Below the pieces are notes generated by a model. The model ran no database searches and had not been told where the DNA came from. It saw only the letters and a program-made list of their open reading frames with translations. A stretch of 64,000 bases of DNA from Fluviicola sp. (GTDB taxonomy: Bacteria > Bacteroidota > Bacteroidia > Flavobacteriales_D > Crocinitomicaceae): contig NZ_JBCNJT010000001.1 of the NCBI RefSeq assembly GCF_039596395.1, positions 715,315-779,314 on the forward strand. The letters run 5' to 3'. The translations under genes and the position numbers were made by a program. Each line of letters begins with the position of its first letter. Positions within the stretch are counted from its first letter, which is position 1. Below, in pieces: positions 1 to 64,000 of this stretch.

Positions 1-550
1 TAACAGTCATAAACTTTCCTTTCACCAAGGCATTCATTAAAAGCTGTGTAGCGAAAACTTTTGCTTCGCGGTTGTTCAAAGAAACTTCATACGTGTCGAA
101 TGTTACGCCGCTAACCGTTAGTTTCCCGGGTATGGTATCCGTATACATGTTGCGTTCCAGGTAGTTGGTGTAAATCCTGACGTGATTCGCAGCAATAATG
201 CGTTTGTATGCAGCTTCATCTCCTGAAAACGCTTCCCAGCTGGATTGGAAATTGTTGTCGAAATTCTTTTGGAAAGCCAGTGTTCGTTTAATTCCCGACA
301 TGTTTGAAGTGGTGTCGTTCACCGACTCTTTACTTCGCTCGTCCAGGGATTCCAAACTGGATTTAGTGGTAATGATCCAATTATCCGGGAATTCCATCGT
401 CCAGCCCAATGCCTGGCTCGTGTATTTATTTCCGTCGAAAGTACCTTCGTCTACTTCTTTCGAATAATCTTTTTTTGCCGGGCTTCCGCAAGCGCCTACT
501 ACAAAAAGTGCTATGGACAAAGCGGGAATAATTGCGTGTTTTAGATTCAT
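1..550 (-). CDS. Hypothetical lipoprotein, partial (runs off window edge)
   Basis: Manually translated from ATG at 550: MNLKHAIIPALSIALFVVGACGSPAKKDYSKEVDEGTF...; lipobox-like VVGAC; open to position 2; not in ORF track because there is no stop. Confidence 0.85.
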   Translation of the reverse strand, partial: MNLKHAIIPALSIALFVVGACGSPAKKDYSKEVDEGTFDGNKYTSQALGWTMEFPDNWIITTKSSLESLDERSKESVNDTTSNMSGIKRTLAFQKNFDNNFQSSWEAFSGDEAAYKRIIAANHVRIYTNYLERNMYTDTIPGKLTVSGVTFDTYEVSLNNREAKVFATQLLMNALVKGKFMTV

Positions 551-571
551 TTTATCGGATTTTGGTTCATA

Positions 572-1963
572 CTAAATAACTACTATTTTTCGAATAATCT
601 CTTGCGACCTTCCGGCATCATCATACAGGTGAATTCTCATTTGGTAAGTTCCTGCAGAAAAATTCACCGGAACTTCCGCGTAATTGAAATGTTCGCTGGT
701 GCCGCCTGAGACTTGTTTGCCGTTCAAATCGTATATGCTCCATTCGGTTTTTACGGTTTCAATGGGAATGGTCATGAAAATGGATTCGGAACTGGAAACC
801 GGGTTGGGAAACAAGTCCGTTTCATTGTTCAGAGGAAAGGATTTGAGCATTTTCTCCCGGTCGAAGTGCAACAGGAACAAACCGTATTGCCTGTCGGAAA
901 CCAACAATCTTTCGGAGGGAAGATCGGCAAAAATTCCCCAGTTCCCGTTCATTTTGTAGGGATTGTCATCCGGATAGGTGTCGTAATGGGCTACTTCCAG
1001 CGGAACAGTATAGCGCAGGTCAAAAACTCGGATTCCTTCGTTGTAATAAGCCACAAAAGCGAACTCATTGGTCGCCTTGATATTGTGCGGAACAGATCCG
1101 TTCTCGTAATTCGTCCCGAAATAATTGTTGATCGTCACTAAAGAACCGTTGAAACTGCAGTTTTTCACGCGCTTTCCATTTGTTTCATCCGCGAAAAGAT
1201 AACGTGTTCCGTCGGGAGTGAGCCAGCCTTGATGATTGTATCCCTGGTCGGTGTAAATGTTTTTCGAATCCAGGTATAAAGGAGCATTGGTGTTCGTGAA
1301 ATTGTAAACTCTCAGCCCGTCGTACCCGCAATTCATCAGTGCGACTCCGTTTCTGACGTAAATATCATGCACTTCAAGCACATCTCCCGGACCACTCCAA
1401 AGTTCCTGTAAGTTCAACGGATCGGTCAATGAAAAGATTTTCAGTGGAGCGTCGATCGCCTGAGTGTTGACGGTGCTTCGGTGAATGCAGGAATAGAATT
1501 TTTCCTGGACCGTATCGATGAAAATATTGTGGACGCGCCCGAATTGTACGGTGTCTTCCTTGGCCAGATGAATGGAATCGGGAAGGTATTGGAGATCGAT
1601 GATTTGCAGACTGCTCACACCTTCGTCGCAAACGGCATAGAGGTAGTTTTTGAATACGGCATATTCCCGGTGCTGGACAAAGGTACTGGAATAGCGTCCT
1701 TTGATAAATCCTTTAGGAATAAGCTGGTCCTGGTCGTTTACAAGGAAAACATGGGTTCCTTCCGTAGAGCCGATTACGGCATATTCACCGCCGTTTTGGG
1801 TAAAACCGAAGCAATCGGAATAACGGACTTTGGAAGAATTGGAGATCAGGCTGTCCTGGTGCCAGTGATCCAAAAGTGTCATGTTGTGAAATGATTGGGC
1901 AAATAATGCGTTAGTGTGACTGAGAAAAATCACGGAAAATGCTATTTGAAGGGTCCATTTCAT
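572..1963 (-). CDS. Choice-of-anchor B / LVIVD-repeat protein with T9SS type-A CTD
   Basis: Signal peptide; HNIFID, HDIYV, YNHQGWLT, VPHN repeats; LFPNP...IYDLNGKQV...GTYQMRI CTD. Confidence 0.85.
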   Translation of the reverse strand: MKWTLQIAFSVIFLSHTNALFAQSFHNMTLLDHWHQDSLISNSSKVRYSDCFGFTQNGGEYAVIGSTEGTHVFLVNDQDQLIPKGFIKGRYSSTFVQHREYAVFKNYLYAVCDEGVSSLQIIDLQYLPDSIHLAKEDTVQFGRVHNIFIDTVQEKFYSCIHRSTVNTQAIDAPLKIFSLTDPLNLQELWSGPGDVLEVHDIYVRNGVALMNCGYDGLRVYNFTNTNAPLYLDSKNIYTDQGYNHQGWLTPDGTRYLFADETNGKRVKNCSFNGSLVTINNYFGTNYENGSVPHNIKATNEFAFVAYYNEGIRVFDLRYTVPLEVAHYDTYPDDNPYKMNGNWGIFADLPSERLLVSDRQYGLFLLHFDREKMLKSFPLNNETDLFPNPVSSSESIFMTIPIETVKTEWSIYDLNGKQVSGGTSEHFNYAEVPVNFSAGTYQMRIHLYDDAGRSQEIIRKIVVI

Positions 1964-2061
1964 CTATTCCAAAGATAGTGAATAATCAAAGTCGGCTTTC
2001 CCATTTCTCTTAAATGTATCGAATAGGTTGTGAAATGTAAAAGTTATTTAGTCAGCTTCTG

Positions 2062-2096
2062 ATTCGGAATTCGCAATTCGGCATCCGCAATTCTAA
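2062..2096. repeat. Degenerate heptamer tandem repeat x5
   Basis: ATTCGGA ATTCGCA ATTCGGC ATCCGCA ATTCTAA in a divergent intergenic region. Confidence 0.75.
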
Positions 2097-2171
2097 ATTA
2101 TGTTAGAAACTGCATAAATGCATTGAAGGAAGCGGAATTTGACTATTTTTATCACCTGAAATTAAACCCAC

Positions 2172-2885
2172 GTGACGCGAGCAGTTGTAATTATCCCAAC
2201 ATATAATGAAAAAGAGAATGTTGAGCGCATGGCTCAGGCGGTAATGAGTTTGCCTGTTGCTATCGATATTCTATTTGTAGATGATAATTCACCCGATGGA
2301 ACAGCTGCTATTATCCGCGACTTGATGGGGCAATTCCCGAACCGTATTTTCCTGGAAGAAAGACAAGGGAAACTGGGGCTTGGAACGGCTTATATTCACG
2401 GGTTTAAATGGTCATTGAACCAGAATTACGAGTACATTTTTGAAATGGACTGCGACTTTTCACACAATCCGCTGGATTTACCGAGATTACTGGAAGCCTG
2501 CACCCAAAAAGGAGCGGATGTAAGTATCGGTTCACGTTATACGAAAGGTGGAAAAGTCCAGAACTGGCCTATGGGCCGCATCCTGATGTCGTATTTTGCT
2601 TCAGTGTATGTTCGAATGATCCTGTTTATAGGGATTTCAGATACCACTGCCGGTTTCATGTGCTATTCGAGTAAAGTGCTCAGAGCAATTGACCTGGACA
2701 ACATCCATTTCAAGGGATATGCCTTCCAGATCGAAATGAAATACGCGGCAAAGCGAAAAGGATTTAAAATTATCGAAGTTCCGATCACATTCATAGATCG
2801 ACAGTTCGGAGAATCCAAAATGTCTTCAAGTATCTTCAAGGAGGCTTTCTTTGGAGTTTGGAAAATGAGAAATTTAAAGGTGTAA
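2172..2885 (+). CDS. Polyprenol monophosphomannose synthase (Dpm1-like GT2)
   Basis: IIPTYNE, VDDNSPDGT, MDCDFSHNP, DTTAGF, GYAFQIEMK, FIDRQFGESKMS; GTG start. Confidence 0.92.
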   Translation: MTRAVVIIPTYNEKENVERMAQAVMSLPVAIDILFVDDNSPDGTAAIIRDLMGQFPNRIFLEERQGKLGLGTAYIHGFKWSLNQNYEYIFEMDCDFSHNPLDLPRLLEACTQKGADVSIGSRYTKGGKVQNWPMGRILMSYFASVYVRMILFIGISDTTAGFMCYSSKVLRAIDLDNIHFKGYAFQIEMKYAAKRKGFKIIEVPITFIDRQFGESKMSSSIFKEAFFGVWKMRNLKV

Positions 2886-4222
2886 TGGCAAAGATTTTAC
2901 TGAAAGGCGCAACGCTTGTAAACGAAGGAAAAGAATTTGTTGCAGATGTTTTAATTGATGGAAAGCGTATTTCTAAAATCGCATCTTCAATTGCTGCTGA
3001 CGGATCTGTGCAGGAAATCAATTGTGAAGGATTACACCTGCTTCCGGGTTGTATCGATGACCAGGTTCATTTCAGAGAACCGGGATTGACACACAAAGCC
3101 AATATCCAATCGGAATCCAGGGCTGCAGTAGCAGGAGGGATCACTTCTTTCATGGAAATGCCGAACACGGTTCCGAATACACTTACACAGGAATTACTGG
3201 AAGCAAAATACCAGCGTGCAGGGGAAGTTTCTCCCGCAAATTATTCCTTCTTCATGGGAGCTTCGAATGACAACTACGAAGAAGTAATGAAAACGAACAT
3301 CCGGAATGTTTGCGGTGTCAAAATCTTCATGGGGTCTTCTACCGGAAATATGCTGGTAGATAACACCAGTACGTTGGAACACTTATTCGCAAATGTGCCG
3401 ATGTTGATTGCCACACACTGCGAAGACGAGGCGACAATCAGAAAGAACCTGGAAGCATACAAAGAGAAATACGGAGAGGATATCCCGATGTCTGCCCATC
3501 CGTTGATCAGGAGTGCAGAGGCTTGTTATTTGTCGTCTTCCAAAGCGATAGAACTGGCTAAAAAGAACAATACGAGATTACACATTCTTCATATTTCTAC
3601 CGGAATTGAAACGGAATTGTTCCGGAACGATATTCCACTGGAGCAGAAACGCATTACAGCCGAAGCTTGTGTGCATCATTTGTGGTTCTCAGATGCTGAT
3701 TACGATCAGAAAGGTGCATGGATCAAATGGAATCCGGCGGTGAAAACAGCTGCAGACAGGGATCAGATCTGGCAGGCACTTTTGGATAACCGCATTGATG
3801 TGATCGCTACAGATCACGCACCTCATACGATAGAAGAAAAAGAGCAGAAATACCTGCAGGCACCTTCAGGCGGGCCATTGGTCCAACATGCGTTGCTGGC
3901 AATGCTGGATGCTTCTGCTAACGGGAAAATTCCGTTGGTTCGCGTGGCTGAAAAAATGGCGCATGCTGTTGCCGTTTGTTTCCGGATCGAAGACCGCGGT
4001 TTCCTCCGTGAAGGTTATTTTGCGGATTTGGTACTGGTAGACCTGAATAAAAAATCCACGGTAACCAAAGAATCCATTTTGTACCAATGCGGGTGGTCCC
4101 CGTTTGAAGGGACTACTTTCTCTTCGACTATTGAAAAGACTTTTGTGAACGGGGAAATCGTTTATGAAAATGGCCGCTTAACTGAGAATAAGCCGGGAGA
4201 ACGTCTGTTATTCAACCGATGA
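2885..4222 (+). CDS. pyrC: Dihydroorotase
   Basis: DDQVHFREPG, EMPNT, KIFMGSSTG, HCEDE, KWNP, ATDHAPH; start reassigned to ATG 2885 (TAATG overlap with upstream stop). Confidence 0.92.
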   Translation: MAKILLKGATLVNEGKEFVADVLIDGKRISKIASSIAADGSVQEINCEGLHLLPGCIDDQVHFREPGLTHKANIQSESRAAVAGGITSFMEMPNTVPNTLTQELLEAKYQRAGEVSPANYSFFMGASNDNYEEVMKTNIRNVCGVKIFMGSSTGNMLVDNTSTLEHLFANVPMLIATHCEDEATIRKNLEAYKEKYGEDIPMSAHPLIRSAEACYLSSSKAIELAKKNNTRLHILHISTGIETELFRNDIPLEQKRITAEACVHHLWFSDADYDQKGAWIKWNPAVKTAADRDQIWQALLDNRIDVIATDHAPHTIEEKEQKYLQAPSGGPLVQHALLAMLDASANGKIPLVRVAEKMAHAVAVCFRIEDRGFLREGYFADLVLVDLNKKSTVTKESILYQCGWSPFEGTTFSSTIEKTFVNGEIVYENGRLTENKPGERLLFNR

Positions 4223-4569
4223 AAAAAGTCATTGCCATCCTGCTTTTGGTTGTCCTGCAATCCTGTAACAGCGAGTTGCACGGGTTGAAAAAACCGGATA
4301 ATTTGATCCCAAAAGATCAAATGGTTGAACTCATGACCAACATGCTGATCCTTGAAGGGCATATTCAAACAACCTATTCAACGGTGAACCGCTATTACAA
4401 AGTAATGACAGCTTCGGGGCGACATTATTTAAAGAGTAAGCACGTTACTGAAAAGCAATACGAAGATTCGTTTGTTTACTATAGCAGTACGCACGAAGAT
4501 TTCAAGCAAATGCTGGATAAAGTGATGGAGAACCTGCAAAAGGAATCAATCGAACTGCAAAAGAAATAA
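4219..4569 (+). CDS. DUF4296-family lipoprotein
   Basis: LQSC lipobox, KPDNLIPKDQMVELM, SFVYYS; ATGA overlap with pyrC. Confidence 0.8.
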   Translation: MKKVIAILLLVVLQSCNSELHGLKKPDNLIPKDQMVELMTNMLILEGHIQTTYSTVNRYYKVMTASGRHYLKSKHVTEKQYEDSFVYYSSTHEDFKQMLDKVMENLQKESIELQKK

Positions 4570-4572
4570 GCC

Positions 4573-5283
4573 TTAGCGGCATTCGATTTGGATGGATGTC
4601 ATCAGTTTTCTGAATTCCTTGTTGTACTGATCTTCATTGAACCAGTTTTTCTGGTTTTCCAGGACACAGTTCCACCAACCGTATCTCAATACTTCAATTC
4701 TTGCCCAAAATTCTTTGTTCGGAGCATTCCAGTGCTGTTCGAATGCTTTATTTATTGGGTTGGGATCAAGTGCTCCTTCGACCTCCTTTTCATGAATTTC
4801 TTTCCAGGCATTCAATAAGGTATTGCCACCTTTTTCCAAAGCAGTGATGTAGTGGGAACATTCTTTACAGTAAGGTGTCCCTTTCAATGCTTTGGGTTGG
4901 TTTAATGCGATAACCGCTTTTTCGCGCAGCAGGCATTGTTCCCTGATATTGTCCAGCCTCATTTTTTTGAGATTGGTCCAGTATTCGCCTTTCGGGTATT
5001 CCATTTGCTCAAGTTCGGTAACGAATCCGGAACATTCCGACCGGATGTTTTTGACATTAAAATAAGCAGTGTCTTTCGGTTGGTAAGCCAAAAAAGGCTG
5101 ACTCAATTCGGATGCCTGAATCAACGTGAAATGCACGTTTTGCACTTGTTCGTAATTCGCTTTTGCAGGATCAATTTGCGCTTTGGATATGCAATAACCT
5201 TCCTGCCATTCGAAAACTTCCTGAGCACATAGCAAAGAGGAAAATGAAAGCAGAAGGCCAACGGATAGTATGAAGTTTTTCAT
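4573..5283 (-). CDS. Hypothetical secreted protein
   Basis: Signal peptide [21 protein letters not shown]; Cys/Trp-rich; overlaps ruvC stop. Confidence 0.75.
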
Positions 5284-5837
5284 CTGATTTTACGTTCCGG
5301 GTTTTTACTGAGAAAACTGCTCCAGCCTCCGCCTTTGCTTTTGTTGTTCTCACCGATTCCTTTGGAGAAATGATGACAAACTGCCGCTGCAAGCCCATCC
5401 GTTGCATCCAGGTATTTGGGAAGTTCTTCAAAACGAAGCAATGTTTGCAGCATGGCGGCAACTTGTTCTTTGGAAGCGTTTCCGTTTCCTGTAATTGCTT
5501 GTTTGATGCGTTTCGGAGTGTATTCTTCGTAGGGAATATTTCTTCGCAGGGAAGCTGCAATGGCAACACCCTGTGCTCTTCCCAGTTTCAGCATGGATTG
5601 GACATTCTTTCCAAAGAAAGGGGCTTCAATAGCCATTTCATCCGGTTTGTACTCTTCCATAAGCCCGTCAATGCGATCAAAAATGCGTTTTAGCTTATCC
5701 GGTTGATTGTCGAGTTTGTTCAACTGGATAATTCCGAAGTTGAGCATTTCAATTTTCGTGCCTTTAATATGGATTAATCCATATCCTAATACAGTTGTTC
5801 CGGGGTCAATCCCTAAAATTATTTTATCTTCGGCCAT
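5280..5837 (-). CDS. ruvC: Holliday junction resolvase RuvC
   Basis: [53 protein letters not shown]; start reassigned to MAEDK (5837). Confidence 0.96.
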
Positions 5838-5883
5838 GCAAATGAAACAGGAGGTTAAAGCTACTAAAAAACGGGCTGGTTTA

Positions 5884-6759
5884 ATGACATTGTTCAAATT
5901 ATTGGTGTTTGTGGCCGTAATTTGGACTCTATATTTCCAGTTGAAAAATGTGGATTGGGAGCATGCCAAAGGATTGGATATCAAAAACTGGTGGGCGCTT
6001 GTACTGGCTTTTGTATTGCTGGTTCCCAATTTGTGGATGGAATTCCTGAAATGGAAAGTGATTACCAACTCCTTACAGGTAGAAGAAAAATTGGTCCGAA
6101 ATGCCTTTTGGGCAGGAGTTGCTTCCGGTTTTATGTCGCCCAACGGATGGGGAAATTTCCTCGGAAGACTGATTTACTTCCAAAAACGCCAAACGATTTA
6201 CATCATCTTTTCCACGGCACTTGCCAATTTGAGCCAGCTCATTCCCACTTTGCTTTTCGGTTTGTTCGCGGTATTGCTGAAATACGGAAATTCCAATTCA
6301 CTTTGGATTACCACCGCATTGGGAGCTGTGTTTATCCTGCTGGTTTATTTCTTCGGGGATTATTTGCTTCCGAAAAAGAGAAGCCGGATTTCACTGATCA
6401 GAAGGCTGCAAAGTATCCGTGGGCGTTACCAAAACCTGAAATGGCCTTTCCTGGCTTTTTCAGCCATCCGTTTTTTGGTGTTCAGCCTGCAATATGCCCT
6501 TTTATTTGTGACTTTCGGTTACGAGGATTTTTGGTTTTTGATAACCCAGATTTGGTTGATTTACCTGTTCACTTCTTTTATTCCGTCTTTGTGGTCGGGA
6601 AAAGTATTGATCCGTGAAACAGCGGCTTTATTTGTATTTGCGGGAACGGCTGTTTCCGTCCCGGATGTCATTGTTTCCAGCATTATTATTTACCTGATAA
6701 ATATCGCTTTGCCGGCATTTATGAGTAGTTTTATCTGGTTACCGAAAAGAAAAAAATAA
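5884..6759 (+). CDS. Lysylphosphatidylglycerol-synthase-like (flippase-like) transmembrane protein
   Basis: Multiple TM segments, [31 protein letters not shown]; start could be 5842 or 5884. Confidence 0.75.
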
Positions 6760-6762
6760 GTT

Positions 6763-7836
6763 ATGTGGTTGATTGGCTCCTGGGTACTTCTTTACATCCT
6801 TTCGATATTAACGCTCCTGTTCGGAGTGAATCGCCTGCGGATGAGCCGGAACTCCAAAAAAATGATGGCGATCGACGAAATTTCGGTGGTTATTCCATTC
6901 AGGAATGAAGCTGCGAACCTGGAAACTTTTCTGGAATGCATTTATGCGCAACGTTACCAGCCGGCGCAATGGATTTTTGTCAATGACCATTCTTCGGATT
7001 CCTATATCGACCTGTTTAAGGAAATGGATTCCTTCCCGATTCGCTTGCTGCATTTACCGGAAGAACAAAGAGGGAAGAAGCGCGCTATCCGCTTTGGTAT
7101 GGACCACGTGCGAACGGAATATTGTTTAACAATGGATGCAGATGTTTCCTTCGGAAAAGAGTACATGAAGTCGATGCTATTGCTCCCGGAAGCCGAATTG
7201 ATCATTCTGCCGGTGGAAATGACCGGAAAGAAGTGGTGGCAGTCTTTTTTTACGCTGGAATACCTGTTTACGACACTTTTGAATAAGGGAATTGCAGGAT
7301 GGGCAAGGCCTGTTAATTGCAGTGGTGCAAACCTGCTGATCCATGTTTCGAGCTTCGATCAGGTGGATGATATTGACGAGCACGATCATATTTTGAGCGG
7401 CGACGATATTTACACGCTGAGGGCTTTTCGTTCATCGGGGAAACGCATAGAGATTGTGGAAAATGAAGCATTGAAAGTAGAAACGGAAACTCCCGGAACG
7501 GTTTCTGAAGTGATGGAACAACGTGTTCGCTGGTTGGGAAAGACGAGCCATGTGGCGGATTCACTGAACAACTTTTTGGGAATTTGGGCAGTTGGGCTAC
7601 ATTTATACTATTTCCTCCTGCTGATCATCACTTTCTTTGCCGGAGTTTACTGGCTGACGTTCCTGATCATCGCCTTTAAATACGGAATGGATTTTATGCT
7701 GGTTAAAATGGACAAAAAGAAACCCGATTCCTTTGATTTGCTGGGCTTAGGCTTATTCGAACTATTCTATCCGGTTTATCTCTTTGCTTTATTGGCCTAC
7801 CTGATGGTTTCCCAACCGGAATGGAAAGGAAGGTAA
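6763..7836 (+). CDS. GT2 glycosyltransferase, membrane-anchored
   Basis: VIPFRNE, NDHSSD, GKKRAI, DAD, SGDD, EQRVRW; N- and C-terminal TM helices. Confidence 0.9.
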   Translation: MWLIGSWVLLYILSILTLLFGVNRLRMSRNSKKMMAIDEISVVIPFRNEAANLETFLECIYAQRYQPAQWIFVNDHSSDSYIDLFKEMDSFPIRLLHLPEEQRGKKRAIRFGMDHVRTEYCLTMDADVSFGKEYMKSMLLLPEAELIILPVEMTGKKWWQSFFTLEYLFTTLLNKGIAGWARPVNCSGANLLIHVSSFDQVDDIDEHDHILSGDDIYTLRAFRSSGKRIEIVENEALKVETETPGTVSEVMEQRVRWLGKTSHVADSLNNFLGIWAVGLHLYYFLLLIITFFAGVYWLTFLIIAFKYGMDFMLVKMDKKKPDSFDLLGLGLFELFYPVYLFALLAYLMVSQPEWKGR

Positions 7837-7898
7837 ATGCTGCCTTTTTAGGTCTTTTTAATAATTACCGGTTTTAATTCTACCTATTTTTAGGGCAA

Positions 7899-7985
7899 GT
7901 TTAATGTTCAAAGAGTTCAAGCGTTCAATGTCTCAATAGCGACCGGTATCAATTTTGAACTTTTTAAACCATTGACCTTTTGAAC
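7899..7985. repeat. Palindromic element made of GTTCAA(AA)-type tandem units
   Basis: Left arm GTTTAAT GTTCAAAGA GTTCAAGC GTTCAAT; right arm TTTTGAAC TTTTTAAAC CATTGACC TTTTGAAC. Confidence 0.75.
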
Positions 7986-7998
7986 GAAAACAAGAAAT

Positions 7999-10452
7999 TT
8001 GGAACATCCGAAAAGATTTACGCAAACTACGCGCGGAAAGCTGATCCTGGCTTTCGGATTGGTGCTGTGTATTTCCCTGCTTACCTGGATCGTTAACCGG
8101 AGTGCCTTTGACCGGATCAACACGGTGGTAGAAGATCTGACCAAACCGAATCACCGGCTGGAAGCCCTGAACGACCTGCAAATGGAACTGAGCCGTCTGA
8201 ATGATTTTTACCGGGCTGAAGCTTTACAGAACAAATACAATCCTTCGGAAGAATACGGGATAAGAGTGGGTCAGATTTCAGAACGATTAAAGCAATTGAA
8301 AGATTCTTTTGCGGATAACCCGGACCAGGTGCAGCGATTGGTTGAGGTCGATTCAATTTTTACCAAACGGAATAAATTGTTTGAGAAGTATTTGAAGATC
8401 CGTTACAATTATATCAACAGCGGATTGGTAGACAGGCAATTTGAGGAACTTGCAGACCAGGTCGACAAGGAAAACCTGAAAGTGGATACCAATGTGGTCA
8501 CTACTGAAAAACAAACAAAAACGTATACTTATTTCGATCCGGTGGTGAAAGAAGAAGTCCCGGTAAAAAAGCGGCGTTTCCGGCGAAGAAAGGAAGAGGT
8601 GGTGATGGAAGCGAAACCATACGTTGTTGTGGAAGAAAAAACGAATGTCCACATTGATACCCTGGCCGTTTCACAGAAAAAAGACAGTATCATCGAAAAT
8701 ATCCGGCTTTCCCTGGATCATGTGGAATCGGAACGGAACACCGGGAGAAAATTCCTTCAGAAACAGGAATTGATCCTCATTAAGAGTAACGAGATTTTGT
8801 TTAATCGCCTTGTGGAAGTAATCGGTGAAGTGAAAAACGAAGAAAGTTTGTACACCGAATTGAGTTCGTCCAGGTCCATACAGATTGCCCGTGATACGAT
8901 TTCCCTGACAAAAATGCTGACACTGGTCTTTGTACTGGTTGCTTTCGTATTGATAGGTTTCATCATCGGGGATGTATCCAAGTTTAATCGTTACCGCAAG
9001 CAGTTGGAGGCATCACGGGAAGAGGCGGAGTTCCACAGTCAGGCGAAACAGCGCTTTCTTTCCAATATGAGTCACGAGATCCGTTCTCCGCTGCAAACAA
9101 TTGTCGGGTACTCGGAATTGATGATGAATGAACCGCAAACCGATAAATCCAAAATCGAAGTGGTTTCGAAAGCATCGGAACATTTGCTGCAGGTTGTCAA
9201 TGAGATCCTGGACTATTCCCGCATCATTTCTTCGAACTTTAAAATAGATGAGAAACCTTTCCAGTTAACGGAAATGATCGATGAGGTGGCCGGTTTTACG
9301 GCTTTTCAGTGTCAGCAGAAGGGAATCCGGTGGAATTTTGACAGGAATGAATTTGAAGCGGAAAAGTCCTGGGTTATTTCAGATGCATTCCGTTTGAAGC
9401 AGATCCTGATCAACATCCTGAGCAACGCGGTGAAATTTACCGAAAAAGGTTCCGTTTCCCTGGAAGTTCAATTGAAAGAAACCGAAAAGAACCTGGATGT
9501 GAACTTCAAAATCCTGGATACCGGGATCGGAATGAGCGCAAAGGACCTGAAAGTGGTTTTCCAGCAATTCGAACAGGCGCGGAATGCACCTATCCAATCC
9601 GGAACGGGTCTGGGATTGAGTATTGTGAAAGAACTGGTGGAAGCGCTTAAAGGCGAAATGAATGTTGGTAGTAGCCTGGGAAAAGGCACGGTCTTTAGTC
9701 TGAACTTTTCCTTTGAAAAGGCAGAAAAAGCAGTGCTTCCGGTTGCCGCAGATGAGCAGGAACACATCGAACTGGATGGAGTATTGTGGGTGGTGGATGA
9801 CGACGCCGCTATTTTGAAACTGTGCGAACAATTATTGAAGCAGAAAAAGCTCCGGTACCGGTGTTTTAATGATCCGAAAGAATTACTGGATGCAACCTGG
9901 GATGAAGATGTTAAATTTGTTTACGCCGATGTGCGCATGCCCGGAATGAGTGGGATAGAATTGTGCTCCAGGTTGAAAAAACGCGGACATACGGATGTGA
10001 AGATTGTTGCGCTCACCGCCCAGGTTCTCCCGGAAGAAAAAGAGATGTTCCTGCAAAGCGGATTTGACGGAATTGTGTTGAAACCATTCAAAAGCCGCGA
10101 GTTCTATGCACCGATCCGTGAAATGGAAAAAAAGGATTCCGAGTTTGATTTTTCATCTTTGCGCCAAATGATCGCGGACGAAAACGACTTCCGTGAGATC
10201 AAACTTCAATTCGTGTCTGATTCGAATGCGGATCTGGTAGCTATGAACAAAGCCCTGGAGGAGGAAAATACACGCGATTTATTGTTACTGGTACACCGTT
10301 TAGCCGGAAGGTTCGGACAAATGGGGTCGAAAAAGTTAGCACCAAAACTGAGAGAGCTGGAAGTACAATTGAAAAATACCGCAAAAGGGATTGTATTTTA
10401 CGAGGTCAAAGAAATTATCCCGCAGCTGGAAAAAGCTTTAAACAATCTTTAG
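7999..10452 (+). CDS. Hybrid sensor histidine kinase (TM-periplasmic-TM, HisKA, HATPase, REC, Hpt)
   Basis: FLSNMSHEIRSPL, NILSNAVKFT, DTGIGM, GTGLGLSIV, VVDDD...ADVRMP...KP, VHRLAG; TTG start. Confidence 0.93.
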   Translation: MEHPKRFTQTTRGKLILAFGLVLCISLLTWIVNRSAFDRINTVVEDLTKPNHRLEALNDLQMELSRLNDFYRAEALQNKYNPSEEYGIRVGQISERLKQLKDSFADNPDQVQRLVEVDSIFTKRNKLFEKYLKIRYNYINSGLVDRQFEELADQVDKENLKVDTNVVTTEKQTKTYTYFDPVVKEEVPVKKRRFRRRKEEVVMEAKPYVVVEEKTNVHIDTLAVSQKKDSIIENIRLSLDHVESERNTGRKFLQKQELILIKSNEILFNRLVEVIGEVKNEESLYTELSSSRSIQIARDTISLTKMLTLVFVLVAFVLIGFIIGDVSKFNRYRKQLEASREEAEFHSQAKQRFLSNMSHEIRSPLQTIVGYSELMMNEPQTDKSKIEVVSKASEHLLQVVNEILDYSRIISSNFKIDEKPFQLTEMIDEVAGFTAFQCQQKGIRWNFDRNEFEAEKSWVISDAFRLKQILINILSNAVKFTEKGSVSLEVQLKETEKNLDVNFKILDTGIGMSAKDLKVVFQQFEQARNAPIQSGTGLGLSIVKELVEALKGEMNVGSSLGKGTVFSLNFSFEKAEKAVLPVAADEQEHIELDGVLWVVDDDAAILKLCEQLLKQKKLRYRCFNDPKELLDATWDEDVKFVYADVRMPGMSGIELCSRLKKRGHTDVKIVALTAQVLPEEKEMFLQSGFDGIVLKPFKSREFYAPIREMEKKDSEFDFSSLRQMIADENDFREIKLQFVSDSNADLVAMNKALEEENTRDLLLLVHRLAGRFGQMGSKKLAPKLRELEVQLKNTAKGIVFYEVKEIIPQLEKALNNL

Positions 10453-10532
10453 TTCGTGGATATTTTTGATGACTTTTTTCTTATATTTATTTAGTAGCGA
10501 TCTTGAAATTTTTATCCCGAAAATAGCGTTAA

Positions 10533-11325
10533 ATGAATTTAGATAATCCACAAAGCTTTATATTTTATACTACTAGTGAAGGTAAAGATAATGTTCAAGT
10601 TTATGTTGATGAAAGCGGACAAACTGTTTGGATGACCCAAAGAGGTATGTCTGAGGTTTTTGGATGTTCCACAGATAATATATCCCTTCACTTAAAGAAT
10701 ATTTTTAATGTAGGAGAATTGAATATTGATGAAGTTACCGAGGAATCCTCGGTAACTGGTGCTGACGGTAAAAATTATAAAACCAAACTGTATAATCTTG
10801 ATGCTATTATTTCAGTTGGTTATCGGGTAAATTCTCAGAATGCGACAAGATTTCGAATATGGGCTACAGGTATTTTAAAGGAATACCTGGTGAAAGGATT
10901 CGCAATGGATGATGAGCGATTAAAGCAAGGTAAATCGTTATTTGACAAAGATTATTTTGATGAGTTATTAGAGCGGATAAAGGAAATTCGCGCTTCTGAA
11001 AGAAGGTTCTATCAAAAAATTACAGATATCTATGCCCAATGTAGTGTAGATTACAATCCAAATTCACCTGTTACGCAGCAGTTTTATGCTACAGTACAGA
11101 ATAAATTAGAATTTGCGATCACTAAGCAAACGGCAGCAGAAAACATTTCAACAACCAGTTTAATGAATATGAACTTTTAATGATGCCGGGGCTGTCAGTA
11201 AATTGGTTGCTAAGAAAATTGCAGAAGAAGAATATGAAAAATTCAGAATAGTTCAGGATTCAAATTTCACTTCCGATTTTGACAAATTGATCGAAGGAAT
11301 CAATTCAGGAAAGAAAAACCAATAA
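10533..11325 (+). pseudogene. rhuM: RhuM-family DNA-binding protein, internally deleted and frameshifted
   Basis: WMTQRGMSEVF, YNLDAIISVGYRVNS, ATRFRIWAT, FAMDDERLK, IRASERRFYQK; ORF stops at 11180, but QFNEYELL (from 11156) and NDAGAVSK...FTSDFDK* (11179..11325) continue in other frames. Confidence 0.85.
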
Positions 11326-11336
11326 ACGATTTAAAT

Positions 11337-12671
11337 TCACTCTAACTCGTACTTCTCCATCTTGCTGTAAAGCGTTTTCCGGTCGATATTTAAAAGCTGA
11401 GCGGCCTTGGTTTTATTATACCGGGTTTGAATAAGCGCATTCAAAATCAGTTCCCGTTCGTTGGTTTCCTGTACCAGTTTCAAATCGTTCGGATTGCTGG
11501 TCTGAGCACGGGAGATCATTTCTTCCGGCAGTAGTTCGGTACCGATGACATCGTCCTTGGACAACAAAACGGAGCGTTTGATGACATTGCGCAACTCGCG
11601 CAGGTTTCCCGGCCAATCGTATTTTTTGAATACCTGGATAATCTCCGGAGTAAGCCTTTTCACCGAGCGATCCAGTTCCTGGTTTGCCTGGTCTACAAAA
11701 TACTGAATGAATAATTCCAGGTCAACACCTCTTTCGCGCAGTGCTGGCATCTGGATCTTGAATTCATTGATCCGGTGATAAATATCTTCCCGGAAATTTC
11801 CCGATCCGATTTCCTGAAGAAGGTTTTCATTCGTTGCACTGATCAACCGGATGTTGATAGGAATACTTCTCCCGCTTCCAACCGGTTCAATGGTCCGTTC
11901 CTGGAGTGTGCGCAGTAATTTGATCTGTACGTCGTAACCCAGGTTCCCGATTTCATCCAGGAACAACGTACCTCCGTTTGCTTTTTCCATCAATCCTACC
12001 TTGTCCTGCAAAGCACCTGTAAATGCACCTTTGGCATGACCGAATAATTCACTTGCAGCCAGTTCTTTGGAGAGAACCCCGCAATCAACGGCTATAAAAG
12101 GACCGCCGGATCGTTTACTTTGGTTGTGGATGGAACGCGCAATGTGTTCTTTCCCTGTTCCGCTTTCCCCGATAATCATCACCGACATTTCTGTAGGAGC
12201 AACCAGGTCTACGTATTCATACAATCTCCTGGCAACTTCACTTTCTCCCTTGATGAATGATTGCGCGTTTTTCGGTTTTGATTCCTGTTTTTTAGAAGGT
12301 TCTTTTTTGTCAAGTGCCGATTCGATCACCAGGAGTAATTCGTCCGGGTTAATGGGTTTGATAATGTACTCAAACGCACCCGATTGAATGGATTTTACAG
12401 CTGTGCGTACATCATCGAAACTGGTAATAATCACAACCGGTAATACGGGAAATTGAGTTCCCATTTTGGCAATGAGTTCCAATCCGATTCCATCCGGTAA
12501 GCGGTAATCCAATAGTAACAAATCGAATTTTTCCGAACTCAGTAATTGCTGTCCGGACTGCAGGTTTGATGCAGAACTTACCTGGTATCCTTTCTTTGTG
12601 AGAAAAGTAGTTACGATTTTTGCAAACGTCGGATCGTCTTCGATTAACAGGATTTTAGTATCCAAAGCCAC
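11337..12671 (-). CDS. Sigma54-dependent response regulator (NtrC/ZraR/AtoC family)
   Basis: REC (EDD...LDYRLPD), GESGTGKE, GAFTGA, FLDEIG, DWPGNLREL, Fis-type HTH NKTKAAQLLNIDRKTLY; GTG start. Confidence 0.95.
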   Translation of the reverse strand: MALDTKILLIEDDPTFAKIVTTFLTKKGYQVSSASNLQSGQQLLSSEKFDLLLLDYRLPDGIGLELIAKMGTQFPVLPVVIITSFDDVRTAVKSIQSGAFEYIIKPINPDELLLVIESALDKKEPSKKQESKPKNAQSFIKGESEVARRLYEYVDLVAPTEMSVMIIGESGTGKEHIARSIHNQSKRSGGPFIAVDCGVLSKELAASELFGHAKGAFTGALQDKVGLMEKANGGTLFLDEIGNLGYDVQIKLLRTLQERTIEPVGSGRSIPINIRLISATNENLLQEIGSGNFREDIYHRINEFKIQMPALRERGVDLELFIQYFVDQANQELDRSVKRLTPEIIQVFKKYDWPGNLRELRNVIKRSVLLSKDDVIGTELLPEEMISRAQTSNPNDLKLVQETNERELILNALIQTRYNKTKAAQLLNIDRKTLYSKMEKYELE

Positions 12672-12694
12672 ATTTTTGAGATTACTAATTAAAA

Positions 12695-12730
12695 ATAAGA
12701 AAGGTCACGCAGAAGCATGACCTTTCTTAT
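12695..12730 (-). terminator. Intrinsic terminator
   Basis: ATAAGAAAGGTCA / TGACCTTTCTTAT 13-bp stem; U-tract on minus strand. Confidence 0.85.
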
Positions 12731-12750
12731 GATTATTTAAGGAAAAAAGC

Positions 12751-13077
12751 TTACTTGATCACTGTTCCGTCCTCTTTGAATTTCACAACGTTTAATTCCG
12801 CTTTGGTGTTTGATAATTCTACTTCATAATATGGCTTTTCAGCTTTTACGATGTATGCTTGTTTAGCAGTCCATCCCTGAAAAGAGTCTTCTGTTAGTGC
12901 TTTGCGAACTGCAGCAGGCAATTCTTCCAATTTGATTTTCACACGGTCAGGATTGTTTGCTTCTGTTGCCGCAACTTCGGTTGCCTGAGTTGTTTTGTTT
13001 TCTGTTTGAGCCGGAGCCTGAGCGTTAGCAAATGCCGTTGTTGTAATTGCGATTGCTGCGATGATCAACTTTTTCAT
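12751..13077 (-). CDS. Small secreted PepSY-like protein
   Basis: Signal peptide (AFANA), low-complexity linker, ELPAAVRKAL...YYEVEL...VKFKEDG. Confidence 0.75.
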   Translation of the reverse strand: MKKLIIAAIAITTTAFANAQAPAQTENKTTQATEVAATEANNPDRVKIKLEELPAAVRKALTEDSFQGWTAKQAYIVKAEKPYYEVELSNTKAELNVVKFKEDGTVIK

Positions 13078-13112
13078 GGTATTTATTTTTAAATGATTTC
13101 TGCAGAGACACT

Positions 13113-13128
13113 AAGAAATATGATACCA
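13113..13128 (-). promoter_or_regulatory. Candidate sigma54 -24/-12 promoter
   Basis: Minus strand TGGTATCATATTTCTT; GG at the -24 position, but -12 is TTCT rather than TTGC. Confidence 0.3.
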
Positions 13129-13251
13129 CTTTTTGGATTCAAAATTCAAAAAGTAAAAATTCAAAAGCTGAAGCCCTTTAAAAATAGGCGATTGGGAAAG
13201 TTTAGATTGAATTTTCTAACCAATTACGCACCTGTGCCAGAACTGAAAAAG

Positions 13252-13288
13252 TGTGGAATGTTTCCACAAAACGAGGGGTTGTTCTACA
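13252..13288. promoter_or_regulatory. Candidate tandem enhancer (UAS) sites
   Basis: Perfect TGTGGAA-tgt-TTCCACA (13252-13268) plus a 10/17 copy 20 bp away (13272-13288). Confidence 0.55.
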
Positions 13289-13307
13289 ATTGGCCAAAGG
13301 TATCGGG

Positions 13308-13769
13308 TTAGTATGCGATTGGAGCATCCAGTTTTAATTGCTGAATGACTTTGTTTTTGAGCGGAAAAAGGGAAGCAAAATAAAGAACGCCGATTCCTGT
13401 GAGCAGGATGAAAAAGGTATTGGTGGTCAATACGTAGCAAACAATGGCAAAGATGAGCGATGCATCTACCAGCCCCATTTGGATAATACGGGTACTCGTA
13501 TAAGCTTTGATCAGTTTCAGCGGATCGGTTTCGTTGTGCACTTTTGCCAGCATTGCTTTACGCATGAAAATACTGGTTGAAACTGAAATGACCATAAAAA
13601 TGGGAGCGATCAGTTGGAACAGTTCATTGATTTCTGTTTGCTGACTTCCGGGTTCAACGATAATACTCATAGCTGTCAGAAAGCTAAGAATGCCAAACAG
13701 GAATGCTCCGAAGATGATGCGGATCAGGGTGATGCTTCCGGTAAGTCTGCGCAGAATTTCTGGGTTCAT
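13308..13769 (-). CDS. Hypothetical 4-TM membrane protein
   Basis: 153 aa with four hydrophobic segments. Confidence 0.8.
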   Translation of the reverse strand: MNPEILRRLTGSITLIRIIFGAFLFGILSFLTAMSIIVEPGSQQTEINELFQLIAPIFMVISVSTSIFMRKAMLAKVHNETDPLKLIKAYTSTRIIQMGLVDASLIFAIVCYVLTTNTFFILLTGIGVLYFASLFPLKNKVIQQLKLDAPIAY

Positions 13770-13780
13770 AGGTTTTGAAT

Positions 13781-13809
13781 AAAAAAAAGCCCCGGCGAAA
13801 AACCGGGGC
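13781..13809 (-). terminator. Intrinsic terminator
   Basis: GCCCCGG-N7-CCGGGGC with A8 tract (U8 on minus strand). Confidence 0.9.
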
Positions 13810-13817
13810 CGGATTAT

Positions 13818-14213
13818 TTAGAATGGTAAATCGTCATCATCGCTAGGTGCAGTGGAAGCACTTGGAGTAGCAATCGGATCAAGGTTCATTGCTGTTGGTC
13901 CTCCTGCCGGAATTCCACCTCCCATGGAGCCGGATCCCACTTTCTCAATTCTCCATGCTTCCAGGGTGTTGAAGTATTTCACTTCTCCCTGCGGGCTTGT
14001 CCATTCGCGTCCTCTCAGGTTGAAGGACACTTCAATTTGGTCTTGTGTGTTGAATCCATCAATCAAGCTGCACTTATCCTGTGTCAACTGGAACAAGATG
14101 TCCTGAGGATACATACTTGCGTTATCAGTTAAAACAAATTCTCTCTTTGAGAATTTTTCTGATACTTGAACTGTATCATTCTTCACCTTTAAGATTCCGG
14201 ATATTTTAAACAT
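13818..14213 (-). CDS. DUF3127 family protein (OB-fold, SSB-like)
   Basis: FSKREFVLT, YPQDILFQ, VSFNLRGREW, YFNTLEAWRI, C-terminal DDDDLPF. Confidence 0.88.
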   Translation of the reverse strand: MFKISGILKVKNDTVQVSEKFSKREFVLTDNASMYPQDILFQLTQDKCSLIDGFNTQDQIEVSFNLRGREWTSPQGEVKYFNTLEAWRIEKVGSGSMGGGIPAGGPTAMNLDPIATPSASTAPSDDDDLPF

Positions 14214-14235
14214 ATTTCTACGGGTATTTACTATT

Positions 14236-15129
14236 TTAATCGTTAAAAGAGAGCAGGGTCATCCATGCTCCTTCAATATCATTTTTATTAATTAATTCTT
14301 TTGCACGTTCGTGTAAAGCGAGTTCCAGTTTTGCCGGTTCGTCTTCTAAAGTTAGGAATAAATCGCTTAATTCCAATAATTTATATTCGTTGACATCCGT
14401 TTCATTCGGCAATTCCGTAATGCCTGCCAACTGTGCCAGGTCGTTCCCGGACAGGATGATACTGACGCGAATATCTTCCGGGATTTGGTCAAAACCGACT
14501 CCGATGGTTGTAATAGGTTTGGTAACTTCAAACATGGAAGCTTCATTGGCATGACAATACCAGTTTCCGCCCATTCGTGCAACGAGGTTGATCTTCTTTT
14601 GATCAATTGTGCCGTCTTCCGCCAGGATTTCCTCGTGGATATGAATTTTGGTTACTTCACAGATTACCAGGTTTCCTGCGCCGCCCTGGTCTCCCAGTTC
14701 TTTTACTTCAAGCACTTTGCATTCGAACTGAACAGGAGCTTCCAAAACGCGCATCGGTTTTACCGTATCGGATTTTACCGGCGTAAGGCCTGACTTTACG
14801 AATTCATCCACTTCCGGTCCGTAAGGGGAACTGCTCAGGCTCATCTGGTGCAGGATATCCATATTCACAATGTTAATAACCACTTCCGGGATATTTTTGA
14901 CATTGTTGTAGGTGTCCTTTGTTGTATTCGTTCTTCCGTTTCTTGCCGGAGAGAATATCAGGATTGGCGGAGCAGCCGAAAAAACATTGAAAAAACTAAA
15001 CGGCGATAAATTATTGACTCCGTTTTCATCGATTGTTGAAGCAAATGCGATGGGACGCGGGCCAATGGCTCCAAGTAAATATCCATGGAGTTTGGGTACG
15101 GGAAGTTCTTTCGGGTCGAGCGTTAACAT
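14236..15129 (-). CDS. Flavin reductase-like FMN-binding protein (DIM6/NTAB family)
   Basis: PRPIAFAST, NNLSPFSFFN, KDTYNN, EAPVQFECK, VARMGGNWY. Confidence 0.9.
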   Translation of the reverse strand: MLTLDPKELPVPKLHGYLLGAIGPRPIAFASTIDENGVNNLSPFSFFNVFSAAPPILIFSPARNGRTNTTKDTYNNVKNIPEVVINIVNMDILHQMSLSSSPYGPEVDEFVKSGLTPVKSDTVKPMRVLEAPVQFECKVLEVKELGDQGGAGNLVICEVTKIHIHEEILAEDGTIDQKKINLVARMGGNWYCHANEASMFEVTKPITTIGVGFDQIPEDIRVSIILSGNDLAQLAGITELPNETDVNEYKLLELSDLFLTLEDEPAKLELALHERAKELINKNDIEGAWMTLLSFND

Positions 15130-15144
15130 GCTTGCAATTTTCTA

Positions 15145-15152
15145 CAAAAGTA
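15145..15152 (-). promoter_or_regulatory. Bacteroidota -7 promoter element
   Basis: TACTTTTG 15 nt upstream of ATG 15129. Confidence 0.6.
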
Positions 15153-15233
15153 CCAAAATCAAAGCGGTCTTTTGAAGTCAGAAGCGAGATTTAATTAACA
15201 AAATGACTCGCTAACGATGAAAACAGAAAACGA

Positions 15234-16298
15234 TCAGCGAATCACTTTTTTGCTTACCTGGCCATTACTTCCTTCCACACGGATCAAATACATTCCTGAA
15301 GCATAATCGCTTAAATCGATATTGGTTGTTTCGGTGATTTTGGATTGTTGCATGACTTTCCCGGATAAATCTACTACGGTATAGGTCAGGTTTTCGGGGT
15401 ATTCCGTGATTTGAATAGTTGCCTGCTGGTTGGAGGGATTATAAGCGATACTTACAAAATTCTCCAGTGTGTTTTCGTTAATACCGGCAGTGATACCACC
15501 TTCTTCCAGAAAAACTCCTGAATCGAATACCCCGTCTCCGGCATCTGCAATAGCAATAATAACCTGGTACATTTGTCCTGGTGTTACTGCTGATTTGGCA
15601 GTTAACGGAACCGTTAAACCATCAAATTGCACGTAAGTATTATTAGAATTATACGGGGCCTGTACTCCGTTTCCATTGTTTACAAAGTACTGTGAGTTGG
15701 TAGCCTGACAAGCGCCTATTCCGGAGCCGGTATTACCCGGGTTTCCACCGTTGACAGTATTAATGGTGATTGGAGCACCGTTTGGTAGACGTGCTATGTT
15801 TTGACTTCCTCCAGGTATTCCCGGACCGGAAATATAAATGGCAAAACCATCACCACTACCAAAAGATTGAGAACAAACATATTCGGGGTATTCTTCCGAA
15901 CCAAAAACATACCTGATTTTTAAAGTATCTCCATTGGGAATTACATCAAAAGAAACTATAGCTGCATTAAAGGATGCTGCGGCAAGCATACTTGTTAATG
16001 GAGAGTAGCCGGGAAAACCATTATCAACACCTGAATTGTTCTCGTCGTTTGGTCCTACGGTAAAATTAGCTATGCCGGTGGTCATCAATACCCCTGAACT
16101 AAAAGGCATATTCTGAACATTTGCAGAGAAATAACAAATGGCTGATAAAGATCCGGAATAACTGACATTTGAGATGGAAACGTTATCGCTTGAAAGTGCG
16201 GTTGCAATAAAATCAGCTGGATTGTTCCCGCCGGTAATTAATTGAGATGATGCTAAAAATGACTGACTGAAAAGAATCAGACTAAACAGGTATTTCAT
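15234..16298 (-). CDS. Choice-of-anchor L domain protein with T9SS CTD (paralog 1)
   Basis: GVLMTTG, YVFGSEEYPEY, FAIYISGPGI, NIARLP, QFDGLT, IADAGD...DSGVFLE; CTD. Confidence 0.88.
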   Translation of the reverse strand: MKYLFSLILFSQSFLASSQLITGGNNPADFIATALSSDNVSISNVSYSGSLSAICYFSANVQNMPFSSGVLMTTGIANFTVGPNDENNSGVDNGFPGYSPLTSMLAAASFNAAIVSFDVIPNGDTLKIRYVFGSEEYPEYVCSQSFGSGDGFAIYISGPGIPGGSQNIARLPNGAPITINTVNGGNPGNTGSGIGACQATNSQYFVNNGNGVQAPYNSNNTYVQFDGLTVPLTAKSAVTPGQMYQVIIAIADAGDGVFDSGVFLEEGGITAGINENTLENFVSIAYNPSNQQATIQITEYPENLTYTVVDLSGKVMQQSKITETTNIDLSDYASGMYLIRVEGSNGQVSKKVIR

Positions 16299-16315
16299 AA
16301 TGAGTTATTAAAGAT

Positions 16316-17338
16316 TTAGCGAACCACTTTTTTGCTGACCTGGCCATTGCTTCCCTCCACGAGGATCAAATACATTCCCGAAGCATAATCACTTAAATCA
16401 AGGTTCATTGTTTCGGTGATTTTGGACTGCTCCATGGTCTTTCCGGATAGATCTACAACCGAATAAACCAGTTTTTCCTGGTATTCCGTTACCTGAATGG
16501 TCGCTTGCTGATTGGATGAATTATAAGCGATGCTTACAAAGTTATCCAGTGTGTTTTCTGCCGCACCAGCTGTAACTCCGCCTTCTTCCAGAAAAACCCC
16601 TGAGTCAAGAAGGGCATCACCACCATCTGCAATAACCAGTATCACGTGGTATGAGGATCCAGGAGACAGATTGGAAATGAAAGCAGTTAATGGTTTGCTT
16701 AATCCGTTATATTGCAAATACTGGTCATCGCTGTTATATGGAGGCAGATTTCCGGTTCCATTGTTAACAAAGTACTGGCTATTTGTTGATTGATTCAGGG
16801 TTCTTATTGAAATAGGGTTGGTATTCGGTAAACGGGCAATGTTTTGTGTTCCGTTTATTCCCGGACCCGATACGAAAATTCCGAAGCCATCGTTGTATTG
16901 ATAACTGGATGAGTTGTTTGAGGAGTATTCTTCGGAACCAAATACATAATTTATTTTCAAGGTGCTTCCACTCGGAATAACGTCGAAAGTAATGACAGAA
17001 GCGTCGTAGGACTCAACAGCGAATGCACCGTTAAAAAGAGTAAGCCCAGGAGCATTATTTTTAATACCTGCGCCGATTGAGTCATTAGGTCCCTGCGCAA
17101 AGTATTTGGAACCGGTGGTCATCAAAAAACCGGAATGGTAAGGTAACCCCACAGTACTGCCGGATGAGAAATAAGCAATGGCATCCAGAACGCCATTATG
17201 TTGCACATTGGAGATACTTACTCCCGAACCACTTAGAACGTTGGCAACAAGTTGCTGCGGATCGCTTCCGCCCAAAAGGAGTTGTCCGAAGGAAAATGCC
17301 GGTGTTAGGCAAATGATGAGGTGGTAGAGATGTTTCAT
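16316..17338 (-). CDS. Choice-of-anchor L domain protein with T9SS CTD (paralog 2)
   Basis: YVFGSEEY, FGIFVSGPGI, NIARLP, QYNGLS, IADGGD...DSGVFLE; CTD 67/80 identical to paralog 1. Confidence 0.88.
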   Translation of the reverse strand: MKHLYHLIICLTPAFSFGQLLLGGSDPQQLVANVLSGSGVSISNVQHNGVLDAIAYFSSGSTVGLPYHSGFLMTTGSKYFAQGPNDSIGAGIKNNAPGLTLFNGAFAVESYDASVITFDVIPSGSTLKINYVFGSEEYSSNNSSSYQYNDGFGIFVSGPGINGTQNIARLPNTNPISIRTLNQSTNSQYFVNNGTGNLPPYNSDDQYLQYNGLSKPLTAFISNLSPGSSYHVILVIADGGDALLDSGVFLEEGGVTAGAAENTLDNFVSIAYNSSNQQATIQVTEYQEKLVYSVVDLSGKTMEQSKITETMNLDLSDYASGMYLILVEGSNGQVSKKVVR

Positions 17339-17351
17339 AAAATAATTTGCG

Positions 17352-17359
17352 CAAAATTA
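17352..17359 (-). promoter_or_regulatory. Bacteroidota -7 promoter element
   Basis: TAATTTTG 13 nt upstream of ATG 17338. Confidence 0.6.
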
Positions 17360-17378
17360 CCGATTTCCGGTAAAAATC

Positions 17379-19025
17379 CTACTTATATTTTAATCCCTTT
17401 TCCTGGACGATCACATACAGGTTCGGATTCAGCTCGAATGAATAATCATGCCCGATTGCATACGATCCCCACTTGGAAGTACATGCCAGTTTCTGCTTTC
17501 CATTCATAATCGGCATGTTGAAGCCATCCACACAATTTACCCAGCGGAATTTGACTTTCTTTTTGGAGTATTTCAATTGCAAAGTCGGTGGGTTTTTGGT
17601 TCGCAAATATTGGTCGAATACTTTGGACAAATCCATGTTCAGTTCTTTCGAGATGAATTGTTCGATTTGCTGCGTAGTAACCGTTTGATGGTAAAAATCG
17701 GCATTCATTTTACGAAGCATCATCCGGAATAAGGAATCGTTTCCGTAAATCGCGCGGATGGTATGCAACATATTCGCTCCTTTGTAGTACATATCGCCGC
17801 TTCCTTCTGTATTTACTCCATATGGCCCGATAATCGGCTGGTCGTTCATGATATTTTTCCGGAGTCCCTGGCAATATTTGTCAGCATCTTCTTTCCCGAA
17901 CCAATAATCGGTAAACAAGGTTTCGCTGTAGCAGGTAAATCCTTCGTGAATCCACATGTCGGCGATGTCTTTGGAAGTGATGTTGTTTCCGTACCATTCG
18001 TGACCACTTTCGTGCACGATGATGAAATCCCATTTCAATCCGACACCGGTATTGCTCAGATCAGAACCTAAATACCCGTTCTTAAAACCATTCCCGTAAG
18101 CTACTGCGCTTTGGTGCTCCATTCCCAAATAAGGGGCTTCCACGAGTTTGTATCCGTCCTGGTAGAAGGGGTAAGGACCGAACCAATATTCCAAAGCCTT
18201 TAAAGTCCGGGGAGCGTCCTGGAATTGTTTTTTCGCTTTCTCTTCGTTTCCTCTCAATACCCAGTAATCGATTTCCAGGTTTCCGTTTTCTCCTGCAAAG
18301 TGTTCGTGGATGTTTACATAGTCGCCAATGTAAGGGATCATGCAGTAGTTATTGATCGGATTGGTTACTTTCCAAGAGTAGGTTGATTGACCTAAGTTGT
18401 TGATTTCTTTACCGATAAAGCTTCCGTTACTCACACAAACCAACTCGCCCGGACAGGTATAATGCATGGTAACACCTGCGTCCGGTTCGTCGTATTGGGA
18501 ATCTTTACACGGGAACCAAACGCTTGCTCCCTGTCCCTGGCAGGCGATGGAAACCCACGGTTTGCCATTGTGATCTTTCGTCCAGACAATACCGCCATCC
18601 CAGGGTGCACGTTTTGCAATTTTGGGTTTTCCGTGGAAATAAACGGTCAGTTTTGAATCGGTTCCTTCATAATTAGCGTCTTCATAACGGATGAAATAAG
18701 CATTGCCGTCTTGTTTGATACTTGCTGCCGGGATGCGATCTCCACGTCCTAAAATGACACTGTCAATGATCATCGGTTGCTGCAGGTCAATCTGTAAAGT
18801 ACGCTTTTCGTATACTCCTTCAACCGGTTTTGTGGAAAAGGTGATGACATTCTTCCCATGAATTTCCTTGTTGTTGATGTCAAACGTAACGCTCAGGTCA
18901 TAGTGCTTCAAATCCCACCAATTGCGGGACGAACCGTAGTTACCACGCAGCGAATCTGCATGTGAGAATTGACCGGAGGAAGTGGCTGCAAGCAGCAAGG
19001 AGTAAAAGAAGAACAGGTATTTCAT
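17379..19025 (-). CDS. M1 family zinc aminopeptidase, secreted
   Basis: GMEHQ, HESGHEW-x-HEGF (HExxH-18-E), MYYKG. Confidence 0.92.
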   Translation of the reverse strand: MKYLFFFYSLLLAATSSGQFSHADSLRGNYGSSRNWWDLKHYDLSVTFDINNKEIHGKNVITFSTKPVEGVYEKRTLQIDLQQPMIIDSVILGRGDRIPAASIKQDGNAYFIRYEDANYEGTDSKLTVYFHGKPKIAKRAPWDGGIVWTKDHNGKPWVSIACQGQGASVWFPCKDSQYDEPDAGVTMHYTCPGELVCVSNGSFIGKEINNLGQSTYSWKVTNPINNYCMIPYIGDYVNIHEHFAGENGNLEIDYWVLRGNEEKAKKQFQDAPRTLKALEYWFGPYPFYQDGYKLVEAPYLGMEHQSAVAYGNGFKNGYLGSDLSNTGVGLKWDFIIVHESGHEWYGNNITSKDIADMWIHEGFTCYSETLFTDYWFGKEDADKYCQGLRKNIMNDQPIIGPYGVNTEGSGDMYYKGANMLHTIRAIYGNDSLFRMMLRKMNADFYHQTVTTQQIEQFISKELNMDLSKVFDQYLRTKNPPTLQLKYSKKKVKFRWVNCVDGFNMPIMNGKQKLACTSKWGSYAIGHDYSFELNPNLYVIVQEKGLKYK

Positions 19026-19062
19026 AATGACTTGGTCTTTACCGGTTACACGGGTATTTATT

Positions 19063-19080
19063 GATCAGTCGCGGCTGATC
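19063..19080. repeat. Short GC-rich palindrome, copy 1
   Basis: GATCAGTCGCGGCTGATC; second copy TCAGCCGCGGCTGA at 20752-20765. Confidence 0.65.
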
Positions 19081-19120
19081 TCTTTTGTGAAATTAATGAT
19101 TCTTTACAGAAACGACTTGT

Positions 19121-19489
19121 CTATTTTCCTTTTCCATGTTTAGCCTGGTTCTCAGCCAGGCGAAATAAAACGATTTCTGTAATCAGTTTTGCGGGAAGCG
19201 GCTCATTCAACGGGAATTGCACGGAACCTTTTCCCTGTTTGTATTTCGACAATTCTTTCTCAAAAGCTTTGTGGCCGGTTGGTGTGGCATAGAAGCCAAT
19301 GTGAGATTTGTACCCGGCGAAATAAACCAAAGGTTTTCCGTTCACTTTGTAAGCCGGCATTCCATAGGAAATGGATTCCACAGCTTCCGGGGCCGTGTCG
19401 GTAATTAGTTTTCTCAGGGTAACCAAGCGGTCATGAGTTTCTCCATCAAACTCACGGATGTATTCGTCGACGTTGGTGAATGTTTTCAT
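19121..19489 (-). CDS. DUF1801 / YdhG-like protein
   Basis: VDEYI, ESISYGMPAY, YFAGYKSHIGFY, GKGSVQFPL. Confidence 0.9.
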   Translation of the reverse strand: MKTFTNVDEYIREFDGETHDRLVTLRKLITDTAPEAVESISYGMPAYKVNGKPLVYFAGYKSHIGFYATPTGHKAFEKELSKYKQGKGSVQFPLNEPLPAKLITEIVLFRLAENQAKHGKGK

Positions 19490-19510
19490 TTTTCCGGGAT
19501 TTCAGTACTT

Positions 19511-19578
19511 TAAGATTTAGGATCTTAAGACTTTAATTCGTCTTAGTATTTTGATGTCCTAATATCCCAATGTCCAAT
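19511..19578. repeat. Palindromic element made of ~8-nt units
   Basis: TAAGATT TAGGATCT TAAGACTT facing GTCTTAGT ATTTTGAT GTCCTAAT ATCCCAAT GTCCAAT. Confidence 0.65.
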
Positions 19579-19644
19579 TTTCAGATAAATATAATTCAAT
19601 TGTGTCTTACATGAAAGTTGTCGCGACTTTTGAATAAATGTCTG

Positions 19645-20250
19645 TTAGCGGTTGTTTCTTTTTTTAGAAACATCTCTCAGGCGGATCCGTTTTGGAACGA
19701 TGTATTTTGTCAGCCTGCTATTGGTAGGATAGGACCTGTTTTTCGTGAGATTGTTAGCGATAATTGCCACCAGAAGCAGGATTAAAACACCGGAAAGAAC
19801 GGGCGATAAAACATACATGAATCCCAGTGCTTTGACTTTCGGAGTTCCGATAACAGCAATCAGTGCCGTTGCTCCGCCGGGCGGATGCAATGTTTTGGTC
19901 ATTTGCATGGCAACGATGGATAGACTTACTGCAAGCGGGGCAGAAATCCAAAGCGGATCAGGAACTAATTTAAACACGCAGACGCCGATGAAAGCAGAAA
20001 TGACGTGTCCACCCACCAGGTTTCTCGGTTGTGCGAGCGGACTTTGGATTGCTCCGTAAATCAACACGCTGCTTGCCCCGAATGATCCGATCAGGAAAAT
20101 GTTTTCCAGTTTGTCCAATGATTGCGACTGGGTCCATGCAATTAGCCCGATCCCGAAGAAGGAACCGATAAACGTCCAGAAATGTTCCCTAACATCCACC
20201 AGTGTTTCTTTGTAGAGGACATACCGGACTTTTCTTATGGATTTTTTCAT
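19645..20250 (-). CDS. HPP family membrane protein
   Basis: GSFGASSVL, SPLAQPRNLVGGH, TLHPPGGATAL. Confidence 0.93.
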   Translation of the reverse strand: MKKSIRKVRYVLYKETLVDVREHFWTFIGSFFGIGLIAWTQSQSLDKLENIFLIGSFGASSVLIYGAIQSPLAQPRNLVGGHVISAFIGVCVFKLVPDPLWISAPLAVSLSIVAMQMTKTLHPPGGATALIAVIGTPKVKALGFMYVLSPVLSGVLILLLVAIIANNLTKNRSYPTNSRLTKYIVPKRIRLRDVSKKRNNR

Positions 20251-20717
20251 GATTCTTTTACGCTGCAGACCGGTTCGTGAGTAACCGGGAAATTACAGGA
20301 GTTTGCAATGAAGCATTGTTTGTTGGCCTCGTGATGCAGGCTGTTTGCCAATTCAATTTTGGAAGCATCCGTAATAAGTACTTTCGGACGCAGTATGACA
20401 GATGTGAAACGGCCGCCATCCGGATCCTGGATCATGGTTCCGACCGGTTCATCCGTGTATTCGATGACCTGAATTCCTGCATCGGCGCATAAGTGGAAGT
20501 ACCACAACATGTGACAGCTGGAAAGGGAAGCTAAAAAGAAATCTTCCGGGTTGTGTTTGGTTTTGTCGCCACGGAAAGGCACGTCTGCCGAACAGAGTAA
20601 ATCGGGTTTATCGGGAATCTGAAGGGTGAATTCTCTTCCATAAGCGGCGTAATCGGATGTTCCGGTTCCTTTGTTGCCTGTCCAGGTGACAGTTGCGTGG
20701 TATGTGTGTTCTTTCAT
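20247..20717 (-). CDS. OsmC family protein
   Basis: NPEDFFLASLSSCHML, CFIANS. Confidence 0.92.
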   Translation of the reverse strand: MKEHTYHATVTWTGNKGTGTSDYAAYGREFTLQIPDKPDLLCSADVPFRGDKTKHNPEDFFLASLSSCHMLWYFHLCADAGIQVIEYTDEPVGTMIQDPDGGRFTSVILRPKVLITDASKIELANSLHHEANKQCFIANSCNFPVTHEPVCSVKES

Positions 20718-20720
20718 AGA

Positions 20721-20786
20721 AAAAGTTCAAAAGTTCAAAAGTTCAAAAGTTTCAGCCGCGGCTGATTCAAAGTTCAAAAGGTTCGA
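20721..20786. repeat. AAAAGTTC tandem array with central TCAGCCGCGGCTGA palindrome
   Basis: AAAAGTTC x3, palindrome at 20752-20765, then TTCAAAGTTCAAAAGGTTCG. Confidence 0.8.
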
Positions 20787-20787
20787 C

Positions 20788-21447
20788 TTATTTTTCGTTC
20801 TCCAATACAAAAGTAGAAAATTGTCTTTCTACCGGATCTCCGGCTTTGGTGTGCACGGTTTCGGTTTGCCGGTCTTCCAGTTTCAGGATGAAGGAGCTTT
20901 TTTCCACCAATTTCATTACTTCATCGGGATTATACAGGGTAAAGCCAAAAGGAGTAAAGGGAAGTGTTTCCATAAAACTCCGGTGTGCGAAGGTTAGTGA
21001 AAACAGGGCTTTGGGTTTTAATATGCGGGATAGTTCCGTTAGTGTTTCCAGAGGATTTTCCCAGAAATAGAGGGTGTTTACAGTAAACAACTTGTCGAAC
21101 CGATCGTTTGCAAACGGAGTCTTGTTACCATCGTAGAGCACAAAATCGGCTTGTTTGGCAGCTACAAATGATTGATTGATTTGTTTTGCCTGGCTGTTCA
21201 TAAGCGTTGAGATTTCTAAACCCGTATAGTGAATGTGGTCGCTTTGGGCGAAGAGGTATTCCAGGTGACCGGCGTTCCCATGACCTAATTCCAACACAAC
21301 ATCTCCGGGAGACAAATTTAAATTCAAAATGGCATTTTTGGTCATCCCGATATTGGTTTCATGCATCATTTGTGCAATCTCGCTGCCTTTCTCTCCTGAA
21401 GGATGACTCAATTGGGAAGCCAATTCTATTAATTGTTCTTTCTCCAT
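20788..21447 (-). CDS. Class I SAM-dependent methyltransferase
   Basis: VLELGHGNAG motif I, TGLEIS, FDKLFTVNTLYFW; start reassigned to MEKEQ (21447). Confidence 0.9.
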   Translation of the reverse strand: MEKEQLIELASQLSHPSGEKGSEIAQMMHETNIGMTKNAILNLNLSPGDVVLELGHGNAGHLEYLFAQSDHIHYTGLEISTLMNSQAKQINQSFVAAKQADFVLYDGNKTPFANDRFDKLFTVNTLYFWENPLETLTELSRILKPKALFSLTFAHRSFMETLPFTPFGFTLYNPDEVMKLVEKSSFILKLEDRQTETVHTKAGDPVERQFSTFVLENEK

Positions 21448-21485
21448 TTTTGTGTTTTTACGAAAATAAGCATTTGAATCAATTT

Positions 21486-21573
21486 TCCCTCTTTGAAGGG
21501 GGATTAAGGGGATGGTCACCCCTCTCTGTCTCTCCCGCCGACTTCCTGTCGGGACAGGCTCCTCAAAAGGAGA
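21486..21573. repeat. Composite REP-like element with nested 27-nt palindromic insert
   Basis: TCCCTCTTTGAAGGGGGATTAAGGGG...ACCCCTCTCTGTCTC[TCCCGCCGACTTCCTGTCGGGACAGGC]TCCTCAAAAGGAGA. Confidence 0.7.
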
Positions 21574-21668
21574 AGTTTAGAAATTCGCCTCTCCATTGTA
21601 ATCGTAACCAACAATTAATATTCACCTAACGTCAAAACTCCGGAATATGGGGAATTTTGCGGCAAAAA

Positions 21669-22295
21669 ATGGAACTTTTTATCAGTGTTTTCGCCGCTTT
21701 ATTCTCTGTTTTGAACCCTTTGGGAACGGTTCCCGTTTTTGTTGGACTGACCAGGGACGACACCAAGCACCACCGGGATAAAACCTCTCTCTGGACTTCC
21801 GTCAATGTGTGTATAATTTTATTGATCTCTTTTTTTGCGGGGAAGTATGTGTTGAATTTTTTCGGGATCAGTATTAACTCCCTGCGTGTTGCCGGCGGAT
21901 TGATCATTGCTACTTCGGGTTTTGCCTTGCTTACCGGATCTTTTACCAAGCACAAAGGAATGAAGAAAGCGAGTGTGCAGGAAGATCTGCAAACACGCTC
22001 GGAAGTTTCTTTAACGCCGCTGGCAATTCCAATGCTGGCCGGTCCGGGATCTATTTCGTTGCTGATTACTTACAACCAAACGTTTGATAACAAAGAGCAG
22101 CACCTGCTTTCGGTTTGTGCGATTATTGCTGTTTGCCTGGTGATTTACCTGATCTTAAGAACGTCACACTTTATTGTGAAGGCACTTGGTGCTTCAGGGA
22201 TTAATGCCATTTCTCGGATCATCGGGTTTATTGTGATTGCGATAGGTGTGGAGTATGTTTCTTCGGCGGTGCAGGAGATTTTGAAAATTAAATAA
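21669..22295 (+). CDS. MarC family membrane protein
   Basis: FSVLNPLG, SLRVAGGLI, PLAIPMLAGPGSI, SRIIGFIVIAIGVE. Confidence 0.92.
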   Translation: MELFISVFAALFSVLNPLGTVPVFVGLTRDDTKHHRDKTSLWTSVNVCIILLISFFAGKYVLNFFGISINSLRVAGGLIIATSGFALLTGSFTKHKGMKKASVQEDLQTRSEVSLTPLAIPMLAGPGSISLLITYNQTFDNKEQHLLSVCAIIAVCLVIYLILRTSHFIVKALGASGINAISRIIGFIVIAIGVEYVSSAVQEILKIK

Positions 22296-22345
22296 TTGCG
22301 AATTGCGAATAATATTTAATTAGGTATTCGGAATTAGCAATTATT
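22291..22345. repeat. 20-bp inverted repeat of heptamer units between convergent genes
   Basis: AATAATTGCGAATTGCGAAT / ATTCGGAATTAGCAATTATT (18/20). Confidence 0.8.
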
Positions 22346-23582
22346 ACTGATCTTCTTGCGGGCTGAAGGTAATGTCGAAAATGGTTTCTGGGTAGGTTTT
22401 TAATTCCATGGTTCCTTCCAGCTGGTCTGTCAATGATTCGATGAGGTCCAGACCGAAGGAGCCCTGGCGGGAAGGCGCTTTCCAGGTACCGCTGTCTTTG
22501 TAGATCAGTTTGCATTTTTTGCCCTGGTAATGCATAAATGAGATCGAGATCAGGCAGTTTTCGTAATCGTCGAAGGCGTATTTCAGGGAATTGGAGATCA
22601 ATTCATTCAGGATCAACGCAAGCGGAACGATGGAACGTAAGCCAATGGAATCGATGTCGCATTCGATCTTCAGGTTTACCGGGTAGCCGGATTGATAGGA
22701 AGAAACGAGGTCGGAGGAAAGATCGTGCAGGTATTCGCGTAAATGCAGCGTGGACAAATGATCACTCTGATACATTTTCTCATGGATCATCGACATGGCG
22801 ATAACCCGGTGGGTCGCATCCTTGAATTTGGCAATGGCTTCCGGGTTTTCCAATTCACGCGATTGAAGCCTCAGCAAACTGGTAATGATCTGAAGGTTGT
22901 TCTTTACACGGTGATGGATTTCCTTCAGCATCACGGTTTTCTCTTCGTTCTGTTTCGAAATGATGTTGTATTGTACCTGCAGAACGTCCTGGGCTTCGTT
23001 TAGTTTTTTCCGTCCTACTTCGTTCGTACGAATGTTTTCCCAGCCGAGATACCCGATTATGACGAAACAAATGATGCAATTGATAACTGTTGCGATCAGT
23101 TGCTCGTTGGTCAGGTTCCGCATGATTTCCATCTGTTGGTCGAGGAAGTAATAAAAGTATATGGACTGACTGGCTGCGTGGAATATGGCAAATGCGATTC
23201 CCCAGCTTGCTCCCAGGACAATAAATGCAAAGAGAATGTTGATGGTCATCCAGAAACCGTTGAGGAAATGCGGCTGATTGTGGATAAAGAACAGAGGAAT
23301 GGCGCAGCAAACGGCACCGATAATATTGAAAACAATGGTCGGAAGCCTGAATTTTCCGCTGCGGTAGATATAAATCGTGGCAACCATTACCGAAAAGAAG
23401 GCAATGAGCGTAATGGACGCAATGGTAAAGCTGAAATAAATAAACAGAACGATACTTAAAACCCCGATTACCAATGTTAAAAACAATGACAAGCGGTAGG
23501 CCAGCATGAACTTGGTCTGGTCTTCGAAATTGTTTTCATTGGTGAACTTCGGAACGAACACGCTTTTCAGCAGATTAAGCAT
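22344..23582 (-). CDS. Membrane sensor histidine kinase, HisKA_2 type
   Basis: About 6-7 TM helices, LKEIHHRVKNNLQ, LILNELISNSLKYAF, YKDSG, FGLDLI. Confidence 0.92.
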   Translation of the reverse strand: MLNLLKSVFVPKFTNENNFEDQTKFMLAYRLSLFLTLVIGVLSIVLFIYFSFTIASITLIAFFSVMVATIYIYRSGKFRLPTIVFNIIGAVCCAIPLFFIHNQPHFLNGFWMTINILFAFIVLGASWGIAFAIFHAASQSIYFYYFLDQQMEIMRNLTNEQLIATVINCIICFVIIGYLGWENIRTNEVGRKKLNEAQDVLQVQYNIISKQNEEKTVMLKEIHHRVKNNLQIITSLLRLQSRELENPEAIAKFKDATHRVIAMSMIHEKMYQSDHLSTLHLREYLHDLSSDLVSSYQSGYPVNLKIECDIDSIGLRSIVPLALILNELISNSLKYAFDDYENCLISISFMHYQGKKCKLIYKDSGTWKAPSRQGSFGLDLIESLTDQLEGTMELKTYPETIFDITFSPQEDQ

Positions 23583-23849
23583 AGTCTAGTTTTAGTAGAG
23601 TGAATATACAGATTCTTTGACTTAGTTGGGTGTTTATTTGATGAATTGTTCGTAATTCAGTGATATTGTTAGTTGATAATTAAACCACAAAGGAACATAG
23701 GACACATAGAATTCTAAAAATGCGACCCAGCAGGCGATTGAAGTTAAAGGTGTTTCAAGCGGATAATTGTTGTTTCGCTCCGCTCACGTTCTTTTATCAC
23801 CTAAAAAAACAAAGCGCATAGCTTTTTAAGGATTTACATATTTGTGTAG

Positions 23850-24000
23850 TTGAGAGACGGTTTCTGAGTTTAGAAATCAGACTTTAAAGGGAAGGTTGAG
23901 TCAAGTCAAAGCCGTCTTTTCACTTTTTCTCATCTGAAAGGCAGGACCTTCGCTATACCGTAATCCCAGTCCTGGCAGGGTTTTCCGGTGGGCAATTTGA
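23850..24000. ncRNA. Candidate structured RNA / cis-element
   Basis: Stem AGACGGTTT/AAGCCGTCT (23855-23917) with inner hairpins and a U-run; second stem CAGGAC/GTCCTG (23942-23974) with possible ACCG/CGGT pseudoknot. Confidence 0.35.
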
Positions 24001-24049
24001 ATTGTTAAGAATACGGTGAATTGTTACAGGAATAACGTTTTGATACTAT

Positions 24050-24093
24050 ACCCATACTTGACCTATGCTTTACCTATACTTGACCCATACTTG
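24050..24093. repeat. 11-bp tandem repeat x4
   Basis: ACCCATACTTG ACCTATGCTTT ACCTATACTTG ACCCATACTTG. Confidence 0.9.
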
Positions 24094-24198
24094 ATGGTGA
24101 AGAAGTGTTTTTGAGGAATTTCTTTATTGCGACCGAATGTAGCAGTTGTGTGTAATTTGATCCCATTTTATGGGGGCATGACGTTGGGCAATATACAC

Positions 24199-24230
24199 AA
24201 AAAAGCCCCGATCAATCCGAACGGGGCTTT
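24199..24230 (-). terminator. Intrinsic terminator
   Basis: AAAGCCCCG-N11-CGGGGCTTT with A-tract. Confidence 0.85.
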
Positions 24231-24249
24231 GAATTTATATTCGAAAAAA

Positions 24250-25518
24250 TCACTTCTTTCTGTCTACTTCAACTGTTGCCAATTCATCCGCTTTGTAAGC
24301 TCCTGAATCCAGCTTCTCTTTCAATTTCTTGAATGTTTCGATCGTGTAATTCACGTCTTCCAACGTATGTGCGGCAGTTGGGATGATACGCAACATGATC
24401 ACATCTTTCGGTACAACCGGGTAAATGACGATGGAACAGAAAATGTTGTAGTTTTCACGCAGGTCGAAAGTCAAATTCGTTGCTTCTGCCAGGTTTCCTT
24501 TCATGAAAACAGGAGTAACCGGAGAGTTTGAAGCACCGATATCGAAACCTGCATTGATGAATCCTGATTGAAGTGCGTTTGCGATTTCCCACAATTTGTC
24601 TTTCAATTCCGGGCGTGTACGCAACAATTCCAAACGTTTGCGGGCACCGATCGTGATGGTGATAGGCAATGCTTTTGCAAACATCTGAGAACGCATGTTG
24701 TAACGGAAGAATTCGATGATGGATTCTTTTGCACAAATAAATCCTCCGATGGAAGACATGGATTTTGCAAATGTTCCGAACAATACATCGATTTCGTCTT
24801 GAACTCCCTGAGCTTCACCGGCACCTTGTCCTGTTTTACCCAATGTTCCGAATCCGTGTGCGTCATCAACGAACAAACGGAAGTTGTATTTACCGGATTT
24901 ACGGAATTCAACGATTTCTTTCAATTTCCCCTGGTCACCGGCCATTCCGAAAACTCCTTCTGTGATAACCAAAATACCACCACCTGTTTGTTCAGCCAAA
25001 CGGGTTGCGTTTTTCATTTGCTTATCAAAGCTTTCCATATCGTTGTGCTGGAATACGAAACGCTTACCTGTGTGTAAACGCATTCCGTCCAGGATACAAG
25101 CATGTGCTTCCGAGTCATAAACAATGATATCACTGCGGTCAACCAAACAGTCGATTGCAGAAACCATTCCCTGATATCCAAAGTTCAAAAGGATACAATC
25201 TTCCATCCCCATGAATTCAGCCAACTCATTTTCCAGCTTTTCGTGCTCACTTGTCTGACCGGTCATCATACGTGCTCCCATCGGGTAAGCCAATCCGTAT
25301 TGTTCAGCCGCTTTTGCATCAGCTTCGCGAACTTCCGGGTGATTTGCCAATCCCAGGTAGTTGTTCAAAGACCAAACCAAACACTCTTTTCCGCGGAAAA
25401 TCATTTTGTTACCTAATTCACCTTCTAACTTTGGAAAGGTAAAATAACCGTGAACTCCTTTGGAATACTGCCCGATAGGCCCGCGGTTACGTTCAATTTT
25501 ATCAAAAATATCTGCCAT
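24250..25518 (-). CDS. PLP-dependent alpha-oxoamine synthase (SPT/BioF family), probably cysteate-C-fatty acyltransferase
   Basis: WSLNNYLGLANHP, YPMGARMMTG, DSEAHACILDG, TEGVFGM, VDDAHG, GTFAKS (PLP Lys). Confidence 0.85.
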   Translation of the reverse strand: MADIFDKIERNRGPIGQYSKGVHGYFTFPKLEGELGNKMIFRGKECLVWSLNNYLGLANHPEVREADAKAAEQYGLAYPMGARMMTGQTSEHEKLENELAEFMGMEDCILLNFGYQGMVSAIDCLVDRSDIIVYDSEAHACILDGMRLHTGKRFVFQHNDMESFDKQMKNATRLAEQTGGGILVITEGVFGMAGDQGKLKEIVEFRKSGKYNFRLFVDDAHGFGTLGKTGQGAGEAQGVQDEIDVLFGTFAKSMSSIGGFICAKESIIEFFRYNMRSQMFAKALPITITIGARKRLELLRTRPELKDKLWEIANALQSGFINAGFDIGASNSPVTPVFMKGNLAEATNLTFDLRENYNIFCSIVIYPVVPKDVIMLRIIPTAAHTLEDVNYTIETFKKLKEKLDSGAYKADELATVEVDRKK

Positions 25519-25570
25519 ACTTGTTCATTTTCCATTAATCAATTGCATCTCTGATTAACAGTTGAGTGTG

Positions 25571-25578
25571 CAAATTTA
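25571..25578 (-). promoter_or_regulatory. Bacteroidota -7 promoter element
   Basis: TAAATTTG upstream of 25518. Confidence 0.55.
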
Positions 25579-25640
25579 GAAGTATTCCAGCTATATTACC
25601 AATTTGTGATGAAAATTAATTAACCAAGAAATCAACAGCG

Positions 25641-25716
25641 GAATTATCAATTATGAATTACAGAATTATCAAGAGGGATCATTCTTGATCATTCATAATT
25701 GAAAAATTGATAATTC
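25641..25716. repeat. Palindromic element of ATCAATT/ATGAATT heptamers
   Basis: GAATTATCAATTATGAATTACAGAATTATCAAGA ... TCTTGATCATTCATAATTGAAAAATTGATAATTC. Confidence 0.75.
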
Positions 25717-26257
25717 AGAACGCTTCGTCTGTGTCGACCAGGTAGCGTTCTTTGATGATATTACAATGATGGATAACGTGTCCGACCATGATCCAGCCGA
25801 GATTCCGCGGGGTGTTCGGGGTGTTGTTTGCCGTTCCTGCAAAATCCAGCATGGAAGCATTCATCCCTTTGAACAGGGAAATGCCTGCTTTTCTTACATC
25901 GATGAATTCCTGTCTCAGGTCTTCCAGCGAGCGTTGATCTATGTTGTTGTTTTGGGCATACAAGCCTTCATCGAATCCGTCTACCGGTGTTTTGTCCTTG
26001 CGTGAAAAGCGAAGTGCCCGGTATTGGAAAATGCGTTCCGTTTCAATAAAATGCAGGATCACACCTTTGAGTGTCCATTTTTCATCGGCATACTGGAAAT
26101 CGGCTTTTGCTTCGGGAAGACCGGCTATAAAGTCTGCAGTTTCGGTTAAATTGTTTTCCAGTGCAAGCAACAGATCATCCTGGCCAATGGTGCGGTCAAA
26201 ATAGTATTTGGCATACGCCGGTGCAACTTCCGGATCGGGCCTTCCGATGAAACTCAT
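25715..26257 (-). CDS. DinB family protein
   Basis: YADEKWTLKGVILHFIETERIFQYRALRF, GHVIHH. Confidence 0.9.
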   Translation of the reverse strand: MSFIGRPDPEVAPAYAKYYFDRTIGQDDLLLALENNLTETADFIAGLPEAKADFQYADEKWTLKGVILHFIETERIFQYRALRFSRKDKTPVDGFDEGLYAQNNNIDQRSLEDLRQEFIDVRKAGISLFKGMNASMLDFAGTANNTPNTPRNLGWIMVGHVIHHCNIIKERYLVDTDEAF

Positions 26258-26325
26258 ATTCGAACATTTTAGGAACTCTAAAGTTAGGAAATGTTTGAAA
26301 CATAGTTCCTGAAAAGCACTTAAAG

Positions 26326-27159
26326 TTATTGGATAGACTTTCTTTTTGCCGCTTTCCCGATTTTAAGTACAAACCCGGTATTGATGTAGCCGGTTGTAAA
26401 GTACCCGGTCTCCACAAATGCCCCGAAATGTCTCAGGAACATGAAGTTTGACCCGATGCAGACATTGGCAACCGGGATCACATCGCTGCCGATAAAGTCT
26501 CCGCTGTAACTATAATTGTTGTAGTGATTTCTCATGGCTGCTCCGGCCATAAACGAGAAATAGGGTTGTATTACTTTCACAGGAATAGGTGCAATGTATT
26601 TCACGTTGACCGTATAGGCAAACACTTCTGAGTATACTCCCGAATCGTAAGCAGCATTATCTGTTCCTGCAATACTTACTCTTGCTCCAACGCTGATACC
26701 GCGGACAAACACATTTTTGCGCGGGAAGCGTACATCAAATCCGATAACCGGTTTGGAGATCCCGTTACCGCCCAGCCATGCATTGCCCACATAGAATGAA
26801 AAACCGGGATCAATACTTTGTATCTGGCGGACTTTCTCAATGTATGATTTCTTTTCACCGGTATTCAGCGGCTTTTCGTCCGTTTCTTTTTTGGGTGCTT
26901 CGCTTGTTTTTGGTTCCGTTGATTGCGGCGCGTTGATGACTTCTTTTGTTCCGTTCTCGTATTTAATCATAAAAACATCGGCTTTGGAAACGGAATAAGT
27001 GGGTCCTTCCAGGTTTGAAGTTTTTTTATACTTGATTTCACTTGTCCCGATTTCCAGCACTTTTGCAGGGATTTCTTCACCGGTCTTTAAAATGATGTTA
27101 TCCTGGGAAAACGAGATTCCACCGACAAATAATGTACATACAATCAATAAATATTTCAT
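26326..27159 (-). CDS. Hypothetical secreted protein with probable outer-membrane beta-barrel C-terminus
   Basis: QDNIILKTGEEIPAKVLEI N-domain, alternating beta-strands; start reassigned to MKYLL. Confidence 0.75.
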   Translation of the reverse strand: MKYLLIVCTLFVGGISFSQDNIILKTGEEIPAKVLEIGTSEIKYKKTSNLEGPTYSVSKADVFMIKYENGTKEVINAPQSTEPKTSEAPKKETDEKPLNTGEKKSYIEKVRQIQSIDPGFSFYVGNAWLGGNGISKPVIGFDVRFPRKNVFVRGISVGARVSIAGTDNAAYDSGVYSEVFAYTVNVKYIAPIPVKVIQPYFSFMAGAAMRNHYNNYSYSGDFIGSDVIPVANVCIGSNFMFLRHFGAFVETGYFTTGYINTGFVLKIGKAAKRKSIQ

Positions 27160-27324
27160 AGCAGCAATTTGCGGCAAAAGTAGAGAAATAAGTTCCGGAG
27201 ACAGCCGGTTTAATAACATGTGAGGCAAAAATACTCCAAAAGTAGTAGTGCCGATTTACGGTGATTTCATTCCATTTTTAAGCAATTTTCAGAAACCCTT
27301 CACCTGCTTTTTGGAGAATGCGAT

Positions 27325-27332
27325 TAATTTTG
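27325..27332 (+). promoter_or_regulatory. Bacteroidota -7 promoter element
   Basis: TAATTTTG 15 nt upstream of ATG 27348. Confidence 0.6.
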
Positions 27333-27347
27333 CCCCAAAAAAACCGC

Positions 27348-28916
27348 ATGAATCGAATAACCCTCTTTATCTTTCTGGCTGCAGCCCATTTTTCCTCCGG
27401 ACAAACACTTCAGGCACGGATTGCAGAAGCACAGACGCTGGATGAGTCGCTGAACCACGCATTGCTTGGCAGGTTGAATAACCAGCTTTACAGTATTTCC
27501 GAAGATAAGGATGCCATGAACATGGACATTTACGATACGGAGTCTCTGCGTTTACTGTACCACGAACAAATCCAGCTTTTCGAGAAGGATAAATTCGAAC
27601 TGGGAATAGAAGGTGTTTACCGCGTGCAAAACCAGTTTAAACTGGTAGCCAGCGGATTTTCAACCGGAACGAATCAATTTGCCGTTTTTATCTATACGAT
27701 CGGGGAAAACGGGAAACTCAGCGAACAATTCCAGCGCATACTTTTTACGGAGAAGTCCAAAACCAGTCATCATGTGTTAACAGATATACAAACGAGTCCT
27801 GACCATTCGTCATTGATGGTACATGTGGCTTTTGTAAACCAGTTTGCGGATTATGTGGACCATCATGTGCGTGTTTACAATGAGAAGCTGGTAAACCTGT
27901 TCAAAACGGATTATGCCTCTTTTCCGAAATCAGGGTCGAAACAAAGGTACGACCTGGTTTATCACCTGGGAAAAGAACATGTGTATGAATGTCAGCAGGA
28001 AGTTATTTACAATAAATCGCTGAAGAAATACCAAGCGGTTTTGAAGTTCCGGAAATTTGATTTCAAAGGCGAAGAAACAATTTATATCCAAAACGTAACA
28101 CTCAGCGATGGCTATCTGCTTTCTCCCGATATCCGGATGAAGGAAAAGGGTTCTGATCTGCAGGTTTTAGGTTCTTATCTGAGTACATCCAAAAAGGCAG
28201 TTATCGGCATCCGGGGTGTATATATTTTGAACCTGAACGGAGATCTGTCAGTTCGCTATGCGAAAACCAAAGCTTTTTCGGCAGCCACCAAATCGAAAAG
28301 TTTGAAAGGATATGAAAGCCCGGAGTTGTTGGATGTTCCGTTGCTTTACGGCTTGAATGAGTGTATTACGGACAGTAAGGGAAATACGTATATGCTTTAC
28401 GAACGTGCATCACAGACATCTTCTACCGGGTTGACGGAGTATTATTACGGATCTGTTATTGCGGTAAAAATTGATCCGGAAGGAAATGCGGAATGGGATA
28501 CTTTTATTGCAAAATCCCAATTTTTCAAAGAACGGGGAATTCCGCTCCTAGTGGTTGTTCCCGGATTTGTATTGGCAACACCTTTTGCTATCCGTATCTC
28601 AAAAGACAGCAGGCAATATTTGTCTTTTAAGTCTATCCTGAAAGACGATGAGCTTTACCTGATTTACAATGACAATCCGGCAAACGAAGGAAGACAGGCC
28701 GACCAGGGAAGGGAAAACATGATGAATTCCAAACAGGGAGTTCCTTTTTACATTCATCTTTCACCGTCCGGAAAAGTGGATTACCAGGTCTTGAAAAACC
28801 TGAAGATCGGTACGGAGATGCAGCGAATCATTTATTCGGTATCGCAGGGAACAACCTTGTTTACGCTTCGTGATTCGGGGAAAACTGAAACATTGCAGCG
28901 TATCGAGTTCGAATAA
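27348..28916 (+). CDS. Hypothetical secreted beta-rich protein
   Basis: Signal peptide MNRITLFIFLAAAHFSSGQ; no recognised motif. Confidence 0.75.
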   Translation: MNRITLFIFLAAAHFSSGQTLQARIAEAQTLDESLNHALLGRLNNQLYSISEDKDAMNMDIYDTESLRLLYHEQIQLFEKDKFELGIEGVYRVQNQFKLVASGFSTGTNQFAVFIYTIGENGKLSEQFQRILFTEKSKTSHHVLTDIQTSPDHSSLMVHVAFVNQFADYVDHHVRVYNEKLVNLFKTDYASFPKSGSKQRYDLVYHLGKEHVYECQQEVIYNKSLKKYQAVLKFRKFDFKGEETIYIQNVTLSDGYLLSPDIRMKEKGSDLQVLGSYLSTSKKAVIGIRGVYILNLNGDLSVRYAKTKAFSAATKSKSLKGYESPELLDVPLLYGLNECITDSKGNTYMLYERASQTSSTGLTEYYYGSVIAVKIDPEGNAEWDTFIAKSQFFKERGIPLLVVVPGFVLATPFAIRISKDSRQYLSFKSILKDDELYLIYNDNPANEGRQADQGRENMMNSKQGVPFYIHLSPSGKVDYQVLKNLKIGTEMQRIIYSVSQGTTLFTLRDSGKTETLQRIEFE

Positions 28917-28919
28917 GCG

Positions 28920-30287
28920 TTAGAGGTTTTTGTCCAGTAAATAAACGAAAGCGGCCATACTTGCGCAACCCAGTTCCAGTTCGCGCTTGTTGACACTTTC
29001 AAACACATCGCTTGCTGCGTGGTGGAAATCGAAATAGCGCTGCGAATCCGGAACAAAACCGAATAAAGGGATTCCTTCGTAATGTAATTTTAAAGGGCTG
29101 ATGTCCACACCTCCGTAACCCGCTTCGAAATGATGCAAATCATAAGGTTTCAGTAAGGATGCAAATCCTTTGATCAGTTGCACGTAGGATTCTTTTCCGT
29201 CGCATTCGAAACCATCCGGGCTAAATCCGCCGCGGTCACTTTCCACGGCTGCAATCTGCTTCTGGTTTTGCTCTTTTGCCCATTTTGCATACGCATGTCC
29301 GCCCTTGTTCCCGTTTTCTTCGTTCATGAAGAAAACCACGCGGATCGTATGTTTGGGTTTGATCCCCGAAGCTTTCAGAATGCGTAATGCTTCCAGGCAG
29401 TGAACGATTCCCGCTCCGTCATCGTGTGCACCTTCACCTGCATCCCAGGAATCCAAATGTCCGCCGATTGTAATCACTTCATTGGGTTTTTCGCTTCCGG
29501 TCAGTTCTCCCATTACGTTAAAGGAAGGCTCATCCGGGAAATCGCGGCAATCCATCTCCATGATCAGGGTTACTTTTCCTTTTTGCAGTGCTTTTGAAAG
29601 TTCGTTGGAGGAACTGGTGGAAAGTGCCCCGGCCGGGATTTTGGTGACTCCGTCTTCGTAATACATGGAACCTGTGTGCGGGAAATGATCATCCGGCATT
29701 GCCAGTGAACGGATAACGACACCAACAGCTCCCAGTTTTGCCCCTTCCGCAGCACCTTGTCCGCGAATACCATAGCATCCGCCGTAAGCTGTGAAAGTAC
29801 CGATATCAGCAGGATTCATGGGCTGGTTCAGGAAAACGATTTTTCCCTGTACACTTGCTTTCGATGCTTTTTTCAAATCTTCCAGGGATTTGAACTCGAT
29901 CACTTCTGCTTTCAGCATTCCGTTTGTACCGATTGAACCTCCCAATGCCAGGATATCTACCGGAACGGCATCACCCGCCCCGCTTTGTATCCAGGCAACT
30001 TCCTTGTTTCCTCTTTCCCAGTGCGGAACCATGACAGGCTGCAGGTAAATTTTGTCAAACCCGTAAGTTTCCATTTTCCGTTTTCCCCATTCAACGGCCA
30101 TTTGGGCTTGTGATGAACCGGAAAGACGAGCTCCTACACCTTTACATAAGGAACGCAAGTCCTCATAAGACTTTCCGCGAACCAGCGCTTCATCGAAGAA
30201 CTTCCGGATTATGATCGAATCGTTTTGGGAATAAGTGTTGCTTAAACCGAATAGCGCTGAAATAAGGAAGAGTTTTCGAAATAACAT
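28920..30287 (-). CDS. M28 family peptidase (carboxypeptidase Q-like, with PA domain)
   Basis: GGHLDSWD, AHDDGAG, FMNEENG, ESDRG, FDFHH. Confidence 0.92.
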   Translation of the reverse strand: MLFRKLFLISALFGLSNTYSQNDSIIIRKFFDEALVRGKSYEDLRSLCKGVGARLSGSSQAQMAVEWGKRKMETYGFDKIYLQPVMVPHWERGNKEVAWIQSGAGDAVPVDILALGGSIGTNGMLKAEVIEFKSLEDLKKASKASVQGKIVFLNQPMNPADIGTFTAYGGCYGIRGQGAAEGAKLGAVGVVIRSLAMPDDHFPHTGSMYYEDGVTKIPAGALSTSSSNELSKALQKGKVTLIMEMDCRDFPDEPSFNVMGELTGSEKPNEVITIGGHLDSWDAGEGAHDDGAGIVHCLEALRILKASGIKPKHTIRVVFFMNEENGNKGGHAYAKWAKEQNQKQIAAVESDRGGFSPDGFECDGKESYVQLIKGFASLLKPYDLHHFEAGYGGVDISPLKLHYEGIPLFGFVPDSQRYFDFHHAASDVFESVNKRELELGCASMAAFVYLLDKNL

Positions 30288-30403
30288 ACTTTTTTGTTTG
30301 GTGCTTCGCGAAAATAGGAAAAGAATTGAGTCTTATTACTTCTGTCTATGATACTTTATCCGGAAATTATGTTTGGCCTTCTATAAGCCAGTTGAAATAA
30401 TAT

Positions 30404-30438
30404 AATGGCGGGAAGTTCTTATTGAAAGTCCCGCCATT
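30404..30438. terminator. Hairpin terminator after 30463 gene
   Basis: AATGGCGGGA / TCCCGCCATT. Confidence 0.75.
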
Positions 30439-30462
30439 TGAAAGCTTTATGAAATTGGTCTG

Positions 30463-33417
30463 TTACATGATCACCACTTTTTTGGTATAAGATTTAACTG
30501 GAGTCACTACTTTTAAATAGTAGACCCCACTGGTCACTTGACCAAGACTTATTTTCATATCCCGATGAGATTCACGATTATTAAAGTTGCGATTAAACAT
30601 TTGTTTGCCCTGAACATCTGCAATCGTTATGTTTATAATGTCCTGATCAAAATTTTCAGAAAAAGAAATAGTGAATTCTCCGTTGTTTGGGTTTGGATAT
30701 AAGGTGATTGCCTCTTCCAATTCCAGATCATGAAGCATTTCAGAATTATTATTGGCCATAATGAGAGTAGTACATGGCCAGGAACTTGCAGGATTGGGTC
30801 TGAATGCATACAACCCACTTGTAAAGTTAAAAGCAGAGTTATTTTTAATTGCTAAAAGCTCTTGCTGACTTGCGTTAGGTGTGGTTTTTAAGAATAGGTA
30901 TTTAGATGTTGCTGAAGTAATGCTCCAATCCGAAATAACCGGATAATTGACGCCATCCCATGAGCTTGAAGCATTAGAACTGGTCCAATTGACAAAATCA
31001 AAAATCGCGCAAGCAGATGAATTAATTCCTAGAATTTCATCGCTTTTATCGGAATCAAAATTACCAATCACCAGATTATTTCGATACGCATATAAACCGG
31101 AGTAATTGGTTGCATCAATCCAATAGGGAGAAGCACTGGAGTTCACCCATTTCCATGTATTAGTTGCGCTATTCCAGGTCGGTTTGAATAAAGCCATAGC
31201 ACCATTAGGTAACACACTTCCTAAAACCTCTTTTTTTCCGGTACCATCAAAATCACCTGCGATCAATTGGCTTCTATATGGCGTAAGGTAACTTAATTCA
31301 TACCCTGCACCCGGATTATTTGTTTGTCCCGAATTGGATTGTACCCAGGTCCAAACATTATTTACCAACTCAAATGTGGTGATCCAACTCCCGGATACTC
31401 CCATTATCGCAGCTTTTCCCTGGTTGTAGAAATCTCCTGAAATGACGTTCTGATAATAAGGGGCCATAGCAGCCATCGGATTACCGGTTGTTCCATAATT
31501 TGAATCCATCCACACCCATGTTGCATTGACCGGATTTGTATTCGGAGAAAACTTAAACCAGGTTGTCCAACCGGCTGAGGTTGCATTGATACTTATAACA
31601 TCGTCTTTTTTGTCACCATCAAAATCACCAACTACCAGGTTGTTCCTGTAGGGGTAAATGCCTCCGCCATTCGCCGAATTACTCTGATTATCCCAGATCA
31701 ATGTCCAGTTTGAAGAGAGATTATGATAATTACCACCGATTGAACTGAATGTTTCTTTGTAGGTGTAGATTGCCATTCTATCATTGTTATTGCTTGTATA
31801 TCTTACGCAAAGTAAATCTTCTTGCCCGTCACCATTAAAATCTCCTTTATAGAATTTATCATTGGGAGAAGAAATCCAATCATTGTTGAGTACGCTAGTC
31901 GTAGAATTGTTCGACCACTCTTTTGCCCAGGAGTTATGATTTACTTTAGTTAATGTATGGTTTAAAATGGAAGCTGATGGATTATTGATTGAAATGTTTG
32001 AGTAACCCGGATAGGAAACACTAAGATTAATTAAACCTGATCCGCTTGTGCCAATTCTATAGTATCCGGTTGCATCGGTGAAAGTCATGAAATTTCCATA
32101 AGCCCCATCTTTACCTATAACAACTGCATTTTCTATTGGATTACCATTGTTGTCTTTTACATATCCCTGACCCTTAAAGACAGATCCGTTGAAGACCGTA
32201 TAATAGTTGCTTGGTTTTGAACAATTACCGGTGTTTTGAGATAAGGTGTTATACGCAATAAATGGAGAAGGATTAGGATTTGTAGCCGGGTAAGCCACTT
32301 GTTTTGGAGCGCCTTCAGTATTTCCTGAATAGGGATAAAATAATCCAAAATGATCTTGGAGTGGATCTCCCCAGTGAACCTCCTGGTATTGCCACCAGGA
32401 ATATCCTTTGCAATTACAATCAACTGATTTTTGCAATGTATGTTGAGTATATGCTAATTGATCTGCTTCTGTTCCGACATTAGGGGCTGTTGGATTGGCC
32501 ATTCCACTATAACCGGTTTCTCCAATAATCCAAGGCATATGAATGGTTTTTCCGAGCCAATAGAGGAAAATATCCATATTATTCTTAGCTGTAGTGAGAT
32601 TTGTGTTTGTGGTATAGAGATGATAGGAAACAAAATCAACCTTCATTAAAAAAGGATCGTATGCATACAGGTCCCAAGGTGCTTGTAATCCAATGGTCGT
32701 TAAATGGTTCGGATCATTTTTTTTAATGCAATCATGCCATTCATTGATCATTTTGGAAAGATTGTATTTGTTATTAGGTCCGCTTGCGATCAACCCATTG
32801 TGAGGTTCATTCATTAAGTCATAGGCCATAACAGCAGGGTTTGAAGAAAAATTAGCAGCCACTGAACTTATGAAGTTTTTGTAAGTCGTGTTGTTATTAT
32901 CCATGTACTCGGCACCCCCTCCGAGCATATAGATAACCCGCAAATTAGCTGTGCTTATTTGAGTGAAAAATGTATTTAACAGATTAAAATAAGTAGCCTG
33001 ATTTCCTGTAGGATACTGATAAACAGGAGCATCGTTTGTTCCGGTATTAAGTAATCCAACACCAACCAACCTGATTTCAGTGAAACCTAAACTCCTGATG
33101 CGATTTAGGTCGGAAATCAACTTGTTTTTGGCAATAACAACCGTGTTGGCAGCATTGTTAGGGTCGAATTCCCAGCTCAAAGTACCCGGATTGGAAGAGT
33201 ATTGCCTGGTTGGAGATATATACCAATTACCGGACGGATCCTGTACGAATTCAATAGTATAATTACAAACCAGCGGTTTGTAAGCCGAACCATTGACCCT
33301 AAACTCATAAGTGCTGGAGGTATTTTGACAATTAGTAATTTGCACGTTCGTTTGGGCAATACTGAAAAAAGTAAAATGCAACAAAACGACCATGATTGAC
33401 CTGGTGATTGTTTTCAT
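30463..33417 (-). CDS. GH-A (GH5-like) TIM-barrel + FG-GAP/VCBS repeats + T9SS CTD
   Basis: AYDLMNEP, DFVSYHLY, IIGETG; five GDF(N/D)GDG-like repeats; LYPNPNNG CTD. Confidence 0.8.
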   Translation of the reverse strand: MKTITRSIMVVLLHFTFFSIAQTNVQITNCQNTSSTYEFRVNGSAYKPLVCNYTIEFVQDPSGNWYISPTRQYSSNPGTLSWEFDPNNAANTVVIAKNKLISDLNRIRSLGFTEIRLVGVGLLNTGTNDAPVYQYPTGNQATYFNLLNTFFTQISTANLRVIYMLGGGAEYMDNNNTTYKNFISSVAANFSSNPAVMAYDLMNEPHNGLIASGPNNKYNLSKMINEWHDCIKKNDPNHLTTIGLQAPWDLYAYDPFLMKVDFVSYHLYTTNTNLTTAKNNMDIFLYWLGKTIHMPWIIGETGYSGMANPTAPNVGTEADQLAYTQHTLQKSVDCNCKGYSWWQYQEVHWGDPLQDHFGLFYPYSGNTEGAPKQVAYPATNPNPSPFIAYNTLSQNTGNCSKPSNYYTVFNGSVFKGQGYVKDNNGNPIENAVVIGKDGAYGNFMTFTDATGYYRIGTSGSGLINLSVSYPGYSNISINNPSASILNHTLTKVNHNSWAKEWSNNSTTSVLNNDWISSPNDKFYKGDFNGDGQEDLLCVRYTSNNNDRMAIYTYKETFSSIGGNYHNLSSNWTLIWDNQSNSANGGGIYPYRNNLVVGDFDGDKKDDVISINATSAGWTTWFKFSPNTNPVNATWVWMDSNYGTTGNPMAAMAPYYQNVISGDFYNQGKAAIMGVSGSWITTFELVNNVWTWVQSNSGQTNNPGAGYELSYLTPYRSQLIAGDFDGTGKKEVLGSVLPNGAMALFKPTWNSATNTWKWVNSSASPYWIDATNYSGLYAYRNNLVIGNFDSDKSDEILGINSSACAIFDFVNWTSSNASSSWDGVNYPVISDWSITSATSKYLFLKTTPNASQQELLAIKNNSAFNFTSGLYAFRPNPASSWPCTTLIMANNNSEMLHDLELEEAITLYPNPNNGEFTISFSENFDQDIINITIADVQGKQMFNRNFNNRESHRDMKISLGQVTSGVYYLKVVTPVKSYTKKVVIM

Positions 33418-33495
33418 CGGTTGATTCTTTAAGATTTAGACTTCTAATATAAGTTTTTTCTGTAAACGATCCAATTTTACTTTTTAAATTATAAG

Positions 33496-33503
33496 TATCT
33501 TTG
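33496..33503 (+). promoter_or_regulatory. Bacteroidota -7 promoter element for ychF
   Basis: TATCTTTG. Confidence 0.65.
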
Positions 33504-33517
33504 CAAAAATTTTTTTT

Positions 33518-34615
33518 ATGGCATTGAAATGCGGAATTGTTGGTTTGCCGAATGTAGGTAAGTCGACTTTGTTTAATTGTTTATCCAACGCTAAAGCGCA
33601 ATCTGCGAATTTTCCTTTCTGTACGATCGAACCGAATGTGGGAACTATTTCCGTTCCGGACCCGCGTCTGGAGAAATTGGAATCGATGGTAAACCCGGAG
33701 CGAGTGGTTCCGACGACTATGGAAATCGTAGATATCGCAGGTTTGGTGAAAGGAGCTTCGAAAGGAGAAGGGTTGGGTAATCAATTTTTGGCAAATATCC
33801 GTGAAACCGATGCTATTTTGCACGTGTTGCGTTGTTTTGAGGACGGGAATATTATCCACGTCGACGGGCGTGTTGACCCGGTAAGCGACAAAGAGATCAT
33901 CGACATCGAATTGCAGTTGAAGGATTTGGAGTCTATTGAAAAAAGAATCCAGTCTTTGGCACGTGTCATTAAATCCGGAGATAAAGAAGCGGTCAAGGAA
34001 AATGACCTGGCGTTGGCGATCAAAGAAACTCTTGAAAAAGGAAAATCTGTTCGCTCGATGGATTTTGATGAGAACGAGCGCGAGATCGTGAAAAAGTTCC
34101 AATTGATTACTTCCAAGCCGGTGATGTATGTTTGTAACGTGGAAGAGTCTGCTGTTAAGACAGGAAATGCACACGTGGAAGCAGTTCGTGAAGCGGTGAA
34201 AGACGAAAATGCACAGATTTTGATCGTCGGAGCAAAGATCGAAGCAGATATTTCCGAATTGGAAACTTACGAAGAGCGCCAGATGTTCCTGGAAGAATTA
34301 GGATTGGAAGAACCGGGGGTGAACCGTTTGATCCGTTCGGCTTATGCGTTGCTGAACCTGCAAACGTATTTCACGGCAGGAGTGAAGGAAGTACGCGCAT
34401 GGACAGTTCCTGTAGGTGCAACTGCTCCGCAGGCGGCCGGTGTTATCCACACGGATTTCGAGAAAGGATTTATCCGTGCAGAAGTGATGAAGTACGACGA
34501 TTATACCACTTTGGGTTCCGAAGCAGCAGTAAAAGAAGCGGGGAAATTCAAAGTAGAAGGAAAAGAATACATTGTGCAGGACGGAGATATCATGCATTTC
34601 AGATTTAATGTGTAA
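33518..34615 (+). CDS. ychF: Redox-regulated ATPase YchF
   Basis: GLPNVGKST, NFPFCTIEPN, DIAGLVKGAS, TGS domain, MHFRFNV. Confidence 0.98.
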   Translation: MALKCGIVGLPNVGKSTLFNCLSNAKAQSANFPFCTIEPNVGTISVPDPRLEKLESMVNPERVVPTTMEIVDIAGLVKGASKGEGLGNQFLANIRETDAILHVLRCFEDGNIIHVDGRVDPVSDKEIIDIELQLKDLESIEKRIQSLARVIKSGDKEAVKENDLALAIKETLEKGKSVRSMDFDENEREIVKKFQLITSKPVMYVCNVEESAVKTGNAHVEAVREAVKDENAQILIVGAKIEADISELETYEERQMFLEELGLEEPGVNRLIRSAYALLNLQTYFTAGVKEVRAWTVPVGATAPQAAGVIHTDFEKGFIRAEVMKYDDYTTLGSEAAVKEAGKFKVEGKEYIVQDGDIMHFRFNV

Positions 34616-34641
34616 GCTCTTAATGAAGTATACTGATTTTG

Positions 34642-34671
34642 AAACCCCGGCATTTATCGCCGGGGTTTTTT
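34642..34671 (+). terminator. Intrinsic terminator
   Basis: AAACCCCGGC-ATTTATC-GCCGGGGTTT followed by T-run. Confidence 0.9.
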
Positions 34672-34708
34672 GCATATAATAAGCAGTGTTCGATATTGTT
34701 TTACAGAT

Positions 34709-34782
34709 ATGAATTCACGAAAAAATTAAAAATCTGGTTATCAGCAAGTTCAAAATCCGGCCTTTTGCAGTCGTGAATTCAT
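34709..34782. promoter_or_regulatory. 12-bp perfect inverted repeat, 50-bp spacer
   Basis: ATGAATTCACGA (34709-34720) / TCGTGAATTCAT (34771-34782). Confidence 0.5.
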
Positions 34783-34827
34783 CCTGTTTTATACTTCTAA
34801 ATTCCCCGTAAACCCTTACTGAATGGC

Positions 34828-34835
34828 TAATTTTG
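34828..34835 (+). promoter_or_regulatory. Bacteroidota -7 promoter element
   Basis: TAATTTTG 23 nt upstream of ATG 34859. Confidence 0.6.
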
Positions 34836-34858
34836 TGCCTGGTTTAATAAGAATTTGT

Positions 34859-37800
34859 ATGAAATTAACAGCATTAACACTCATTTGCACCCTCTTTCTG
34901 ATGGGAGCAAGGGCACAATCATTAAGTCCCGTATCATTGGAACAACTGGTGAATACAGACATCCCCACGACACAATACAATAGTCAGGTCGCCGCCGACC
35001 CAACGGGCGGCTACGTGATTATCTGGACTACCCAGGAATCCGGGGGAGCGGTTATGGGTCGCCGATATGATAACACACACACCGCAATTTCAGGCGAATT
35101 AACCATCAATGCGGAAACTTCGAATAACATCAGTATCGAGCATTGGAAAGCCGGGAAATACATTGTTTCATACCTCGAAGGCTTTAACCTGAAATTTGCT
35201 GTTTTGGACGCAGCGAACGTCATGGGCGCAGAGGTATCAGTGATCTCGTCCACTTCCAGATACGATCTTTCCCCGAAAGGAGATTCATTGGCTTTTATCT
35301 ACAATAGGACCAGCAACGATCAATTGTATTTGAGAGGATACAACCTGGCTTCCAATTCCTGGCTGAATGCAGAAATGCTGGTAACAGAGGTCGGATCGGC
35401 AGATTACGATGAACCGAACATCGTGTATCACACCAATGGACGCATGACGGCAATTTACCACATGTATATCAATACTTCCGGCTGTTGTACATATGACAAA
35501 AGAGTAATGCGTAAAACTTTCAGTAGTTCCTACGTTGCAGAGATTCCTGAATATGCCTTGTGGTCCATCGATTACCAATTTAACGTGGGGTATGACCTGG
35601 ATGCAAGCGGAAATAACAATAATGAGGTGATCGTTACAACCACACATGGTACAACCTCTTCGCAGCGATACATGCGCATGTGGATTTTAGGAAATACGGG
35701 TACACCCATTGTCAACAATGCGGTAATGCTTCCTGTGGTAACCACCAACGATTGGTACGATTATATTAAAGGGTATTTGTATGATAACGGGGATTTTGTA
35801 ATCGCTAAAACGATTCGAACTGGAGGTTATACGAATCCGAATGGAAGTGAAGCATACGTTATTTACGGAACAAATTACAATGCAAGCAACAGTGGACTTT
35901 TACGCATGAACAGTACATTGTCGGGTGACCAGGTACATACCAATGTGGCAAAATTACCCAACGGAGGATTTGTAGGATGTTGGTCCGGAAACGGTTTCCA
36001 GGGCGATACACAAGGAATTTATTCCAGGGCTTACAATGCAGTGGCATTTCCAGGTGTTGTATTCAGCAATGCAGGAGCATACACGGTTAGTGAAGCGGGA
36101 ACCACTGCGACTATTGGTGTTACTCTTGCTACTCAGCCAACAGCGAATGTAACGGTAAACCTGAGTTCATCAGACTTAACAGAAGGAACAGTGAGCCCGG
36201 CTCAGTTAACGTTTACAACCTCAAACTGGAACCAGGCACAGAATATTACCGTTACAGGAGTTGACGATACAGCCGACGACGGAAACATTTCTTTCAACCT
36301 GGTGGCTTCAACTACCGGAAGCACGGATGCAACTTATTCCGGTTTGGCGAATAAAACCCAGGCGATAATCACTTTGGATAATGATGCAACGATTACCATG
36401 CCTGCTGCTCAAAGTTTTTGTAAATCCACAGGAATGAGCGGCGTAAACGCGATCTTTACGAATGTTGGTTCTGCTATTACATCCGTAACCGGTGCAAGCA
36501 GCGACCAATCTGTTGTTGATAACAGCGATATTACCGTAAACAACTTAGGAAGCGGAACGTATGGGATCACGATCAATAACCTGAATAACAATGTAACCGG
36601 AACGGCACAAATCACATTAACGGCAACTGACGGACAATTTAATTACACGGGAAGTTTCAGCATTACTACTACGGGAGTTAACCTGGTAGTGAATGCATCT
36701 TCCAATGCTATTTGTGCGGGAGAATCGGTGACACTTTCAGCTACCGGCGGACAAAACATTTCCTGGAGCAACGGTGTTGTAAACAATGTGGCTTTTACGC
36801 CTGCTGCAACAACAACTTATACCGTAACGGCAGACAATGGTTCAGGATGTAACGCAACTGCGACTCAGACGATTACTGTGACACCTGTTCCTGCCGTTCC
36901 TTCGATCAGTGCAAGCGGATCACTCGCTATCTGTGGAAATGGTGCTGTAACACTGACTTCTTCCAACGCAACAGGAAACATGTGGTCAACAGGAGCAAAT
37001 ACCCAAAGTATTACGGTTTCAAGTACCGGAACTTATACCGTTTCGGTTTCGAACGGGGCATGCTCCGCAACTTCTGCACCGGTGGCAGTAACTGTGAACC
37101 CGGCTCCGGCAGCACCTGTTATTACCCCGAACGGACCAACTACTTTTTGTGACGGAGGTTCTGTAACGCTGACTTCCTCGCAAGCGAACGGGAATACCTG
37201 GTCAACCGGTGCCGCTTCTCAAAGTATCACCGCAACAACTGCTAATACTTATGTATTGACTTACACAGATGCAAACGGCTGTACTTCTCCGGCAGCAAGT
37301 ATATTGATTACGGTAAACCCTGTTCCGGCAGCACCTGTTGTTTCTACAAGTGGGCCAACGGCCTTTTGTGCAGGCGGATCGGTAACACTGACTTCGTCTT
37401 ATGCTTCCGGAAATACCTGGTCGAACGGCTCAACGGCGTCCAGTATTACTGTTTCCAACGGAGGAACTTATTCGGTGACTTATTCGAATGGCGGAGCTTG
37501 TTCGGCAACTTCAATTCCTGTTGTTGTAACTGCAAACCCGGTTCCGGCAGCACCGGTAATCACTCCAAACGGACCAACTACTTTCTGCGACGGAGGTTCG
37601 GTAACGCTGACTTCATCACAGGCAAGCGGAAATACCTGGTCTACAGGAGTTAGTTCCCAGAGCATCACTGCTGTAACAACCAATACTTATGCATTGACCT
37701 ATACAGATGCAAACGGTTGTGTTTCACCATCAACAAGTGTGTTGGTTACCGTACAAAGCGCACCGAATGTTTCAGCAGGATCGGACCAAACGGTTTGTGA

Positions 37801-38659
37801 AGGCGAAATGGTAACATTACTTGGATCGGGAGCTACATCTTATTCCTGGACAGGTGGAATCACCAACGGGATTAGTTTCCCGATCACGAATCAAACGACT
37901 TTCCAGGTAACAGGAACAGGAAGCAACGGATGTACTGCAACAGACCTGGTAACTGTATTCGTAAACAGTGCTCCGAATGTGAGTGCGGGACCGAACCTGG
38001 TTGTTTGTAACGGGGAATCAATTACACTGAACGGAAGCGGCGCGGCAACTTACGATTGGGATAACGGAGCTGTAAACGGAGTTTCTTTTGTTCCGACTTT
38101 GGGAACGACAACTTATACGGTGACCGGTACCAATGCTGCAGGTTGTGAAGCCGAGGATGAAATGACCGTAACGGTGAATCAATTGCCGAATGTGAGCATT
38201 TCAACTATTCCGGTTTTCTGTTTATCAGATGGTCCGGCAGCTTTAACCCAGGGAACACCTTCAGGTGGAACGTATACAGGAACCGGAATTACAGGAGTTA
38301 TTTTCACTCCTTCAACAGCAGGCCTGGGAATTTTTCCGGTAAGTTATACTTACACAGATATCAATGGTTGTGAAAATACTGCTCCGGGAACGATCACGGT
38401 AGATCAGTGTTTGGGAATCGATGAGCAAGCATTGGCAGAGTTATCGGTTTACCCGAATCCTACAACCGGATTGGCAGTAATCGAATTTCCGGGAGTGTTC
38501 AGCTACACGGTAACAGATGCGCAGGGTCGAAAAGTGCTGGAAGGAAATGCTTCTGACAAAGCACCGGTGGATCTATCCGCTTTCAGTGATGGCGTATACC
38601 AGGTAGTGATTCAAACTGAAAATGCTTCTACCAGCCTAAGAATGGTGAAGAACCAATAA
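34859..38659 (+). CDS. Large T9SS adhesin-like protein (propeller-like N-domain, Calx-beta-like, multiple Cys-paired Ig/PKD-like repeats, CTD)
   Basis: TVSEAGTTATIGVTL...LTFTTSNWNQAQNITVTGVDD; repeats xxCxGxSVTLT...GC; VYPNPTTG CTD; start at MKLTAL. Confidence 0.85.
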   Translation: MKLTALTLICTLFLMGARAQSLSPVSLEQLVNTDIPTTQYNSQVAADPTGGYVIIWTTQESGGAVMGRRYDNTHTAISGELTINAETSNNISIEHWKAGKYIVSYLEGFNLKFAVLDAANVMGAEVSVISSTSRYDLSPKGDSLAFIYNRTSNDQLYLRGYNLASNSWLNAEMLVTEVGSADYDEPNIVYHTNGRMTAIYHMYINTSGCCTYDKRVMRKTFSSSYVAEIPEYALWSIDYQFNVGYDLDASGNNNNEVIVTTTHGTTSSQRYMRMWILGNTGTPIVNNAVMLPVVTTNDWYDYIKGYLYDNGDFVIAKTIRTGGYTNPNGSEAYVIYGTNYNASNSGLLRMNSTLSGDQVHTNVAKLPNGGFVGCWSGNGFQGDTQGIYSRAYNAVAFPGVVFSNAGAYTVSEAGTTATIGVTLATQPTANVTVNLSSSDLTEGTVSPAQLTFTTSNWNQAQNITVTGVDDTADDGNISFNLVASTTGSTDATYSGLANKTQAIITLDNDATITMPAAQSFCKSTGMSGVNAIFTNVGSAITSVTGASSDQSVVDNSDITVNNLGSGTYGITINNLNNNVTGTAQITLTATDGQFNYTGSFSITTTGVNLVVNASSNAICAGESVTLSATGGQNISWSNGVVNNVAFTPAATTTYTVTADNGSGCNATATQTITVTPVPAVPSISASGSLAICGNGAVTLTSSNATGNMWSTGANTQSITVSSTGTYTVSVSNGACSATSAPVAVTVNPAPAAPVITPNGPTTFCDGGSVTLTSSQANGNTWSTGAASQSITATTANTYVLTYTDANGCTSPAASILITVNPVPAAPVVSTSGPTAFCAGGSVTLTSSYASGNTWSNGSTASSITVSNGGTYSVTYSNGGACSATSIPVVVTANPVPAAPVITPNGPTTFCDGGSVTLTSSQASGNTWSTGVSSQSITAVTTNTYALTYTDANGCVSPSTSVLVTVQSAPNVSAGSDQTVCEGEMVTLLGSGATSYSWTGGITNGISFPITNQTTFQVTGTGSNGCTATDLVTVFVNSAPNVSAGPNLVVCNGESITLNGSGAATYDWDNGAVNGVSFVPTLGTTTYTVTGTNAAGCEAEDEMTVTVNQLPNVSISTIPVFCLSDGPAALTQGTPSGGTYTGTGITGVIFTPSTAGLGIFPVSYTYTDINGCENTAPGTITVDQCLGIDEQALAELSVYPNPTTGLAVIEFPGVFSYTVTDAQGRKVLEGNASDKAPVDLSAFSDGVYQVVIQTENASTSLRMVKNQ
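36884..37756 (+). repeat. Intragenic A-B-A-B domain repeats (72-73 aa units)
   Basis: Units start at 36884, 37100, 37319, 37538; B units near-identical with a 438-nt period. Confidence 0.85.
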
Positions 38660-38679
38660 AAAACGTTTATTTGATCGAA

Positions 38680-38708
38680 AAGGCATTCGTTACTCAGCGG
38701 ATGCCTTA
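38680..38708 (+). terminator. Intrinsic terminator
   Basis: AAGGCATTCG-N8-CGGATGCCTT followed by ATTT. Confidence 0.7.
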
Positions 38709-38847
38709 TTTGTGATGTTCCGCTTCAACAACCTGATCAGGTAGAGAGAAATATAAAAGATACTGACAGAAACAAGGTGATAAGTTAATCCTGAGTCAAT
38801 GAATGGGAGATTGTTAAACATGTTGACTCTGTGTTAGATAACCAAAG

Positions 38848-38877
38848 AAAAAAGCATCACGCAAGTGATGCTTTTTT
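38848..38877. terminator. Bidirectional terminator
   Basis: AAAAAAGCATCAC-GCAA-GTGATGCTTTTTT. Confidence 0.9.
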
Positions 38878-38893
38878 AATATTAAATTCGACT

Positions 38894-39583
38894 TCAAATA
38901 TTAAACACAAAATAAAGAGCTATCGGTTGAGAAAACGATGTGTAAACACTCTTTGTGTTCGGAGCTATTTCATCCGGTAAATCCGGGAATCCTGAAAGTG
39001 GGGTGTAAATGTTACGTGTCTTGTATTTAGAAAAATTTACGCTGAAGTTTGCTTCAGTCAATAGGCTAATCCGATTATTTATTCTGAATCTAAACCCTAA
39101 AACCGGTGCGAAACCATAAGTTACTGAATGGTTTTCAAAACCTACAGCGTAACCACCATTGAAAAATGCTGCTTCATTCCGTTCACTTCCAATAGACAGT
39201 CTAAAATCCAAGCCGTAAAAAACCTGCCAGCGTTTAGACAACTCTGATTTAAATTCCCATCCCAATCTTGAATCTACCGAATTGGATTTACGTTTGTAAA
39301 TACTCGAATCACCCACCATTCCAGGAATTTCTTCATCAGAAACTTGTCCTCCGATTCCAAAACGGATATTCCCGGGTTCAAAATACCGGCGGTAAGTGAG
39401 GTAATAAGTAGGCGAATAGCTATAATCCGAAGTGTTCTGGAATTTCGTGAAAAAACGAATAGTTCCCGTAACATCAATACCAAACTCATTCTTGTACTTA
39501 TGAACTGAATCATTTTGAGACAAGCCATTCTGTGCCAGAAGTAAGCATCCGGAGAGTATGATAAGCAATTTGTTTTTTTTCAT
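38894..39583 (-). CDS. Hypothetical outer-membrane beta-barrel protein
   Basis: Signal peptide, NEFGIDV, APVLGFRFRINNRISLLTEA, terminal LYFVFNI. Confidence 0.75.
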   Translation of the reverse strand: MKKNKLLIILSGCLLLAQNGLSQNDSVHKYKNEFGIDVTGTIRFFTKFQNTSDYSYSPTYYLTYRRYFEPGNIRFGIGGQVSDEEIPGMVGDSSIYKRKSNSVDSRLGWEFKSELSKRWQVFYGLDFRLSIGSERNEAAFFNGGYAVGFENHSVTYGFAPVLGFRFRINNRISLLTEANFSVNFSKYKTRNIYTPLSGFPDLPDEIAPNTKSVYTSFSQPIALYFVFNI

Positions 39584-39605
39584 TTTGAATTAGTGTTTTA
39601 GTAGT

Positions 39606-42600
39606 CTATCGGATTACCACTCTTTTACTTAGCTTATTGGTTCCATCCCCAATATTAACAATATAAATTCCATTAGAAAGATTTCCAAGGGTAATAAATT
39701 CTGTTAGTTGACCATTTGAAACGGTTGATGATTTGGAATAAATCCGCTGACCAATAACGTTGATTACTTCTATATTGATTTTTCCCTCTAATTTAAGGTT
39801 TGATCCTACGATTGAAAAATTACCTGTCGATGGATTCGGATAAACTGTAAGATTTCCATTCGTTTCATCATTATCCAAATCATGAAGACCCAAAACGACA
39901 TCGGTTAAATCGAACTGAGCAAGAAAACCATCCGTCCAGGCAAGCGGTAGGTCCATAGCACTTCCGGAGTTGTCATATTGGATATATGCGTTGGGTGATG
40001 CTGTTAAGTCGACAGTAATTGGAAAGTCCTGATTTGAATTGGTACTTCCACCAATGTACAATATTTGGTCATTATAGACAGTAATACCATTTCCATAGTC
40101 GTTGGATGCGGCATTTACATTAGAACCGTTATAATACCATTCTCCTCCAAAATAAGTTCCCCATCCGTAAGCAAGCCATGGATTCAGTCCTAGAATAAAG
40201 CTATCGTAATGAACTCCGGTCGGATCATTTTCAAGTACCGGTTGATTGTAATTTCCATTTAAATTTTGAAGCGGAAAATTGGTGCTTTTAGACATCCCGA
40301 TCACGTAAACATTACCAGCGTCAGAAATTTCTACATTTCCGCATTGATCATCGCTTGAACCACCAAAATAAGAGGAGTAATACAGAATGTGCCCACCTGT
40401 GGTTTCAGTAATAAATTTCAACACAGAGATAAATCCATCCGATGCACCACTTAATGTGTTATTAAAATGGATTTGCGGATTTGAAAGCGATTGCAAAGGG
40501 AAAGTAGTTGAATTACTTTTGGTTTGGCCTGTAATGAAAAGGCTCGTGGTAGATGGATTGTAATCAATTCCCAAACCTAGATCTTCTCCGGCTCCTCCAA
40601 AGAAACTTGACCAGCGAAGTACGTCTGAAGAATTGAATTTTGCAAAGAATGCATCCGAAGCACCTCCCTGATAGCTCGCTTGGTAGTCGTTTAGTAATTC
40701 AGCAGTCATAGGGAATGAATTTGTATTGGTTCCTCCGGTTGTACCTACAATGAAAAGTTCATTCTGACTAGTTTGAGGATTAAAAATAGTATTCATTTCA
40801 TTAACTACTAAGTCATTGTTTCCAAACATAGTTGACCAGGTTAACGCATTAGCCGCGTTGAATTTAGCAATGAACCCTACTTTTGTTCCTGTTGTACTTT
40901 GCGAGTATTGTGAACCGGTTGCTACTATCGGAGAACTGGAAACTCTTTTTCCTTCCCCGGCAATGTAGACATTCCCGGAATTGTCCGTAGCAATACATTT
41001 ACCTCTGAAATCAGCATTGGTTGTATGTTCACCGAATAGAGTAGCCCAGGTACGTGCGCCGTTACTCTGATTGAATCTATATAAAGTCGCATAGGTTGCA
41101 TTTACGGTAGAAGTTGAAGGAGCAAGATTGTAAGCTCCAACCTTTGTGAAAGCGAGAAATTTATTGGGTTCTGAATATACTCCGGTTAATCCGGTTACAT
41201 AGACATTTCCTAATTGATCTGTTGCAATTCCACTTGCAAGTTCTGTTTGCGCCCCGTAAATAGTACTCCAATTTCTTTCTCCAAGAGGCTTGTGACTCCC
41301 AACTATAATTCTTGTATAGTAAGTCGTTGATGGTGAATAAACTGTTTGTGTTGTGTGTGGAAAAGTTAACCCTGTTGTGTAACCTGTGAAATAGACATTT
41401 CCTGAGCCGTCGTGATCAATATCCTCGATGTAATCGTCTTCTGTGTTGCCATAATAAGTACTCCAAAGAAGATTGTCTATTGACTTCGGTGCTGCTGCTG
41501 AATGCCCTTGGTCCATCACAATGATAAGAGGTTCAGTACCTGAGTAACCTACAATTTGAAAACCAATTGTAGAATCATCCACTAATTCATATTCAGCATT
41601 GCAAAGAATTGCCTGAGGAAAGCCCGTAGAGTCAATCGTATAAACATGGGGTTTTTCAAATTCCATAGTACCCAATGTAGATTGGACATAAAGGTGATTT
41701 AGACTGTCTATTATCAAAGAGTCTAACCCATCGAATTGTAAACGGATATTTTCGGTTTTTGCACCAGGATAAATAATAAAATAGTTTTTCAATCCATTTT
41801 TATTGCTGTATTGGTGATAATCAATTTTGTCGTATATGCCATTAAGCACAACTCTGCTGTATGCTTTATTCTTTGTTATTCCATCCGGAATGTGGGGAAG
41901 GTAATAATTAGTAAATCCTGCTACTTCTTCTGTTTTAAAAATTCCATAATCCGCATTTGCATTTAGAAAGGTCATATCCACTTTCTGATATGCTTTTTGG
42001 GATGATTGTTCACCTACAAACACGTAAGATATGCGGTCTTCACAAATAAAAACACCCGGATTGGAATGATCATTATATATTTTCACTTCTTCTGCGACAT
42101 CACCGTTTGTATCTAAAAGTTGACCGCGATTAACTTCCATACCCCAGCCCGATGTAGGAGGCTCAATCAACATATCCGGTGGGATCACCAAGAATATTCT
42201 TTTGATGGAAATTGAAAATGTAGATGGGTCGGTAGAGTTATTAGCTGTACAACCGGCTCTTGAACAGGTCTGATTTGGAACCTTTCTGTCAACCCGGATG
42301 AAATATGTTTGTCCAATTGAAAGGTTGGAAGCGTTGAGATCAATGTTTAATAACTTGGCTTCTGAGTAATGAGGCAATTCATCCTCTGCAATCATATTAA
42401 GACCGGTACAACTCCCTGAAAACAGTTGTATAGAATGAATATGTGGTACGTTAAGTCCATATTTCGCGGTTTCCAAGGAAATATTGACATAGGGACTTGT
42501 AGCGGTAAACTCAAACCAAAAAACAGTATCGGCAGTTGTATGGTTGGAGTAGTCAGTAGAATCGGTTGGAATAAGCGTAATAGCATCACTACAAGTGGCA

Positions 42601-42677
42601 CCTGTTTGTGAGAAGCTATTGTGGGACGCAAAAAGTGCAAACAGCGCAGTAATAGCGAAAAGTTTAGTCTGTTTCAT
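39606..42677 (-). CDS. SBBP-repeat beta-propeller protein with T9SS CTD
   Basis: EVNRGQLLD, WSTYYG, DGSGNVYFTG, WSSFFGGAGED, SSYFGGSSDD; VYPNPSTG CTD. Confidence 0.85.
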   Translation of the reverse strand: MKQTKLFAITALFALFASHNSFSQTGATCSDAITLIPTDSTDYSNHTTADTVFWFEFTATSPYVNISLETAKYGLNVPHIHSIQLFSGSCTGLNMIAEDELPHYSEAKLLNIDLNASNLSIGQTYFIRVDRKVPNQTCSRAGCTANNSTDPSTFSISIKRIFLVIPPDMLIEPPTSGWGMEVNRGQLLDTNGDVAEEVKIYNDHSNPGVFICEDRISYVFVGEQSSQKAYQKVDMTFLNANADYGIFKTEEVAGFTNYYLPHIPDGITKNKAYSRVVLNGIYDKIDYHQYSNKNGLKNYFIIYPGAKTENIRLQFDGLDSLIIDSLNHLYVQSTLGTMEFEKPHVYTIDSTGFPQAILCNAEYELVDDSTIGFQIVGYSGTEPLIIVMDQGHSAAAPKSIDNLLWSTYYGNTEDDYIEDIDHDGSGNVYFTGYTTGLTFPHTTQTVYSPSTTYYTRIIVGSHKPLGERNWSTIYGAQTELASGIATDQLGNVYVTGLTGVYSEPNKFLAFTKVGAYNLAPSTSTVNATYATLYRFNQSNGARTWATLFGEHTTNADFRGKCIATDNSGNVYIAGEGKRVSSSPIVATGSQYSQSTTGTKVGFIAKFNAANALTWSTMFGNNDLVVNEMNTIFNPQTSQNELFIVGTTGGTNTNSFPMTAELLNDYQASYQGGASDAFFAKFNSSDVLRWSSFFGGAGEDLGLGIDYNPSTTSLFITGQTKSNSTTFPLQSLSNPQIHFNNTLSGASDGFISVLKFITETTGGHILYYSSYFGGSSDDQCGNVEISDAGNVYVIGMSKSTNFPLQNLNGNYNQPVLENDPTGVHYDSFILGLNPWLAYGWGTYFGGEWYYNGSNVNAASNDYGNGITVYNDQILYIGGSTNSNQDFPITVDLTASPNAYIQYDNSGSAMDLPLAWTDGFLAQFDLTDVVLGLHDLDNDETNGNLTVYPNPSTGNFSIVGSNLKLEGKINIEVINVIGQRIYSKSSTVSNGQLTEFITLGNLSNGIYIVNIGDGTNKLSKRVVIR

Positions 42678-42904
42678 AAGTAAATAGTTGGGTCCAAAAA
42701 TGTAGATAGGGATTTTGAACGGTAGTTAATAATTGTTGTGAATTAGTTTTCTGTTGCTAGGCGAAATACCCAGGATGGAATAGTGATTTTTTCTGTGTTG
42801 TGAATTAACGGTTTAATTTTTACTAAAGTAGAAATTTTTGAATTCGGAAAATTTTTCAATTGAAATTTAACATTGTAAAATTTGCTTCAAATCATCCATT
42901 AAAT

Positions 42905-42938
42905 AAAAAAGCACCGATCCACTGACCGATGCCTTTTT
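42905..42938 (-). terminator. Intrinsic terminator
   Basis: Minus strand GCATCGGTC-AGTG-GATCGGTGC (two G-U pairs) then T6. Confidence 0.75.
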
Positions 42939-42968
42939 ACTTATCCATTTAAATTTGACTTACGGTGA

Positions 42969-44411
42969 TTATTTCCATCCGCCACCAAGGGCCTGGTAAA
43001 CACTTACCATGTTATAAAGTTGTTCCTGTTTGATCTCTACCAGGTCAAACTTGGCTTCGATAGCGTCGCGCTGTGTCATTAAAACTTCCATGTAATCTGC
43101 TTTCGCGGATTTAAACAAGTTTGTGGAAATGGTAATCGACTGATTCATCGCATCCACTTGCTTTAATTTCAGGTCATAACTGTTTTTCAAATTCTGAACT
43201 TTTGTGACCCGGTTGGCTACTTCGATGTATGCATTCAGGATCGTTTGTTCGTATTTGTAAACCGCCTGGAATTGTTTGGCGTTTGCAGAAGCATACTTCG
43301 CCTTCAGCGCATTTCTGTTGATCAACGGAGCTACCAGATCACCGGCAATGTTATACAACAAGGACTGCGGCGATGTTATCAGGTACTTGACATTGAAAGC
43401 CTGGTAACCAACTCCGGCAGTAATGCGCAGGGAAGGGTAGAATTGAGCCCTTGCAACTTTCACATCCAGGTTCGATGCTGTCAGGTTCAATTCAGCCTGC
43501 CGGATATCCGGTCGGTTTTGAAGCAATTGGGAAGGAATCCCGTTGTAAATCGTATCCGGAACCATTTGCTGGAAAGCTGTTGAGTTGCGCTGAACCGGTT
43601 GCGGGAAGCGTCCTACCAGGAAGTTGATGCGGTTTTCTGCCTCGACGATCTGCTGCTGGATGTAAAATAAGTGGCTTTGGTTCTTGTAAACCTCCGCCTC
43701 AAACTTCTTCACGGCCAATTCGGTTACTTCACCGGCAACTTTTTGCAACTTCACGATTTCCAGCGCATTTTTCTGGATCTCCAGGTTTTGCTGCAGGATC
43801 ATCAGTTTGTTATCGTATGCCATCAATTCGTAGTACGACTCCGAGATTTCAGCCACCAGGTTGGTAACCATGAAGTTTTTACCCTCCACACTTGCCAGGT
43901 AACGGGATGCAGCTGCATCTCTTCCGTTTCGCAATTTGCGCCAGATATCGATTTCCCAGGAAGCATTTACGCCTACCATTAAATCTCCAAGCGGTTCGGG
44001 GAAAGCTTTCCCGTCGTGGATCGGCAGGTTTTTCTCCACTGCTCCGTCACGGGTGTATTCACCGACTTTTTCCACACCGGCCCCAACGCGAACACCGGCT
44101 GAAGGCAGGTATTCTCCCTTTTTGGCTCTTACTTCTGCTTTTGCCACATTGATCTCCTGCATGGTGATGTTCAACTCCTGGTTATTTTTCAGGGCAGTAT
44201 CAATCAATGCAATCAGGTACTGGTCCTTGAAGAAATCTTTCCATTTGATGTCGGCCGTATTGGTGCTGTCTTTGGAATCAGAACCCGGATACGTTGCAGG
44301 AGTCGATTTATTTTCCGTCTTTAAAGCTATTTTCAGGTCTTTACATGCGGTGACACTGACTGCCAGTGCTGCAATGATGAACCAGCTTCCTATTTTATTT
44401 TTAGTGCGCAT
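42969..44411 (-). CDS. Efflux outer-membrane factor lipoprotein (TolC/NodT family)
   Basis: VTAC lipobox, WKDFFKD, SWEIDIWRKL, PSQLLQNRPDIRQAE, YQALGGGW. Confidence 0.93.
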   Translation of the reverse strand: MRTKNKIGSWFIIAALAVSVTACKDLKIALKTENKSTPATYPGSDSKDSTNTADIKWKDFFKDQYLIALIDTALKNNQELNITMQEINVAKAEVRAKKGEYLPSAGVRVGAGVEKVGEYTRDGAVEKNLPIHDGKAFPEPLGDLMVGVNASWEIDIWRKLRNGRDAAASRYLASVEGKNFMVTNLVAEISESYYELMAYDNKLMILQQNLEIQKNALEIVKLQKVAGEVTELAVKKFEAEVYKNQSHLFYIQQQIVEAENRINFLVGRFPQPVQRNSTAFQQMVPDTIYNGIPSQLLQNRPDIRQAELNLTASNLDVKVARAQFYPSLRITAGVGYQAFNVKYLITSPQSLLYNIAGDLVAPLINRNALKAKYASANAKQFQAVYKYEQTILNAYIEVANRVTKVQNLKNSYDLKLKQVDAMNQSITISTNLFKSAKADYMEVLMTQRDAIEAKFDLVEIKQEQLYNMVSVYQALGGGWK

Positions 44412-47400
44412 TGTCTTCAGTTTCATCGGTTGTTGGAAAATTGTCTATTGCATGAACGAAGTCCTCTGTCAAAGAGCTGTCATCTTCGTTCTTGATCAGT
44501 TTGCGGCCATCAGCCAGCGTACCGAAGATGTAGTACAGACCCGGGATAATGATTACTCCGAAGATCGTTCCGAAGAGCATTCCTCCCAGTGCACAAGCCC
44601 CGATCGTTCTGTTACCGATAGCTCCCGGACCGGTTGCAATAACCAATGGGATCAACCCGGCGATGAACGCAAAGGAAGTCATCAAAATCGGACGGAAACG
44701 CACTTTTGCACCTTCAATGGCCGCTTCCAGAACGGTTGCTCCTTCGTGGTGCTTCTGCATGGCGAATTCCACGATCAACACGGCGTTCTTACCTAAGAGC
44801 CCGACGAGCATGACTAATCCTACCTGTGCATAGATGTTGTTCTCCAATCCCATTAATTTGATCAGTAAGAACGACCCGAAGATCCCGGCAGGAAGTGAAA
44901 GAATTACAGCCAATGGAATGATGAAGCTTTCATACTGTGCCGCCAATACGAAGTATACGAAGATCAATACGACGATGAAAATGTACAAAGCTTCGTTTCC
45001 ACGCATGGTTTCGTCTTTTGAAAGTCCTCCCCAGTCGATGTCGTAACCTCTCGGCAATGTTGATTTGGCAACTTCCTGTGCTGCTTTGATCGCTTCACCG
45101 GAACTGAATCCTTTTGCAGCAGAACCACGAATGGATGCGGTTGTGTACATGTTGTAACGGTTGATCTCGTTGGCTCCCTGTGATTTCACGATTTTCATAA
45201 AGGAAGAGAAAGGAACCATTTCGCCGCGGTCATTTTTCACATATAGTTTCATGATATCTTCCGGCAATCTTCTGTATTCCGGAGAAGCCTGAACGAATAC
45301 CTTGAAGAAACGCTGGTACTTGATGAAACCAAGTTCGTAAGTACTACCGATCAAAATGGAAAGCGTGTTCATCGCGTTTCCGATGGAAACTCCTTTCTGC
45401 ATCGCCAAATCGTTGTTGATCTGAAGTTCGTATTGCGGATAATTCGCACTATAGAACGTGAACAGACCTGTGATTTCCTTGCGTTTGCGCAATGCATTCA
45501 TGAATTCCGTATTCACACGTTCCAATTCCAGGTAATCACCCGTGTTGGTCTTATCCAGCAACTGAAGAGAGAAACCTCCCGCTGCACCATACCCCGGAAC
45601 CGCCGGCGGATCAAAGAACTCGATGGTTGCACCCGGAATTACTTTCGCTTTTTCTTCCAGTTCATAGATGATTTCCTGCACGTTATGCTTTCTTTCCGAC
45701 CATGGATCCAGGTTGATCAGACAGGTTCCGGCATTGGAACCACGACCTTCCGTCAATACCTCGTATCCCGCAAGGGCAGAAACGGATTTGATACCATCTA
45801 CTTTTTCGGCAATTGCCTGCAGTTTTCGTGCAATATCATTGGTTCTTTCCAAAGTTGATCCCGGAGGTGTCTGGATAATCGCATAGATCATTCCCTGGTC
45901 TTCACTCGGGATGAACCCGGAAGGCAGTTTCTCACTGAGCCCGAAAATACCCAACCCGAATGCAATCAGGATAATGGCGGTCACCAGTCGCCGGTTTACG
46001 ATCTTATTCAATAACCCGACGTATCTTCCGGTCATTTTCTCGAATCCTCTGTTAAACCAGTCCAGGAAACGGTTGATCGGTGTCTTCTTGCGTGGTTTCC
46101 CGTGGTTGTTTTTCAACAGCATCGCACAAAGTACCGGTGTCAGTGTCAATGCAACCAACCCGGAAAGAACGATGGAAGTTGCCATGGTAATCGCAAACTG
46201 GCGGTAGAAAATACCTACCGGACCCGACATGAACGCTACCGGAACGAACACGGCCGTCATCAATAAGGTAATGGCGATTACGGCACCACTGATCTCTTTC
46301 AATACTTTCTTCACTGCCTGGTAAGGCGAAAGGTGTTCTTCTTCCATCTTGGCGTGAACGGCCTCGACGACGACGATGGCATCATCGACCACAATACCGA
46401 TCGCCAGTACCAATGCGAACAGGGTGATCAGGTTGATCGTTAACCCGAACATTTGCATGAAAATGAACGCACCGATCAATGAAACCGGAACGGCAATGGT
46501 TGGAATAAGGGTAGAACGGAAGTCTCCTAAGAATAAGAATACTACCAATGCCACGAGGATAAATGCTTCCCCAAGGGTGTGAAGTACTTTTTCAATGGAT
46601 GCATCCAGGAAGTTCGAAACGTCATAACTGATCTCGTACTCCATTCCCGGAGGGAAGGAAGTCTTTTTCAATTCTTCCAGTTTCTCTTTCACGCGTTCGA
46701 TGACCTCTGTTGCGTTACTTCCGTAAGTTTGTTTCAATACGATCGCTGCAGAAGGATATTCATCCTTGTTGGAGTAAATATCGTAGTACTCACTACCTAG
46801 TTCTACCTCCGCTACGTCTTTCAGTCGCAGGATTTCCCCGTCCGGATTGGAGCGGATAATCACATTCTTGTATTCGTCTGCTTCGTTGAAACGGCCTTTG
46901 TAGGTCAATACATATTCCAGTGCTTCCGCACGTTTACCGTCACTTCGCCCGATACGTCCCGGAGACCCGATGACACTCTGGGAGTTCAGGGCTTCCATGA
47001 TTTCGTCGGTGGAAATGTTGTAAGCCCGCATACGGTCCGGCTTCAGCCAGATACGCATTGCATACTGGCGGCTACCCAAGATACTTGCCTGACCAATCCC
47101 GTTAATACGCTGCAATTCAGGAATCATGTTTACCCCGGCAACGTTGAAAATGAATTTCATGTCGGCTTTCGGGTCCTTACTGTACAGGTTGACGTACATC
47201 AACATACTCGGCATGATCCGGTTCACGATAACCCCTTCACGCTGTACGAGGACAGGAAGACGGTTCAATACCTGTGCAATACGCGTATTCACCTGTACCA
47301 ATGCCTGATCGGGATCTGTTCCAAGGTTGAATACGATCTGGATATTTGCTTCCCCGGCACTGGTTGCATCGGAAGTCATGTATTTCATTCCCGGAACCCC

Positions 47401-47610
47401 GTTTACGGCTTGTTCCAGTGGAATCAGTACGGATTCTGTCAGTACTTTCGCACTCGCTCCCGGGTAGGAAGCTCTTACGATAACTGTAGGCGGTGCAATC
47501 TCGGGGAACTGTGAAGTTGATAACCCACTGATCGCAAGTACACCCATGAAGATGATGACCAATGATAGCACGATTGCTAAAACAGGTCTGTGTATGAATT
47601 TATTAAACAT
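44401..47610 (-). CDS. RND efflux permease (AcrB/HAE1-like)
   Basis: FIHRPVLA, QFPEIAPP, GIVVDDAIVVVE, GLLGKNAVLIVEFA, RFRPILMTS. Confidence 0.96.
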   Translation of the reverse strand: MFNKFIHRPVLAIVLSLVIIFMGVLAISGLSTSQFPEIAPPTVIVRASYPGASAKVLTESVLIPLEQAVNGVPGMKYMTSDATSAGEANIQIVFNLGTDPDQALVQVNTRIAQVLNRLPVLVQREGVIVNRIMPSMLMYVNLYSKDPKADMKFIFNVAGVNMIPELQRINGIGQASILGSRQYAMRIWLKPDRMRAYNISTDEIMEALNSQSVIGSPGRIGRSDGKRAEALEYVLTYKGRFNEADEYKNVIIRSNPDGEILRLKDVAEVELGSEYYDIYSNKDEYPSAAIVLKQTYGSNATEVIERVKEKLEELKKTSFPPGMEYEISYDVSNFLDASIEKVLHTLGEAFILVALVVFLFLGDFRSTLIPTIAVPVSLIGAFIFMQMFGLTINLITLFALVLAIGIVVDDAIVVVEAVHAKMEEEHLSPYQAVKKVLKEISGAVIAITLLMTAVFVPVAFMSGPVGIFYRQFAITMATSIVLSGLVALTLTPVLCAMLLKNNHGKPRKKTPINRFLDWFNRGFEKMTGRYVGLLNKIVNRRLVTAIILIAFGLGIFGLSEKLPSGFIPSEDQGMIYAIIQTPPGSTLERTNDIARKLQAIAEKVDGIKSVSALAGYEVLTEGRGSNAGTCLINLDPWSERKHNVQEIIYELEEKAKVIPGATIEFFDPPAVPGYGAAGGFSLQLLDKTNTGDYLELERVNTEFMNALRKRKEITGLFTFYSANYPQYELQINNDLAMQKGVSIGNAMNTLSILIGSTYELGFIKYQRFFKVFVQASPEYRRLPEDIMKLYVKNDRGEMVPFSSFMKIVKSQGANEINRYNMYTTASIRGSAAKGFSSGEAIKAAQEVAKSTLPRGYDIDWGGLSKDETMRGNEALYIFIVVLIFVYFVLAAQYESFIIPLAVILSLPAGIFGSFLLIKLMGLENNIYAQVGLVMLVGLLGKNAVLIVEFAMQKHHEGATVLEAAIEGAKVRFRPILMTSFAFIAGLIPLVIATGPGAIGNRTIGACALGGMLFGTIFGVIIIPGLYYIFGTLADGRKLIKNEDDSSLTEDFVHAIDNFPTTDETEDNAH

Positions 47611-47634
47611 AATCTGATCGGATTAAAGTGGGTG

Positions 47635-48717
47635 TTACTCCGTATAAACTTTCAGGTGATTGATTACCGATTTCGGGTCCTGATACTGGTAAGTGATCTT
47701 ATCTCCATCTCTTACTTTACGAATTCCTTCCAAAAGAATGCGCTCGTCCGTTTTCAACCCGCTTTTAAGAATATACAAATCCGGGATTTCGGAACGGATT
47801 ACGATTTCTCTGGAATGTACCACATTGTCCTTATCAACTACATAAACGTATTTCTTTTCAAGAACTTCGTATGTTGCTTTTTGAGGAATGATCATTGCAC
47901 GCTTCAAAGGAACCACCATTTGGATACTTCCTGTTTCCCCGTGTCTGAGCAATTTTTTCGGATTCGGGAAGGTAGCACGGAAAGCGATGTTACCGGTTTC
48001 ATTGTTGAAATCCGCTTCAATGGTTTCTACTACTCCCGGGTATTCATAGATCTCGTTATTGGCCATCAGCAACTGGACATTTTTCATGTTATCGCCCTGG
48101 TTAACCGTTTTGAAATTCAGGTACTGAGCTTCAGGAACGTTGAAATAAACCCACAATTTGCTGTTATCGGAAAGGGTTGTCAGCAAGTCGCCTTCATCCA
48201 CCAAACTTCCCAAACGAACCTGGAAACGGTCCATAATCCCGTCAAACGGAGCTTTGATCTCTGTGAAGCCCAAACGAACCTGTGATAAAGACAATTCAGC
48301 TTTTGCCTTGTCGTATTTTGCTTTCACCAATGCCAATTGGTTTTTGGAAATCACGTTGCTGTCTGCAAGCATTTTCGCGTTCTGGTATTCTGTTTTCGCA
48401 AAGTTTGCTTCAGCTTGTGCTTTTTGCATCTCCGCTTCGTACATCATTGGCATGATCTGGAACATCAACTGGCCTTTTTTCACCATTTGACCTTCGTCTA
48501 CATAGATCTTTTGCAAATAACCTTTTTCAAGGGCTCTGATCTCAATATGTTGGATTGCACGGATCTGACAAACATAATCCTGTACAATGGTAGTATCTTT
48601 TAATAAAGGACTTGTCACCAATAATTTACCGGTTTCTTCCTTTTCTTCTTCTTTCGGACCGCAGCTTGTAGCGCACACTGCAACGATCAAGCTCATGAAA
48701 ATGAGAACTCTCTTCAT
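47635..48717 (-). CDS. RND periplasmic adaptor (MFP), lipoprotein
   Basis: ATSC lipobox, EIRALEKGYL, IKAPFDG, TGNIAFRATFPNP. Confidence 0.94.
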   Translation of the reverse strand: MKRVLIFMSLIVAVCATSCGPKEEEKEETGKLLVTSPLLKDTTIVQDYVCQIRAIQHIEIRALEKGYLQKIYVDEGQMVKKGQLMFQIMPMMYEAEMQKAQAEANFAKTEYQNAKMLADSNVISKNQLALVKAKYDKAKAELSLSQVRLGFTEIKAPFDGIMDRFQVRLGSLVDEGDLLTTLSDNSKLWVYFNVPEAQYLNFKTVNQGDNMKNVQLLMANNEIYEYPGVVETIEADFNNETGNIAFRATFPNPKKLLRHGETGSIQMVVPLKRAMIIPQKATYEVLEKKYVYVVDKDNVVHSREIVIRSEIPDLYILKSGLKTDERILLEGIRKVRDGDKITYQYQDPKSVINHLKVYTE

Positions 48718-48856
48718 AATAATCGTGTTTTTAAAACGAGTTGTTTTTGTTGTTAAATTGTGTTTGGATTTTTAGATCCAGCGATAGTTTTCCGAACTAA
48801 TATAGGATTGTTTTAACAAACATCAAATCAATCAGTAAGGAAAAAATAATTAGTTG

Positions 48857-48874
48857 AGACAATGAGCATTGTCT
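48857..48874. other. Hairpin just after the leader ORF stop
   Basis: AGACAATG-AG-CATTGTCT, perfect 8-bp stem, no adjacent U-tract. Confidence 0.6.
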
Positions 48875-48882
48875 GCTGGATT

Positions 48883-49299
48883 CTATATTCTGAATACCTG
48901 AAAAACGACATGTCTTTTATTGGCTGTAATAAAAGACAACTGTTCACAGAACACAGAACTGTTTTTGGTATTGCCGTAGAGGTAATCGAGCGATTGATCT
49001 ACCGGGATACCCGCAAAGAACAGATTATTATAAAGGTGTTTACCGGAAGAGAAGTCTTCCGTTTCTTCTTCCAGGTTTTCAAAGATCAATTCGGTATCTT
49101 CAGCAGGAATGGAAGAGTTTGAATCGATAGAGGAACTTGATTTGTGGTGTTTAACTACAAATTTAGAATGTTCCGGATAATGATGATGAAAATTGAAAGG
49201 AGTGTTTGCCCGCTCTGCCGGATGGGCGTTCAGCTGGTTCGAACCAAGGATCTGGAGAACACACAAGAGCTGAAAAAATCCAATAAGCAAACTTTTCAT
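48883..49299 (-). CDS. Hypothetical 138-aa signal-peptide protein at the head of the RND operon
   Basis: N-terminal hydrophobic signal, His cluster, acidic patch, ends HVVFQVFRI*. Confidence 0.7.
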   Translation of the reverse strand: MKSLLIGFFQLLCVLQILGSNQLNAHPAERANTPFNFHHHYPEHSKFVVKHHKSSSSIDSNSSIPAEDTELIFENLEEETEDFSSGKHLYNNLFFAGIPVDQSLDYLYGNTKNSSVFCEQLSFITANKRHVVFQVFRI

Positions 49300-49432
49300 G
49301 GTGTAAAACTAACAGAGAGTTGAAACATAGCCAAATTTTCCGGTGTTAAATATTGGTTAATGGTTACAGGTACGTGATCCGTCGTTACCTACCATACAGA
49401 AAATCACACTTTTCGCCCGAATGCTGATGTAC

Positions 49433-49462
49433 AAAAAAAGGTTCTCATTTCTGAGAACCTTT
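49433..49462 (-). terminator. Intrinsic terminator
   Basis: AAAGGTTCTCA-TTTC-TGAGAACCTTT with A-tract. Confidence 0.88.
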
Positions 49463-49479
49463 CAAAAGTGTTTTATGAA

Positions 49480-49701
49480 TTAATATTCATCTTCATTAAA
49501 TAGGAAGTCATCCTTAGACGGATAATCCGGCCAGATTTCTTCAATGCTTTCATATACATCACCCTCATCTTCTAAATCCTGGAGATTTTCTACTACTTCT
49601 AAGGGTGCACCTGCTCTGATCGCATAATCAATCAGCTCGTCTTTTGTTGCAGGCCAAGGAGCGTCTTCTAAGTAGGATGCTAGTTCTAATGTCCAATACA
49701 T
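49480..49701 (-). CDS. DUF2795 family protein
   Basis: MYWTLELASYLEDAPWPATKDELIDYAIR; TATTTTTG -7 motif at 49729-49736. Confidence 0.92.
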   Translation of the reverse strand: MYWTLELASYLEDAPWPATKDELIDYAIRAGAPLEVVENLQDLEDEGDVYESIEEIWPDYPSKDDFLFNEDEY

Positions 49702-49814
49702 GTCTTAGTATATTGTTGTTTATTTGCGCAAAAATAACCTTATTCTAAAAAAATCCAAGTGTTTTCTGCCTGATTAAAAAAAAACTTTTTAGTTTGTTTC
49801 TAATAGTTTGAAAA

Positions 49815-50366
49815 TCAGTTTGTTCTTGGTTTCCACGGGGTTTCCACCGCATTTAGTTCGTGAGCCAGTTTCCGGGAAAGGACGAATAAATAATCACTTA
49901 GCCGGTTCATATAGGCACTGATTAGCGGTTCTACAGGTTCCGATTCGCTCAAATGAGCAACCAGCCTTTCTGCTCTTCTGCAGATGCAACGTGCTATGTG
50001 ACACTGAGAAACCACGACATTGCCGCCAGGCAGCACGAAGAATTTCATCGGAGGTAATGCATTGTCCATTTCGTCGATCTGGTTTTCCAGATAGGTGACG
50101 TCACTTTCGAATAATTCCGGAAGTGTCATTTTGGATTTGACCGGGTCGGCAGCCAGGTGCGAACCGATCGTAAACAAACGGTCCTGGATCTCGATCAAAA
50201 CCGCTGATTTGGATTCTTCACCGATCAGGTCGCGCAATAAACCGATGTAACTATTCAGTTCATCCACGGTACCGTAGCTTTCAATCCGGATATGATGTTT
50301 GGGGAGCCGGGTTCCGCCAATGAGTCCCGTGGTTCCTTTATCGCCTTTTTTGGTATAAACTTTCAT
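49815..50366 (-). CDS. PduO-type ATP:cob(I)alamin adenosyltransferase
   Basis: KVYTKKGDKGTT, YGTVDELNS, FVLPGG, RCICRRAER, NRLSDYLFVLSR. Confidence 0.94.
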   Translation of the reverse strand: MKVYTKKGDKGTTGLIGGTRLPKHHIRIESYGTVDELNSYIGLLRDLIGEESKSAVLIEIQDRLFTIGSHLAADPVKSKMTLPELFESDVTYLENQIDEMDNALPPMKFFVLPGGNVVVSQCHIARCICRRAERLVAHLSESEPVEPLISAYMNRLSDYLFVLSRKLAHELNAVETPWKPRTN

Positions 50367-50462
50367 ACTCTAAAGTTAACGATATTTCACTTATTTGTTC
50401 CTCCGTAATCTATTTACCATGGAAGATTTTTGTTTATATTTGGTTGAACGAAAACAAAAACT

Positions 50463-50561
50463 ATGAAAATAATCACGGCACTGACCATGTTCCCGGTGAT
50501 CCGATCATCGGTTTCCTGGTGCCATGCTTTATCATATAACCCCATTAATCAAAAGTTGTAA
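50463..50561 (+). CDS. Unannotated 32-aa ORF upstream of cytochrome c
   Basis: MKIITALTMFPVIRSSVSWCHALSYNPINQKL*; TATATTTG at 50435-50442 and A-rich leader; stop 4 nt before next ATG. Confidence 0.35.
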   Translation: MKIITALTMFPVIRSSVSWCHALSYNPINQKL

Positions 50562-50565
50562 GAGT

Positions 50566-50940
50566 ATGAAGAAGAAAAGCCTATTAGCAGTTGCCGGTAT
50601 CGCCATTTTAGTTGCGTGCAGTACCGCAAAGAATTCCTCTGAGTCGTCGGCTCCGAAAGTAGAAGCGATGCCCACCCAGGGAGATGTTGACCGCATGCAG
50701 TCTAAATTCCCGGGAATGACCCTGGATGAACTGTACCAGGGAAAACAATTGTTCGAATCGAACTGTAATTTGTGCCACAAGCTGAAAAAACCATCTTCCG
50801 AGCCGGAATCGGAGTGGAGAGAAATTGTGCCGCGAATGGTCAAAAAAGTGAATAACAAAGAAGGCCATCACATTGATGAGGCAGGGCAGGAGAAAATCCT
50901 CCGCTATGTAATCACGATGGGATCGGTAGAGAAATCATAA
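50566..50940 (+). CDS. Monoheme cytochrome c lipoprotein
   Basis: LVAC lipobox, GKQLFESNCNLCH (CxxCH), WREIVPRM distal Met candidate. Confidence 0.88.
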   Translation: MKKKSLLAVAGIAILVACSTAKNSSESSAPKVEAMPTQGDVDRMQSKFPGMTLDELYQGKQLFESNCNLCHKLKKPSSEPESEWREIVPRMVKKVNNKEGHHIDEAGQEKILRYVITMGSVEKS

Positions 50941-50946
50941 CAGACA

Positions 50947-50973
50947 ACAGGCCGGCGATTATCGCCGGCCTGT
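50947..50973. terminator. Bidirectional terminator
   Basis: ACAGGCCGGCGA-TTA-TCGCCGGCCTGT between convergent genes. Confidence 0.88.
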
Positions 50974-50979
50974 TTGTTT

Positions 50980-53286
<2,307 letters not shown>

Positions 53287-54099
53287 TTAAAATAATTTCG
53301 TCTTAAAGATCTTCGGGCGGATGGTGAACTGTTCTTTGGTTTGTTCTTCCCTGCGCCAGAGAATTCCCATGCGTCCCAGATCAACGGAAACATGGAAACG
53401 CGGATCGGAGGAGAGGTATTTCCAGCAATCCCACATGTCTTCGCTCCAGCGGATATCATCCAGGATGAATGCGGTGTTGCTGTGTGTCTGATCGAATAGT
53501 TTGTCGATGTATTCCATGGTGGCTTTCCCGGAGTGATTTCCGTCCAGGAAGACCAGGTCGTATTTCCCGATTGCGGGAAGTTCCAGGAAATCGTCGAAAG
53601 AACTGCAAATGGTTGTAATACCGGAAAGGTTCCAGCTGTCAAACTGCCTGGATGCACGCGATAGAATGGCATCGCAGCCTTCAACGGTAATCAGATGCCC
53701 GGAAGGATTACCGGACTTTAAATGAATGGAGCCTGTTCCGATGGATGTTCCCAGTTCCAGCATCAATGCGGGTTTGTAGTGGTTTGCCAGTTTCCATAGA
53801 ATGTCGCCGTAAATGCCTTTGCTGCTGGCGTTTTTTGCAAGTTCTGAAACGGAACGGCTTGTCCCGGCCATGCGGGAAGTCTTTCCCATTTGTTTGGATC
53901 CTGCACCTAAATCGATTATTTTAAATTGTTCCGTATCCTTTTTGACTTTTTGTAGCCATTTTTTTCGTGCAGAGAGAAAATTTTTATCCACTTTTGTCGT
54001 TAGACAGTTGTCGACAAAGTCGAATACAAAGGGAGAATGAATGCCATGTCTGCCTTTAGATTTGAGTAAAAATCCGAAAATTGATTTGGAATTTTGCAT
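53287..54099 (-). CDS. O-methyltransferase-like class I SAM methyltransferase
   Basis: HGIHSPFVF, DLGAGS, LELGTSIG, FLDGNH, ILDDIRWS. Confidence 0.9.
   Translation of the reverse strand: MQNSKSIFGFLLKSKGRHGIHSPFVFDFVDNCLTTKVDKNFLSARKKWLQKVKKDTEQFKIIDLGAGSKQMGKTSRMAGTSRSVSELAKNASSKGIYGDILWKLANHYKPALMLELGTSIGTGSIHLKSGNPSGHLITVEGCDAILSRASRQFDSWNLSGITTICSSFDDFLELPAIGKYDLVFLDGNHSGKATMEYIDKLFDQTHSNTAFILDDIRWSEDMWDCWKYLSSDPRFHVSVDLGRMGILWRREEQTKEQFTIRPKIFKTKLF
53857..53877 (-). mobile_element. Candidate 21-nt in-frame mini-palindromic insertion
   Basis: TCCCGCATGGCCGGGACAAGC = codons 75-81 (SRMAGTS); same termini as the 21533-21559 insert. Confidence 0.55.
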
Positions 54100-54132
54100 G
54101 ACACAAAGAAACGAAAAAACGCTACAGGAAGC

Positions 54133-55524
54133 ATGCTTATGCTAAAAACTACAATAGAAATACAATCGGAACGCCTGCGGGCTCCGCAACCGGCATTAAA
54201 CCTGGTTTCTGCCTGTAAAATACAGGAAGGGATCATTGCTTTGAGCGACGAGAAAATTGCGGATCTGGCGCAAACATTTTATCAATCGACCAAAAAGATT
54301 TCGGTCTTTATTCCGGCATCCGGTTCGGGATCACGTATGTTCCATTTCCTGTTTGAATTTCTGGATAACCCGAATGAAAGCAATAGCGGATATGTAGAGC
54401 GTTTCCTGACACATATTGAAGATTTTGCGTTTTTCTACCAGTTCCCCGGCTCTATTCAAAAAGCTTTGCGAAACAGGAGCATGGACCTGGATGCTTTCGT
54501 GTCATTTATCCTGAACAATAAAGGCTACGGGTTGGCGCATCTTCCGAAAGGGTTGATCCCGTTCCATAAAAACGGGCCTTTCTTATTGTGCCCGATCCAG
54601 GAACATGTGGTTCAGGGGCAATTGCTGAACCAAAATGCGTGTTCGTTCCATTTTACGATCCAGCCCAAATTCCAGGAGTACATTCAACGGCAGCTGGAGT
54701 TTCTCGAAGGAATGACATCCCGGAAATTCGATGTGGATTTCTCGGTACAGAATATTGAAACCAACGCGGTTGCTTTTGACGATAATTACCAGCCGATCCT
54801 GAATCCGGAAGGCGATTTGCTGACCAGGCCGGCCGGACATGGTGCTTTACTGGAAAATTTCGGCCAATTGGATGCAGATCTGATTTTCATCAAGAACATC
54901 GATAATATTCAGCATTACAACCACTCGGAAACGGCAATCGAAACACAGCGCATGCTGGGCGGTTTATTCCTGGAAGTGCAGGAAGAAGTGCAGAAACTGA
55001 TCGCTGATTTTTCGGAAGAGGCATGGAATGATTTCAACAGCGAATATCAATTATTCCATGAATCGGTGAATGGTTTGTCGCACCGGGAGAAACTGGAGTT
55101 GCTGAAAAGACCGCTTCGCATTTGCGGAATGGTGCGCAATGAAGGCCAGCCGGGAGGAGGTCCGTTCTGGGTTGAGAATAACGGCGAAATCACGAAGCAA
55201 ATTGTGGAAAAAGCGCAAATCAATCCTAAAAGCGACCAGGTGCGGGTGATGATCCAGTCTTCGCATTTTAACCCGGTAATCATGGTTTGCCAGGGAAAAA
55301 ACAACGATGGTTCGAAAATCGACCTGGATGCATTTAAAGACGAGAATGCGTATTTCAAAGTGAGTAAATCACATAATGGGCAATCCATTCATTTTGTGGA
55401 GCTTCCGGGGCTTTGGAACGGTTCGATGGCGAAATGGAATACGGTTTTCGTAGAAGTGCCTAGCAAAACGTTCAGCCCGGTGAAATCCATTCTGGATTTA
55501 TTGGATAAGGCGCATCAACCCTGA
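54133..55524 (+). CDS. DUF4301 family protein
   Basis: FIPASGSGSRMF, LPKGL, RPAGHGALL, FIKNIDN, EGQPGGGPFW, LPGLWNGSMA; start uncertain (54094-54139). Confidence 0.88.
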   Translation: MLMLKTTIEIQSERLRAPQPALNLVSACKIQEGIIALSDEKIADLAQTFYQSTKKISVFIPASGSGSRMFHFLFEFLDNPNESNSGYVERFLTHIEDFAFFYQFPGSIQKALRNRSMDLDAFVSFILNNKGYGLAHLPKGLIPFHKNGPFLLCPIQEHVVQGQLLNQNACSFHFTIQPKFQEYIQRQLEFLEGMTSRKFDVDFSVQNIETNAVAFDDNYQPILNPEGDLLTRPAGHGALLENFGQLDADLIFIKNIDNIQHYNHSETAIETQRMLGGLFLEVQEEVQKLIADFSEEAWNDFNSEYQLFHESVNGLSHREKLELLKRPLRICGMVRNEGQPGGGPFWVENNGEITKQIVEKAQINPKSDQVRVMIQSSHFNPVIMVCQGKNNDGSKIDLDAFKDENAYFKVSKSHNGQSIHFVELPGLWNGSMAKWNTVFVEVPSKTFSPVKSILDLLDKAHQP

Positions 55525-55528
55525 TTTG

Positions 55529-55609
55529 ATGTAAAATGTTGAAATGTCAAAAGTCAAAAGTTAAAAAGGTCTCCTTTTTCTTGTTTACATTTCCCTTTTT
55601 ACATTTGAC
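55529..55609. repeat. Palindromic element of TGTCAAAA/GTAAAA-type units
   Basis: ATGTAAAA TGTTGAAA TGTCAAAA GTCAAAA GTTAAAAA facing TTTACAT...TTTTTACATTTGAC, between convergent genes. Confidence 0.6.
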
Positions 55610-56530
55610 TTAATATAGTTTTTGTCGTTTCAATAAATACTTCACCAATACATCCTGGATCGGGTCTTTGATGTCGATTGCATAAAAATCTACGTGGTAT
55701 TGCGTGCATTTTAAACTCACCTCGTTGAAGTAGCGATTGATTTCCGTGGTGTATTTTTCCTTGATCTCAGCCGGTTGCAGTTTCATTTTTTCACCCGTTT
55801 CCATGTCGATGAGGTTGATCGGGTTGTGGCCCAGTTCAAAATCGATTTCCGTAGATTTGTCCATCACGTGGAAAAGGACCACTTCGTGTTTATTATGCTT
55901 CATGTGCTGAATGCTTTGCATGAATTCATCCAGGCGTGAAGGATCGTCCAGCAAATCCGTGAAAATAACAATCAGGCTTCTTTTGTGACACAATTCCGCA
56001 ACATCGTGCAGGCTGGAAATGGTTTCCGTTAATTTCGGGTCAACAGGCTGGTATTCGTGCAGCTGTTTTTCCATTTCGTGCAGCAGGAAACGGTGATGAG
56101 CACCCGATGATTTTGCCGGAGTATGCAGGAACAGTTTGTTGTGGAACAGGGAAAGTCCCACGGCATCGCGTTGTCTTTTCAGTAATTCGGATAAAGATGC
56201 TGCGGCAAGTACCGAAAATTCCAGTTTCGAAAGCGTATTTTTCCCGCTGTAGTACATGGAAGAAGAAGTGTCGACCACCATTTGGCAGCGCAGGTTGGTT
56301 TCTTCCTCGTATTTTTTGGTGAACATTTTTTCCGACCGGCCATACAATTTCCAGTCGATGTGGCGCGTAGATTCTCCGGGATTGTACAAACGGTGCTCTG
56401 CGAATTCCACGGAAAAACCATGGAACGGACTTTTGTGCATTCCGGTAATGAAACCTTCTACGACCTGTTTTGCAAGTAATTCAAGATTGCCGAATTGGGC
56501 CAGCTGGTCCTTTTGGATGGTAGTCAACAT
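55610..56530 (-). CDS. DUF58 family (vWA-like, MoxR-associated) protein
   Basis: GMHKSPFHGFSVEFAEHR, RHIDWK, EEETNL, VDTSSSM, QRDAVGL. Confidence 0.93.
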   Translation of the reverse strand: MLTTIQKDQLAQFGNLELLAKQVVEGFITGMHKSPFHGFSVEFAEHRLYNPGESTRHIDWKLYGRSEKMFTKKYEEETNLRCQMVVDTSSSMYYSGKNTLSKLEFSVLAAASLSELLKRQRDAVGLSLFHNKLFLHTPAKSSGAHHRFLLHEMEKQLHEYQPVDPKLTETISSLHDVAELCHKRSLIVIFTDLLDDPSRLDEFMQSIQHMKHNKHEVVLFHVMDKSTEIDFELGHNPINLIDMETGEKMKLQPAEIKEKYTTEINRYFNEVSLKCTQYHVDFYAIDIKDPIQDVLVKYLLKRQKLY

Positions 56531-56580
56531 GCTTCGAAAATACGTATAAATGTGATTGATTGCGGGAAGTTTGACGAATT

Positions 56581-57522
56581 TTAAGAAAGAACTTCCGTTT
56601 CGGTATCGATTACCAGTTCTGCTTCTTTTTTACTCTTTCTGCCGGCCCGGAAAACAGTGCCTGCAATGACTCCGGAAATCACCAGGCAAACACCGATTAA
56701 TGAAGCTAATTCCAGCTTTTCATCAAAAATAAACCAGCCGGAAAGCAAAGCGTAGATCGCGCCGATGTATTGGAAAGGTGCAACGACTGCTGTATTTGCC
56801 GACAGGAATGCGCGGGTCATACAAACTTGTGCTATTTGGGTAAACACCCCGATAGTCAATAGAATCAGCCATTCGATTCCCTGTGGAAAGGTGAAATCAA
56901 ACAAACACCAGATTCCTGTCAACGGAAGTGCCAGCATGGGAAAGTAAACCACGATATTGATAGTTTCTTCGGTTTCTTTCAGTTTTGAAATGGCATTGTA
57001 GGCAATTCCGGAGAGAACAGCAGAAAGGATTCCCATTCCCATCCAGAAAAGATCCGCATTTTGCCCGCTGAATCCGCCTGAAAGCCCGTTGAGCCCGATG
57101 AAAACAACCCCGAGGAAAGCAATCAGGCTGCTGAAGTACTGCATTTTGCTGACTTTTTCACTGAACAGGCGAGAAGCAATCAAAACGGTGAAAATAGGAG
57201 AAAGGTATTGCAAGGTAGAGGCGATTGCCAGAGGAAGTTTGTGCAGCGTGAAAAAGAAAATCGTCAGTGCGAGCATTCCGGCAGTTCCTCTTAAAAGAAG
57301 CCATCTGCGGTTGTTTCCAAGCAAGGGAAGTCCGCGGTATCTGATAATTGCCGCGCTGATCAGGAATGAAACCAGGCTTCTGAAAAATACCAATTCGTGT
57401 GCAGGATATTTTTGAAGGTGAGGAATGAGATCGTTATCCGGATTGCCGAGCAATTTCACGAAAAAGTTGATGACGAAAAAAGCCATTCCGGAAAGAATGA
57501 TGTAGACAATTCCTTTGATCAT
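56581..57522 (-). CDS. DMT/EamA family transporter
   Basis: About 10 TM helices, ELVFFRS, LQYLSPIFT, APFQY; start likely MIKGIV (57522). Confidence 0.92.
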   Translation of the reverse strand: MIKGIVYIILSGMAFFVINFFVKLLGNPDNDLIPHLQKYPAHELVFFRSLVSFLISAAIIRYRGLPLLGNNRRWLLLRGTAGMLALTIFFFTLHKLPLAIASTLQYLSPIFTVLIASRLFSEKVSKMQYFSSLIAFLGVVFIGLNGLSGGFSGQNADLFWMGMGILSAVLSGIAYNAISKLKETEETINIVVYFPMLALPLTGIWCLFDFTFPQGIEWLILLTIGVFTQIAQVCMTRAFLSANTAVVAPFQYIGAIYALLSGWFIFDEKLELASLIGVCLVISGVIAGTVFRAGRKSKKEAELVIDTETEVLS

Positions 57523-57526
57523 ATCA

Positions 57527-57534
57527 CAAAAGTA
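57527..57534 (-). promoter_or_regulatory. -7 promoter element 4 nt from start codon
   Basis: TACTTTTG-TGAT-ATG. Confidence 0.55.
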
Positions 57535-57627
57535 CACGGTATGTTCAATTTCCGTTCCTATTTGTTCAATTTCATGAACCTGTCTGGAAATACTTTCGTA
57601 GTTTTAGAAGTATAAATGAAGGTGTTT

Positions 57628-58341
57628 ATGAAAAAGCTTCTGATACTGTTATTCGTTTTGAATTTGTTTTCATATTCCAATGCACAAATTGAAAATGACA
57701 AATGGAGTATAACCGGTGAGTTGATGCTGCCTGCCGGATTGGGAAATAAAATGTTCAAGAATTATCTGAACGGATTGGTATACGCCCATCCGAAAATTCA
57801 GTACAAACCGTTTAAACACTGGTATGTGGCTTTCGGACCGAAATACATGTATTACAAAGTGAACCAGTTCCGTATCCCGTTTGAACCGGGAGTCAGTGAC
57901 GATTCTGTTTCCAATCACCAGAAAGTATATTCCATGACCGGCGGAATGCACGTACTTGGAGGCGATATTGAACTGGGATGGACGAGTTGGGTCGGGCCGC
58001 GTTTAGGCCTGGAATTCGGTGTGCGCGGTGGAATTGCGCAGCATTGGTTCAATACTTCCGGCACGCGTGCTTACGGAAAACAGGAAGTAGTAGCAGCTTA
58101 TGTTGAACCGCTGATCTCTATCGTACTGGCATCCGATGAAGCGGTTGCTTACCGCTGGATAGTGGGATACAATTTTACCGGATACAAATTTACCGGCAGC
58201 CGCATCGGTTCCACGACTTCGGGCGGATATTCCGAGAAGGATCTGAGGGGCCCGACACAATCCGTGTTTGTCGGCTTTGCCATTTCCCTATATTTCAATA
58301 ATCAACGTTCAGACGTGTTCCTGGATGAGCCGGCAGAGTAG
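57628..58341 (+). CDS. Hypothetical outer-membrane beta-barrel protein
   Basis: Signal peptide MKKLLILLFVLNLFSYSNAQ; alternating beta-strands. Confidence 0.75.
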   Translation: MKKLLILLFVLNLFSYSNAQIENDKWSITGELMLPAGLGNKMFKNYLNGLVYAHPKIQYKPFKHWYVAFGPKYMYYKVNQFRIPFEPGVSDDSVSNHQKVYSMTGGMHVLGGDIELGWTSWVGPRLGLEFGVRGGIAQHWFNTSGTRAYGKQEVVAAYVEPLISIVLASDEAVAYRWIVGYNFTGYKFTGSRIGSTTSGGYSEKDLRGPTQSVFVGFAISLYFNNQRSDVFLDEPAE

Positions 58342-58345
58342 CAAA

Positions 58346-58424
58346 GTTTAATGGTTCAAAAGTTTAAAAAGGTCAAAAAACTGTGAATTCCTTTTGAACG
58401 ATTAAACAAATTTATCTTTTGAAC
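58346..58424. repeat. Palindromic element of GTTCAAAA units (same family as 7899-7985)
   Basis: GTTTAATG GTTCAAAA GTTTAAAAA GGTCAAAA ... TTTTGAAC GATTAAAC ... TTTTGAAC. Confidence 0.75.
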
Positions 58425-58447
58425 AAAAACGAGCTATGCTCGTTTTT
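58425..58447. terminator. Bidirectional terminator
   Basis: AAAAACGAGC-TAT-GCTCGTTTTT. Confidence 0.85.
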
Positions 58448-58620
58448 TGCTTTTTATTTAACTGTTTCCACCATTCACGGTGTTGTAGTTACCATTCGCC
58501 GATTTTTGATGGTATGGTAAACGTTCCGTGCCGAAATTTGCTCCGATTAATAGTTGATTTAACTCAAAGTGCTTAGTTTTACTGAGATTTTGGATTACTC
58601 AATGAATAAATCGAAAAGAA

Positions 58621-58638
58621 TTTAAACGCTTGTTTAAA
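58621..58638. promoter_or_regulatory. Candidate TetR operator
   Basis: TTTAAAC-GCTT-GTTTAAA immediately upstream of -7 motif TAAATTTG (58648-58655). Confidence 0.65.
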
Positions 58639-58671
58639 ATTGTTGTTTAAATTTGTCGCGATTTTAAAAAT

Positions 58672-59292
58672 ATGAGCAAAGAACTATCTACAGAAGAAAA
58701 GATCCGCGAAGCTGCAAAGAGTGTCTTTATTGCTAAGGGATTTGACGGCTGTACCTCCCGGGAAATAGCCAAAGCTGCGGGAATGAACGTGGCGCTTGTA
58801 AACTACTACTTCTGTTCCAAGAAACAATTGTTTAAGCTCATTTTTGAAACCGCCATGGAAGATTTTATGCTTTCAACGGTGGAAGTCTTCCGGAAGGATC
58901 TTAGCCTGGAGTCGAAAATGCGCATTTTTATCGAGCGGGAATATGAATTCCTGACTTCTCATCCGGATATTCCGCGTTTTATTTTATCCGAGCTTTCAAG
59001 AGGTGATAAGTGTGAATTCGATCATGCGGGAATCCTGGATAAAATCTCCAGTACAGGCGTTTTTGAAGAATTGCTGGAAGCCCAGGAAAAAGGAGTGATC
59101 CGCAAAATCGATCTTACCAATATCATGCTGATGATCATGTCGAACTGTCATTATCCCTTCATGGCAAAACCCTTGTTGAAATACCTGAACAGTTTGTCGG
59201 AAGAAGAATACCAGGAGCGTTTGATGCTCCAGAAACAATACGTTACGGAAATGCTGATCGGGTATCTGTTTAACCCGAAAACAAATATATAA
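58672..59292 (+). CDS. TetR/AcrR family regulator
   Basis: KIREAAKSVFIAKGFDGCTSREIAKAAGMNVALVNYYF. Confidence 0.95.
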   Translation: MSKELSTEEKIREAAKSVFIAKGFDGCTSREIAKAAGMNVALVNYYFCSKKQLFKLIFETAMEDFMLSTVEVFRKDLSLESKMRIFIEREYEFLTSHPDIPRFILSELSRGDKCEFDHAGILDKISSTGVFEELLEAQEKGVIRKIDLTNIMLMIMSNCHYPFMAKPLLKYLNSLSEEEYQERLMLQKQYVTEMLIGYLFNPKTNI

Positions 59293-59318
59293 ACACTTCA
59301 TTTAAACAAAGATTTAAT

Positions 59319-60620
59319 ATGAGAAATGGTTTTTTAGGTGTACTCATGGTTTTAGGAGTCGGAAGCGGTGCTTCGGCTCAGGTACTGGACCTTGAAACAT
59401 GTTTGAAGATGGCGGATACGGCCAATTTATCCATTGTTAATTCCCGTTTGGACGTAACAATGAATAAAAGCCAGGTTTCTTCCTACTTAACTGCGCGTTA
59501 CCCGAAGATTGTGGCAAATGCCGATTATCGGTACAACGCGATTATTCCCGGCCAGTTATTGCCGGCAGAGATCTTCGGAGGTACTCCGGGACAATATGCA
59601 ACGGTAAAATTTGGTGTTCCTTACGTATTCAGCAACTCCATCCAGTTGCAGCAGATTTTGTTCAATCCGCAGGTAAATTACGGGATCGCTACCCTGAAAA
59701 TTCAGCAGGAAGTAGTGGAAATCCAGCAAAAGATTACCGAGCGCGACAGCAAAACGCAGGTTGCCAATACCTTCTTCAATTTGCAGGCAGTGAACAAACA
59801 AATTGCTTTCGTGGATTCGAACCTGGTAAATATCGAGCGCCTGATCGGGAATATGGAAGCCATGGAGAAACAGAAAATGGTAGTGAAAACAGAAGTGGAC
59901 AAATTGCGTATCAACCGCTTGAATTCGGTGAATGCCAAGCAAACACTTTTGGCCAATAAAGACCAGTTGGAAATGCTGTTGAAGATCCTGATCGGTTTAC
60001 CGGAAGATCAGAAAATCACCCTGGCATCGGATGATTTGGTGGAGAAATCCATTTTGGTGGACGGAAGCACGATCAATTACCCGGAACTGGAATTGGTAAG
60101 TGCACAGAAACGGATGAATGAAGAAGAGAAAAAAGGAAATAATATGGCGTATTTACCTTCGCTTTCTTTCATTGCGGGATACAATTATACTTATAACATG
60201 AAGCCGGAAGATAAAGTGCGCCAGGGAATTCCATCCGCGTTTTTGGGAATCCGCCTCGACTGGACCTTGTTTGACGGAATGGAGAAATACTACAAGCAAA
60301 AAGTTACCAAGGTGGCCCACATGAAACTGGAGAACCAGGAAGAATTGTTGAGCCAGCAATTGCACATGCAAACTGAAAATGCAAAACGCCAGATCGAAAT
60401 CCAGGTGAATTCATTGGGGATTGCACAGGAACAATTGAAGCTTTCCCAAAGTGTTTACAAGCAAACGGAACTTCAGTATAATGAAGGAACAGTTGATTCC
60501 AACGATCTTGTAAAGGCGAGCACGGATTTGCAGCAATCACAAACGAATGTGGTTTTGGCGTATGTTCAGTTGCGCCAGGCGGAATTAGAGTATTTGAAAA
60601 ACATAGGAAACGTTAAATAA
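59319..60620 (+). CDS. TolC family outer-membrane efflux protein
   Basis: Signal peptide, LQQILFNP, AYLPSLS, LDWTLFDG, YNEG. Confidence 0.9.
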   Translation: MRNGFLGVLMVLGVGSGASAQVLDLETCLKMADTANLSIVNSRLDVTMNKSQVSSYLTARYPKIVANADYRYNAIIPGQLLPAEIFGGTPGQYATVKFGVPYVFSNSIQLQQILFNPQVNYGIATLKIQQEVVEIQQKITERDSKTQVANTFFNLQAVNKQIAFVDSNLVNIERLIGNMEAMEKQKMVVKTEVDKLRINRLNSVNAKQTLLANKDQLEMLLKILIGLPEDQKITLASDDLVEKSILVDGSTINYPELELVSAQKRMNEEEKKGNNMAYLPSLSFIAGYNYTYNMKPEDKVRQGIPSAFLGIRLDWTLFDGMEKYYKQKVTKVAHMKLENQEELLSQQLHMQTENAKRQIEIQVNSLGIAQEQLKLSQSVYKQTELQYNEGTVDSNDLVKASTDLQQSQTNVVLAYVQLRQAELEYLKNIGNVK

Positions 60621-60666
60621 GAGAAAGCTCTGTATCAACAGATCTGATAATATAAAAAAACAAGCA

Positions 60667-61716
60667 ATGAGAAGAGTTATTACTATAGTCGTCGTAGCAG
60701 TAGTTTTGGTAGGACTAATTGTATTTAAGTTAATGTCGAACAAGAAAGAAGTTCAGGCAAAAATTTTCATCAACGATGTAAACGCAGCGGTTTTGGTTAA
60801 GACCGGATATCCGACTACCCATTCATTTGAAAGTTCATTGGCTTTTCTCGGAACATTCGAGCCTTCCCGCCAAAATACGATCGGATCTGATGCAAACGGG
60901 AAATTGGTAAGCATCCGTTTTGAAGAAGGAGACCAAGTGCGTCAGGGCCAGTTATTGGCAAAAGTAGATGATGAAATGCTACAGTTACAGCTTCAGAATG
61001 CCGACGTAGGTTTGGAAGGCCAGAAGAATGACGACAGACGTTACTCCAACCTGGAAAAAGAAAATGCCGTTTCAGGTGTTCAGGTAGAGAAAACGCGTTT
61101 GGGAGTTCGTTCCGGTGAATTGCAGAAGAAGCAAATTCAGAAACAAATCAAGAGTACTTCCATCGTTGCTCCTTATTCCGGGGTGATTACCAGAAAAATG
61201 ATCGATTTGGGATCATTCGTGGGGCAGGGAACGCCTTTGTTTGAATTGACAGATATTTCAAGCCTGAAACTGACGGTAAACGTTCCGGAAAGAGACGTGT
61301 TGAAATTCCGTTTGGGACAGGCAGTTTCTGTAAGAGCAGATATTTACGGAGACCAGGAATTTCCCGGAAAGATTACGAATATTTCGGTAGTTGCGGACAG
61401 AGCACACAACTTCAAAGTGCAGATCACGGTTCCAAACCCGAAAAGAGATTTGATGGCGGGAATGTACGGTTCGGTTCGTTTGAAAAACAATGCAAGCGTA
61501 ACCCGCCTTGCTGTGCCGCGTGTTGCTTTGGTAGGTTCATCCAAGAATCCGCAGGTATATGTTGTTCGTAACAACGTAGCGCATCTGACCACATTCAACG
61601 CAGGAACTTCAGACGGAGATTACATCGAAGTAGTGAGCGGAATCAACAAAGGAGACGTCATCGTTGTAAAAGGACAGGTGAACCTTCAGGACAAAACAAA
61701 GATCAAAACCAATTAA
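60667..61716 (+). CDS. RND periplasmic adaptor (MFP)
   Basis: EGDQVRQGQLLAKVD, IVAPYSGVI, VPERD, LMAGMYG. Confidence 0.93.
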   Translation: MRRVITIVVVAVVLVGLIVFKLMSNKKEVQAKIFINDVNAAVLVKTGYPTTHSFESSLAFLGTFEPSRQNTIGSDANGKLVSIRFEEGDQVRQGQLLAKVDDEMLQLQLQNADVGLEGQKNDDRRYSNLEKENAVSGVQVEKTRLGVRSGELQKKQIQKQIKSTSIVAPYSGVITRKMIDLGSFVGQGTPLFELTDISSLKLTVNVPERDVLKFRLGQAVSVRADIYGDQEFPGKITNISVVADRAHNFKVQITVPNPKRDLMAGMYGSVRLKNNASVTRLAVPRVALVGSSKNPQVYVVRNNVAHLTTFNAGTSDGDYIEVVSGINKGDVIVVKGQVNLQDKTKIKTN

Positions 61717-61730
61717 TAATCTAAGAGGTC

Positions 61731-64000
61731 ATGACATTAACGGAATTATCCATTAAGAGACCGTCCTTCATTATTGTAATCTTTACAATTCTGATCGGTG
61801 GAGGTCTGATAAGTTACAATCAATTAAGCTATGAGCTATTGCCGGATTTCTCTCCGCCAATTCTTACAGTGACTACTTTATACCCGGGAGCTTCTCCTGC
61901 AACTGTTGAAACACAAGTCGCCAAACCTTTGGAAGATGCTTTGAGCGGTTTGGAGAACATTTCCGAGGTAACTACTTTTTCCATGGACAATGCGTCCATC
62001 GTCATGCTGGAGTTCAAAGCTTCCGCAGATATTGATGCCGCCCTGGAAGATGCACAGCGAAAGGTCAATACGATCCTGAATGATTTACCGGAAGGAGCGA
62101 AATCTCCGACCATTGCCAAGATCGAACCGAATGCAGCGCCGGTACTCCAGGTGAGTGCAATTGCGAAGAATATGGACGACCGGGAATTCATGGAGTTGAT
62201 GGATAAACAACTTCTTCCCCAGATCAAACAAACCAAAGGTGTTGCTGAAGTTCAGGTAATCGGAGGTGAGAAAAGAGCATTTCGTGTGGATGTGGACAAA
62301 GACCGCCTGAAAATGTACGGCTTGTCTTTAGGACAAGTGAACCAGATTGTTGCTGCTGCAAACGTGGAGTTTCCTACCGGGAAGCTGAAAAATGAATCGG
62401 AGCAGATGACTGTTCGTTTGGCCGGAAAATTCCAAACGGTTGACGACCTGAAAAACCTGATTATCTATACGGACGGAACTTCTTCTGTGCGTTTAGGTGA
62501 TGTGGCCGATGTAACCGACGGATCGGAAGATGTGGTAACCGTGAGCCGTTTTAACGGATTGAACGGGATAGGTCTTCGAATCAAGAAGCAAAGTGATGCG
62601 AACGCCGTGGATATGGCCAACCTGACGAAGAAGAAATTCAAGGAAATCGAAGAGAAATACAAGGAAGAAGGAATTAAATTCACCGTTGCAACGGATACTT
62701 CGCTTCCTACGATTGAATCGGTAGACGCCGTATTGCACGATTTGGAATTGGCCGTACTATTGGTAGCGGCGGTAATGATGTTGTTCCTGCACAGTTTCAG
62801 AAATGCCCTGATCGTATTGATTGCCATTCCGGCATCTTTGATCTCTACATTTATTGCGATGTACTTGCTGGGTTACACCCTGAACCTGATGACTTTGCTT
62901 GCGATGTCTTTGGTAATCGGTATTCTCGTGGATGACTCCATTGTGGTACTGGAAAACATTTACCGCCACTTACAGATGGGGAAAGGCCGCAGAAAAGCAG
63001 CTTTGGACGGGCGTAACGAGATTGGATTTACGGCATTGGCCATTACCCTGGTGGACGTCGTGGTATTCTCGCCGGTTGTCTTCATTGAAGGAACGATTTC
63101 TGATATCCTGCGCCAATTCTCGGTAGTAGTGGTTGTTTCCACATTGATGTCGCTATTGGTATGTTTTACCCTGACACCTTGGCTGGCTTCCCGTTTGGCA
63201 AAAGAAGTGAAATTGAATCCGAAGAATCCGTTCCAATTATTCCTGATCTGGTTTGAGAATATGATCAAATCCTTCACGGAAGGTTATGTGAAACTGGTTG
63301 CGTGGTCTTTGAAACACAAGATCATCATGGGGCTTGGTGTACTTGTTATTTTCTTTGCAAGTATGGCATCCATGGGACTTGGTATTGTGGGACAGGAATT
63401 CGTTGCCCAGGGAGACCAGGGGAAATTCATGATCAAACTGAAATACGATAAGAGTACCACTTTCGAAGAAAACAATGCTACGACGCTGGAAATCGAGCAG
63501 ATGATTCTTGCTCAGAAAGACGTGATCGATATTGTTTTTGCCAATGTGGGTGGGCCTTCTTCCGGGATGGGTGCTGCTTCTTTCGGTCAGGAAAACCGTT
63601 CTGAGATTACAGTGAAAATGAAGAAGGATATGCAGAAGAAATATCCGACGCTGAAATACATGAACGAAATCCGTAAGAAAATCCAGGACAAATACCCGGG
63701 AGTAGAGGTGAAAGCTTTGAACATGGGAATGGTTGACTCGGAAGAAGCGCCGATCGAGATTTTCCTTTCTTCGGATGATTCTGATCTATTGATGAAAGAA
63801 GCGAAACGCTTGAAACAGCACATTCTGACCATTCCTGGAGCGAAAGATCCGAGTATTTCCACGGATGAGTTTTCCCCGGAAGTACGCATCGATTTGGACC
63901 GCGAGAAAATGGGACAATTGGGCTTGCCGATCGCAAGTGTCGGAATGCAGTTGCAAAACGGGTTGACCGGTAATGACGATGCGCGTTTTGATGTAAAAGG
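61731..64000 (+). CDS. RND efflux permease (AcrB/AcrD/AcrF family), partial
   Basis: Manually translated MTLTELSIKRPSFIIVIF...PGASPATVETQV...GILVDDSIVVLENI; runs off window, absent from ORF track. Confidence 0.93.
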   Translation, partial: MTLTELSIKRPSFIIVIFTILIGGGLISYNQLSYELLPDFSPPILTVTTLYPGASPATVETQVAKPLEDALSGLENISEVTTFSMDNASIVMLEFKASADIDAALEDAQRKVNTILNDLPEGAKSPTIAKIEPNAAPVLQVSAIAKNMDDREFMELMDKQLLPQIKQTKGVAEVQVIGGEKRAFRVDVDKDRLKMYGLSLGQVNQIVAAANVEFPTGKLKNESEQMTVRLAGKFQTVDDLKNLIIYTDGTSSVRLGDVADVTDGSEDVVTVSRFNGLNGIGLRIKKQSDANAVDMANLTKKKFKEIEEKYKEEGIKFTVATDTSLPTIESVDAVLHDLELAVLLVAAVMMLFLHSFRNALIVLIAIPASLISTFIAMYLLGYTLNLMTLLAMSLVIGILVDDSIVVLENIYRHLQMGKGRRKAALDGRNEIGFTALAITLVDVVVFSPVVFIEGTISDILRQFSVVVVVSTLMSLLVCFTLTPWLASRLAKEVKLNPKNPFQLFLIWFENMIKSFTEGYVKLVAWSLKHKIIMGLGVLVIFFASMASMGLGIVGQEFVAQGDQGKFMIKLKYDKSTTFEENNATTLEIEQMILAQKDVIDIVFANVGGPSSGMGAASFGQENRSEITVKMKKDMQKKYPTLKYMNEIRKKIQDKYPGVEVKALNMGMVDSEEAPIEIFLSSDDSDLLMKEAKRLKQHILTIPGAKDPSISTDEFSPEVRIDLDREKMGQLGLPIASVGMQLQNGLTGNDDARFDVK

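Follow-up and report, generated by a model that had tools for sequence, protein, structure and literature searches.

Intergenic palindromes of 7–9-nt tandem units in Fluviicola as probable gene-less members of a foldback-cassette family

Seven intergenic loci in the window, that is, the whole stretch of 64,000 nucleotides analysed here from a 4.6-Mb Fluviicola genome, carry short degenerate tandem units, and probably represent “shells”, the gene-less members of a large foldback-cassette family, which has the same design as the ORF-bearing intervening sequences (IVSs) of 23S rRNA. No published description of such a family was found in the literature, and the Fluviicola family is apparently undescribed.

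Palindromic arrays in the window and the genome

All seven gaps named in a preliminary description of this DNA contain tandem units as described there. Inverted arrays of one 7–9-nt unit with fixed polarity, forming two arms around a short core, were found at 6/7 loci; the sole exception is 20721–20786, where GTTCAAAAG-type units flank a nested GC mini-palindrome and all point in one direction. Adjacency to stop codons had been claimed for several loci; all seven were found directly 3′ of one, in gaps between tandem or convergent genes. The units, which had been taken to differ by locus, belong instead to genome-wide families, and the supposedly matched arms are usually unequal in copy number or spacer. 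Of the window gaps, 35 are 30 nt or longer and 9 of these contain an array, and no Rfam family matched the window at gathering score.

Table 1. Foldback elements, one-arm arrays and associated hairpins in the window.
Feature	Position	Strand	Details
Gene-less foldback, GTTCAA family	7899–7985		Left arm GTTCAAAGA GTTCAAGC GTTCAATG; right arm TTTTGAAC..CCTTTTGAAC; pattern FFFRR (C1:723220)
Gene-less foldback, TTTAGGA/TTAAGAC family	19511–19578 (gap A)		Fold z −2.4
One-orientation GTTCAAAAG array	20721–20786		4 perfect and 2–3 degenerate units, split by nested mini-palindrome
Nested GC mini-palindrome CAGCCGCGGCTG	20753–20764		Inside a GTT|TCAAA unit
Gene-less foldback, AATTGCG/AATTCGC family	22291–22345 (gap C)		Convergent gap; fold z −4.6
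Gene-less foldback, AATTATC family	25641–25716 (gap D)		Fold z −6.5
Gene-less foldback, TGTAAAA/GTCAAAAG family	55529–55609		Convergent gap; fold z −2.3
Gene-less foldback, GTTCAA family	58346–58424		Fold z −3.2
Short GC hairpin then T run, terminator-like	58425–58450	+	−10.3 kcal/mol, z −4.2; directly after foldback 58346–58424
Additional one-arm array, ATTCGSA units (AATTCGC family)	2062–2093		Divergent gap
Additional one-arm array, AATTCAAAA units	13131–13170		Unit (AATTCAAA ×13) is the left arm of 4HB cassette C2:475708
Stub of GxxExxY-type arm, AACCACAAAGGAACATAGGACACATAG	23685–23712		No matching right arm

The unit type of 19511–19578 also flanks the four-helix-bundle (4HB) gene at C3:418706–419059, the arm layout of 25641–25716 is that of the 4HB cassette arms at the ALDH site (C2:486975–487485), and the stub at 23685–23712, at which no protein remnant was detectable, has the unit style of the GxxExxY arms at C2:330126 and C2:1423110. 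When the genome was scanned with a loose version of the CAGCCGCGGCTG core, 52 matches were obtained: about 18 are within GTTCAA-type array units, and the remainder are mostly in self-complementary, repeat-like flanks.

Genome-wide, the palindromic arrays are real and far beyond chance. TRF arrays of period 7, 8 and 9 were scored in intergenic DNA, with 10 dinucleotide-preserving shuffles as the chance control, and 188, 175 and 143 arrays were obtained against 20.8, 24.1 and 26.0 in the shuffles; relative to the shuffled control suggested in the preliminary description, the excess was thus 6–9 fold. An array is present in 416/2423 gaps, and 68% of the period-7 arrays are intergenic, though intergenic DNA makes up 10.5% of the genome. 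At least two inverted unit copies lie within 100 nt of 203/473 arrays, compared with 50 and 65 for reversed and complemented control units, respectively. Clusters of at least three GTTCAA/TTGAAC words numbered 158, whereas the control word AACTTG/CAAGTT formed none, and in intergenic DNA 107 GTTCAA clusters run forward-then-reverse and 0 reverse-then-forward. This polarity is fixed throughout the genome, with GTTCAAA preceding TTTGAAC 310 times and following it 12 times, and likewise AATTATC then GATAATT 103 times versus 15 for the opposite order.

Many unit families exist side by side in this one genome, the recurrent ones including GTTCAAA, AATTATC and AATTCGC, and the array counts were 41 for AATTATC, 31 each for AAAAGTTC and AAATGTTC, 28 for AAAATTG and 19 for AATTCGC. 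The AATTATC family has 56 dispersed forward–reverse copies with a common non-periodic consensus. In many arms the invariant part is a 5–6-nt core (GTTCAA, AAGAC) with free spacers, and a frequent pattern pairs one young and perfect array with a degenerate opposite arm. Units are gained and lost independently in each arm, which is consistent with replication slippage as the probable mechanism. The earlier statement that ordinary slippage does not explain inverted arms is wrong in part, since independent slippage in each arm suffices once an inverted repeat exists.

Gene-bearing cassettes and orthologous gaps

The preliminary description had suggested a link between such arrays and 4HB or GxxExxY genes, and this link was borne out. 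Inverted arrays bracket 6/6 PF05635/TIGR02436 4HB genes and 7/7 TIGR04256 GxxExxY matches of the genome, and a Flavobacterium locus shows the same arrangement. At these 13/13 loci, the unit families and the polarity are those of the gene-less palindromes; for 9/13 the score exceeds the 97th percentile obtained with random gene flanks, and the arms of the GxxExxY loci are complementary (26/26). The units are GTTCAAA, AATTATC, AATTCAAA and TAAGA/CAGGA around 4HB genes and of CACATAGG type around GxxExxY genes. A complete cassette measures approximately 0.5–0.65 kb: a left array of 7–9-nt units is followed by a short promoter-like stretch and a single small gene, and on the right the units recur in inverted order. 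Its cargo is a 4HB protein (23S-rRNA-intervening-sequence/Avd family) or a GxxExxY PD-(D/E)XK-fold protein only, and no recognisable transposase was seen in the gene-bearing copies. Cassettes and shells are both intergenic, typically beginning a few bases after a stop codon. Array-bearing gaps stand to gene-bearing loci as 416 to 13, a ratio of about 30:1, at which individual descent from a gene-bearing copy cannot be shown for most shells.

Orthologous gaps were compared in up to 36 Fluviicola genomes. Among them are gaps without an element, filled by a cassette, occupied by a pseudogene, gutted with both arms present, reduced to one-unit stubs or taken by another repeat family; in sister species, one host gap can be empty, filled, gutted or taken by another family. 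The coxI–ruvB site is filled in four genomes, in one of them with the gene inverted; in L062 and L073 both arms are present along with stubs of the promoter and of a 3′ hairpin, L069, L071 and L076 hold stubs of 1–2 units, and distant species are without arrays. The asnS–rpoN site is filled in 12 genomes, with a right array of ×4 to ×13 and two unit variants. The ALDH site is filled in 17/30 and gutted in L195 to codons 1–22 plus 104–124, and its arms consist of AATTATC in one clade and of AATTGAAAA/ATGTAAAA in others. Along lineages, the unit sequence drifts in both arms together.

Loss of the interior of a cassette can thus produce a shell with both arms kept, as observed at sites other than the seven window loci (L062, L073, L195), and the promoter stub and gene fragments in the gutted cassettes show that the direction is from filled to shell. 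The suggestion that the palindromes are empty sites of a mobile cassette system is disfavoured, as shells resemble deletion products and not unoccupied targets. Its companion, a family of non-autonomous elements, is supported by the gutted intermediates with both arms at the coxI–ruvB and ALDH sites, by the dispersed AATTATC consensus, and by presence/absence and family turnover at the window sites.

The seven window sites were followed in about 20 relatives each. The polymorphism expected in the preliminary description was found at them and filled versions exist at other sites, but a search for cargo genes found no filled version at the seven sites in these relatives. In L162, L163, L166, L169, L172 and L173 the 7899–7985 gap carries the GTTCAA family, but with different numbers of units, and in L171 it has no element. 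The 19511–19578 element is retained in 13/14 syntenic relatives with arm-coordinated changes, double changes being found in 3/12 pairs. The 20721–20786 gap contains variable one-arm arrays, or 4 nt only in L008, L009, L133 and L134; the 22291–22345 gap is either empty (3–4 nt) or taken by AATTATC, AAATGCA or GC-rich elements. At the 25641–25716 spot, either the same AATTATC element or a GTAG-type REP was found, at least six other families occur in the 55529–55609 gap, which is 10 nt long in L154, and the 58346–58424 gap holds the GTTCAA family with other counts or a ACTTCGACTCCGCTCAG-type palindrome. The element ends are AT-rich and merge with TAA/TTA stops; comparison of empty and occupied versions of gap C gave no clear target-site duplication, and no near-identical recent copies, recent transposition event or transposase were identified; mobility is accordingly deduced from distribution only.

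RNA folding, placement and competing explanations

If a foldback cassette or shell is co-transcribed with its host gene, the arms would pair as a long AU-rich stem, like the arms of rRNA IVSs, and this pairing may isolate the insert and leave a hairpin at the 3′-end of the upstream mRNA, which would explain why a site right after a stop codon is tolerated. The A-rich-arm-first polarity fits this RNA stem, and is equally predicted by common descent of terminal inverted repeats. Shells might be spread or maintained in trans, or via recombination between arrays. The AATT-type shells at 22291 and 25641 fold strongly (Table 1) and the GTTCAA-type shells weakly, with z from −0.8 to −3.2 and values at some loci no better than shuffles; these weak folds, together with the frequent arm mismatch in spacer and copy number, make an RNA stem less convincing in the GTTCAA family.

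The strongest competitor, which we nevertheless regard as unlikely, is that the palindromes are host-selected AU-rich hairpins at 3′-ends, acting as bidirectional terminators or mRNA stabilisers and made in place by slippage and template switching, with the 4HB and GxxExxY genes as later guests and the palindromes as true empty target sites. It accords with the position of the elements directly after stop codons, the median distances being 6 nt to the stop codon versus 38 nt to the next start (closer to the stop in 63 versus 14) and 5.5 versus 42 nt for AATTATC elements. It also accords with the order of the arms, A-rich before U-rich whichever strand is read, and with the enrichment of elements in tandem and convergent over divergent gaps (forward–reverse GTTCAA elements in 5.6%, 8.2% and 2.3%, respectively). 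The placement and the gap preference speak for the cassette reading as well, while the presence of arrays in 11% of divergent gaps counts against it. Also in favour of host-selected hairpins, a strict terminator finder detected few classical GC hairpins with T runs (in 6.7% of tandem gaps and 20% of convergent ones), and in convergent gaps they are rarer with arrays than without (8.6% versus 20.1%). The shells themselves have AU-rich, interrupted stems with neither a compact GC-rich stem nor an uninterrupted U tract, and are not picked up by the strict finder. Against host-made hairpins, dozens of loci share recurrent unit families and a common non-periodic consensus, which would not be expected from independent local origin, and the promoter stub and gene fragments place filled before shell. 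The GTTCAA-type folds that do not exceed shuffles count against them as well. The foldback 58346–58424 is followed by a hairpin of its own that resembles a terminator (58425–58450), which places this foldback within the 3′ UTR and makes it not the only terminator candidate there, and the GC hairpin once considered an equivalent terminator in gap D was rejected as such, being a GTAG-type REP.

Far less probable is that the palindromes are REP/BIME-like elements mobilised by a domesticated Y1 transposase (RAYT) and unrelated to the small-gene cassettes. A Y1_Tnp ORF at C2:21.3–21.9 kb and a second RAYT-like gene at C5:103455–103971 are present, and REPs, too, are specific to a genus and located at the 3′-ends of genes. 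However, the RAYT-like gene on C5 is flanked by different, GC-rich GTAG-type hairpins (GTAGGCACGCGATTAATCGCGTGCCTAC; 18 full copies of the pattern in the genome), and the tandem-unit palindromes have no GTAG/CGTC tag and are tied to 4HB/GxxExxY genes at 13/13 loci.

Marginally less credible still are binding-site arrays (iterons) recognised by a DNA- or RNA-binding regulator of the host, with a role in gene regulation and not in element biology. The conserved 5–6-nt core with free spacers would suit such a reading, as would the one-arm array at locus 20721 just upstream of a start codon; in addition, published TAACTGA heptamer arrays have been proposed as protein sites (PMC4679880). On the other hand, one genome holds many different unit families, sister species with the same flanking genes have unrelated families or nothing in the gap, and a search for an association of the elements with any gene class showed none. 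Chance low-complexity sequence in AT-rich intergenic DNA, favoured by the AT richness of the gaps and nothing further, is already refuted by the shuffles, the control word and the polarity.

Comparison with known systems

The 23S rRNA IVSs of Leptospira and Coxiella carry a small S23p/PF05635 ORF in a loop that is closed by the long stem of their paired terminal inverted repeats; they sit in a 23S rRNA helix, are removed by RNase III, are tolerated inside an abundant transcript and also exist as gene-less versions in the form of plain extended hairpins. The cassettes of this genome similarly place an optional 4HB gene of the same Pfam family between terminal inverted repeats. They differ in that they lie between protein-coding genes and not in rRNA helices, their arms are arrays of 7–9-nt sub-repeats, a second, unrelated cargo (GxxExxY) shares the design, and hundreds of gene-less copies are found per genome.

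MITEs are similarly short, multi-copy, gene-less elements with terminal inverted repeats, polymorphic between relatives and related by internal deletion to rarer gene-bearing kin, whereas the Fluviicola parent cassette carries nothing recognisable as a transposase, no clear target-site duplication emerged, and the inverted repeats are internally tandem with changing copy number. Drosophila foldback (FB) transposons have long inverted terminal repeats of tandem short sub-repeats with unequal arms, most copies lacking a coding interior and a few having one. The sub-repeat arms, mostly without a coding interior, are an architectural analogy only, as FB elements are eukaryotic, much larger and built on other sub-repeat sizes.

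Bidirectional intrinsic terminators are likewise placed downstream of stop codons, in many cases in convergent gaps, and have an A-rich 5′ and U-rich 3′ side on both strands; the shells differ from them in lacking a compact GC-rich stem or unbroken U tract and in sequence identity at family level between loci. Integron attC sites have an R″/L″...L′/R′ layout ending in the core GTTRRRY and occur in cassette arrays next to an integrase. They were rejected as a match, since here GTT comes first and AAC last, the opposite of attC, and the elements are dispersed singly.

Further heptamer tandem repeats are the cyanobacterial STRRs. Heptamer repeats (LSSR) of bacteria were treated by Mrazek et al., 2007 (via PMC4679880), and TAACTGA arrays are reported from Beggiatoaceae, Cyanobacteria and Bacteroidetes, with other heptamer arrays noted in Flavobacteriia (PMC4679880). 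They resemble the present arrays in being intergenic, built of 7-nt units, phylogenetically sporadic and variable in copy number between relatives. They differ in being described as direct arrays tied to start codons or polymerase slippage, and those descriptions include neither paired inverted arms nor a connection to small-gene cassettes.

REP/BIME elements with RAYTs are GTAG/CGTC-tagged palindromes (PMC3733652). Like the shells, they are high-copy, lineage-specific extragenic palindromes after genes, and in gap D of sister species REPs occupy the shell position. In contrast, the shells are AT-rich, longer and untagged, with arms of tandem sub-repeats, and go with 4HB/GxxExxY genes and not with a Y1 transposase, true GTAG REPs being a separate family in this genome.

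Unit families, polarity and position of the inverted arrays

On re-reading, short degenerate units arranged as arrays or palindromes were confirmed at all seven intergenic loci, and a stop codon lies just before each of them, in line with the remark of the preliminary description that several abut stop codons. In six loci, a left arm of degenerate 7-9-nt units is followed by a short core and a right arm of reverse-complement units; the exception, 20721-20786, carries GTTCAAAAG units in a single orientation, which flank a 12-nt GC palindrome on both sides. The neighbours are ordinary chromosomal genes (glycosyltransferase, histidine kinases, HPP, OsmC, MarC, aminotransferase, DinB, DUF4301, DUF58 and TetR, among others), and no Rfam family matched the window at gathering score. 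We read the seven loci, as the best account of the data, as shells, that is, gene-less foldbacks of two inverted arrays, of a family whose filled versions (cassettes) hold a small gene between the arms.

Window loci and four-helix-bundle (4HB) cassettes of the Fluviicola sp. genome
Feature	Position	Site	Arms or units
Locus	7899-7985		
Locus	19511-19578	gap A	
Locus	20721-20786		
Locus	22291-22345	gap C	
Locus	25641-25716	gap D	
Locus	55529-55609		
Locus	58346-58424		
Repeats in the window	13131-13170		ATTCAAAA repeats; units of the AATTCAAA family, which makes the left arm of the 4HB cassette at C2:475708
4HB cassette		asnS-rpoN	GTTTAAAG/GTTCAAAA with (ATTTGAAC)x13
4HB cassette			(AATTCAAA)x13 with TTTTGAAT
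4HB cassette		between two aldehyde dehydrogenase genes (ALDH)	AATTATC with GATAATT
4HB cassette		thiS-thiC	TCAGGA/TTAAGA units
4HB cassettes, remaining two			CTCATT-type; TTTACAT-type units

To evaluate the load of such arrays in the 4.64-Mb genome (43% GC, five contigs, with the window at C1:715315-779314), a rough gene map was made for this analysis (3770 genes, 89.5% coding), and arrays were called by TRF in intergenic DNA and in ten dinucleotide-preserving shuffles. For periods 7, 8 and 9, the real sequence gave 188, 175 and 143 arrays versus 20.8, 24.1 and 26.0 in the shuffles; the proposed control with shuffled AT-rich DNA was thus far exceeded, and chance fails as an explanation. Of 2423 gaps measuring 30 nt or more, 416 hold such an array. 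Inverted copies of the own unit, two or more within 100 nt, accompany 203 of 473 arrays, compared with 50 for reversed and 65 for complemented control units. The units differ among the seven loci, as had been described, but they are not private to a locus and belong to families recurring throughout the genome, among them AATTATC (41 arrays), AAAAGTTC (31), AAATGTTC (31), AAAATTG (28) and AATTCGC (19).

A marked polarity was found in these families. Clusters of at least three GTTCAA/TTGAAC words number 158 versus 0 for a control word; 107 of them are intergenic with forward units preceding reverse units, and no intergenic cluster has the opposite order. GTTCAAA is followed by TTTGAAC within 90 nt 310 times and the reverse order occurs 12 times, while AATTATC precedes GATAATT 103 times and follows it 15 times. 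The AATTATC family comprises 56 forward-reverse copies with a common non-periodic consensus, (T)AATTATCAATTATGAATGAnnTAATTATCAAG - variable loop - CTTGATAATT..CATTCATAATTGATAATT, and is therefore a dispersed repeat family rather than a set of independent slippage products. The earlier argument that ordinary slippage cannot give matched inverted arms does not hold, as slippage within each arm of a pre-existing inverted repeat suffices. Frequently one arm is a perfect array of 5-13 units and its partner is short and degenerate, which indicates that each arm expands independently.

The elements sit close to the upstream gene. In tandem gaps, the median distance was 6 nt from the upstream stop codon to the element versus 38 nt from the element to the next start codon, 63 elements being nearer the stop and 14 nearer the start; for AATTATC elements the medians were 5.5 and 42 nt. 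Forward-reverse GTTCAA elements were held by 5.6% of tandem, 8.2% of convergent and 2.3% of divergent gaps.

Cassettes carrying 4HB and GxxExxY genes

In a Flavobacterium locus, a small gene lies exactly between a (GTTTCAA)n array and an inverted (TTGAAAC)n array. The flanking of 4HB and GxxExxY genes by such arrays, suggested in the preliminary description, was borne out in the Fluviicola sp. genome. All six of its PF05635/TIGR02436 genes, members of the four-helix-bundle family of 23S rRNA intervening sequences, which includes Avd of diversity-generating retroelements, lie between inverted arrays. The same holds for all seven TIGR04256 (GxxExxY) hits, which are bracketed by CACATAGG-like or related units; three of these hits are intact, two contain a single stop codon and two are short remnants. 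Complementarity between the arms is complete (26 of 26 positions) at the GxxExxY locus C2:330126, and a conserved promoter-like stretch precedes the GxxExxY start codon. Inverted similarity of the flanks exceeded the 97th percentile of random gene flanks at 9 of the 13 cargo loci. Array pairs 150-3000 nt apart were mostly neighbouring separate elements and also included the CACATAGG pairs that surround GxxExxY genes. Direct and inverted sharing were equal when genes were screened genome-wide for inverted 7-mers common to both flanks, and this screen is uninformative because complete palindromes occupy both ends of many genes.

The units around 4HB genes belong to the same families as the gene-less palindromes, and the arms of 25641-25716 have a four-unit layout identical to that of the ALDH-site cassette. 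Units, polarity and arm layout are thus common to shells and cassettes.

A GxxExxY-type arm stub (AACCACAAAGGAACATAGGACACATAG) was also observed at 23685-23712, its matching right arm being absent, with a separate period-11/22 array (ATACTTGACCT) about 330 nt downstream at 24043-24094; relatives have a CCACGGA...TCCGTGG shell in this gap. No GxxExxY or 4HB protein remnant was detected by tblastn in the gap (23583-24249), and a decayed cassette there is a candidate reading.

Orthologous gaps in related genomes

Orthologous cassette gaps were compared in up to 36 Fluviicola genomes. The coxI-ruvB gap is filled in four genomes, the copy in the window's genome being a pseudogene; in one (L070) the GxxExxY gene is inverted between the same arms compared with L061, L063 and L064, as recombination between the arms would produce. 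Both arms and 60-110 nt of interior, including a promoter stub and a 3' hairpin stub, are retained in L073 and in L062, the closest relative by RuvB (99% identity), while one or two units alone persist in L069, L071 and L076. Other repeat families are nested within the gap in L067, L075 and L077, and distant species have a GC hairpin alone without arrays. The asnS-rpoN gap is filled in 12 genomes, where cargo protein identities of 55-82% point to vertical descent; its right array consists of 4-13 copies of ATTTGAAC or 5-7 of CTTTTGAAC, and in L097, L099 and L103 the gene is gone and one-arm stubs remain. Of 30 genomes, 17 have a filled ALDH gap. In the window's clade its two arms consist of AATTATC and in distant clades both are AATTGAAAA/ATGTAAAA; the arms therefore change together. 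L195 is gutted, retaining both arms and, of the gene, codons 1-22 and 104-124 alone, and in 12 genomes a GC-rich CCCCC..GGGGG element stands in place of the interior, with AATTATC stubs persisting in several. Shells were thus derived by internal deletion at two sites, which disfavours the earlier suggestion that they are empty sites of a mobile cassette system. Copy number changes independently in each arm, and the unit drifts concertedly in both.

The seven window sites are all polymorphic among relatives, as had been anticipated, but the filled version also looked for was found at none of them, a gene being absent in every relative examined. The gap around 22296-22343 holds an AATTGCG element in the window, AATTATC in four genomes, AAATGCA/AAATTCA in four and a GC-rich element in one, and measures merely 3-4 nt in two. 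The 25641 site has an AATTATC element or a GTAG-type REP, depending on the genome; at 55529, six or more families occur from genome to genome, and one genome has a gap of 10 nt; and at 7899 and 58346, a GTTCAA element with a differing number of units, another palindrome or no element is found. Of 14 syntenic genomes, 13 retain the 19511 element, with two-sided changes in 3 of 12 predicted pairs. Element ends run into stop codons, which blurs any target-site duplication, and no clear one emerged when empty and occupied versions of gap C were set side by side. Comparison with L001-L009 showed two small genes that are missing from the window's genome: relatives have an ORF of some 270 nt that separates HPP from the 19511 palindrome (between window 19645 and 19489), and some species have a CxxC zinc-ribbon-like ORF of some 230 nt in the OsmC-HPP interval (at 20247-20250).

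Other repeat families were also observed. The GC palindrome (T)CAGCCGCGGCTG(A), 12-14 nt long, and variants close to it occur at window 20753-20764, C1:247024, C1:828553, C2:38333, C3:200227 and elsewhere. Of 52 genomic matches to a loose pattern for its core, about 18 lie inside GTTCAA-type array units (e.g. GTT|T-CAGCCGCGGCTG-A|TTCAAAT, where a TT may have been duplicated), and the flanks of most others are repeat-like and self-complementary. The palindrome resembles a second-order mini-element that targets the arrays. At several orthologous sites, tandem-unit elements or the interiors of cassettes are replaced by a GC-rich family of CCCCC..GGGGG hairpins (cctccccctcggtccccctccaaaggggg...), seen at window 21520-21600, in gap C of L001/L129 and in 12 ALDH-gap loci (e.g. 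L182, L187, L193). A dispersed palindrome family, ACTTCGACTCCGCTCAGT(C/T)ACC ... GGTGACTGAGCGGAGTCGAAGT, takes the same 3'-end gaps at 55529 and 58346 in some Fluviicola (L143, L145, L149, L152, L153).

Rival readings, interpretation and known systems

The strongest rival is that the shells are transcription terminators. AATT-type shells fold strongly as RNA (z -4.6 and -6.5), some GTTCAA shells fold weakly (z -0.8 to -3.2), and a separate GC hairpin with a T run directly follows one shell (58425-58450); termination is therefore kept as a rival and not as the preferred account. Few gaps in this genome have a classical GC terminator (6.7% of tandem and 20% of convergent gaps), and such terminators are rarer in convergent gaps with arrays (8.6% versus 20.1%), a scarcity that fits the terminator and shell views alike. 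The gap-D GC hairpins with T runs in L003 and L006, considered as canonical terminators replacing the shell, are actually GTAG-type REPs and were therefore dropped from the argument. These REPs (GTAGGCACGCGATTAATCGCGTGCCTAC; 18 full copies, 40 occurrences of the core CGCGATTAATCGCG) lie on both sides of a RAYT-like gene (C5:103455-103971) and occupy the exact spot of the 25641 shell in sister species (L003, L006, L121-L123, L126). A RAYT link of the tandem-unit elements was rejected, as neither of the two Y1-like genes in the genome is flanked by tandem-unit arms, and an attC analogy was rejected because of motif order.

Returning to the foldback-cassette reading, the proposed non-autonomous family tied to 4HB and GxxExxY cassettes is supported in its main line by shared units, polarity and layout and by gutted cassettes; its mobility is putative, being read from distribution. 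The arms may pair in RNA, like rRNA intervening sequences, and would leave a hairpin on the upstream mRNA, and the elements may spread in trans or through recombination between arrays. A broader unification is conceivable, though we consider it rather unlikely: 4HB and GxxExxY cassettes, shells and rRNA intervening sequences with or without an ORF, together with a large share of the heptamer repeats (LSSR/STRR) still unexplained in Bacteroidota and Cyanobacteria, could form one unrecognised class of mobile elements without a transposase, in which the units would be iterons read by multimeric cargo (a four-helix-bundle ring, or a PD-(D/E)XK nuclease homing on folded arms), shells would be copied or converted in trans, and the RNA stem would make the element harmless inside operons.

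The elements occupy about one-sixth of the intergenic gaps of this genome, a major and unannotated part of Fluviicola genomes and, judging by sampled loci, of other Bacteroidota. Two small, selfish-looking families without known function would gain a concrete genomic life cycle of insertion, resident phase, gutting and decay; a possible origin would be at hand for the puzzling surplus of tandem repeats with 7-9-nt units that certain bacterial phyla show; and the rRNA intervening-sequence design would extend to ordinary operons. Should the cargo proteins recognise the arrays of their own cassettes, they would constitute a minimal mobile system of a new kind and could supply sequence-specific nucleic-acid binders. 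In practice, shells will mislead terminator, sRNA and repeat predictors, and short-read assemblies break at them.

Three copies of GTTCAAAAG in tandem were found in 8 of the 25 genomes sampled from the genus and were absent from 16 other families of the order, and the unit is therefore lineage-specific in this sample. Other 7-8-nt arrays, several as inverted pairs, were seen at loci of Flavobacterium, Pedobacter, Dyadobacter and Sphingobacteriales. Among the closest published descriptions are the TAACTGA heptamer arrays, with other heptamer arrays noted in Flavobacteriia (PMC4679880), the long simple sequence repeats, as cited within that paper, and the GTAG/CGTC REPs (PMC3733652). In the literature searched, neither PF05635 nor GxxExxY genes are connected with inverted arms of tandem units. 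The closest known design is that of the ORF-bearing 23S rRNA intervening sequences, which the cassettes resemble in design, while the likeness to Drosophila foldback elements is close and purely architectural.

Follow-up and report, generated by a model that had tools for sequence, protein, structure and literature searches.

A probable mini-hairpin insertion within a BoxC/PIT-type module pair of Fluviicola

Described palindromic repeats and the element at 21,486–21,573

The closest described systems are REP and REPIN sequences with their RAYT genes (Nunvar 2010, PMC2817692; Bertels and Rainey 2011, PMC3116915; Ton-Hoang 2012, PMC3333891). In REP/RAYT systems, the RAYT gene is flanked by two inverted copies of the repeat (Nunvar 2010, PMC2817692). 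REP-targeting insertion sequences (IS1397, ISKpn1, IS621 and ISPpu9/10) are mobile elements that land inside palindromic repeats, as does the small guest that we describe here; however, they are 1 to 2 kb long and encode a transposase (Tobes and Pareja 2006, PMC1525189), whereas our guest is 21 to 28 nt long and encodes nothing. BIMEs (mosaics of REP types) and nested MITEs are, like our elements, modular composites in which small palindromes are joined in arrays by variable linkers. The units of a BIME lie side by side, whereas in our case the hairpin loop of one unit holds the other. Rickettsia palindromic elements are in-frame palindromic inserts in genes, about 100 to 150 nt long. The modules and mini-hairpins described below can likewise lie in frame, adding short peptide loops to leuS and to a methyltransferase gene at 53,857 of our sequence; in contrast, they are only 21 to 33 nt long, unrelated in sequence and mostly intergenic. 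Our elements belong to a known kind, that of REP-like mini-palindromes and nested repeats. What is new is their habit of nesting in loops, their very small size and the in-frame example in leuS.

The window that we analyzed is a 64,000-nt stretch of a Fluviicola genome (G000). The element at 21,486–21,573 lies in a region of ~200 nt between two divergent genes and is thus in the shared upstream region of both. One of these, on the reverse strand (20,788–21,447), encodes a class I SAM-dependent methyltransferase (Pfam Methyltransf_11, E = 1.4e-12), and the other, on the forward strand (21,657–22,295), a MarC-family membrane protein (Pfam MarC, E = 2e-53). A tandem AAAGTTCA repeat (AAAGTTCAAAAGTTCAAAAGTTCAAAA) is found just downstream of the methyltransferase gene, at 20,714–20,756, and has relatives among the units at 58,335–58,369 and 7,953–7,989.

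The outer element consists of two modules, both read here on the forward strand. Module A (21,486–21,515; nhmmer module profile, E = 2e-7) comprises a C-block/G-block hairpin, TCCCTC-TTTGAA-GGGGGA (21,486–21,503), followed by the spacer TTAA and a second G-block, GGGGATGG. Module B is an inverted copy of module A and is present in two parts. Its left part (21,517–21,532) contains the C-block CACCCCTC, the spacer TCTG and TCTC, the 5' arm of a terminal hairpin; its right part (21,560–21,573) contains the remainder of this hairpin, TCCTC-AAAA-GGAGA, and aligns to the TCTCCCC-TCAA-GGGGAGA hairpins of empty module copies. Between the two parts, at 21,533–21,559 on the forward strand, is a 27-nt mini-hairpin with a CAGGC tail, TCCCGCCGACTTCCTGTCGGGACAGGC. 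It belongs to the family TCCCG-N4-14-CGGGACARGC but has diverged, with two substitutions relative to the consensus TCCCGACGAGTTCCTGTCGGGACAGGC (25/27 match).

The original prediction had read these 27 nt as an insert that splits a REP hairpin. We confirmed that their removal from 21,486–21,573 gives TCTCCT-CAAA-AGGAGA, a hairpin that mirrors the left arm, and that CTCC is present on both sides of the insert (21,532–21,535 and 21,559–21,562). Because of this CTCC at both edges, the boundary of the 27 nt can slide from −1 to +3 nt with the product unchanged. The splitting itself holds only in part: the 27 nt do interrupt the hairpin, but a contiguous 5-bp hairpin, CTCCT-CAAA-AGGAG, still forms in the fold with the insert present, since the insert ends in a 3' tail that resembles a hairpin arm. 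As DNA, the site folds into four hairpins (z = −2.25). In this fold, the C-block of module B pairs with the G-block at 21,508–21,515, giving a middle stem of GGGGATGG/CACCCCTC, and GACAG of the 27-nt insert pairs with CTGTC of the outer element.

We interpret 21,486–21,573 as a composite that probably arose by insertion of the 27-nt mini-hairpin into a hairpin loop of a BoxC/PIT-type module pair. The four-hairpin DNA fold, the covariation of stems between copies and the position between two divergent promoters would also suit a regulatory RNA or protein-binding site in which the 27 nt form a variable extra stem. Such a functional site is nevertheless highly improbable, given that an Rfam search with the window region and seven related loci gave no family match, that as RNA the region folds no better than shuffled sequence (z = −0.8), that modules occur in both orientations and are even translated inside leuS, and that the orthologous intergenic region of seven sister genomes does not contain the element and in some holds unrelated repeats instead.

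A repeat search inside the window alone returned nothing at 21,486–21,573, and the family becomes visible only genome-wide. The 27-mer has no second copy in the window or in the whole genome. Because of this, the window cannot tell insertion in place from arrival as a composite, and the mobility for which this locus had been taken as direct evidence has to be sought in sister genomes, from which our evidence comes.

The outer element and its association with DUF559 genes

Genome-wide searching revealed that the two halves of the outer element are inverted copies of one module of ~33 nt. Module A has the general form TCCCCC-TTTGAA-GGGGGA-TAAA-GGGGGATGGC, and module B is close to the reverse complement of this form, GCCACCCCTC-TTAA-TCTCCCC-TCAA-GGGGAGA. 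There are about 20 occurrences in this genome (an nhmmer profile gives ~12 strong copies beyond the window), arranged as around six A+B pairs plus solo modules, and their stems covary between copies. Every other module copy in this genome is without the 27-mer, and some hold other inserts or a 60-nt internal segment.

By its design, we assign the outer element to the BoxC/PIT type of 'triplex motif'. BoxC/PIT/TMECO elements follow the formula C-block, N3-6, G-block, N3, G-block (Holder 2015, PMC4666352), and this three-block formula is satisfied by TCCCCC-TTTGAA-GGGGGA-TAAA-GGGGGATGG and its variants. Both our modules and the described elements have a pyrimidine block, a loop of 3 to 6 nt, a purine block, a loop of 3 to 4 nt and a further purine block, and both have variable loops and mark unstable loci (PMC4666352). 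The third block was the mirror image of the second in 17 modules versus 3, with 20 ties. No match to the E. coli consensus blocks CCCTCNCCC and GGGNGAGGG was found in the modules, whose blocks differ in sequence and are 5 to 8 nt long (CCCCC, CCTCC, CCCTCC), compared with the 9 nt of CCCTCNCCC. Furthermore, our modules occur in inverted pairs that bracket DUF559 genes and some of them are translated within genes, whereas TMECO has been reported as intergenic only and without a partner protein (PMC4666352).

The association with DUF559 is seen throughout the genus. Modules are present at 20 of 30 DUF559 loci, compared with none of 40 control loci, and about 12 of the 30 have the layout A(+)...gene...A(−). 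Both DUF559 genes of this genome are intact (131/132 aa; G000:C1:1862000–1863050 and G000:C1:1722400–1723300) and lie between a BoxC-like module A and its inverted counterpart. A miniature with a 60-nt interior, also in this genome, retains the internal ends of the DUF559 cassette. We regard the window copy as a gene-less miniature of such a DUF559 (Vsr-like) nuclease cassette. The REP label first given to the outer element thus gives way to that of a BoxC/PIT-type module, whose association is with DUF559 genes rather than with a RAYT. Our literature search on DUF559 found no description of module elements. Both DUF559 loci of this genome also have in common ~36 nt of upstream sequence (CTTCTTATCGTTAAGGTA...) beyond the module, from which it follows that the mobile unit of these loci may extend past the modules.

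Because the orthologous methyltransferase-MarC spacer does not contain the outer element in any of seven sister genomes, its presence in the window is a lineage-specific arrival, here in an insertion hot spot. The spacer is empty in G005, and other sister genomes have unrelated repeats at the same point. A MITE would have terminal inverted repeats and a target-site duplication; the outer element has its inverted modules, and comparison of the window with the empty intergenic region of G005 gave no clear duplication. The repeats found at this point of the spacer (21,460–21,656 in the window) are a CCGGTAGGGG...CCCTACC hairpin in G019 and G011, a palindrome of ~70 nt in G020 and G018, and a (GAATTAC)n tandem repeat in G001. 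The conserved blocks that flank the hot spot (GTTTTTACGAAAATA... and AACAATTAA.ATTCACCTAACGT) resemble two promoter or leader regions.

Filled and empty modules in sister genomes

A version of the 27-mer that is 25/27 identical to the window copy was detected 22 times in six sister genomes. When up to three mismatches to the core were allowed, 23 occurrences were found in 7 of the 36 genus genomes, and none with a reversed-pattern control. It had been proposed that copies of the outer element be compared for empty and filled states, and we find that empty copies are the large majority. Among modules of the matching subtype, 28 are empty and 8 are filled in G019, and 21 genomes have empty modules only. 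Hundreds of modules in all are without the 27-mer.

Little is understood of how REP-like sequences of 20 to 30 nt move, and clean filled/empty pairs are seldom available. The mini-hairpin system provides several, one of them inside an essential gene. In leuS, in-frame modules occupy a variable loop that is bounded by the NWIGKS and TTRPDT motifs, and the reading frame is kept in all 29 leuS alleles. An empty allele, ...TCCCCC|TCCGAAGGGGGAA..., is present in G049, G024 and G023. The allele of G019 is this same sequence with exactly 27 nt added at the bar, the TTTG spacer and flanks being equal, and it extends LeuRS by nine residues (SLSRQELVG). On a tree built from flanking leuS sequence and rooted by midpoint only, the three genomes with the empty allele are widely separated, with well-supported branches parting the clade of G023 from G049 and G024. 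Because the filled state is limited to G019 and the empty genomes are scattered over the tree, the difference arose by insertion of 27 nt.

In leuS, the 27 nt entered the hairpin loop at its 5' edge. The flanking repeat of the filled/empty pair is at most 1 nt, and the insertion was therefore without target duplication; the proposal that CTCC in the window represents such a duplication is accordingly not borne out. The broader claim, that a small palindrome has inserted into another repeat and is hence mobile, is supported by this orthologous pair, which differs by exactly 27 nt. This also matters for annotation: where LeuRS and other proteins contain short inserted peptides, a repeat origin can account for them.

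The leuS loop between NWIGKS and TTRPDT (G000:C2:740150–740360) is itself a hot spot, with a different palindromic insert in nearly every species of the genus. Its alleles disagree with the flanking-sequence tree, the allele of G019 being like that of G049 and the allele of G011 like that of G041, which suggests either recombination or repeated turnover.

All 23 copies of the 27-mer have the same position and the same orientation, in a B module. This would also be expected from amplification of a composite or from gene conversion between modules, and it counts against our main reading, as does the absence of a donor copy in this genome and of an enzyme tied to the mini-hairpin. Under composite amplification, the 27 nt would have entered one module once, long ago, and the filled composite would then have spread as a unit, so that the 27 nt were in place before the window copy arrived, with no insertion at the window locus or into other modules. 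The uniform context of the 23 copies, together with the uniqueness of the 27-mer in this genome and hence the lack of a local donor, is what such a history predicts. We had considered the diversity of spacers among filled modules as proof of independent insertions, but dropped this argument because empty modules likewise have variable spacers and far better conserved blocks; spacer diversity is thus not decisive against a composite. The leuS pair speaks more directly: since the alleles of G019 and of G049, G024 and G023 differ only by the 27 nt, a composite could not have arrived there without replacing the resident module. Filled copies are also found in module subtypes with differing, covarying arms (TCCCCC/GGGGGA, CTCCTC/GAGGAG and TCTCC/GGAGA). 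Finally, the left flank in the window (21,517–21,532) is identical at 16/16 positions to an empty paralogue of the same genome (C1:1862320) that has the same rare spacer, TCTG, a match that hints at a local fill event at the window site. On balance, we consider spread as a composite subfamily somewhat unlikely.

The same uniformity could reflect a homing-like process, in which a nuclease such as the DUF559 protein cuts empty modules and repair copies the filled module into them, spreading the 27-mer without its being a transposon. The strict module specificity of the 27-mer subtype would fit this process, as would the modules being conserved flanks of DUF559 genes, several of the filled ones adjoining such genes (G048:C24, G014:C165 and G019:C1), and the pairwise identity of 0.91 across the inner 27 nt, compared with 0.56 to 0.60 for the surroundings. 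However, the presence of the 27-mer among genomes does not track that of DUF559, homology amounts to only about 16 to 20 nt per side, and related mini-hairpins occur in hosts that have no module homology, including RAYT REP loops, other palindromes and the methyltransferase coding sequence, which conversion between modules would leave unexplained. Gene conversion of this kind is, in our assessment, a quite unlikely source of the filled modules.

The mini-hairpin family, its hosts and its possible movement

The 27-mer belongs to a wider family whose stem, TCCCG(A)/(T)CGGGA, runs into a conserved CARGC tail. The family motif TCCCG-N4-14-CGGGACARGC has 76 matches in the genus, compared with 2 control matches, and strict copies number 0 to 20 per genome. 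Its core is conserved throughout the order, where 45 of 201 genomes and 28 of 83 genera have the motif (~100 matches versus 14 in the control). The sixth stem pair covaries (A-T, C-G and T-A).

A second member in the window is the 21-nt mini-hairpin TCCCGCATGGCCGGGACAAGC (53,857–53,877, reverse strand), which lies in frame in a methyltransferase coding sequence. Its ends, TCCCGC and CGGGACA(A/G)GC, are common to the 27-mer; the shared termini that had been noted between the two are thus real and mark one family. The 21-nt insert is present in both G000 and G005, and the site is 21 nt shorter in at least 10 orthologues, the gap being directly visible in 9.

Mini-hairpins occur in B modules with several loop types, at the apex of unrelated palindromes and in coding sequence. 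Judged by these contexts, they are guests in at least three kinds of host palindrome. We found 17 of 31 mini-hairpin copies within a recognizable host palindrome, and a flanking stem of at least 5 bp at 8 of the 31, compared with 5% of control positions. No common target sequence was visible at mini-hairpin insertion points. Genome comparisons show a preference of these insertions for the interior or hairpin loops of other palindromes, an orientation that is fixed relative to the host palindrome, and polymorphism between species at orthologous sites without target duplication. The rule that these observations suggest, namely that guests land in the loops of other palindromes, points to a single-stranded DNA target.

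The mini-hairpin is similar to a REP in being an imperfect palindrome of 19 to 29 nt, with an invariant CARGC tail that is comparable to the GT(A/G)G head and palindrome of a REP, and in being without target duplication. Unlike REPs, which are extragenic and typically number over 100 per genome, mini-hairpins number 20 at most and some of their copies lie in frame inside genes. A genuine RAYT with inverted REPs also occurs in the genus (183 aa; NCBIfam NF047646 at 101 bits, for example at G049:C2), although RAYT homologues were not found outside Proteobacteria by Nunvar 2010 (PMC2817692) and the REP-RAYT unit here is in Bacteroidota. Inverted GGCACGAGC-loop-GCTCGCGCC REPs with GTAG-like heads lie on either side of this RAYT gene. 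These are a different palindrome from the mini-hairpin, which instead rides in their loops: 4 of 12 RAYT-flanking REP loops contain a mini-hairpin and 8 are empty, with orthologous loops empty in other species.

RAYT, the obvious candidate, is not supported as the mobilizer of the mini-hairpin, since its own REP is a different palindrome, it is present in 1 of the 7 genomes with the 27-mer, and it is absent here. This genome has neither an NF047646 RAYT nor a GGCACGAGC...GCTCGCGCC REP. Its sole Y1-transposase-like gene is of class II (MNSHAYFHLTT..., G000:C2:20900–22300, reverse strand) and has an apparent 1-nt frameshift after ...MSAEEE relative to intact 192-aa sister orthologues; no flanking hairpins were found at this gene. 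G008 has 20 mini-hairpins, yet only a different Y1 gene.

Returning to our preferred reading, insertion of the mini-hairpin into a module loop, we propose that the outer, gene-less miniature would have entered a variable site that separates two divergent promoters and that the 27-nt mini-hairpin would have inserted into the hairpin of the right module, at the 5' edge of its loop. Extruded hairpin loops of host palindromes could serve as targets for the mini-hairpin because they would be single-stranded. The guest may have moved as single-stranded DNA through an enzyme of HUH/Y1 type, a step to which we give somewhat less than an even chance. Polymorphic insertion without duplication, fixed orientation, loop preference, a conserved core and a guest without coding capacity all fit single-strand transposition of this type. 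The window copy itself is most likely a decayed fossil, since the genome has no other copy, one of the two substitutions in this copy breaks the consensus stem, RAYT is absent here and the only Y1 gene is apparently frameshifted.

More speculatively, and with considerable doubt, TCCCGA-loop-TCGGGACAGGC mini-hairpins could represent an undescribed class of hyper-parasitic repeats across Flavobacteriales, which would reside in the single-stranded loops of selfish palindromes (RAYT REPs and the BoxC-like ends of DUF559 cassettes) and hijack a hairpin-processing enzyme. If this were true, a guest in a host hairpin may disable the host repeat or immunize it against its own nuclease or transposase. 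Regardless, one genus joins three small repeats, namely BoxC-like modules with DUF559, RAYT REPs and mini-hairpins, and thus offers a compact setting for asking which enzyme acts on which hairpin.

Two further repeats were observed in connection with these elements. A second guest, GACGGAGTCTGATACTCGTCAGA, is unrelated to the mini-hairpin and has seven copies in this genome, all inside B modules (G000:C1:280116, 336542, 715171, 850455, 1076069 and 1856212; C3:423923), one of them ~140 nt upstream of the window start. It is also present in the leuS module of G011, where it accounts for 12 extra residues, and is absent there in G041 and G000. The other repeat, ACAGA(T/C)CCCGAAGTGTCGGGACAGGTGAACRCAGATGT, is another carrier of the mini-hairpin core, with ~10 copies at G000:C1:1214291–1224583 (within 10 kb) and C2:1394109.

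What the first reader, a model, noticed from the sequence alone, without database searches (positions are those of the whole stretch)
48718..49299. Candidate secretion- or metal-sensing leader ORF controlling an RND operon
Seen: a 138-aa ORF with a Sec-like signal (ending QLNA), six His in FHHHYPEHSKFVVKHHK, an acidic patch (EDTELIFENLEEETED) and a hydrophobic/basic end HVVFQVFRI*. An 8-bp hairpin lies 8 nt after the stop, then a 165-bp gap before the MFP gene. No transcription factor is adjacent, unlike the TetR-led RND operon at 58672. Established: SecM, VemP and CruR are signal-bearing leaders that regulate downstream genes by ribosome arrest. I recall xFRI* endings on similar Bacteroidota leaders (unverified). 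Inference: an undescribed arrest-peptide attenuation system.
Basis: partly seen in the sequence, partly recalled or inferred. Interest (0 to 1): 0.7.

Follow-up and report, generated by a model that had tools for sequence, protein, structure and literature searches.

The report
Exported leader gene heading efflux operon
A small, exported, apparently unfolded protein gene with an almost invariant tail (…FQVFRI-stop) sits in front of one particular multidrug-type efflux pump operon in about one Bacteroidota genome in eight. It looks like a built-in regulatory "leader" of a recently described kind, but whether it stalls the ribosome is untested.

Summary
A 138-aa ORF (window 48883-49299, minus strand) has a signal peptide, a His run, an acidic patch and the tail HVVFQVFRI*. 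A hairpin lies 8 nt after its stop, and 165 nt separate the stop from an MFP-RND-OMP operon.

It is not a chance ORF. It belongs to an unannotated family of about 105-170 aa with no Pfam, NCBIfam, PDB or Rfam match.
- A signal-bearing upstream ORF with this tail or a variant precedes 26 of the 28 best orthologous MFP loci in the phylum sample.
- Only the signal peptide, an acidic cluster 61±2.4 residues from the C-terminus, and the last ~11 residues are conserved. The codons of the tail vary, so selection acts on the peptide.
- A conserved Bacteroidota promoter ends 4-8 nt before the ATG, which implies a leaderless mRNA. A conserved TTAAC direct repeat precedes that promoter.
- The spacer holds no promoter motif. 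A hairpin starts about 12 nt after the stop in most loci.
- AlphaFold finds no fold beyond the signal helix.

Best reading (0.45): a cis-acting exported leader of the CutF/CruR/SecM kind, with a new non-proline tail, on a non-metal pump.

Metal sensing is not supported: the His run is the least conserved part and the pump is HAE1-type. Ribosome stalling is untested. A trans-acting secreted partner protein remains a serious rival.

The parts
49344..49361 (-). ATTAACCAATATTTAACA: a direct TTAAC repeat about 11 bp apart, just upstream of the -33 element. It is a candidate binding site for an unidentified transcription factor.
   Evidence: It is identical in all 10 Fluviicola loci in which this stretch is readable, although their upstream genes differ. 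Related TTAAC-N5-6-(T/A)TTAAC elements sit at the same place in Flagellimonas, Arenibacter and other genera. It is unique in this genome at 0-1 mismatch.
49332..49335 (-). -33 element TTTG
   Evidence: It lies 20 nt upstream of the -7 box. The same TT(T)G-N20 spacing is seen in nearly all loci.
49304..49311 (-). -7 promoter box TAGTTTTA (Bacteroidota sigma-A type TAnnTTTG), 4 nt before the ATG
   Evidence: A TAnnTTT[GA] box lies 4-9 nt before the ATG in 48 of 61 unique loci. The G of the box sits at -5 in F. johnsoniae (PMC6847099). The predicted 5' UTR is therefore 0-4 nt.
48883..49299 (-). Leader ORF of 138 aa (P0001), stop codon included
49225..49299 (-). Sec-type signal peptide (residues 1-25, MKSLLIGFFQLLCVLQILGSNQLNA)
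   Evidence: MKxLLIGFFQxLC is invariant in Fluviicola. The signal is conserved across the family. K/R occurs in the first 8 residues in 168 of 174 representatives, with a strongly hydrophobic core. It is the only confident AlphaFold helix. No SignalP was available.
49141..49191 (-). His-rich stretch FHHHYPEHSKFVVKHHK (residues 37-53), the least conserved part
   Evidence: pN/pS 0.32-0.53
49054..49101 (-). Acidic patch EDTELIFENLEEETED (residues 67-82)
   Evidence: An acidic cluster is present in all members, 60.9±2.4 residues from the C-terminus against 78.7±5.0 from the N-terminus. pN/pS is 0.11-0.15.
48886..48921 (-). C-terminal motif NKRHVVFQVFRI (residues 127-138). The stop codon TAG is at 48883-48885.
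   Evidence: In 174 non-redundant members the last residues are conserved as follows: I(-1) 90%, R(-2) 93%, F(-3) 77%, V(-4) 90%, Q(-5) 60%, F(-6) 71%. Arg, Ile and stop codons differ among genera.
48857..48874 (-). Hairpin HP1 (AGACAAU GCUC AUUGUCU), 8 nt after the stop
   Evidence: Across the family, the best hairpin starts a median of 12 nt after the stop (IQR 10-14), and is more stable than in shuffles (p=1e-7, n=62).
48875..48881 (-). AUCCAGC, the 5' strand of long-range helix P0. It lies inside the footprint of a ribosome sitting on the stop codon.
   Evidence: 94.7% of cells are paired and one column changes on both sides. The helix is seen only in one Fluviicola clade.
48776..48782 (-). 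GCUGGAU, the 3' strand of P0. It is shared with the alternative local hairpin at 48765-48780 (UGGAUC..AUCCA).
48718..48882 (-). 165-nt spacer between the ORF and the MFP gene. The 5' two thirds are structured and the 3' third is A-rich.
   Evidence: Spacer length is a median of 154 nt, IQR 147-165, and 350-364 nt in Pontibacter. There is no full TAnnTTTG in 6354 nt of 41 spacers. The fold z-score is -2.56.
47635..48717 (-). RND periplasmic adaptor (MFP lipoprotein)
44401..47610 (-). RND permease, HAE1 type
   Evidence: TIGR00915 scores 1064 against a cut-off of 940. CusA/CzcA TIGR00914 scores 357 against a cut-off of 701.
42969..44426 (-). NodT-family outer-membrane factor
49433..49459 (-). 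Canonical intrinsic terminator of the upstream DUF2795 gene (GGUUCUC..GAGAACC followed by U7). It isolates the leader unit from upstream transcription.

Best explanation
The ORF is the first cistron of a self-contained regulatory module for the MFP-RND-OMP operon. It most likely acts in cis while it is being translated and exported, as CutF, CruR, SecM and VemP do.

Proposed sequence of events:
1. A sigma-A promoter (-33 TTTG, -7 TAGTTTTA), flanked by a conserved TTAAC direct repeat, starts the mRNA at or within 4 nt of the AUG.
2. The signal peptide takes the nascent chain to SecYEG.
3. When the ribosome reaches the last codons, the conserved tail [RK]-R-[HY]-phi-phi-F-Q-V-F-R-I occupies the upper exit tunnel and slows the last elongation steps or termination.
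4. At that moment the aromatic segment (about 34-48 residues back) and the acidic cluster (about 61 residues back) would lie at or beyond the tunnel exit, near the translocon. How long the pause lasts would therefore depend on export, meaning pulling force, membrane potential or envelope state.
5. The paused ribosome covers the 8-15 nt between the stop and hairpin HP1. In the window's clade these nucleotides form one strand of a long-range helix. Covering them changes the fold of the promoter-less spacer, and so changes read-through, stability or translation of the pump genes.

Shown: family membership, synteny, the conservation pattern, the promoter position, the hairpin geometry and the lack of a predicted fold.
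Inferred: the pause, its dependence on export, and the output step.
For: 1. Linkage. The ORF lies upstream of the same-strand MFP gene in 11 of 11 Fluviicola loci, although the upstream neighbours differ. The same holds in every distant locus examined. Of the 28 best MFP-orthologue loci in a 401-genome phylum sample, 26 carry a signal-bearing ORF of 105-170 aa with the tail or a variant of it.
2. Conservation pattern. Only the last three residues reach 90% conservation in a 48-sequence alignment with 33% mean identity. One search gives the per-position values. Synonymous codons and all three stop codons are used, so the selection acts on the peptide.
3. Spacing. The acidic cluster is fixed relative to the C-terminus rather than the N-terminus.
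4. Structure. No globular fold is predicted: pLDDT is 52 and 59, and only the signal helix is confident. There is no Pfam, NCBIfam or PDB relative.
5. Spacer. The ORF is separated from a tightly packed operon by a spacer of conserved length (median 154 nt) with no -7 box.
6. Hairpin. A hairpin starts 12 nt (IQR 10-14) after the stop in 62 loci, with different sequences.
7. Alternative pairing. In the window's clade the nucleotides that a terminating ribosome would cover pair with a segment about 100 nt downstream, and that segment can alternatively form a local hairpin.
8. Precedent. Exported leaders before RND genes are described (PMC9973294). So are non-proline arrest peptides that stall with the stop codon in the A site (PMC10987492). 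A hydrophobic segment exerts pulling force when it is about 45 residues from the PTC (PMC7886326).
9. Genomic slot. Other MFP operons in this genome are headed by AraC, MarR or TetR regulators or by OMP genes. In the one genus that lacks the ORF, an OmpR-type two-component system sits in its place in one genome.
Against: - No stalling, transcript or ribosome-profiling data could be obtained.
- The hairpin begins just beyond the reach of a ribosome sitting on the stop codon, so a simple SecM-like melting of it is unlikely.
- The ORF end does not pair with the MFP start region more than control windows do.
- The long-range helix is confined to one Fluviicola clade.
- The whole protein is under purifying selection (pN/pS 0.3-0.5 even in the middle), and an acidic patch is conserved. 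A trans-acting disordered protein would also show both features.
- The spacer (135-183 nt) is longer than for most CutF-like genes, which are mostly under 100 nt.
- Bacteroidota lack Shine-Dalgarno sites, so the classical output step has no obvious target.
- A conserved operator-like repeat shows that at least part of the control is transcriptional.
Confidence: 0.45

Rival explanations
1. The ORF encodes a secreted or membrane-associated, intrinsically disordered small protein that acts in trans. It could be an accessory or partner of this particular pump. It could instead be a CpxP-like periplasmic feedback modulator of the sensor that drives the TTAAC-repeat promoter. Its C-terminal tail would be a short binding or degradation motif. 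The hairpin and spacer would merely set the ratio between the small protein and the pump, as an internal attenuator or processing site.
For: - Co-inheritance with one RND clade is strict.
- The whole ORF is under purifying selection.
- The acidic cluster and aromatic segment are conserved outside the part that would sit in the ribosomal tunnel.
- F-R-I-COOH fits a hydrophobic-x-hydrophobic C-terminal ligand of the kind PDZ proteases bind. This rests on my own knowledge and was not tested.
- A conserved operator implies a transcription factor, possibly of a two-component system.
- Secreted disordered partners of RND systems are known, for example SilE and CusF-type proteins.
Against: - Variants with 3-5 extra residues after the motif (IPLFILFHSWKSHLS*...WKTYNNN*...LRLPC*) argue against a need for a free C-terminal carboxylate.
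- No fold is predicted and no family relatives are found.
- The promoter-less spacer of conserved length and the fixed stop-to-hairpin distance are not needed by a plain operon subunit. MFP-RND-OMP themselves are packed with 24 nt and -26 nt spacing.
- CutF, the best-studied analogue, is degraded on reaching the periplasm.
Confidence: 0.35
2. It is a metal-sensing (His-dependent) CutF/CruR-type leader controlling a metal efflux pump.
For: There are six His in 17 residues and more near the mature N-terminus. CutF-like clusters with His-only motifs exist.
Against: - The His run is the most variable part in Fluviicola and is absent from most of the family. Only 55 of 174 representatives have any Cys/His-type motif in that region.
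- The permease scores as HAE1 and falls below the CusA/CzcA cut-off.
- PP occurs in the last 15 residues in 1 of 174 members.
- There is no DUF2946 match.
Confidence: 0.05
3. The two are independent transcription units. The ORF is an ordinary hypothetical gene ended by a weak terminator (HP1). The pump operon has its own unrecognised promoter in the spacer. On this reading, synteny reflects only co-transfer.
For: HP1 is often followed by a pyrimidine- or U-rich tract. Promoters of alternative sigma factors would not match TAnnTTTG.
Against: - There is no -7 box in 41 spacers.
- HP1 is weak (-5.6 kcal/mol here) and its U tract is displaced by about 10 nt.
- Strict pairing across orders and classes of Bacteroidota is hard to maintain without a functional link.
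Confidence: 0.1

Closest known systems
CutF of Rhodobacter capsulatus and the rule-based class of 'CutF-like proteins', including CruR of Bordetella pertussis and CopL (PMC9973294, PMC9426467)
   Same: Both are small (<150 aa) Sec-signal-bearing first cistrons on the same strand as the regulated gene. Both have a conserved C-terminal motif and poor conservation elsewhere. CutF-like genes are frequent in Bacteroidota and frequently sit in front of RND components (OEP, ACR_tran, HlyD_D23).
   Different: - There is no PP or RAPP motif (1 of 174 members), no conserved Cys/His metal site and no DUF2946 match.
- The pump is a hydrophobe/amphiphile (HAE1) type, not a metal pump.
- The spacer is about 150 nt rather than mostly under 100 nt.
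- The mRNA is predicted to be leaderless.
- The family would have been excluded by the published filters.
Sec/YidC monitoring substrates: SecM, VemP, MifM and the stop-codon arresters uA_NSP-stop, uDF_NAP-stop and uDF_DGMK-stop (PMC7897499, PMC10987492)
   Same: Both have an N-terminal export signal, a size of about 95-170 aa and a conserved motif at or next to the C-terminus. Both show a patchy phylogenetic distribution and a structured spacer before the regulated gene. A non-proline motif that ends at the stop codon has a precedent in DGMK-stop.
   Different: - The regulated genes encode an efflux pump, not the export machinery.
- The motif FQVFRI is unlike any described arrest sequence.
- There is no Shine-Dalgarno site to unmask.
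- The hairpin lies just outside the footprint of a terminating ribosome.
TnaC and the tna operon (termination-stage arrest that blocks Rho)
   Same: In both, the motif runs to the stop codon, a long spacer without a promoter (about 150-220 nt) precedes the structural genes, and a pyrimidine-rich tract lies downstream.
   Different: TnaC is 24 aa, cytoplasmic and senses tryptophan. A role for Rho here is pure conjecture.
Small periplasmic or membrane partners of RND systems (CusF, SilE, AcrZ, MexG)
   Same: Both are small genes co-located with RND genes. SilE is secreted, His-rich and disordered.
   Different: There is no sequence or profile similarity. The conserved part is a C-terminal 11-mer, not a metal site or a transmembrane helix.

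Membership tests
CutF-like proteins (Ozturk et al. 2023 rules) | Length under 150 aa | tested here: met
   The window ORF is 138 aa. The family mean is 139.7±4.7 aa. Remote variants range from 105 to 170 aa.
CutF-like proteins (Ozturk et al. 2023 rules) | N-terminal Sec signal peptide | tested here: met
   This was a heuristic test only, without SignalP. K/R occurs in the first 8 residues in 168 of 174 members. The median hydropathy of the best 11-residue window is 2.59. The c-region is QL[NY]A.
CutF-like proteins (Ozturk et al. 2023 rules) | [quoted passage not shown] | tested here: not met
   PP occurs in the last 15 residues in 1 of 174 representatives. The window ORF ends NKRHVVFQVFRI.
CutF-like proteins (Ozturk et al. 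2023 rules) | Conserved Cys/His metal-binding motif | tested here: not met
   The His run is the least conserved segment. Only 55 of 174 members have any such motif.
CutF-like proteins (Ozturk et al. 2023 rules) | [quoted passage not shown] | tested here: met
   The spacer is 165 nt here and 98-364 nt across the family.
CutF-like proteins / CruR | DUF2946 (PF11162) profile match | tested here: not met
   No Pfam family matched more than one of the 48 members at E<=0.1.
CutF-like proteins / CruR | Translation of the leader is required in cis for downstream expression | not testable with these tools
   This needs reporter genetics.
Regulatory arrest peptides (SecM/VemP/MifM/xxx-stop) | The nascent chain stalls its own ribosome at a defined codon | not testable with these tools
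Regulatory arrest peptides (SecM/VemP/MifM/xxx-stop) | Conserved motif at or near the C-terminus with a divergent remainder | tested here: met
Regulatory arrest peptides (SecM/VemP/MifM/xxx-stop) | Encoded upstream of secA, secDF or yidC | tested here: not met
   The downstream genes are MFP, RND and OMP.
Regulatory arrest peptides (SecM/VemP/MifM/xxx-stop) | The stalled ribosome disrupts a stem that masks the downstream start region | tested here: inconclusive
   A hairpin is conserved 12 nt after the stop but lies outside the footprint. ORF-end to MFP-start pairing is not enriched. A helix that a stalled ribosome could mask exists only in one Fluviicola clade.
CusF / periplasmic metallochaperones of RND systems | CusF fold or profile | tested here: not met
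   There is no Pfam or PDB match. AlphaFold gives no folded domain.

The most novel reading that the evidence does not exclude
FQVFRI-stop is a new, proline-free translation-arrest (or termination-pause) motif of Bacteroidota. On this reading the leader is an export-, force- or membrane-potential-sensing 'monitoring substrate'. It would be translated from a leaderless mRNA and would couple envelope or export stress, for example from membrane-active pump substrates, to expression of a multidrug-type RND pump. It would do this in a phylum without Shine-Dalgarno sites, so through an output step different from SecM or CutF, such as an RNA refolding, attenuation or stability switch.
Probability: 0.3. 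Interest if true: 0.8.

Novelty: new variant of a known kind. Interest (0 to 1): 0.62.

Why it matters
If the leader works in cis, three things would follow.
- It would extend exported-nascent-chain sensing (SecM, VemP, CutF, CruR) to multidrug-type efflux.
- It would add a proline-free arrest motif to the few that are known.
- It would pose a clear question: how does a stalled ribosome signal to a downstream gene in bacteria that do not use Shine-Dalgarno sites?

The family is common. A close MFP orthologue is present in 47 of 401 sampled Bacteroidota genomes, and nearly all loci examined carry the leader. The family is completely unannotated and is missed by the published CutF-like filters. 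It also offers a compact, well-defined module for experiments: operator repeat, leaderless promoter, leader, hairpin and spacer. If instead the product acts in trans, it is a new disordered partner or regulator of a widespread RND pump.

Tried and rejected
- SecM-like masking: pairing between the ribosome-covered ORF end and the MFP start region is no better than for control windows (mean rank 0.43). Rejected.
- A universal long-range helix from the stop-adjacent nucleotides: it is strong in Fluviicola clade 1 but absent in other Fluviicola clades and in Flagellimonas (which ended at the time limit after about 20 loci). It is not a family feature.
- A promoter inside the spacer: there is no TAnnTTTG in 6354 nt of 41 spacers. 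The sigma-70-type scan is at background.
- Known RNA families: nothing reaches the Rfam thresholds. RNAalifold on the global Fluviicola alignment gave nothing, and on the trimmed alignment it gave only the two local hairpins.
- Known protein families: Pfam, NCBIfam and PDB profile searches were all negative.
- Structure comparison: this was not attempted, because both AlphaFold models are of low confidence.
- Regulon search with the TTAAC repeat plus the promoter: only this locus matches convincingly in the genome.
- Literature search for the motif: there is no relevant paper.
- Nucleotide-level constraint on the last codons: TTC AGA ATA TAG is fixed in the 11 genome-derived Fluviicola loci. 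ATC occurs in metagenomic Fluviicola, and other genera use other codons. The constraint is therefore on the peptide.
- The first related-loci run with the broad alignment failed for lack of a conserved stretch. A narrower alignment worked.
Full report
**What is there.** On the minus strand of the window, a 138-aa ORF (48883-49299) reads MKSLLIGFFQLLCVLQILGSNQLNA|HPAERANTPFNFHHHYPEHSKFVVKHHK...EDTELIFENLEEETED...NKRHVVFQVFRI*. One refinement is that the inverted repeat 8 nt after the stop folds as a 7-bp stem with a 4-nt loop (48857-48874). After 165 nt comes an MFP lipoprotein gene (47635-48717). It is followed at +24 nt by an RND permease (44401-47610), and a NodT-type outer-membrane factor (42969-44426) overlaps the permease by 26 nt. 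The permease passes the HAE1 model (TIGR00915, 1064 bits, cut-off 940). It fails the CusA/CzcA model (357 bits, cut-off 701). Upstream, a DUF2795 gene ends in a canonical terminator (49433-49459), so the ORF begins a new transcription unit.

**It is a real gene of a large, unannotated family.**
- The ORF has 51 full-length homologues at 58-86% identity. Those that carry an organism name are from Fluviicola, and all are annotated as 'hypothetical' or unnamed.
- pN/pS over 11 Fluviicola genes is 0.30. It is 0.04-0.12 in the signal peptide, 0.11-0.15 in the acidic patch, 0.10 in the tail and 0.3-0.5 in between, with synonymous sites near saturation.
- A profile search of 1.84 billion representative proteins found 112 proteins at E<=1e-3. 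Nearly all are 128-166 aa and align end to end.
- In a 48-sequence alignment with 33% mean identity, only the last three residues (F, R, I) reach 90% conservation.
- In 174 non-redundant members the tail reads [RK]-R-[HY]-[LIV]-x-F-Q-V-F-R-I. The frequencies are I(-1) 90%, R(-2) 93%, V(-4) 90%, F(-3) 77%, F(-6) 71% and Q(-5) 60%.
- Named hosts are Fluviicola, Pontibacter, Cyclobacteriaceae, Flagellimonas/Allomuricauda and Arenibacter.
- There is no Pfam, NCBIfam, PDB or Rfam match and no paper on the motif.
- Outside Fluviicola, Arg is encoded by AGA, AGG, CGA, CGC, CGG or CGT. Ile is encoded by ATA, ATT or ATC. All three stop codons occur. The peptide, not the RNA, is therefore what is conserved.

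**It is tied to one RND operon.** In 11 of 11 Fluviicola loci the ORF lies 139-180 nt upstream of the same MFP gene, although the genes further upstream differ. The same order (ORF, MFP of about 360 aa, RND of about 1066 aa, OMP of about 480 aa) holds in all distant loci examined. I then turned the question round and searched with the MFP. Close orthologues occur in 47 of 401 sampled genomes of the phylum. Of the 28 best loci with upstream sequence, 26 carry a signal-bearing ORF of 105-170 aa. These ORFs end in FQVFRI or a recognisable variant: NPIYITQRVLRI*, TPLYLRDCRILI*, PPIYIAIRRLLI*, LPLFIVFRVFRI*, and with a few extra residues IPLFILFHSWKSHLS*. Many of these are too diverged for the profile to find, yet they keep the tail. 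The two exceptions belong to one high-GC genus. In one of them an OmpR-type response regulator and a histidine kinase sit directly upstream instead. In the window's own genome, the other MFP genes are headed by AraC, MarR or TetR regulators or by OMP genes.

**The protein looks unfolded, and its landmarks are measured from the C-terminus.** AlphaFold2 gives pLDDT 52 with the shallow alignment and 59 with the diverse one. Only the signal helix is confident. The acidic cluster is present in all members and lies 60.9±2.4 residues from the C-terminus, against 78.7±5.0 from the N-terminus. A moderately hydrophobic, aromatic segment lies about 34-48 residues from the C-terminus. Published force profiles place the onset of translocon or membrane pulling on a hydrophobic segment at about 45 residues from the peptidyl-transferase centre (PMC7886326). 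The geometry is therefore what a force-sensitive leader would need. This is an inference, and a C-terminal binding module would give the same spacing.

**Promoter and start.** From Fluviicola to Flagellimonas and Arenibacter, one arrangement precedes the ORF: [TTAAC-N5-6-(T/A)TTAAC] - about 9 nt - TT(T)G - N20 - TA(G)nTTT(G/A) - 4 to 8 nt - ATG. In F. johnsoniae the G of the -7 box is at -5 (PMC6847099). The mRNA should therefore start at the AUG here (4-nt spacing), or 3-4 nt before it in the loci with 8-nt spacing. Leaderless mRNAs make up only about 5.5% in F. psychrophilum (PMC9723704). The 18-bp repeat element (49344-49361) is identical in all 10 Fluviicola loci in which that stretch is readable and occurs once in the genome. 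A direct repeat at about one helical turn suits a response-regulator-type activator. That reading is conjecture, supported only by the two-component system found in the leader-less genus.

**The spacer.**
- Its length is conserved: median 154 nt, IQR 147-165, but 350-364 nt in Pontibacter.
- It contains no TAnnTTTG in 6354 nt from 41 loci.
- It folds better than shuffles (z = -2.56 for the window).
- In 62 unique loci the best single hairpin within 62 nt after the stop starts a median of 12 nt after the stop (IQR 10-14). In 85% of loci it starts within 6-17 nt, against 42% in shuffles. Median energy is -7.75 kcal/mol against -4.75 kcal/mol (p=1e-7). The stems differ in sequence between genera. 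The loci are phylogenetically related, so these numbers overstate their independence.
- The hairpin thus sits just beyond the leading edge of a ribosome holding the stop codon in its A site. This argues against simple melting of the hairpin.
- In the window's Fluviicola clade, the 8 nt between the stop and the hairpin (AAUCCAGC) pair with GCUGGAU about 100 nt downstream. In this helix 94.7% of cells are paired, one column changes on both sides, and slid controls give 22-46%. The same GGAU can instead form a small local hairpin. A ribosome parked on the stop would decide between the two folds. I could not find this helix in other clades.
- Pairing between the ORF end and the MFP start region is not enriched.
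- The output step therefore remains unknown.

**Comparison with what is known.** Earlier notes of this scan pointed me to the CutF/CruR class, which I then read in the primary paper. CutF-like proteins are defined as under 150 aa, with a signal peptide, a PP motif in the last 15 residues, a Cys/His metal motif and a same-strand downstream gene. They are frequent in Bacteroidota and often precede RND components. This family meets the size, signal and context rules. It fails the PP rule (1 of 174), the metal-motif rule and the DUF2946 profile, and it heads a non-metal pump. Non-proline arrest peptides that stall with the stop codon in the A site exist (uDF_DGMK-stop, PMC10987492). I therefore file it as a new variant of a known kind: it works like an exported leader but is not a member of the CutF-like family as defined.

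**Verdict.** Metal sensing is not supported, and stalling is untested. I put 0.45 on a cis-acting exported leader and 0.35 on a trans-acting secreted disordered partner or regulator. The remainder goes to independent transcription units or metal sensing.

Noticed in passing
L042 (about 2655-3212, -) and L043 (990-1427, +): other Fluviicola genomes: A paralogous MFP-RND operon (41-43% identical MFP) is preceded by a different ORF of about 146 aa. It has a hydrophobic N-terminus, an acidic patch and a conserved tail FDLxSPPPxxxTFC*. This is a polyproline tail of the CutF-like kind, so two leader types with different tails may head paralogous pumps in one genus.
   Followed up: partly
L110 2034-4724 (+), upstream of the MFP at 5123: In the one genus where the orthologous operon lacks the leader ORF, an OmpR-type response regulator and a HAMP/HisKA histidine kinase lie directly upstream on the same strand. 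They are a candidate for the factor that binds the TTAAC direct repeat elsewhere.
   Followed up: partly
window 50980-53187 (-) and L111 2182-4476: Catalase-peroxidase KatG lies three genes upstream of the leader in the window. It is the divergent neighbour of the orthologous operon in a distant leader-less genome. This may be coincidence or a link to oxidative stress.
   Followed up: no
window 49304-49311 and the corresponding boxes in L049-L070: The conserved -7 box is TAGTTTTG or TAGTTTTA, with G at position -10. PMC6847099 reports G at -10 and -9 as virtually absent from F. johnsoniae sigma-A promoters. The box may therefore be a special promoter variant or the target of another sigma factor.
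   Followed up: no
L046 and L047 (Pontibacter): The spacer between the leader and the MFP gene is 350-364 nt instead of about 150 nt. The extra 200 nt were not examined.
   Followed up: no
L060, L063, L069 (Arenibacter), first 50 nt after the stop: The 3' arm of the post-stop hairpin contains GGGG, which can alternatively pair with a following CCCC directly before a U7-8 run. This gives a possible antiterminator/terminator pair in that genus only.
   Followed up: no
window 49480-49701 (-): A 73-aa DUF2795 gene with a textbook intrinsic terminator lies immediately upstream. It accompanies the leader in only part of the Fluviicola loci.
   Followed up: partly

Follow-up and report, generated by a model that had tools for sequence, protein, structure and literature searches.

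A 21-nucleotide REP-like hairpin module in frame within a methyltransferase gene of Fluviicola and its relatives in other genes

A 21-base hairpin that sits in frame within a methyltransferase gene of Fluviicola sp. lengthens a predicted surface loop of the enzyme by seven amino acids (Table 1). It belongs to a family of short palindromic modules, whose sites are found both filled and empty, which favour the tips of other palindromes and which, in some genomes, are linked with a RAYT gene. With modest confidence, we consider that these 21 bases are a copy of a very short repeat resembling REPs, which would have been moved in trans by a RAYT-type Y1/HUH enzyme. The window, i.e., the whole stretch of 64,000 nucleotides that was analysed, corresponds to C1:715315-779314 of an assembly of 4.64 Mb in 5 contigs. 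Its genome is designated G000 below, and slashes within sequences mark junctions.

Table 1. Location of the module, of its intergenic relative and of their host features in the window
Feature	Position	Strand	Remarks
Hairpin module, 21 nt, TCCCGCATGGCCGGGACAAGC	53857-53877	minus	in frame; SRMAGTS, residues 75-81
Host gene, class I SAM-dependent methyltransferase (Methyltransf_24, YrrM-like), 270 aa	53287-54099	minus	ORF and Pfam
Intergenic family member, 27 nt, TCCCGCCGACTTCCTGTCGGGACAGGC	21533-21559	plus	longer 12-nt loop, tail CAGGC
Intergenic host palindrome region of the 27-nt member	21486-21573	plus	flanks without 21533-21559: ...TCTCC-TCAAAA-GGAGA..., small hairpin

The original prediction had read a 21-nt in-frame palindrome at codons 75-81, and this reading was confirmed by the ORF and by its match to Pfam PF13578 (E = 6.9e-07; 30.5 bits for a cut-off of 26.3). 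Its second expectation, a clean gap in orthologs, was borne out as well. Close members of the 384 homologs are nearly all 263 aa long, and SRMAGTS faces a clean 7-aa gap in 21/21 aligned relatives (22-sequence alignment). At the scale of the genus, 34 of 36 Fluviicola genomes possess a 263-aa ortholog with the same 7-aa (21-nt) gap, the site being filled in G000 and G005 only. Without its seven additional residues, the protein reads ...GAGSKQMGKTRSVSELAK..., which is identical to the ortholog sequence, and at the DNA level the native site is AAGAC/CCGTTCC, to which the window adds 21 bases. In an AlphaFold2 model of the enzyme (mean pLDDT 83.7, pTM 0.82), residues 66-78, located between strands 58-61 and 80-83, have a pLDDT below 50. 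The insert falls mostly within this low-confidence loop, which follows directly on the DLGAGS motif, and extends by its last residues into strand 80-83.

The shared substitutions and the existence of a filled lineage show that the methyltransferase copy is an old, inherited insertion and not a recent event. The 90%-identity protein cluster contains further metagenomic filled variants (SRTGETS, SRIGGTS, ARIDGTS, TRTNGTS, SRMGRTS, and SRKDGTS, the last with a 3-aa deletion close by), together with empty 263-aa forms. Filled methyltransferases have other substitutions in common (KKDTE and ALMLELG vs. KKNKE and LTLELG), and their seven diversified variants constitute one gene lineage. Independent insertions at the same site in G000 and G005 were rejected, since the filled sequences share these other substitutions and form a lineage. 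In a three-gene tree, the radiation is poorly resolved; the methyltransferase gene tree pairs G000 and G005 weakly (65%), and the concatenated tree groups G000 with G011, G048, and G019 (78%). Judged from these sequences, the insert is inherited by a sub-lineage and is evolving as a peptide, and the simplest reading is one old event, followed by lineage sorting or recombination.

The 18-nt core of the module, TCCCGCATGGCCGGGACA, has one further exact match in G000, at C1:1631015-1631032 on the minus strand, where a homolog of N-acetylmuramoyl-L-alanine amidase carries it in frame as SRMAGTG, close to its N-terminus. These are the sole two occurrences in the genome, identical over 18/18 bases, with a chance expectation of about 1e-4 (arithmetic). 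G000 reads AGAT-CCCGCATGGCCGGGACAGGTAA-GATC (22 nt) at this site, while 10 aligned orthologs of the same genus read AGAT-G-GATC, which corresponds to a net gain of 21 nt. The amidase match is 1134-1137 nt long in six further close genomes of the genus vs. 1158 nt in G000, and all cluster members with at least 90% identity are 379 aa long, without the insertion. As the site is empty in the aligned orthologs, in the six close genomes, and throughout this cluster, the amidase insertion is lineage-specific and recent. When the exact 18-mer was searched in 185k species genomes (596 Gb), 30 scattered matches in unrelated phyla were obtained for about 17 expected by chance (arithmetic), which is uninformative.

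Other filled methyltransferase genes read ...ATRGGCGGAACAAGC or near variants; G000 alone reads ...ATGGCCGGGACAAGC, with an intact right arm, and this stretch is precisely the 18 bases found in the amidase copy. This identity shows that sequence was recently copied, in this lineage, between two loci 860 kb apart. The direction of the transfer is ambiguous: the methyltransferase copy may have been the donor, or an old methyltransferase copy may have been overwritten. The tails of the methyltransferase/amidase pair differ (CAAGC vs. CAGGT) and an extra substitution is needed at the amidase junction, so the simple cut-and-paste of a fixed 21-mer fits imperfectly.

An aspartyl-protease-like gene (FDTGA motifs) has 21 extra bases at one site in nine genomes, including G000. 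The site reads GGAGA/TCCCGGAGGGTCGGGACAAGT/TGTG in G043 (DPGGSGQV), the G000 copy has decayed to DPSGTGGT, and a clean 7-aa gap is found in five aligned genomes; this insertion is an old event. The sister species G020 and G050 are filled and empty, respectively, so that presence and absence depart from the tree here, as at the methyltransferase; the difference could be due to seamless loss or allele exchange. In the methyltransferase, amidase, and protease-like genes, the open frame is retained, facing a clean 7-aa gap in orthologs. A seeming coding insert in reverse orientation, in a secretion-type protein of G019 (L193), was discarded as a chance match, its orthologs differing by 2 aa only. 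In G043, another module (L151) lies within a variable linker where a clean 7-aa gap is absent, and is only a probable coding insert; L142 was set aside as a coding insertion, being a low-complexity repeat array and not a gene.

Members of the family, about 21 nt long, follow the pattern TCCCGN-N4-N'CGGGA-CARG-Y, i.e., a 6-bp stem, a 4-nt loop, and a conserved tail. Read on the opposite strand, they consist of a perfect palindrome immediately preceded, on its 5' side, by the 4-nt tag CYTG. A search of the genus with the 18-mer, with three mismatches allowed, retrieved numerous hairpins related to it, whose stems differ by compensatory changes. In the 36 Fluviicola genomes, the motif TCCCGNNNNNNCGGGACARG is matched about 95 times (reversed control 0), and it is present in 12 of the 29 genera of the set sampled in the family Crocinitomicaceae (201 genomes; reversed control 0). 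Strict copies, between 1 and 15 per genome, are dispersed and mostly intergenic; G000 has about 15 family members, just two of them within genes. The genome-wide pattern of the original prediction found, in its literal form, only the two known sites in 4.6 Mb; with its last three bases relaxed, it recovered about a dozen further family members, besides the exact 18-nt copy located in another gene. In G000, the orientation of the modules shows no bias relative to the replication strand, for few sites.

A profile was established from 84 sites with distinct flanks, in which the TCCCG/CGGGA stem is invariant by construction. It shows an A at position -1 in 74% of the sites, a loop consensus A-N-N-G, and a tail CA-R-G-[T/C]-T, conservation being at background level outside about -1 to +23/+24; it extends beyond the hairpin by about 1 nt on the left and 5-8 nt on the right. 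Of 54 distinct 21-mers, 81% have complementary bases at the 6th stem position (A-T, C-G, T-A, and G-C pairs). Stop-free reading in six frames is offered by 83% of the distinct 21-mers, vs. 28% of shuffles.

The 27-nt intergenic element of the window had been assigned to the same family, and this assignment is supported by relatives in a like host context (cct/TCCCG..CGGGACAGGC/tctccaaaggagg) in G048, G011, G019, and two other genera, which have the CAGGCTCYTMAAAGRAG tail in common and lie in the context cct/module/CTCTCCAAAGGAGG. The joint pattern TCCCG-N3-18-CGGGACARGC, built post hoc from the two window sites, occurs twice in the window for 0.01 expected, a count of 2 being reached by 0/100 shuffles. 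The postulated family of ultra-short palindromic modules that add peptide was corroborated, with seven residues in at least three proteins and filled and empty sites in several unrelated contexts.

Such sites are well illustrated by the arrays of G000 at C1:1214000-1224600 (units of 120-180 bp), which hold at least six filled copies, CCACGGAGGAACACAG/A[TC]CCCGAA..GTCGGGACAG/GTGAAC, and at least three empty ones, CCACGGAGGAACACAG/GTGAAC, the filled insert being 20 nt long. The modules are found inside the repeat units, not at their bounds. Module-bearing arrays of other genera have 66-92-bp units, and tandem units composed of a tRNA 5' fragment and a module adjoin tRNA genes in three genera. 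A dispersed repeat of G008 and G024, about 65 nt long and reading ggATAGACA(module)TGTCTATttgccc, has the module at its centre, and in two copies the inner part is inverted with respect to the outer arms; an Rfam scan of this host element matched a neighbouring cobalamin riboswitch and no family of relevance. At the filled sites of the arrays, of this repeat, of the protease-like gene, and of the RAYT hairpins described below, the inserted segment measures 20-21 nt. The in-frame outcome follows from a 21-nt unit, and further assumptions are not needed.

The flanks themselves tend to pair once the module is removed, with a mean MFE of -4.54 kcal/mol vs. -2.84 kcal/mol for permuted flanks (z = -5.5; 0/200 permutations as low), and they are strongly complementary at 13 of 45 independent sites. 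Modules are, therefore, enriched at the apex of pre-existing palindromes. By inspection, the native methyltransferase site (GGAA-AGACCCG-TTCC) and the amidase site (GAT-GG-ATC) are weak small palindromes.

Two types of Y1-like genes are candidates for mobilization. The type A protein (183 aa) scores 101 bits on NCBIfam NF047646 (REP_Tyr_transpos), for a cut-off of 80, and is a bona fide RAYT; its gene is flanked by GGCRCGAGC...GCTCGYGCC hairpins. The module occupies the tip of this RAYT hairpin (GAGCGAGA/TCCCGAATAGTCGGGACAGGT/CGCTCGC) on both sides and in inverted orientation in G049, and on the upstream side only in G005 and G048. The empty hairpin, GAGCGAGA/CGCTCGC, is found in G003, G042, and G020, and downstream in G005 and G048. 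It is apparently the outer palindrome that serves as the REP of this RAYT; as G003, G042, and G020 have RAYT flanks without the module, the module may be a passenger rather than a substrate of the enzyme. Neither a remnant of the type A RAYT nor any of its GCACGAGC-type outer REPs was found in G000.

The type B protein (188-192 aa) reaches 46 bits on NF047646, below the cut-off, and is encoded by a single-copy gene with conserved synteny and without flanking hairpins. It is present in 12 of 20 module-bearing genomes vs. 2 of 16 module-free ones, a co-occurrence that constitutes weak evidence, since both traits follow the same clade. In G000, where it is the sole Y1-like gene, a 1-nt deletion causes a frameshift near codon 49, reflecting either a genuine pseudogene or an error of assembly. 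Type B was thus dropped as an obvious mobilizer, owing to its lack of flanking hairpins, its conserved synteny, and this frameshift, and it stays a candidate. The latest insertion, that of the amidase gene, arose in the G000 lineage despite there being no intact Y1 gene in this genome. The co-occurring Y1/HUH nuclease that had been anticipated is thus found in part: a RAYT adjoins the module in three genomes, but G000 is devoid of it and has its only Y1-like gene frameshifted. Mobilization in trans by an enzyme, the other part of that proposal, is an inference, given that G000 has no intact RAYT.

In the favoured reading, the module family is dispersed, at low copy number, in Fluviicola and related genera, and one copy entered the methyltransferase gene in the ancestor of a sub-lineage. 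This insert was tolerated as a 7-residue extension of the flexible loop after DLGAGS, because the unit is 21 nt long and usually stop-free in any frame, and it then changed like any other coding sequence. The protease-like gene received the module as well, as an old event, and so did the amidase gene, recently and in G000 only. Modules may be excised or copied as single-stranded hairpins, which a RAYT-type Y1/HUH tyrosine transposase acting in trans would paste, preferably into exposed hairpin loops or other single-stranded DNA. A bolder version, which we regard as possible but doubtful, is that the 21 nt, i.e., a single 16-nt hairpin with its 4-5-nt tag, are a complete mobile unit and the smallest known transposable DNA. 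As single-stranded DNA handled by a Y1/HUH enzyme in trans, such a unit would land in exposed hairpin loops, including those of another RAYT's REPs and the D-arm position in tRNA genes, and would act as a 7-residue loop-insertion mutagen, its length being a multiple of three and its sequence usually stop-free.

Several other explanations deserve consideration, among which that of spread without any dedicated enzyme is the least improbable, although we judge it unlikely. Errors made in replication or repair, by template switching for instance or by short-patch ectopic copying from one hairpin-forming sequence to another, would then disperse the module, stable GC-rich tip hairpins being simply produced and retained. 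Several observations fit this explanation: flanking microhomologies are common to the methyltransferase and amidase copies (AAATGG..AGA upstream, GTTCCGTTT downstream), junctions vary between 20, 21, and 22 nt, an intact Y1 gene is missing from G000, and in two G008 copies the inner hairpin lies flipped between inverted arms of 7 bp, an outcome expected of hairpin-mediated template switching. Nevertheless, the microhomologies fail to predict the junctions (AGA/TCCCGC in the amidase vs. GACT/TCCCGC in the methyltransferase), and random template switching should copy local sequence instead of a conserved distant motif, while here a 20-nt motif, including its non-palindromic tail, is kept across 12 genera within unrelated flanks, with a control of 0. 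Chance resemblance or origin in situ, with seven residues derived from local duplication or slippage and an accidental palindromic look, is scarcely credible. Inverted repeats of 5 bp are indeed common, and in the peptide TSR recurs on either side (KT-SRMAGTS-RS), but the two TSR repeats are encoded by different codons, the joint pattern has an expectation of 0.01 in shuffles, an identical 18-mer is present in an unrelated gene, and the methyltransferase insert matches 17/21 positions of a G008 module with a CAAG tail. The 18-mer, the G008 match, and the family search effectively refute this explanation.

The module could also be the binding or crossover site of a site-specific recombinase, with coding inserts as rare by-products, which we find improbable. 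In size and form it resembles Neisseria dRS3, a 20-bp repeat (ATTCCC-N8-GGGAAT, with a 6-bp terminal inverted repeat) found in NIME arrays (PMC1797815); moreover, modules occur in arrays, alternating with variable units of 50-180 bp, and the tandem units with a tRNA 5' fragment look like the result of repeated site-specific events. Stem covariation with a free loop, however, points to a folded single strand and not to a duplex operator, and reciprocal recombination between two sites does not give a clean 21-nt insertion in a gene. Finally, modules might be the excision footprints of a longer transposon with TCCCG... inverted termini, imprecise excision having joined its ends by a variable loop. 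Conserved arms that covary around a variable centre are what the terminal inverted repeats of transposon subfamilies would give. This is nonetheless very improbable, as no long element with such termini was encountered in G000 or at about 100 inspected sites, target-site duplications are absent, the loop keeps a constant length of 4 nt, the asymmetric tail CARG-Y is conserved without a mirror on the left, and the 18-nt identity between two sites includes the supposedly variable centre.

The closest known system to the module is that of REPs or REPINs and RAYTs, in particular the small group-3 REPs (23 nt in Stenotrophomonas, 5-bp stem in Marinomonas) (PMC3733652, PMC8266576, PMC3116915). REPs, palindromes of 20-40 bp, bear a GTAG or CGTC tag; some are located wholly inside ORFs, and some families in small palindromes (PMC3733652). 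TnpA-REP/RAYT cuts single-stranded REPs 5' or 3' of the hairpin and rejoins them; biochemical characterization extends to 23-nt REPs and to REPs whose stem has 5 bp, and the tag acts like the IS200/IS605 guide tetranucleotide (PMC8266576). The module has in common with REPs a short GC-rich palindrome with a 4-nt tag directly 5' of the stem, in-frame copies in ORFs, insertion in palindromes, and polymorphism of filled and empty sites. Its 6-bp stem, 4-nt loop, and covarying 6th pair are those of a single-strand hairpin, and in G049 a RAYT gene stands between inverted module-bearing hairpins. It differs from REPs by its CYTG tag, GTAG and CGTC being absent, by its 1-15 copies per genome where tens to hundreds are usual, and by its position at the tip of the RAYT's different REP, with RAYT flanks lacking the module in other species. 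Furthermore, G000 has modules without an intact RAYT, and REPIN-type doublets were not seen among them. By analogy, the module would work like a small REP; its membership of the REPs is not established, since its tag differs and RAYT flanks bear the module in some genomes only. The CYTG-tagged Fluviicola module family is new, and the class of bacterial repeat is already known. The suggestion in the original prediction that the element was possibly undescribed, thus, holds for the family, but not for the class, as short REPs, intragenic REPs, and palindrome-inserted REPs have been published (PMC3733652, PMC8266576).

Other systems share part of these features. Like Rickettsia palindromic elements (RPE), the modules are palindromic repeats found in frame within ORFs, in three genes here, and seem to be tolerated at the protein surface. 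Classic RPE-1 elements are roughly 100-150 bp long. RPE-1 have been called 'longer palindromic insertions', and the short RPE-4 and RPE-6 are CGTC-tagged (PMC3733652). RPEs belong to Alphaproteobacteria and are not known to have a linked transposase, while the module, 21 nt long and without a CGTC tag, belongs to Bacteroidota. With dRS3 and NIME, the module shares a unit of about 20 bp, 6-bp terminal inverted repeats, a variable centre, and arrays with variable repeat units (50-150 bp for dRS3), within which the module is nevertheless internal to the units; dRS3, in contrast, is present in hundreds of copies, is the target of a phage-encoded recombinase, and has no reported in-frame coding insert and no asymmetric tail. 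The IS200/IS605 family also relies on hairpin-recognizing Y1 enzymes, with guide tetranucleotides on the 5' side of the hairpin foot, and its seamless excision and insertion, without target duplication, would explain the clean filled and empty sites. These elements nevertheless have two different subterminal hairpins (LE and RE) and span at least hundreds of bp, in contrast to the one 16-nt hairpin and 4-5 nt found here. Yeast mitochondrial GC clusters are organelle mini-palindromes, some of which invade coding regions. Such elements, like the palindromes of Volvox organelles (PMC2670323), resemble the module as very short selfish palindromes that spread in a genome, but they come from eukaryotic organelles and have unrelated sequences.

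If the module moves as proposed, it would set a lower size limit for a mobile DNA unit, and it would provide a natural example of a selfish hairpin that lengthens protein loops by seven residues. REP/RAYT biology, so far mainly described in Proteobacteria, would then reach Bacteroidota, with a different tag. Nesting at the tip of another RAYT's REP, together with the arrays of tRNA 5' fragments, suggests a target rule, that of exposed single-stranded loops. The methyltransferase and protease-like inserts have been long retained, and have diversified as peptide across species. For annotation, the module accounts for puzzling 7-aa indels among Fluviicola orthologs.

The methyltransferase gene, in which the module forms an in-frame 7-aa insert, has as its neighbours a DUF4301 gene and a gene with a peroxidase domain, which resembles catalase-peroxidases. 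These two neighbours also accompany filled methyltransferase variants on metagenomic contigs, and the locus is, therefore, syntenic. In the protease-like gene, the loci L203 (genome G020) and L206 (G050) differ by the exact presence or absence of the 21-nt module. The two genomes represent sister species (100% bootstrap), and this difference implies seamless loss or allele replacement.

In two copies of an element of about 65 nt, ATAGACA-module-TGTCTAT, in genome G008 (L108 and L109), the inner module is flipped with respect to the arms and flanks that surround it, which amounts to a tiny inversion between 7-bp inverted repeats.

Features discussed in this part, with their coordinates
Feature	Location	Strand
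735-aa peroxidase-domain gene, flanking the methyltransferase	window 50980-53187	-
DUF4301 gene, flanking it on the other side	window 54094-55524	+
L108, copy of the ~65-nt element	G008:C1:791569-792386	
L109, copy of the ~65-nt element	G008:C7:165337-166154	
L260, tRNA-adjacent array	G120:C10:112150-112850	
L261, tRNA-adjacent array	G176:C151:7650-8250	
L262, tRNA-adjacent array	G097:C9:134350-134850	
Type B Y1-like gene	G000 C2, about 21.5-22.0 kb (outside the window)	-
Long intergenic arrays	G000 C1:1214000-1224600 (beyond the window)	
Terminator-like hairpins with GTCCCG-loop-CGGGAC tip (examples)	G000 C1:665256, 856738, 1425425, 1475039; C2:187483	

Three genera other than Fluviicola possess tandem units of 66-92 nt directly 5' of a tRNA gene (tRNA-Met at L260 and L261, tRNA-Arg at L262). 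Each unit starts with the initial 12 nt of the adjoining tRNA (e.g., GGTCCTATAGCT), immediately followed by the module, and the intact tRNA runs on from the final unit (...TAGCT|CAGTTGG). These arrays look as though events had recurred at the tRNA gene's D-arm position.

The type B Y1-like gene of the source genome (G000) is single-copy and syntenic, with its frame broken by a 1-nt deletion near codon 49. It is intact in the three genomes aligned against this copy (G019, G001, and G043), and the ORF is open, at 188-192 aa, in eight further genomes of the genus.

The long intergenic arrays of the source genome are built of 120-180-bp units made of short degenerate tandem motifs (CACGGAGGAA, CACAGGTGAA, and CGCAGATG), and the module is present in about half of these units; small genes, putatively GNAT-like as read from sequence alone, are scattered among them. 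Genome-wide, GTCCCG-loop-CGGGAC tips many long intrinsic-terminator-like hairpins (gggcgTCCCGGATATCCGGGACgcccc...tttt), which share the 5-bp core of the module but lack the CARG tail. Finally, the stretch ccctctttgaagggggattaaggggatggtcacccc (window 21483-21526), adjoining the 27-nt intergenic element, is a separate, small repeat family of its own, with several partial matches elsewhere in this genome, including C1:848844, C1:1862815, and C3:348683.
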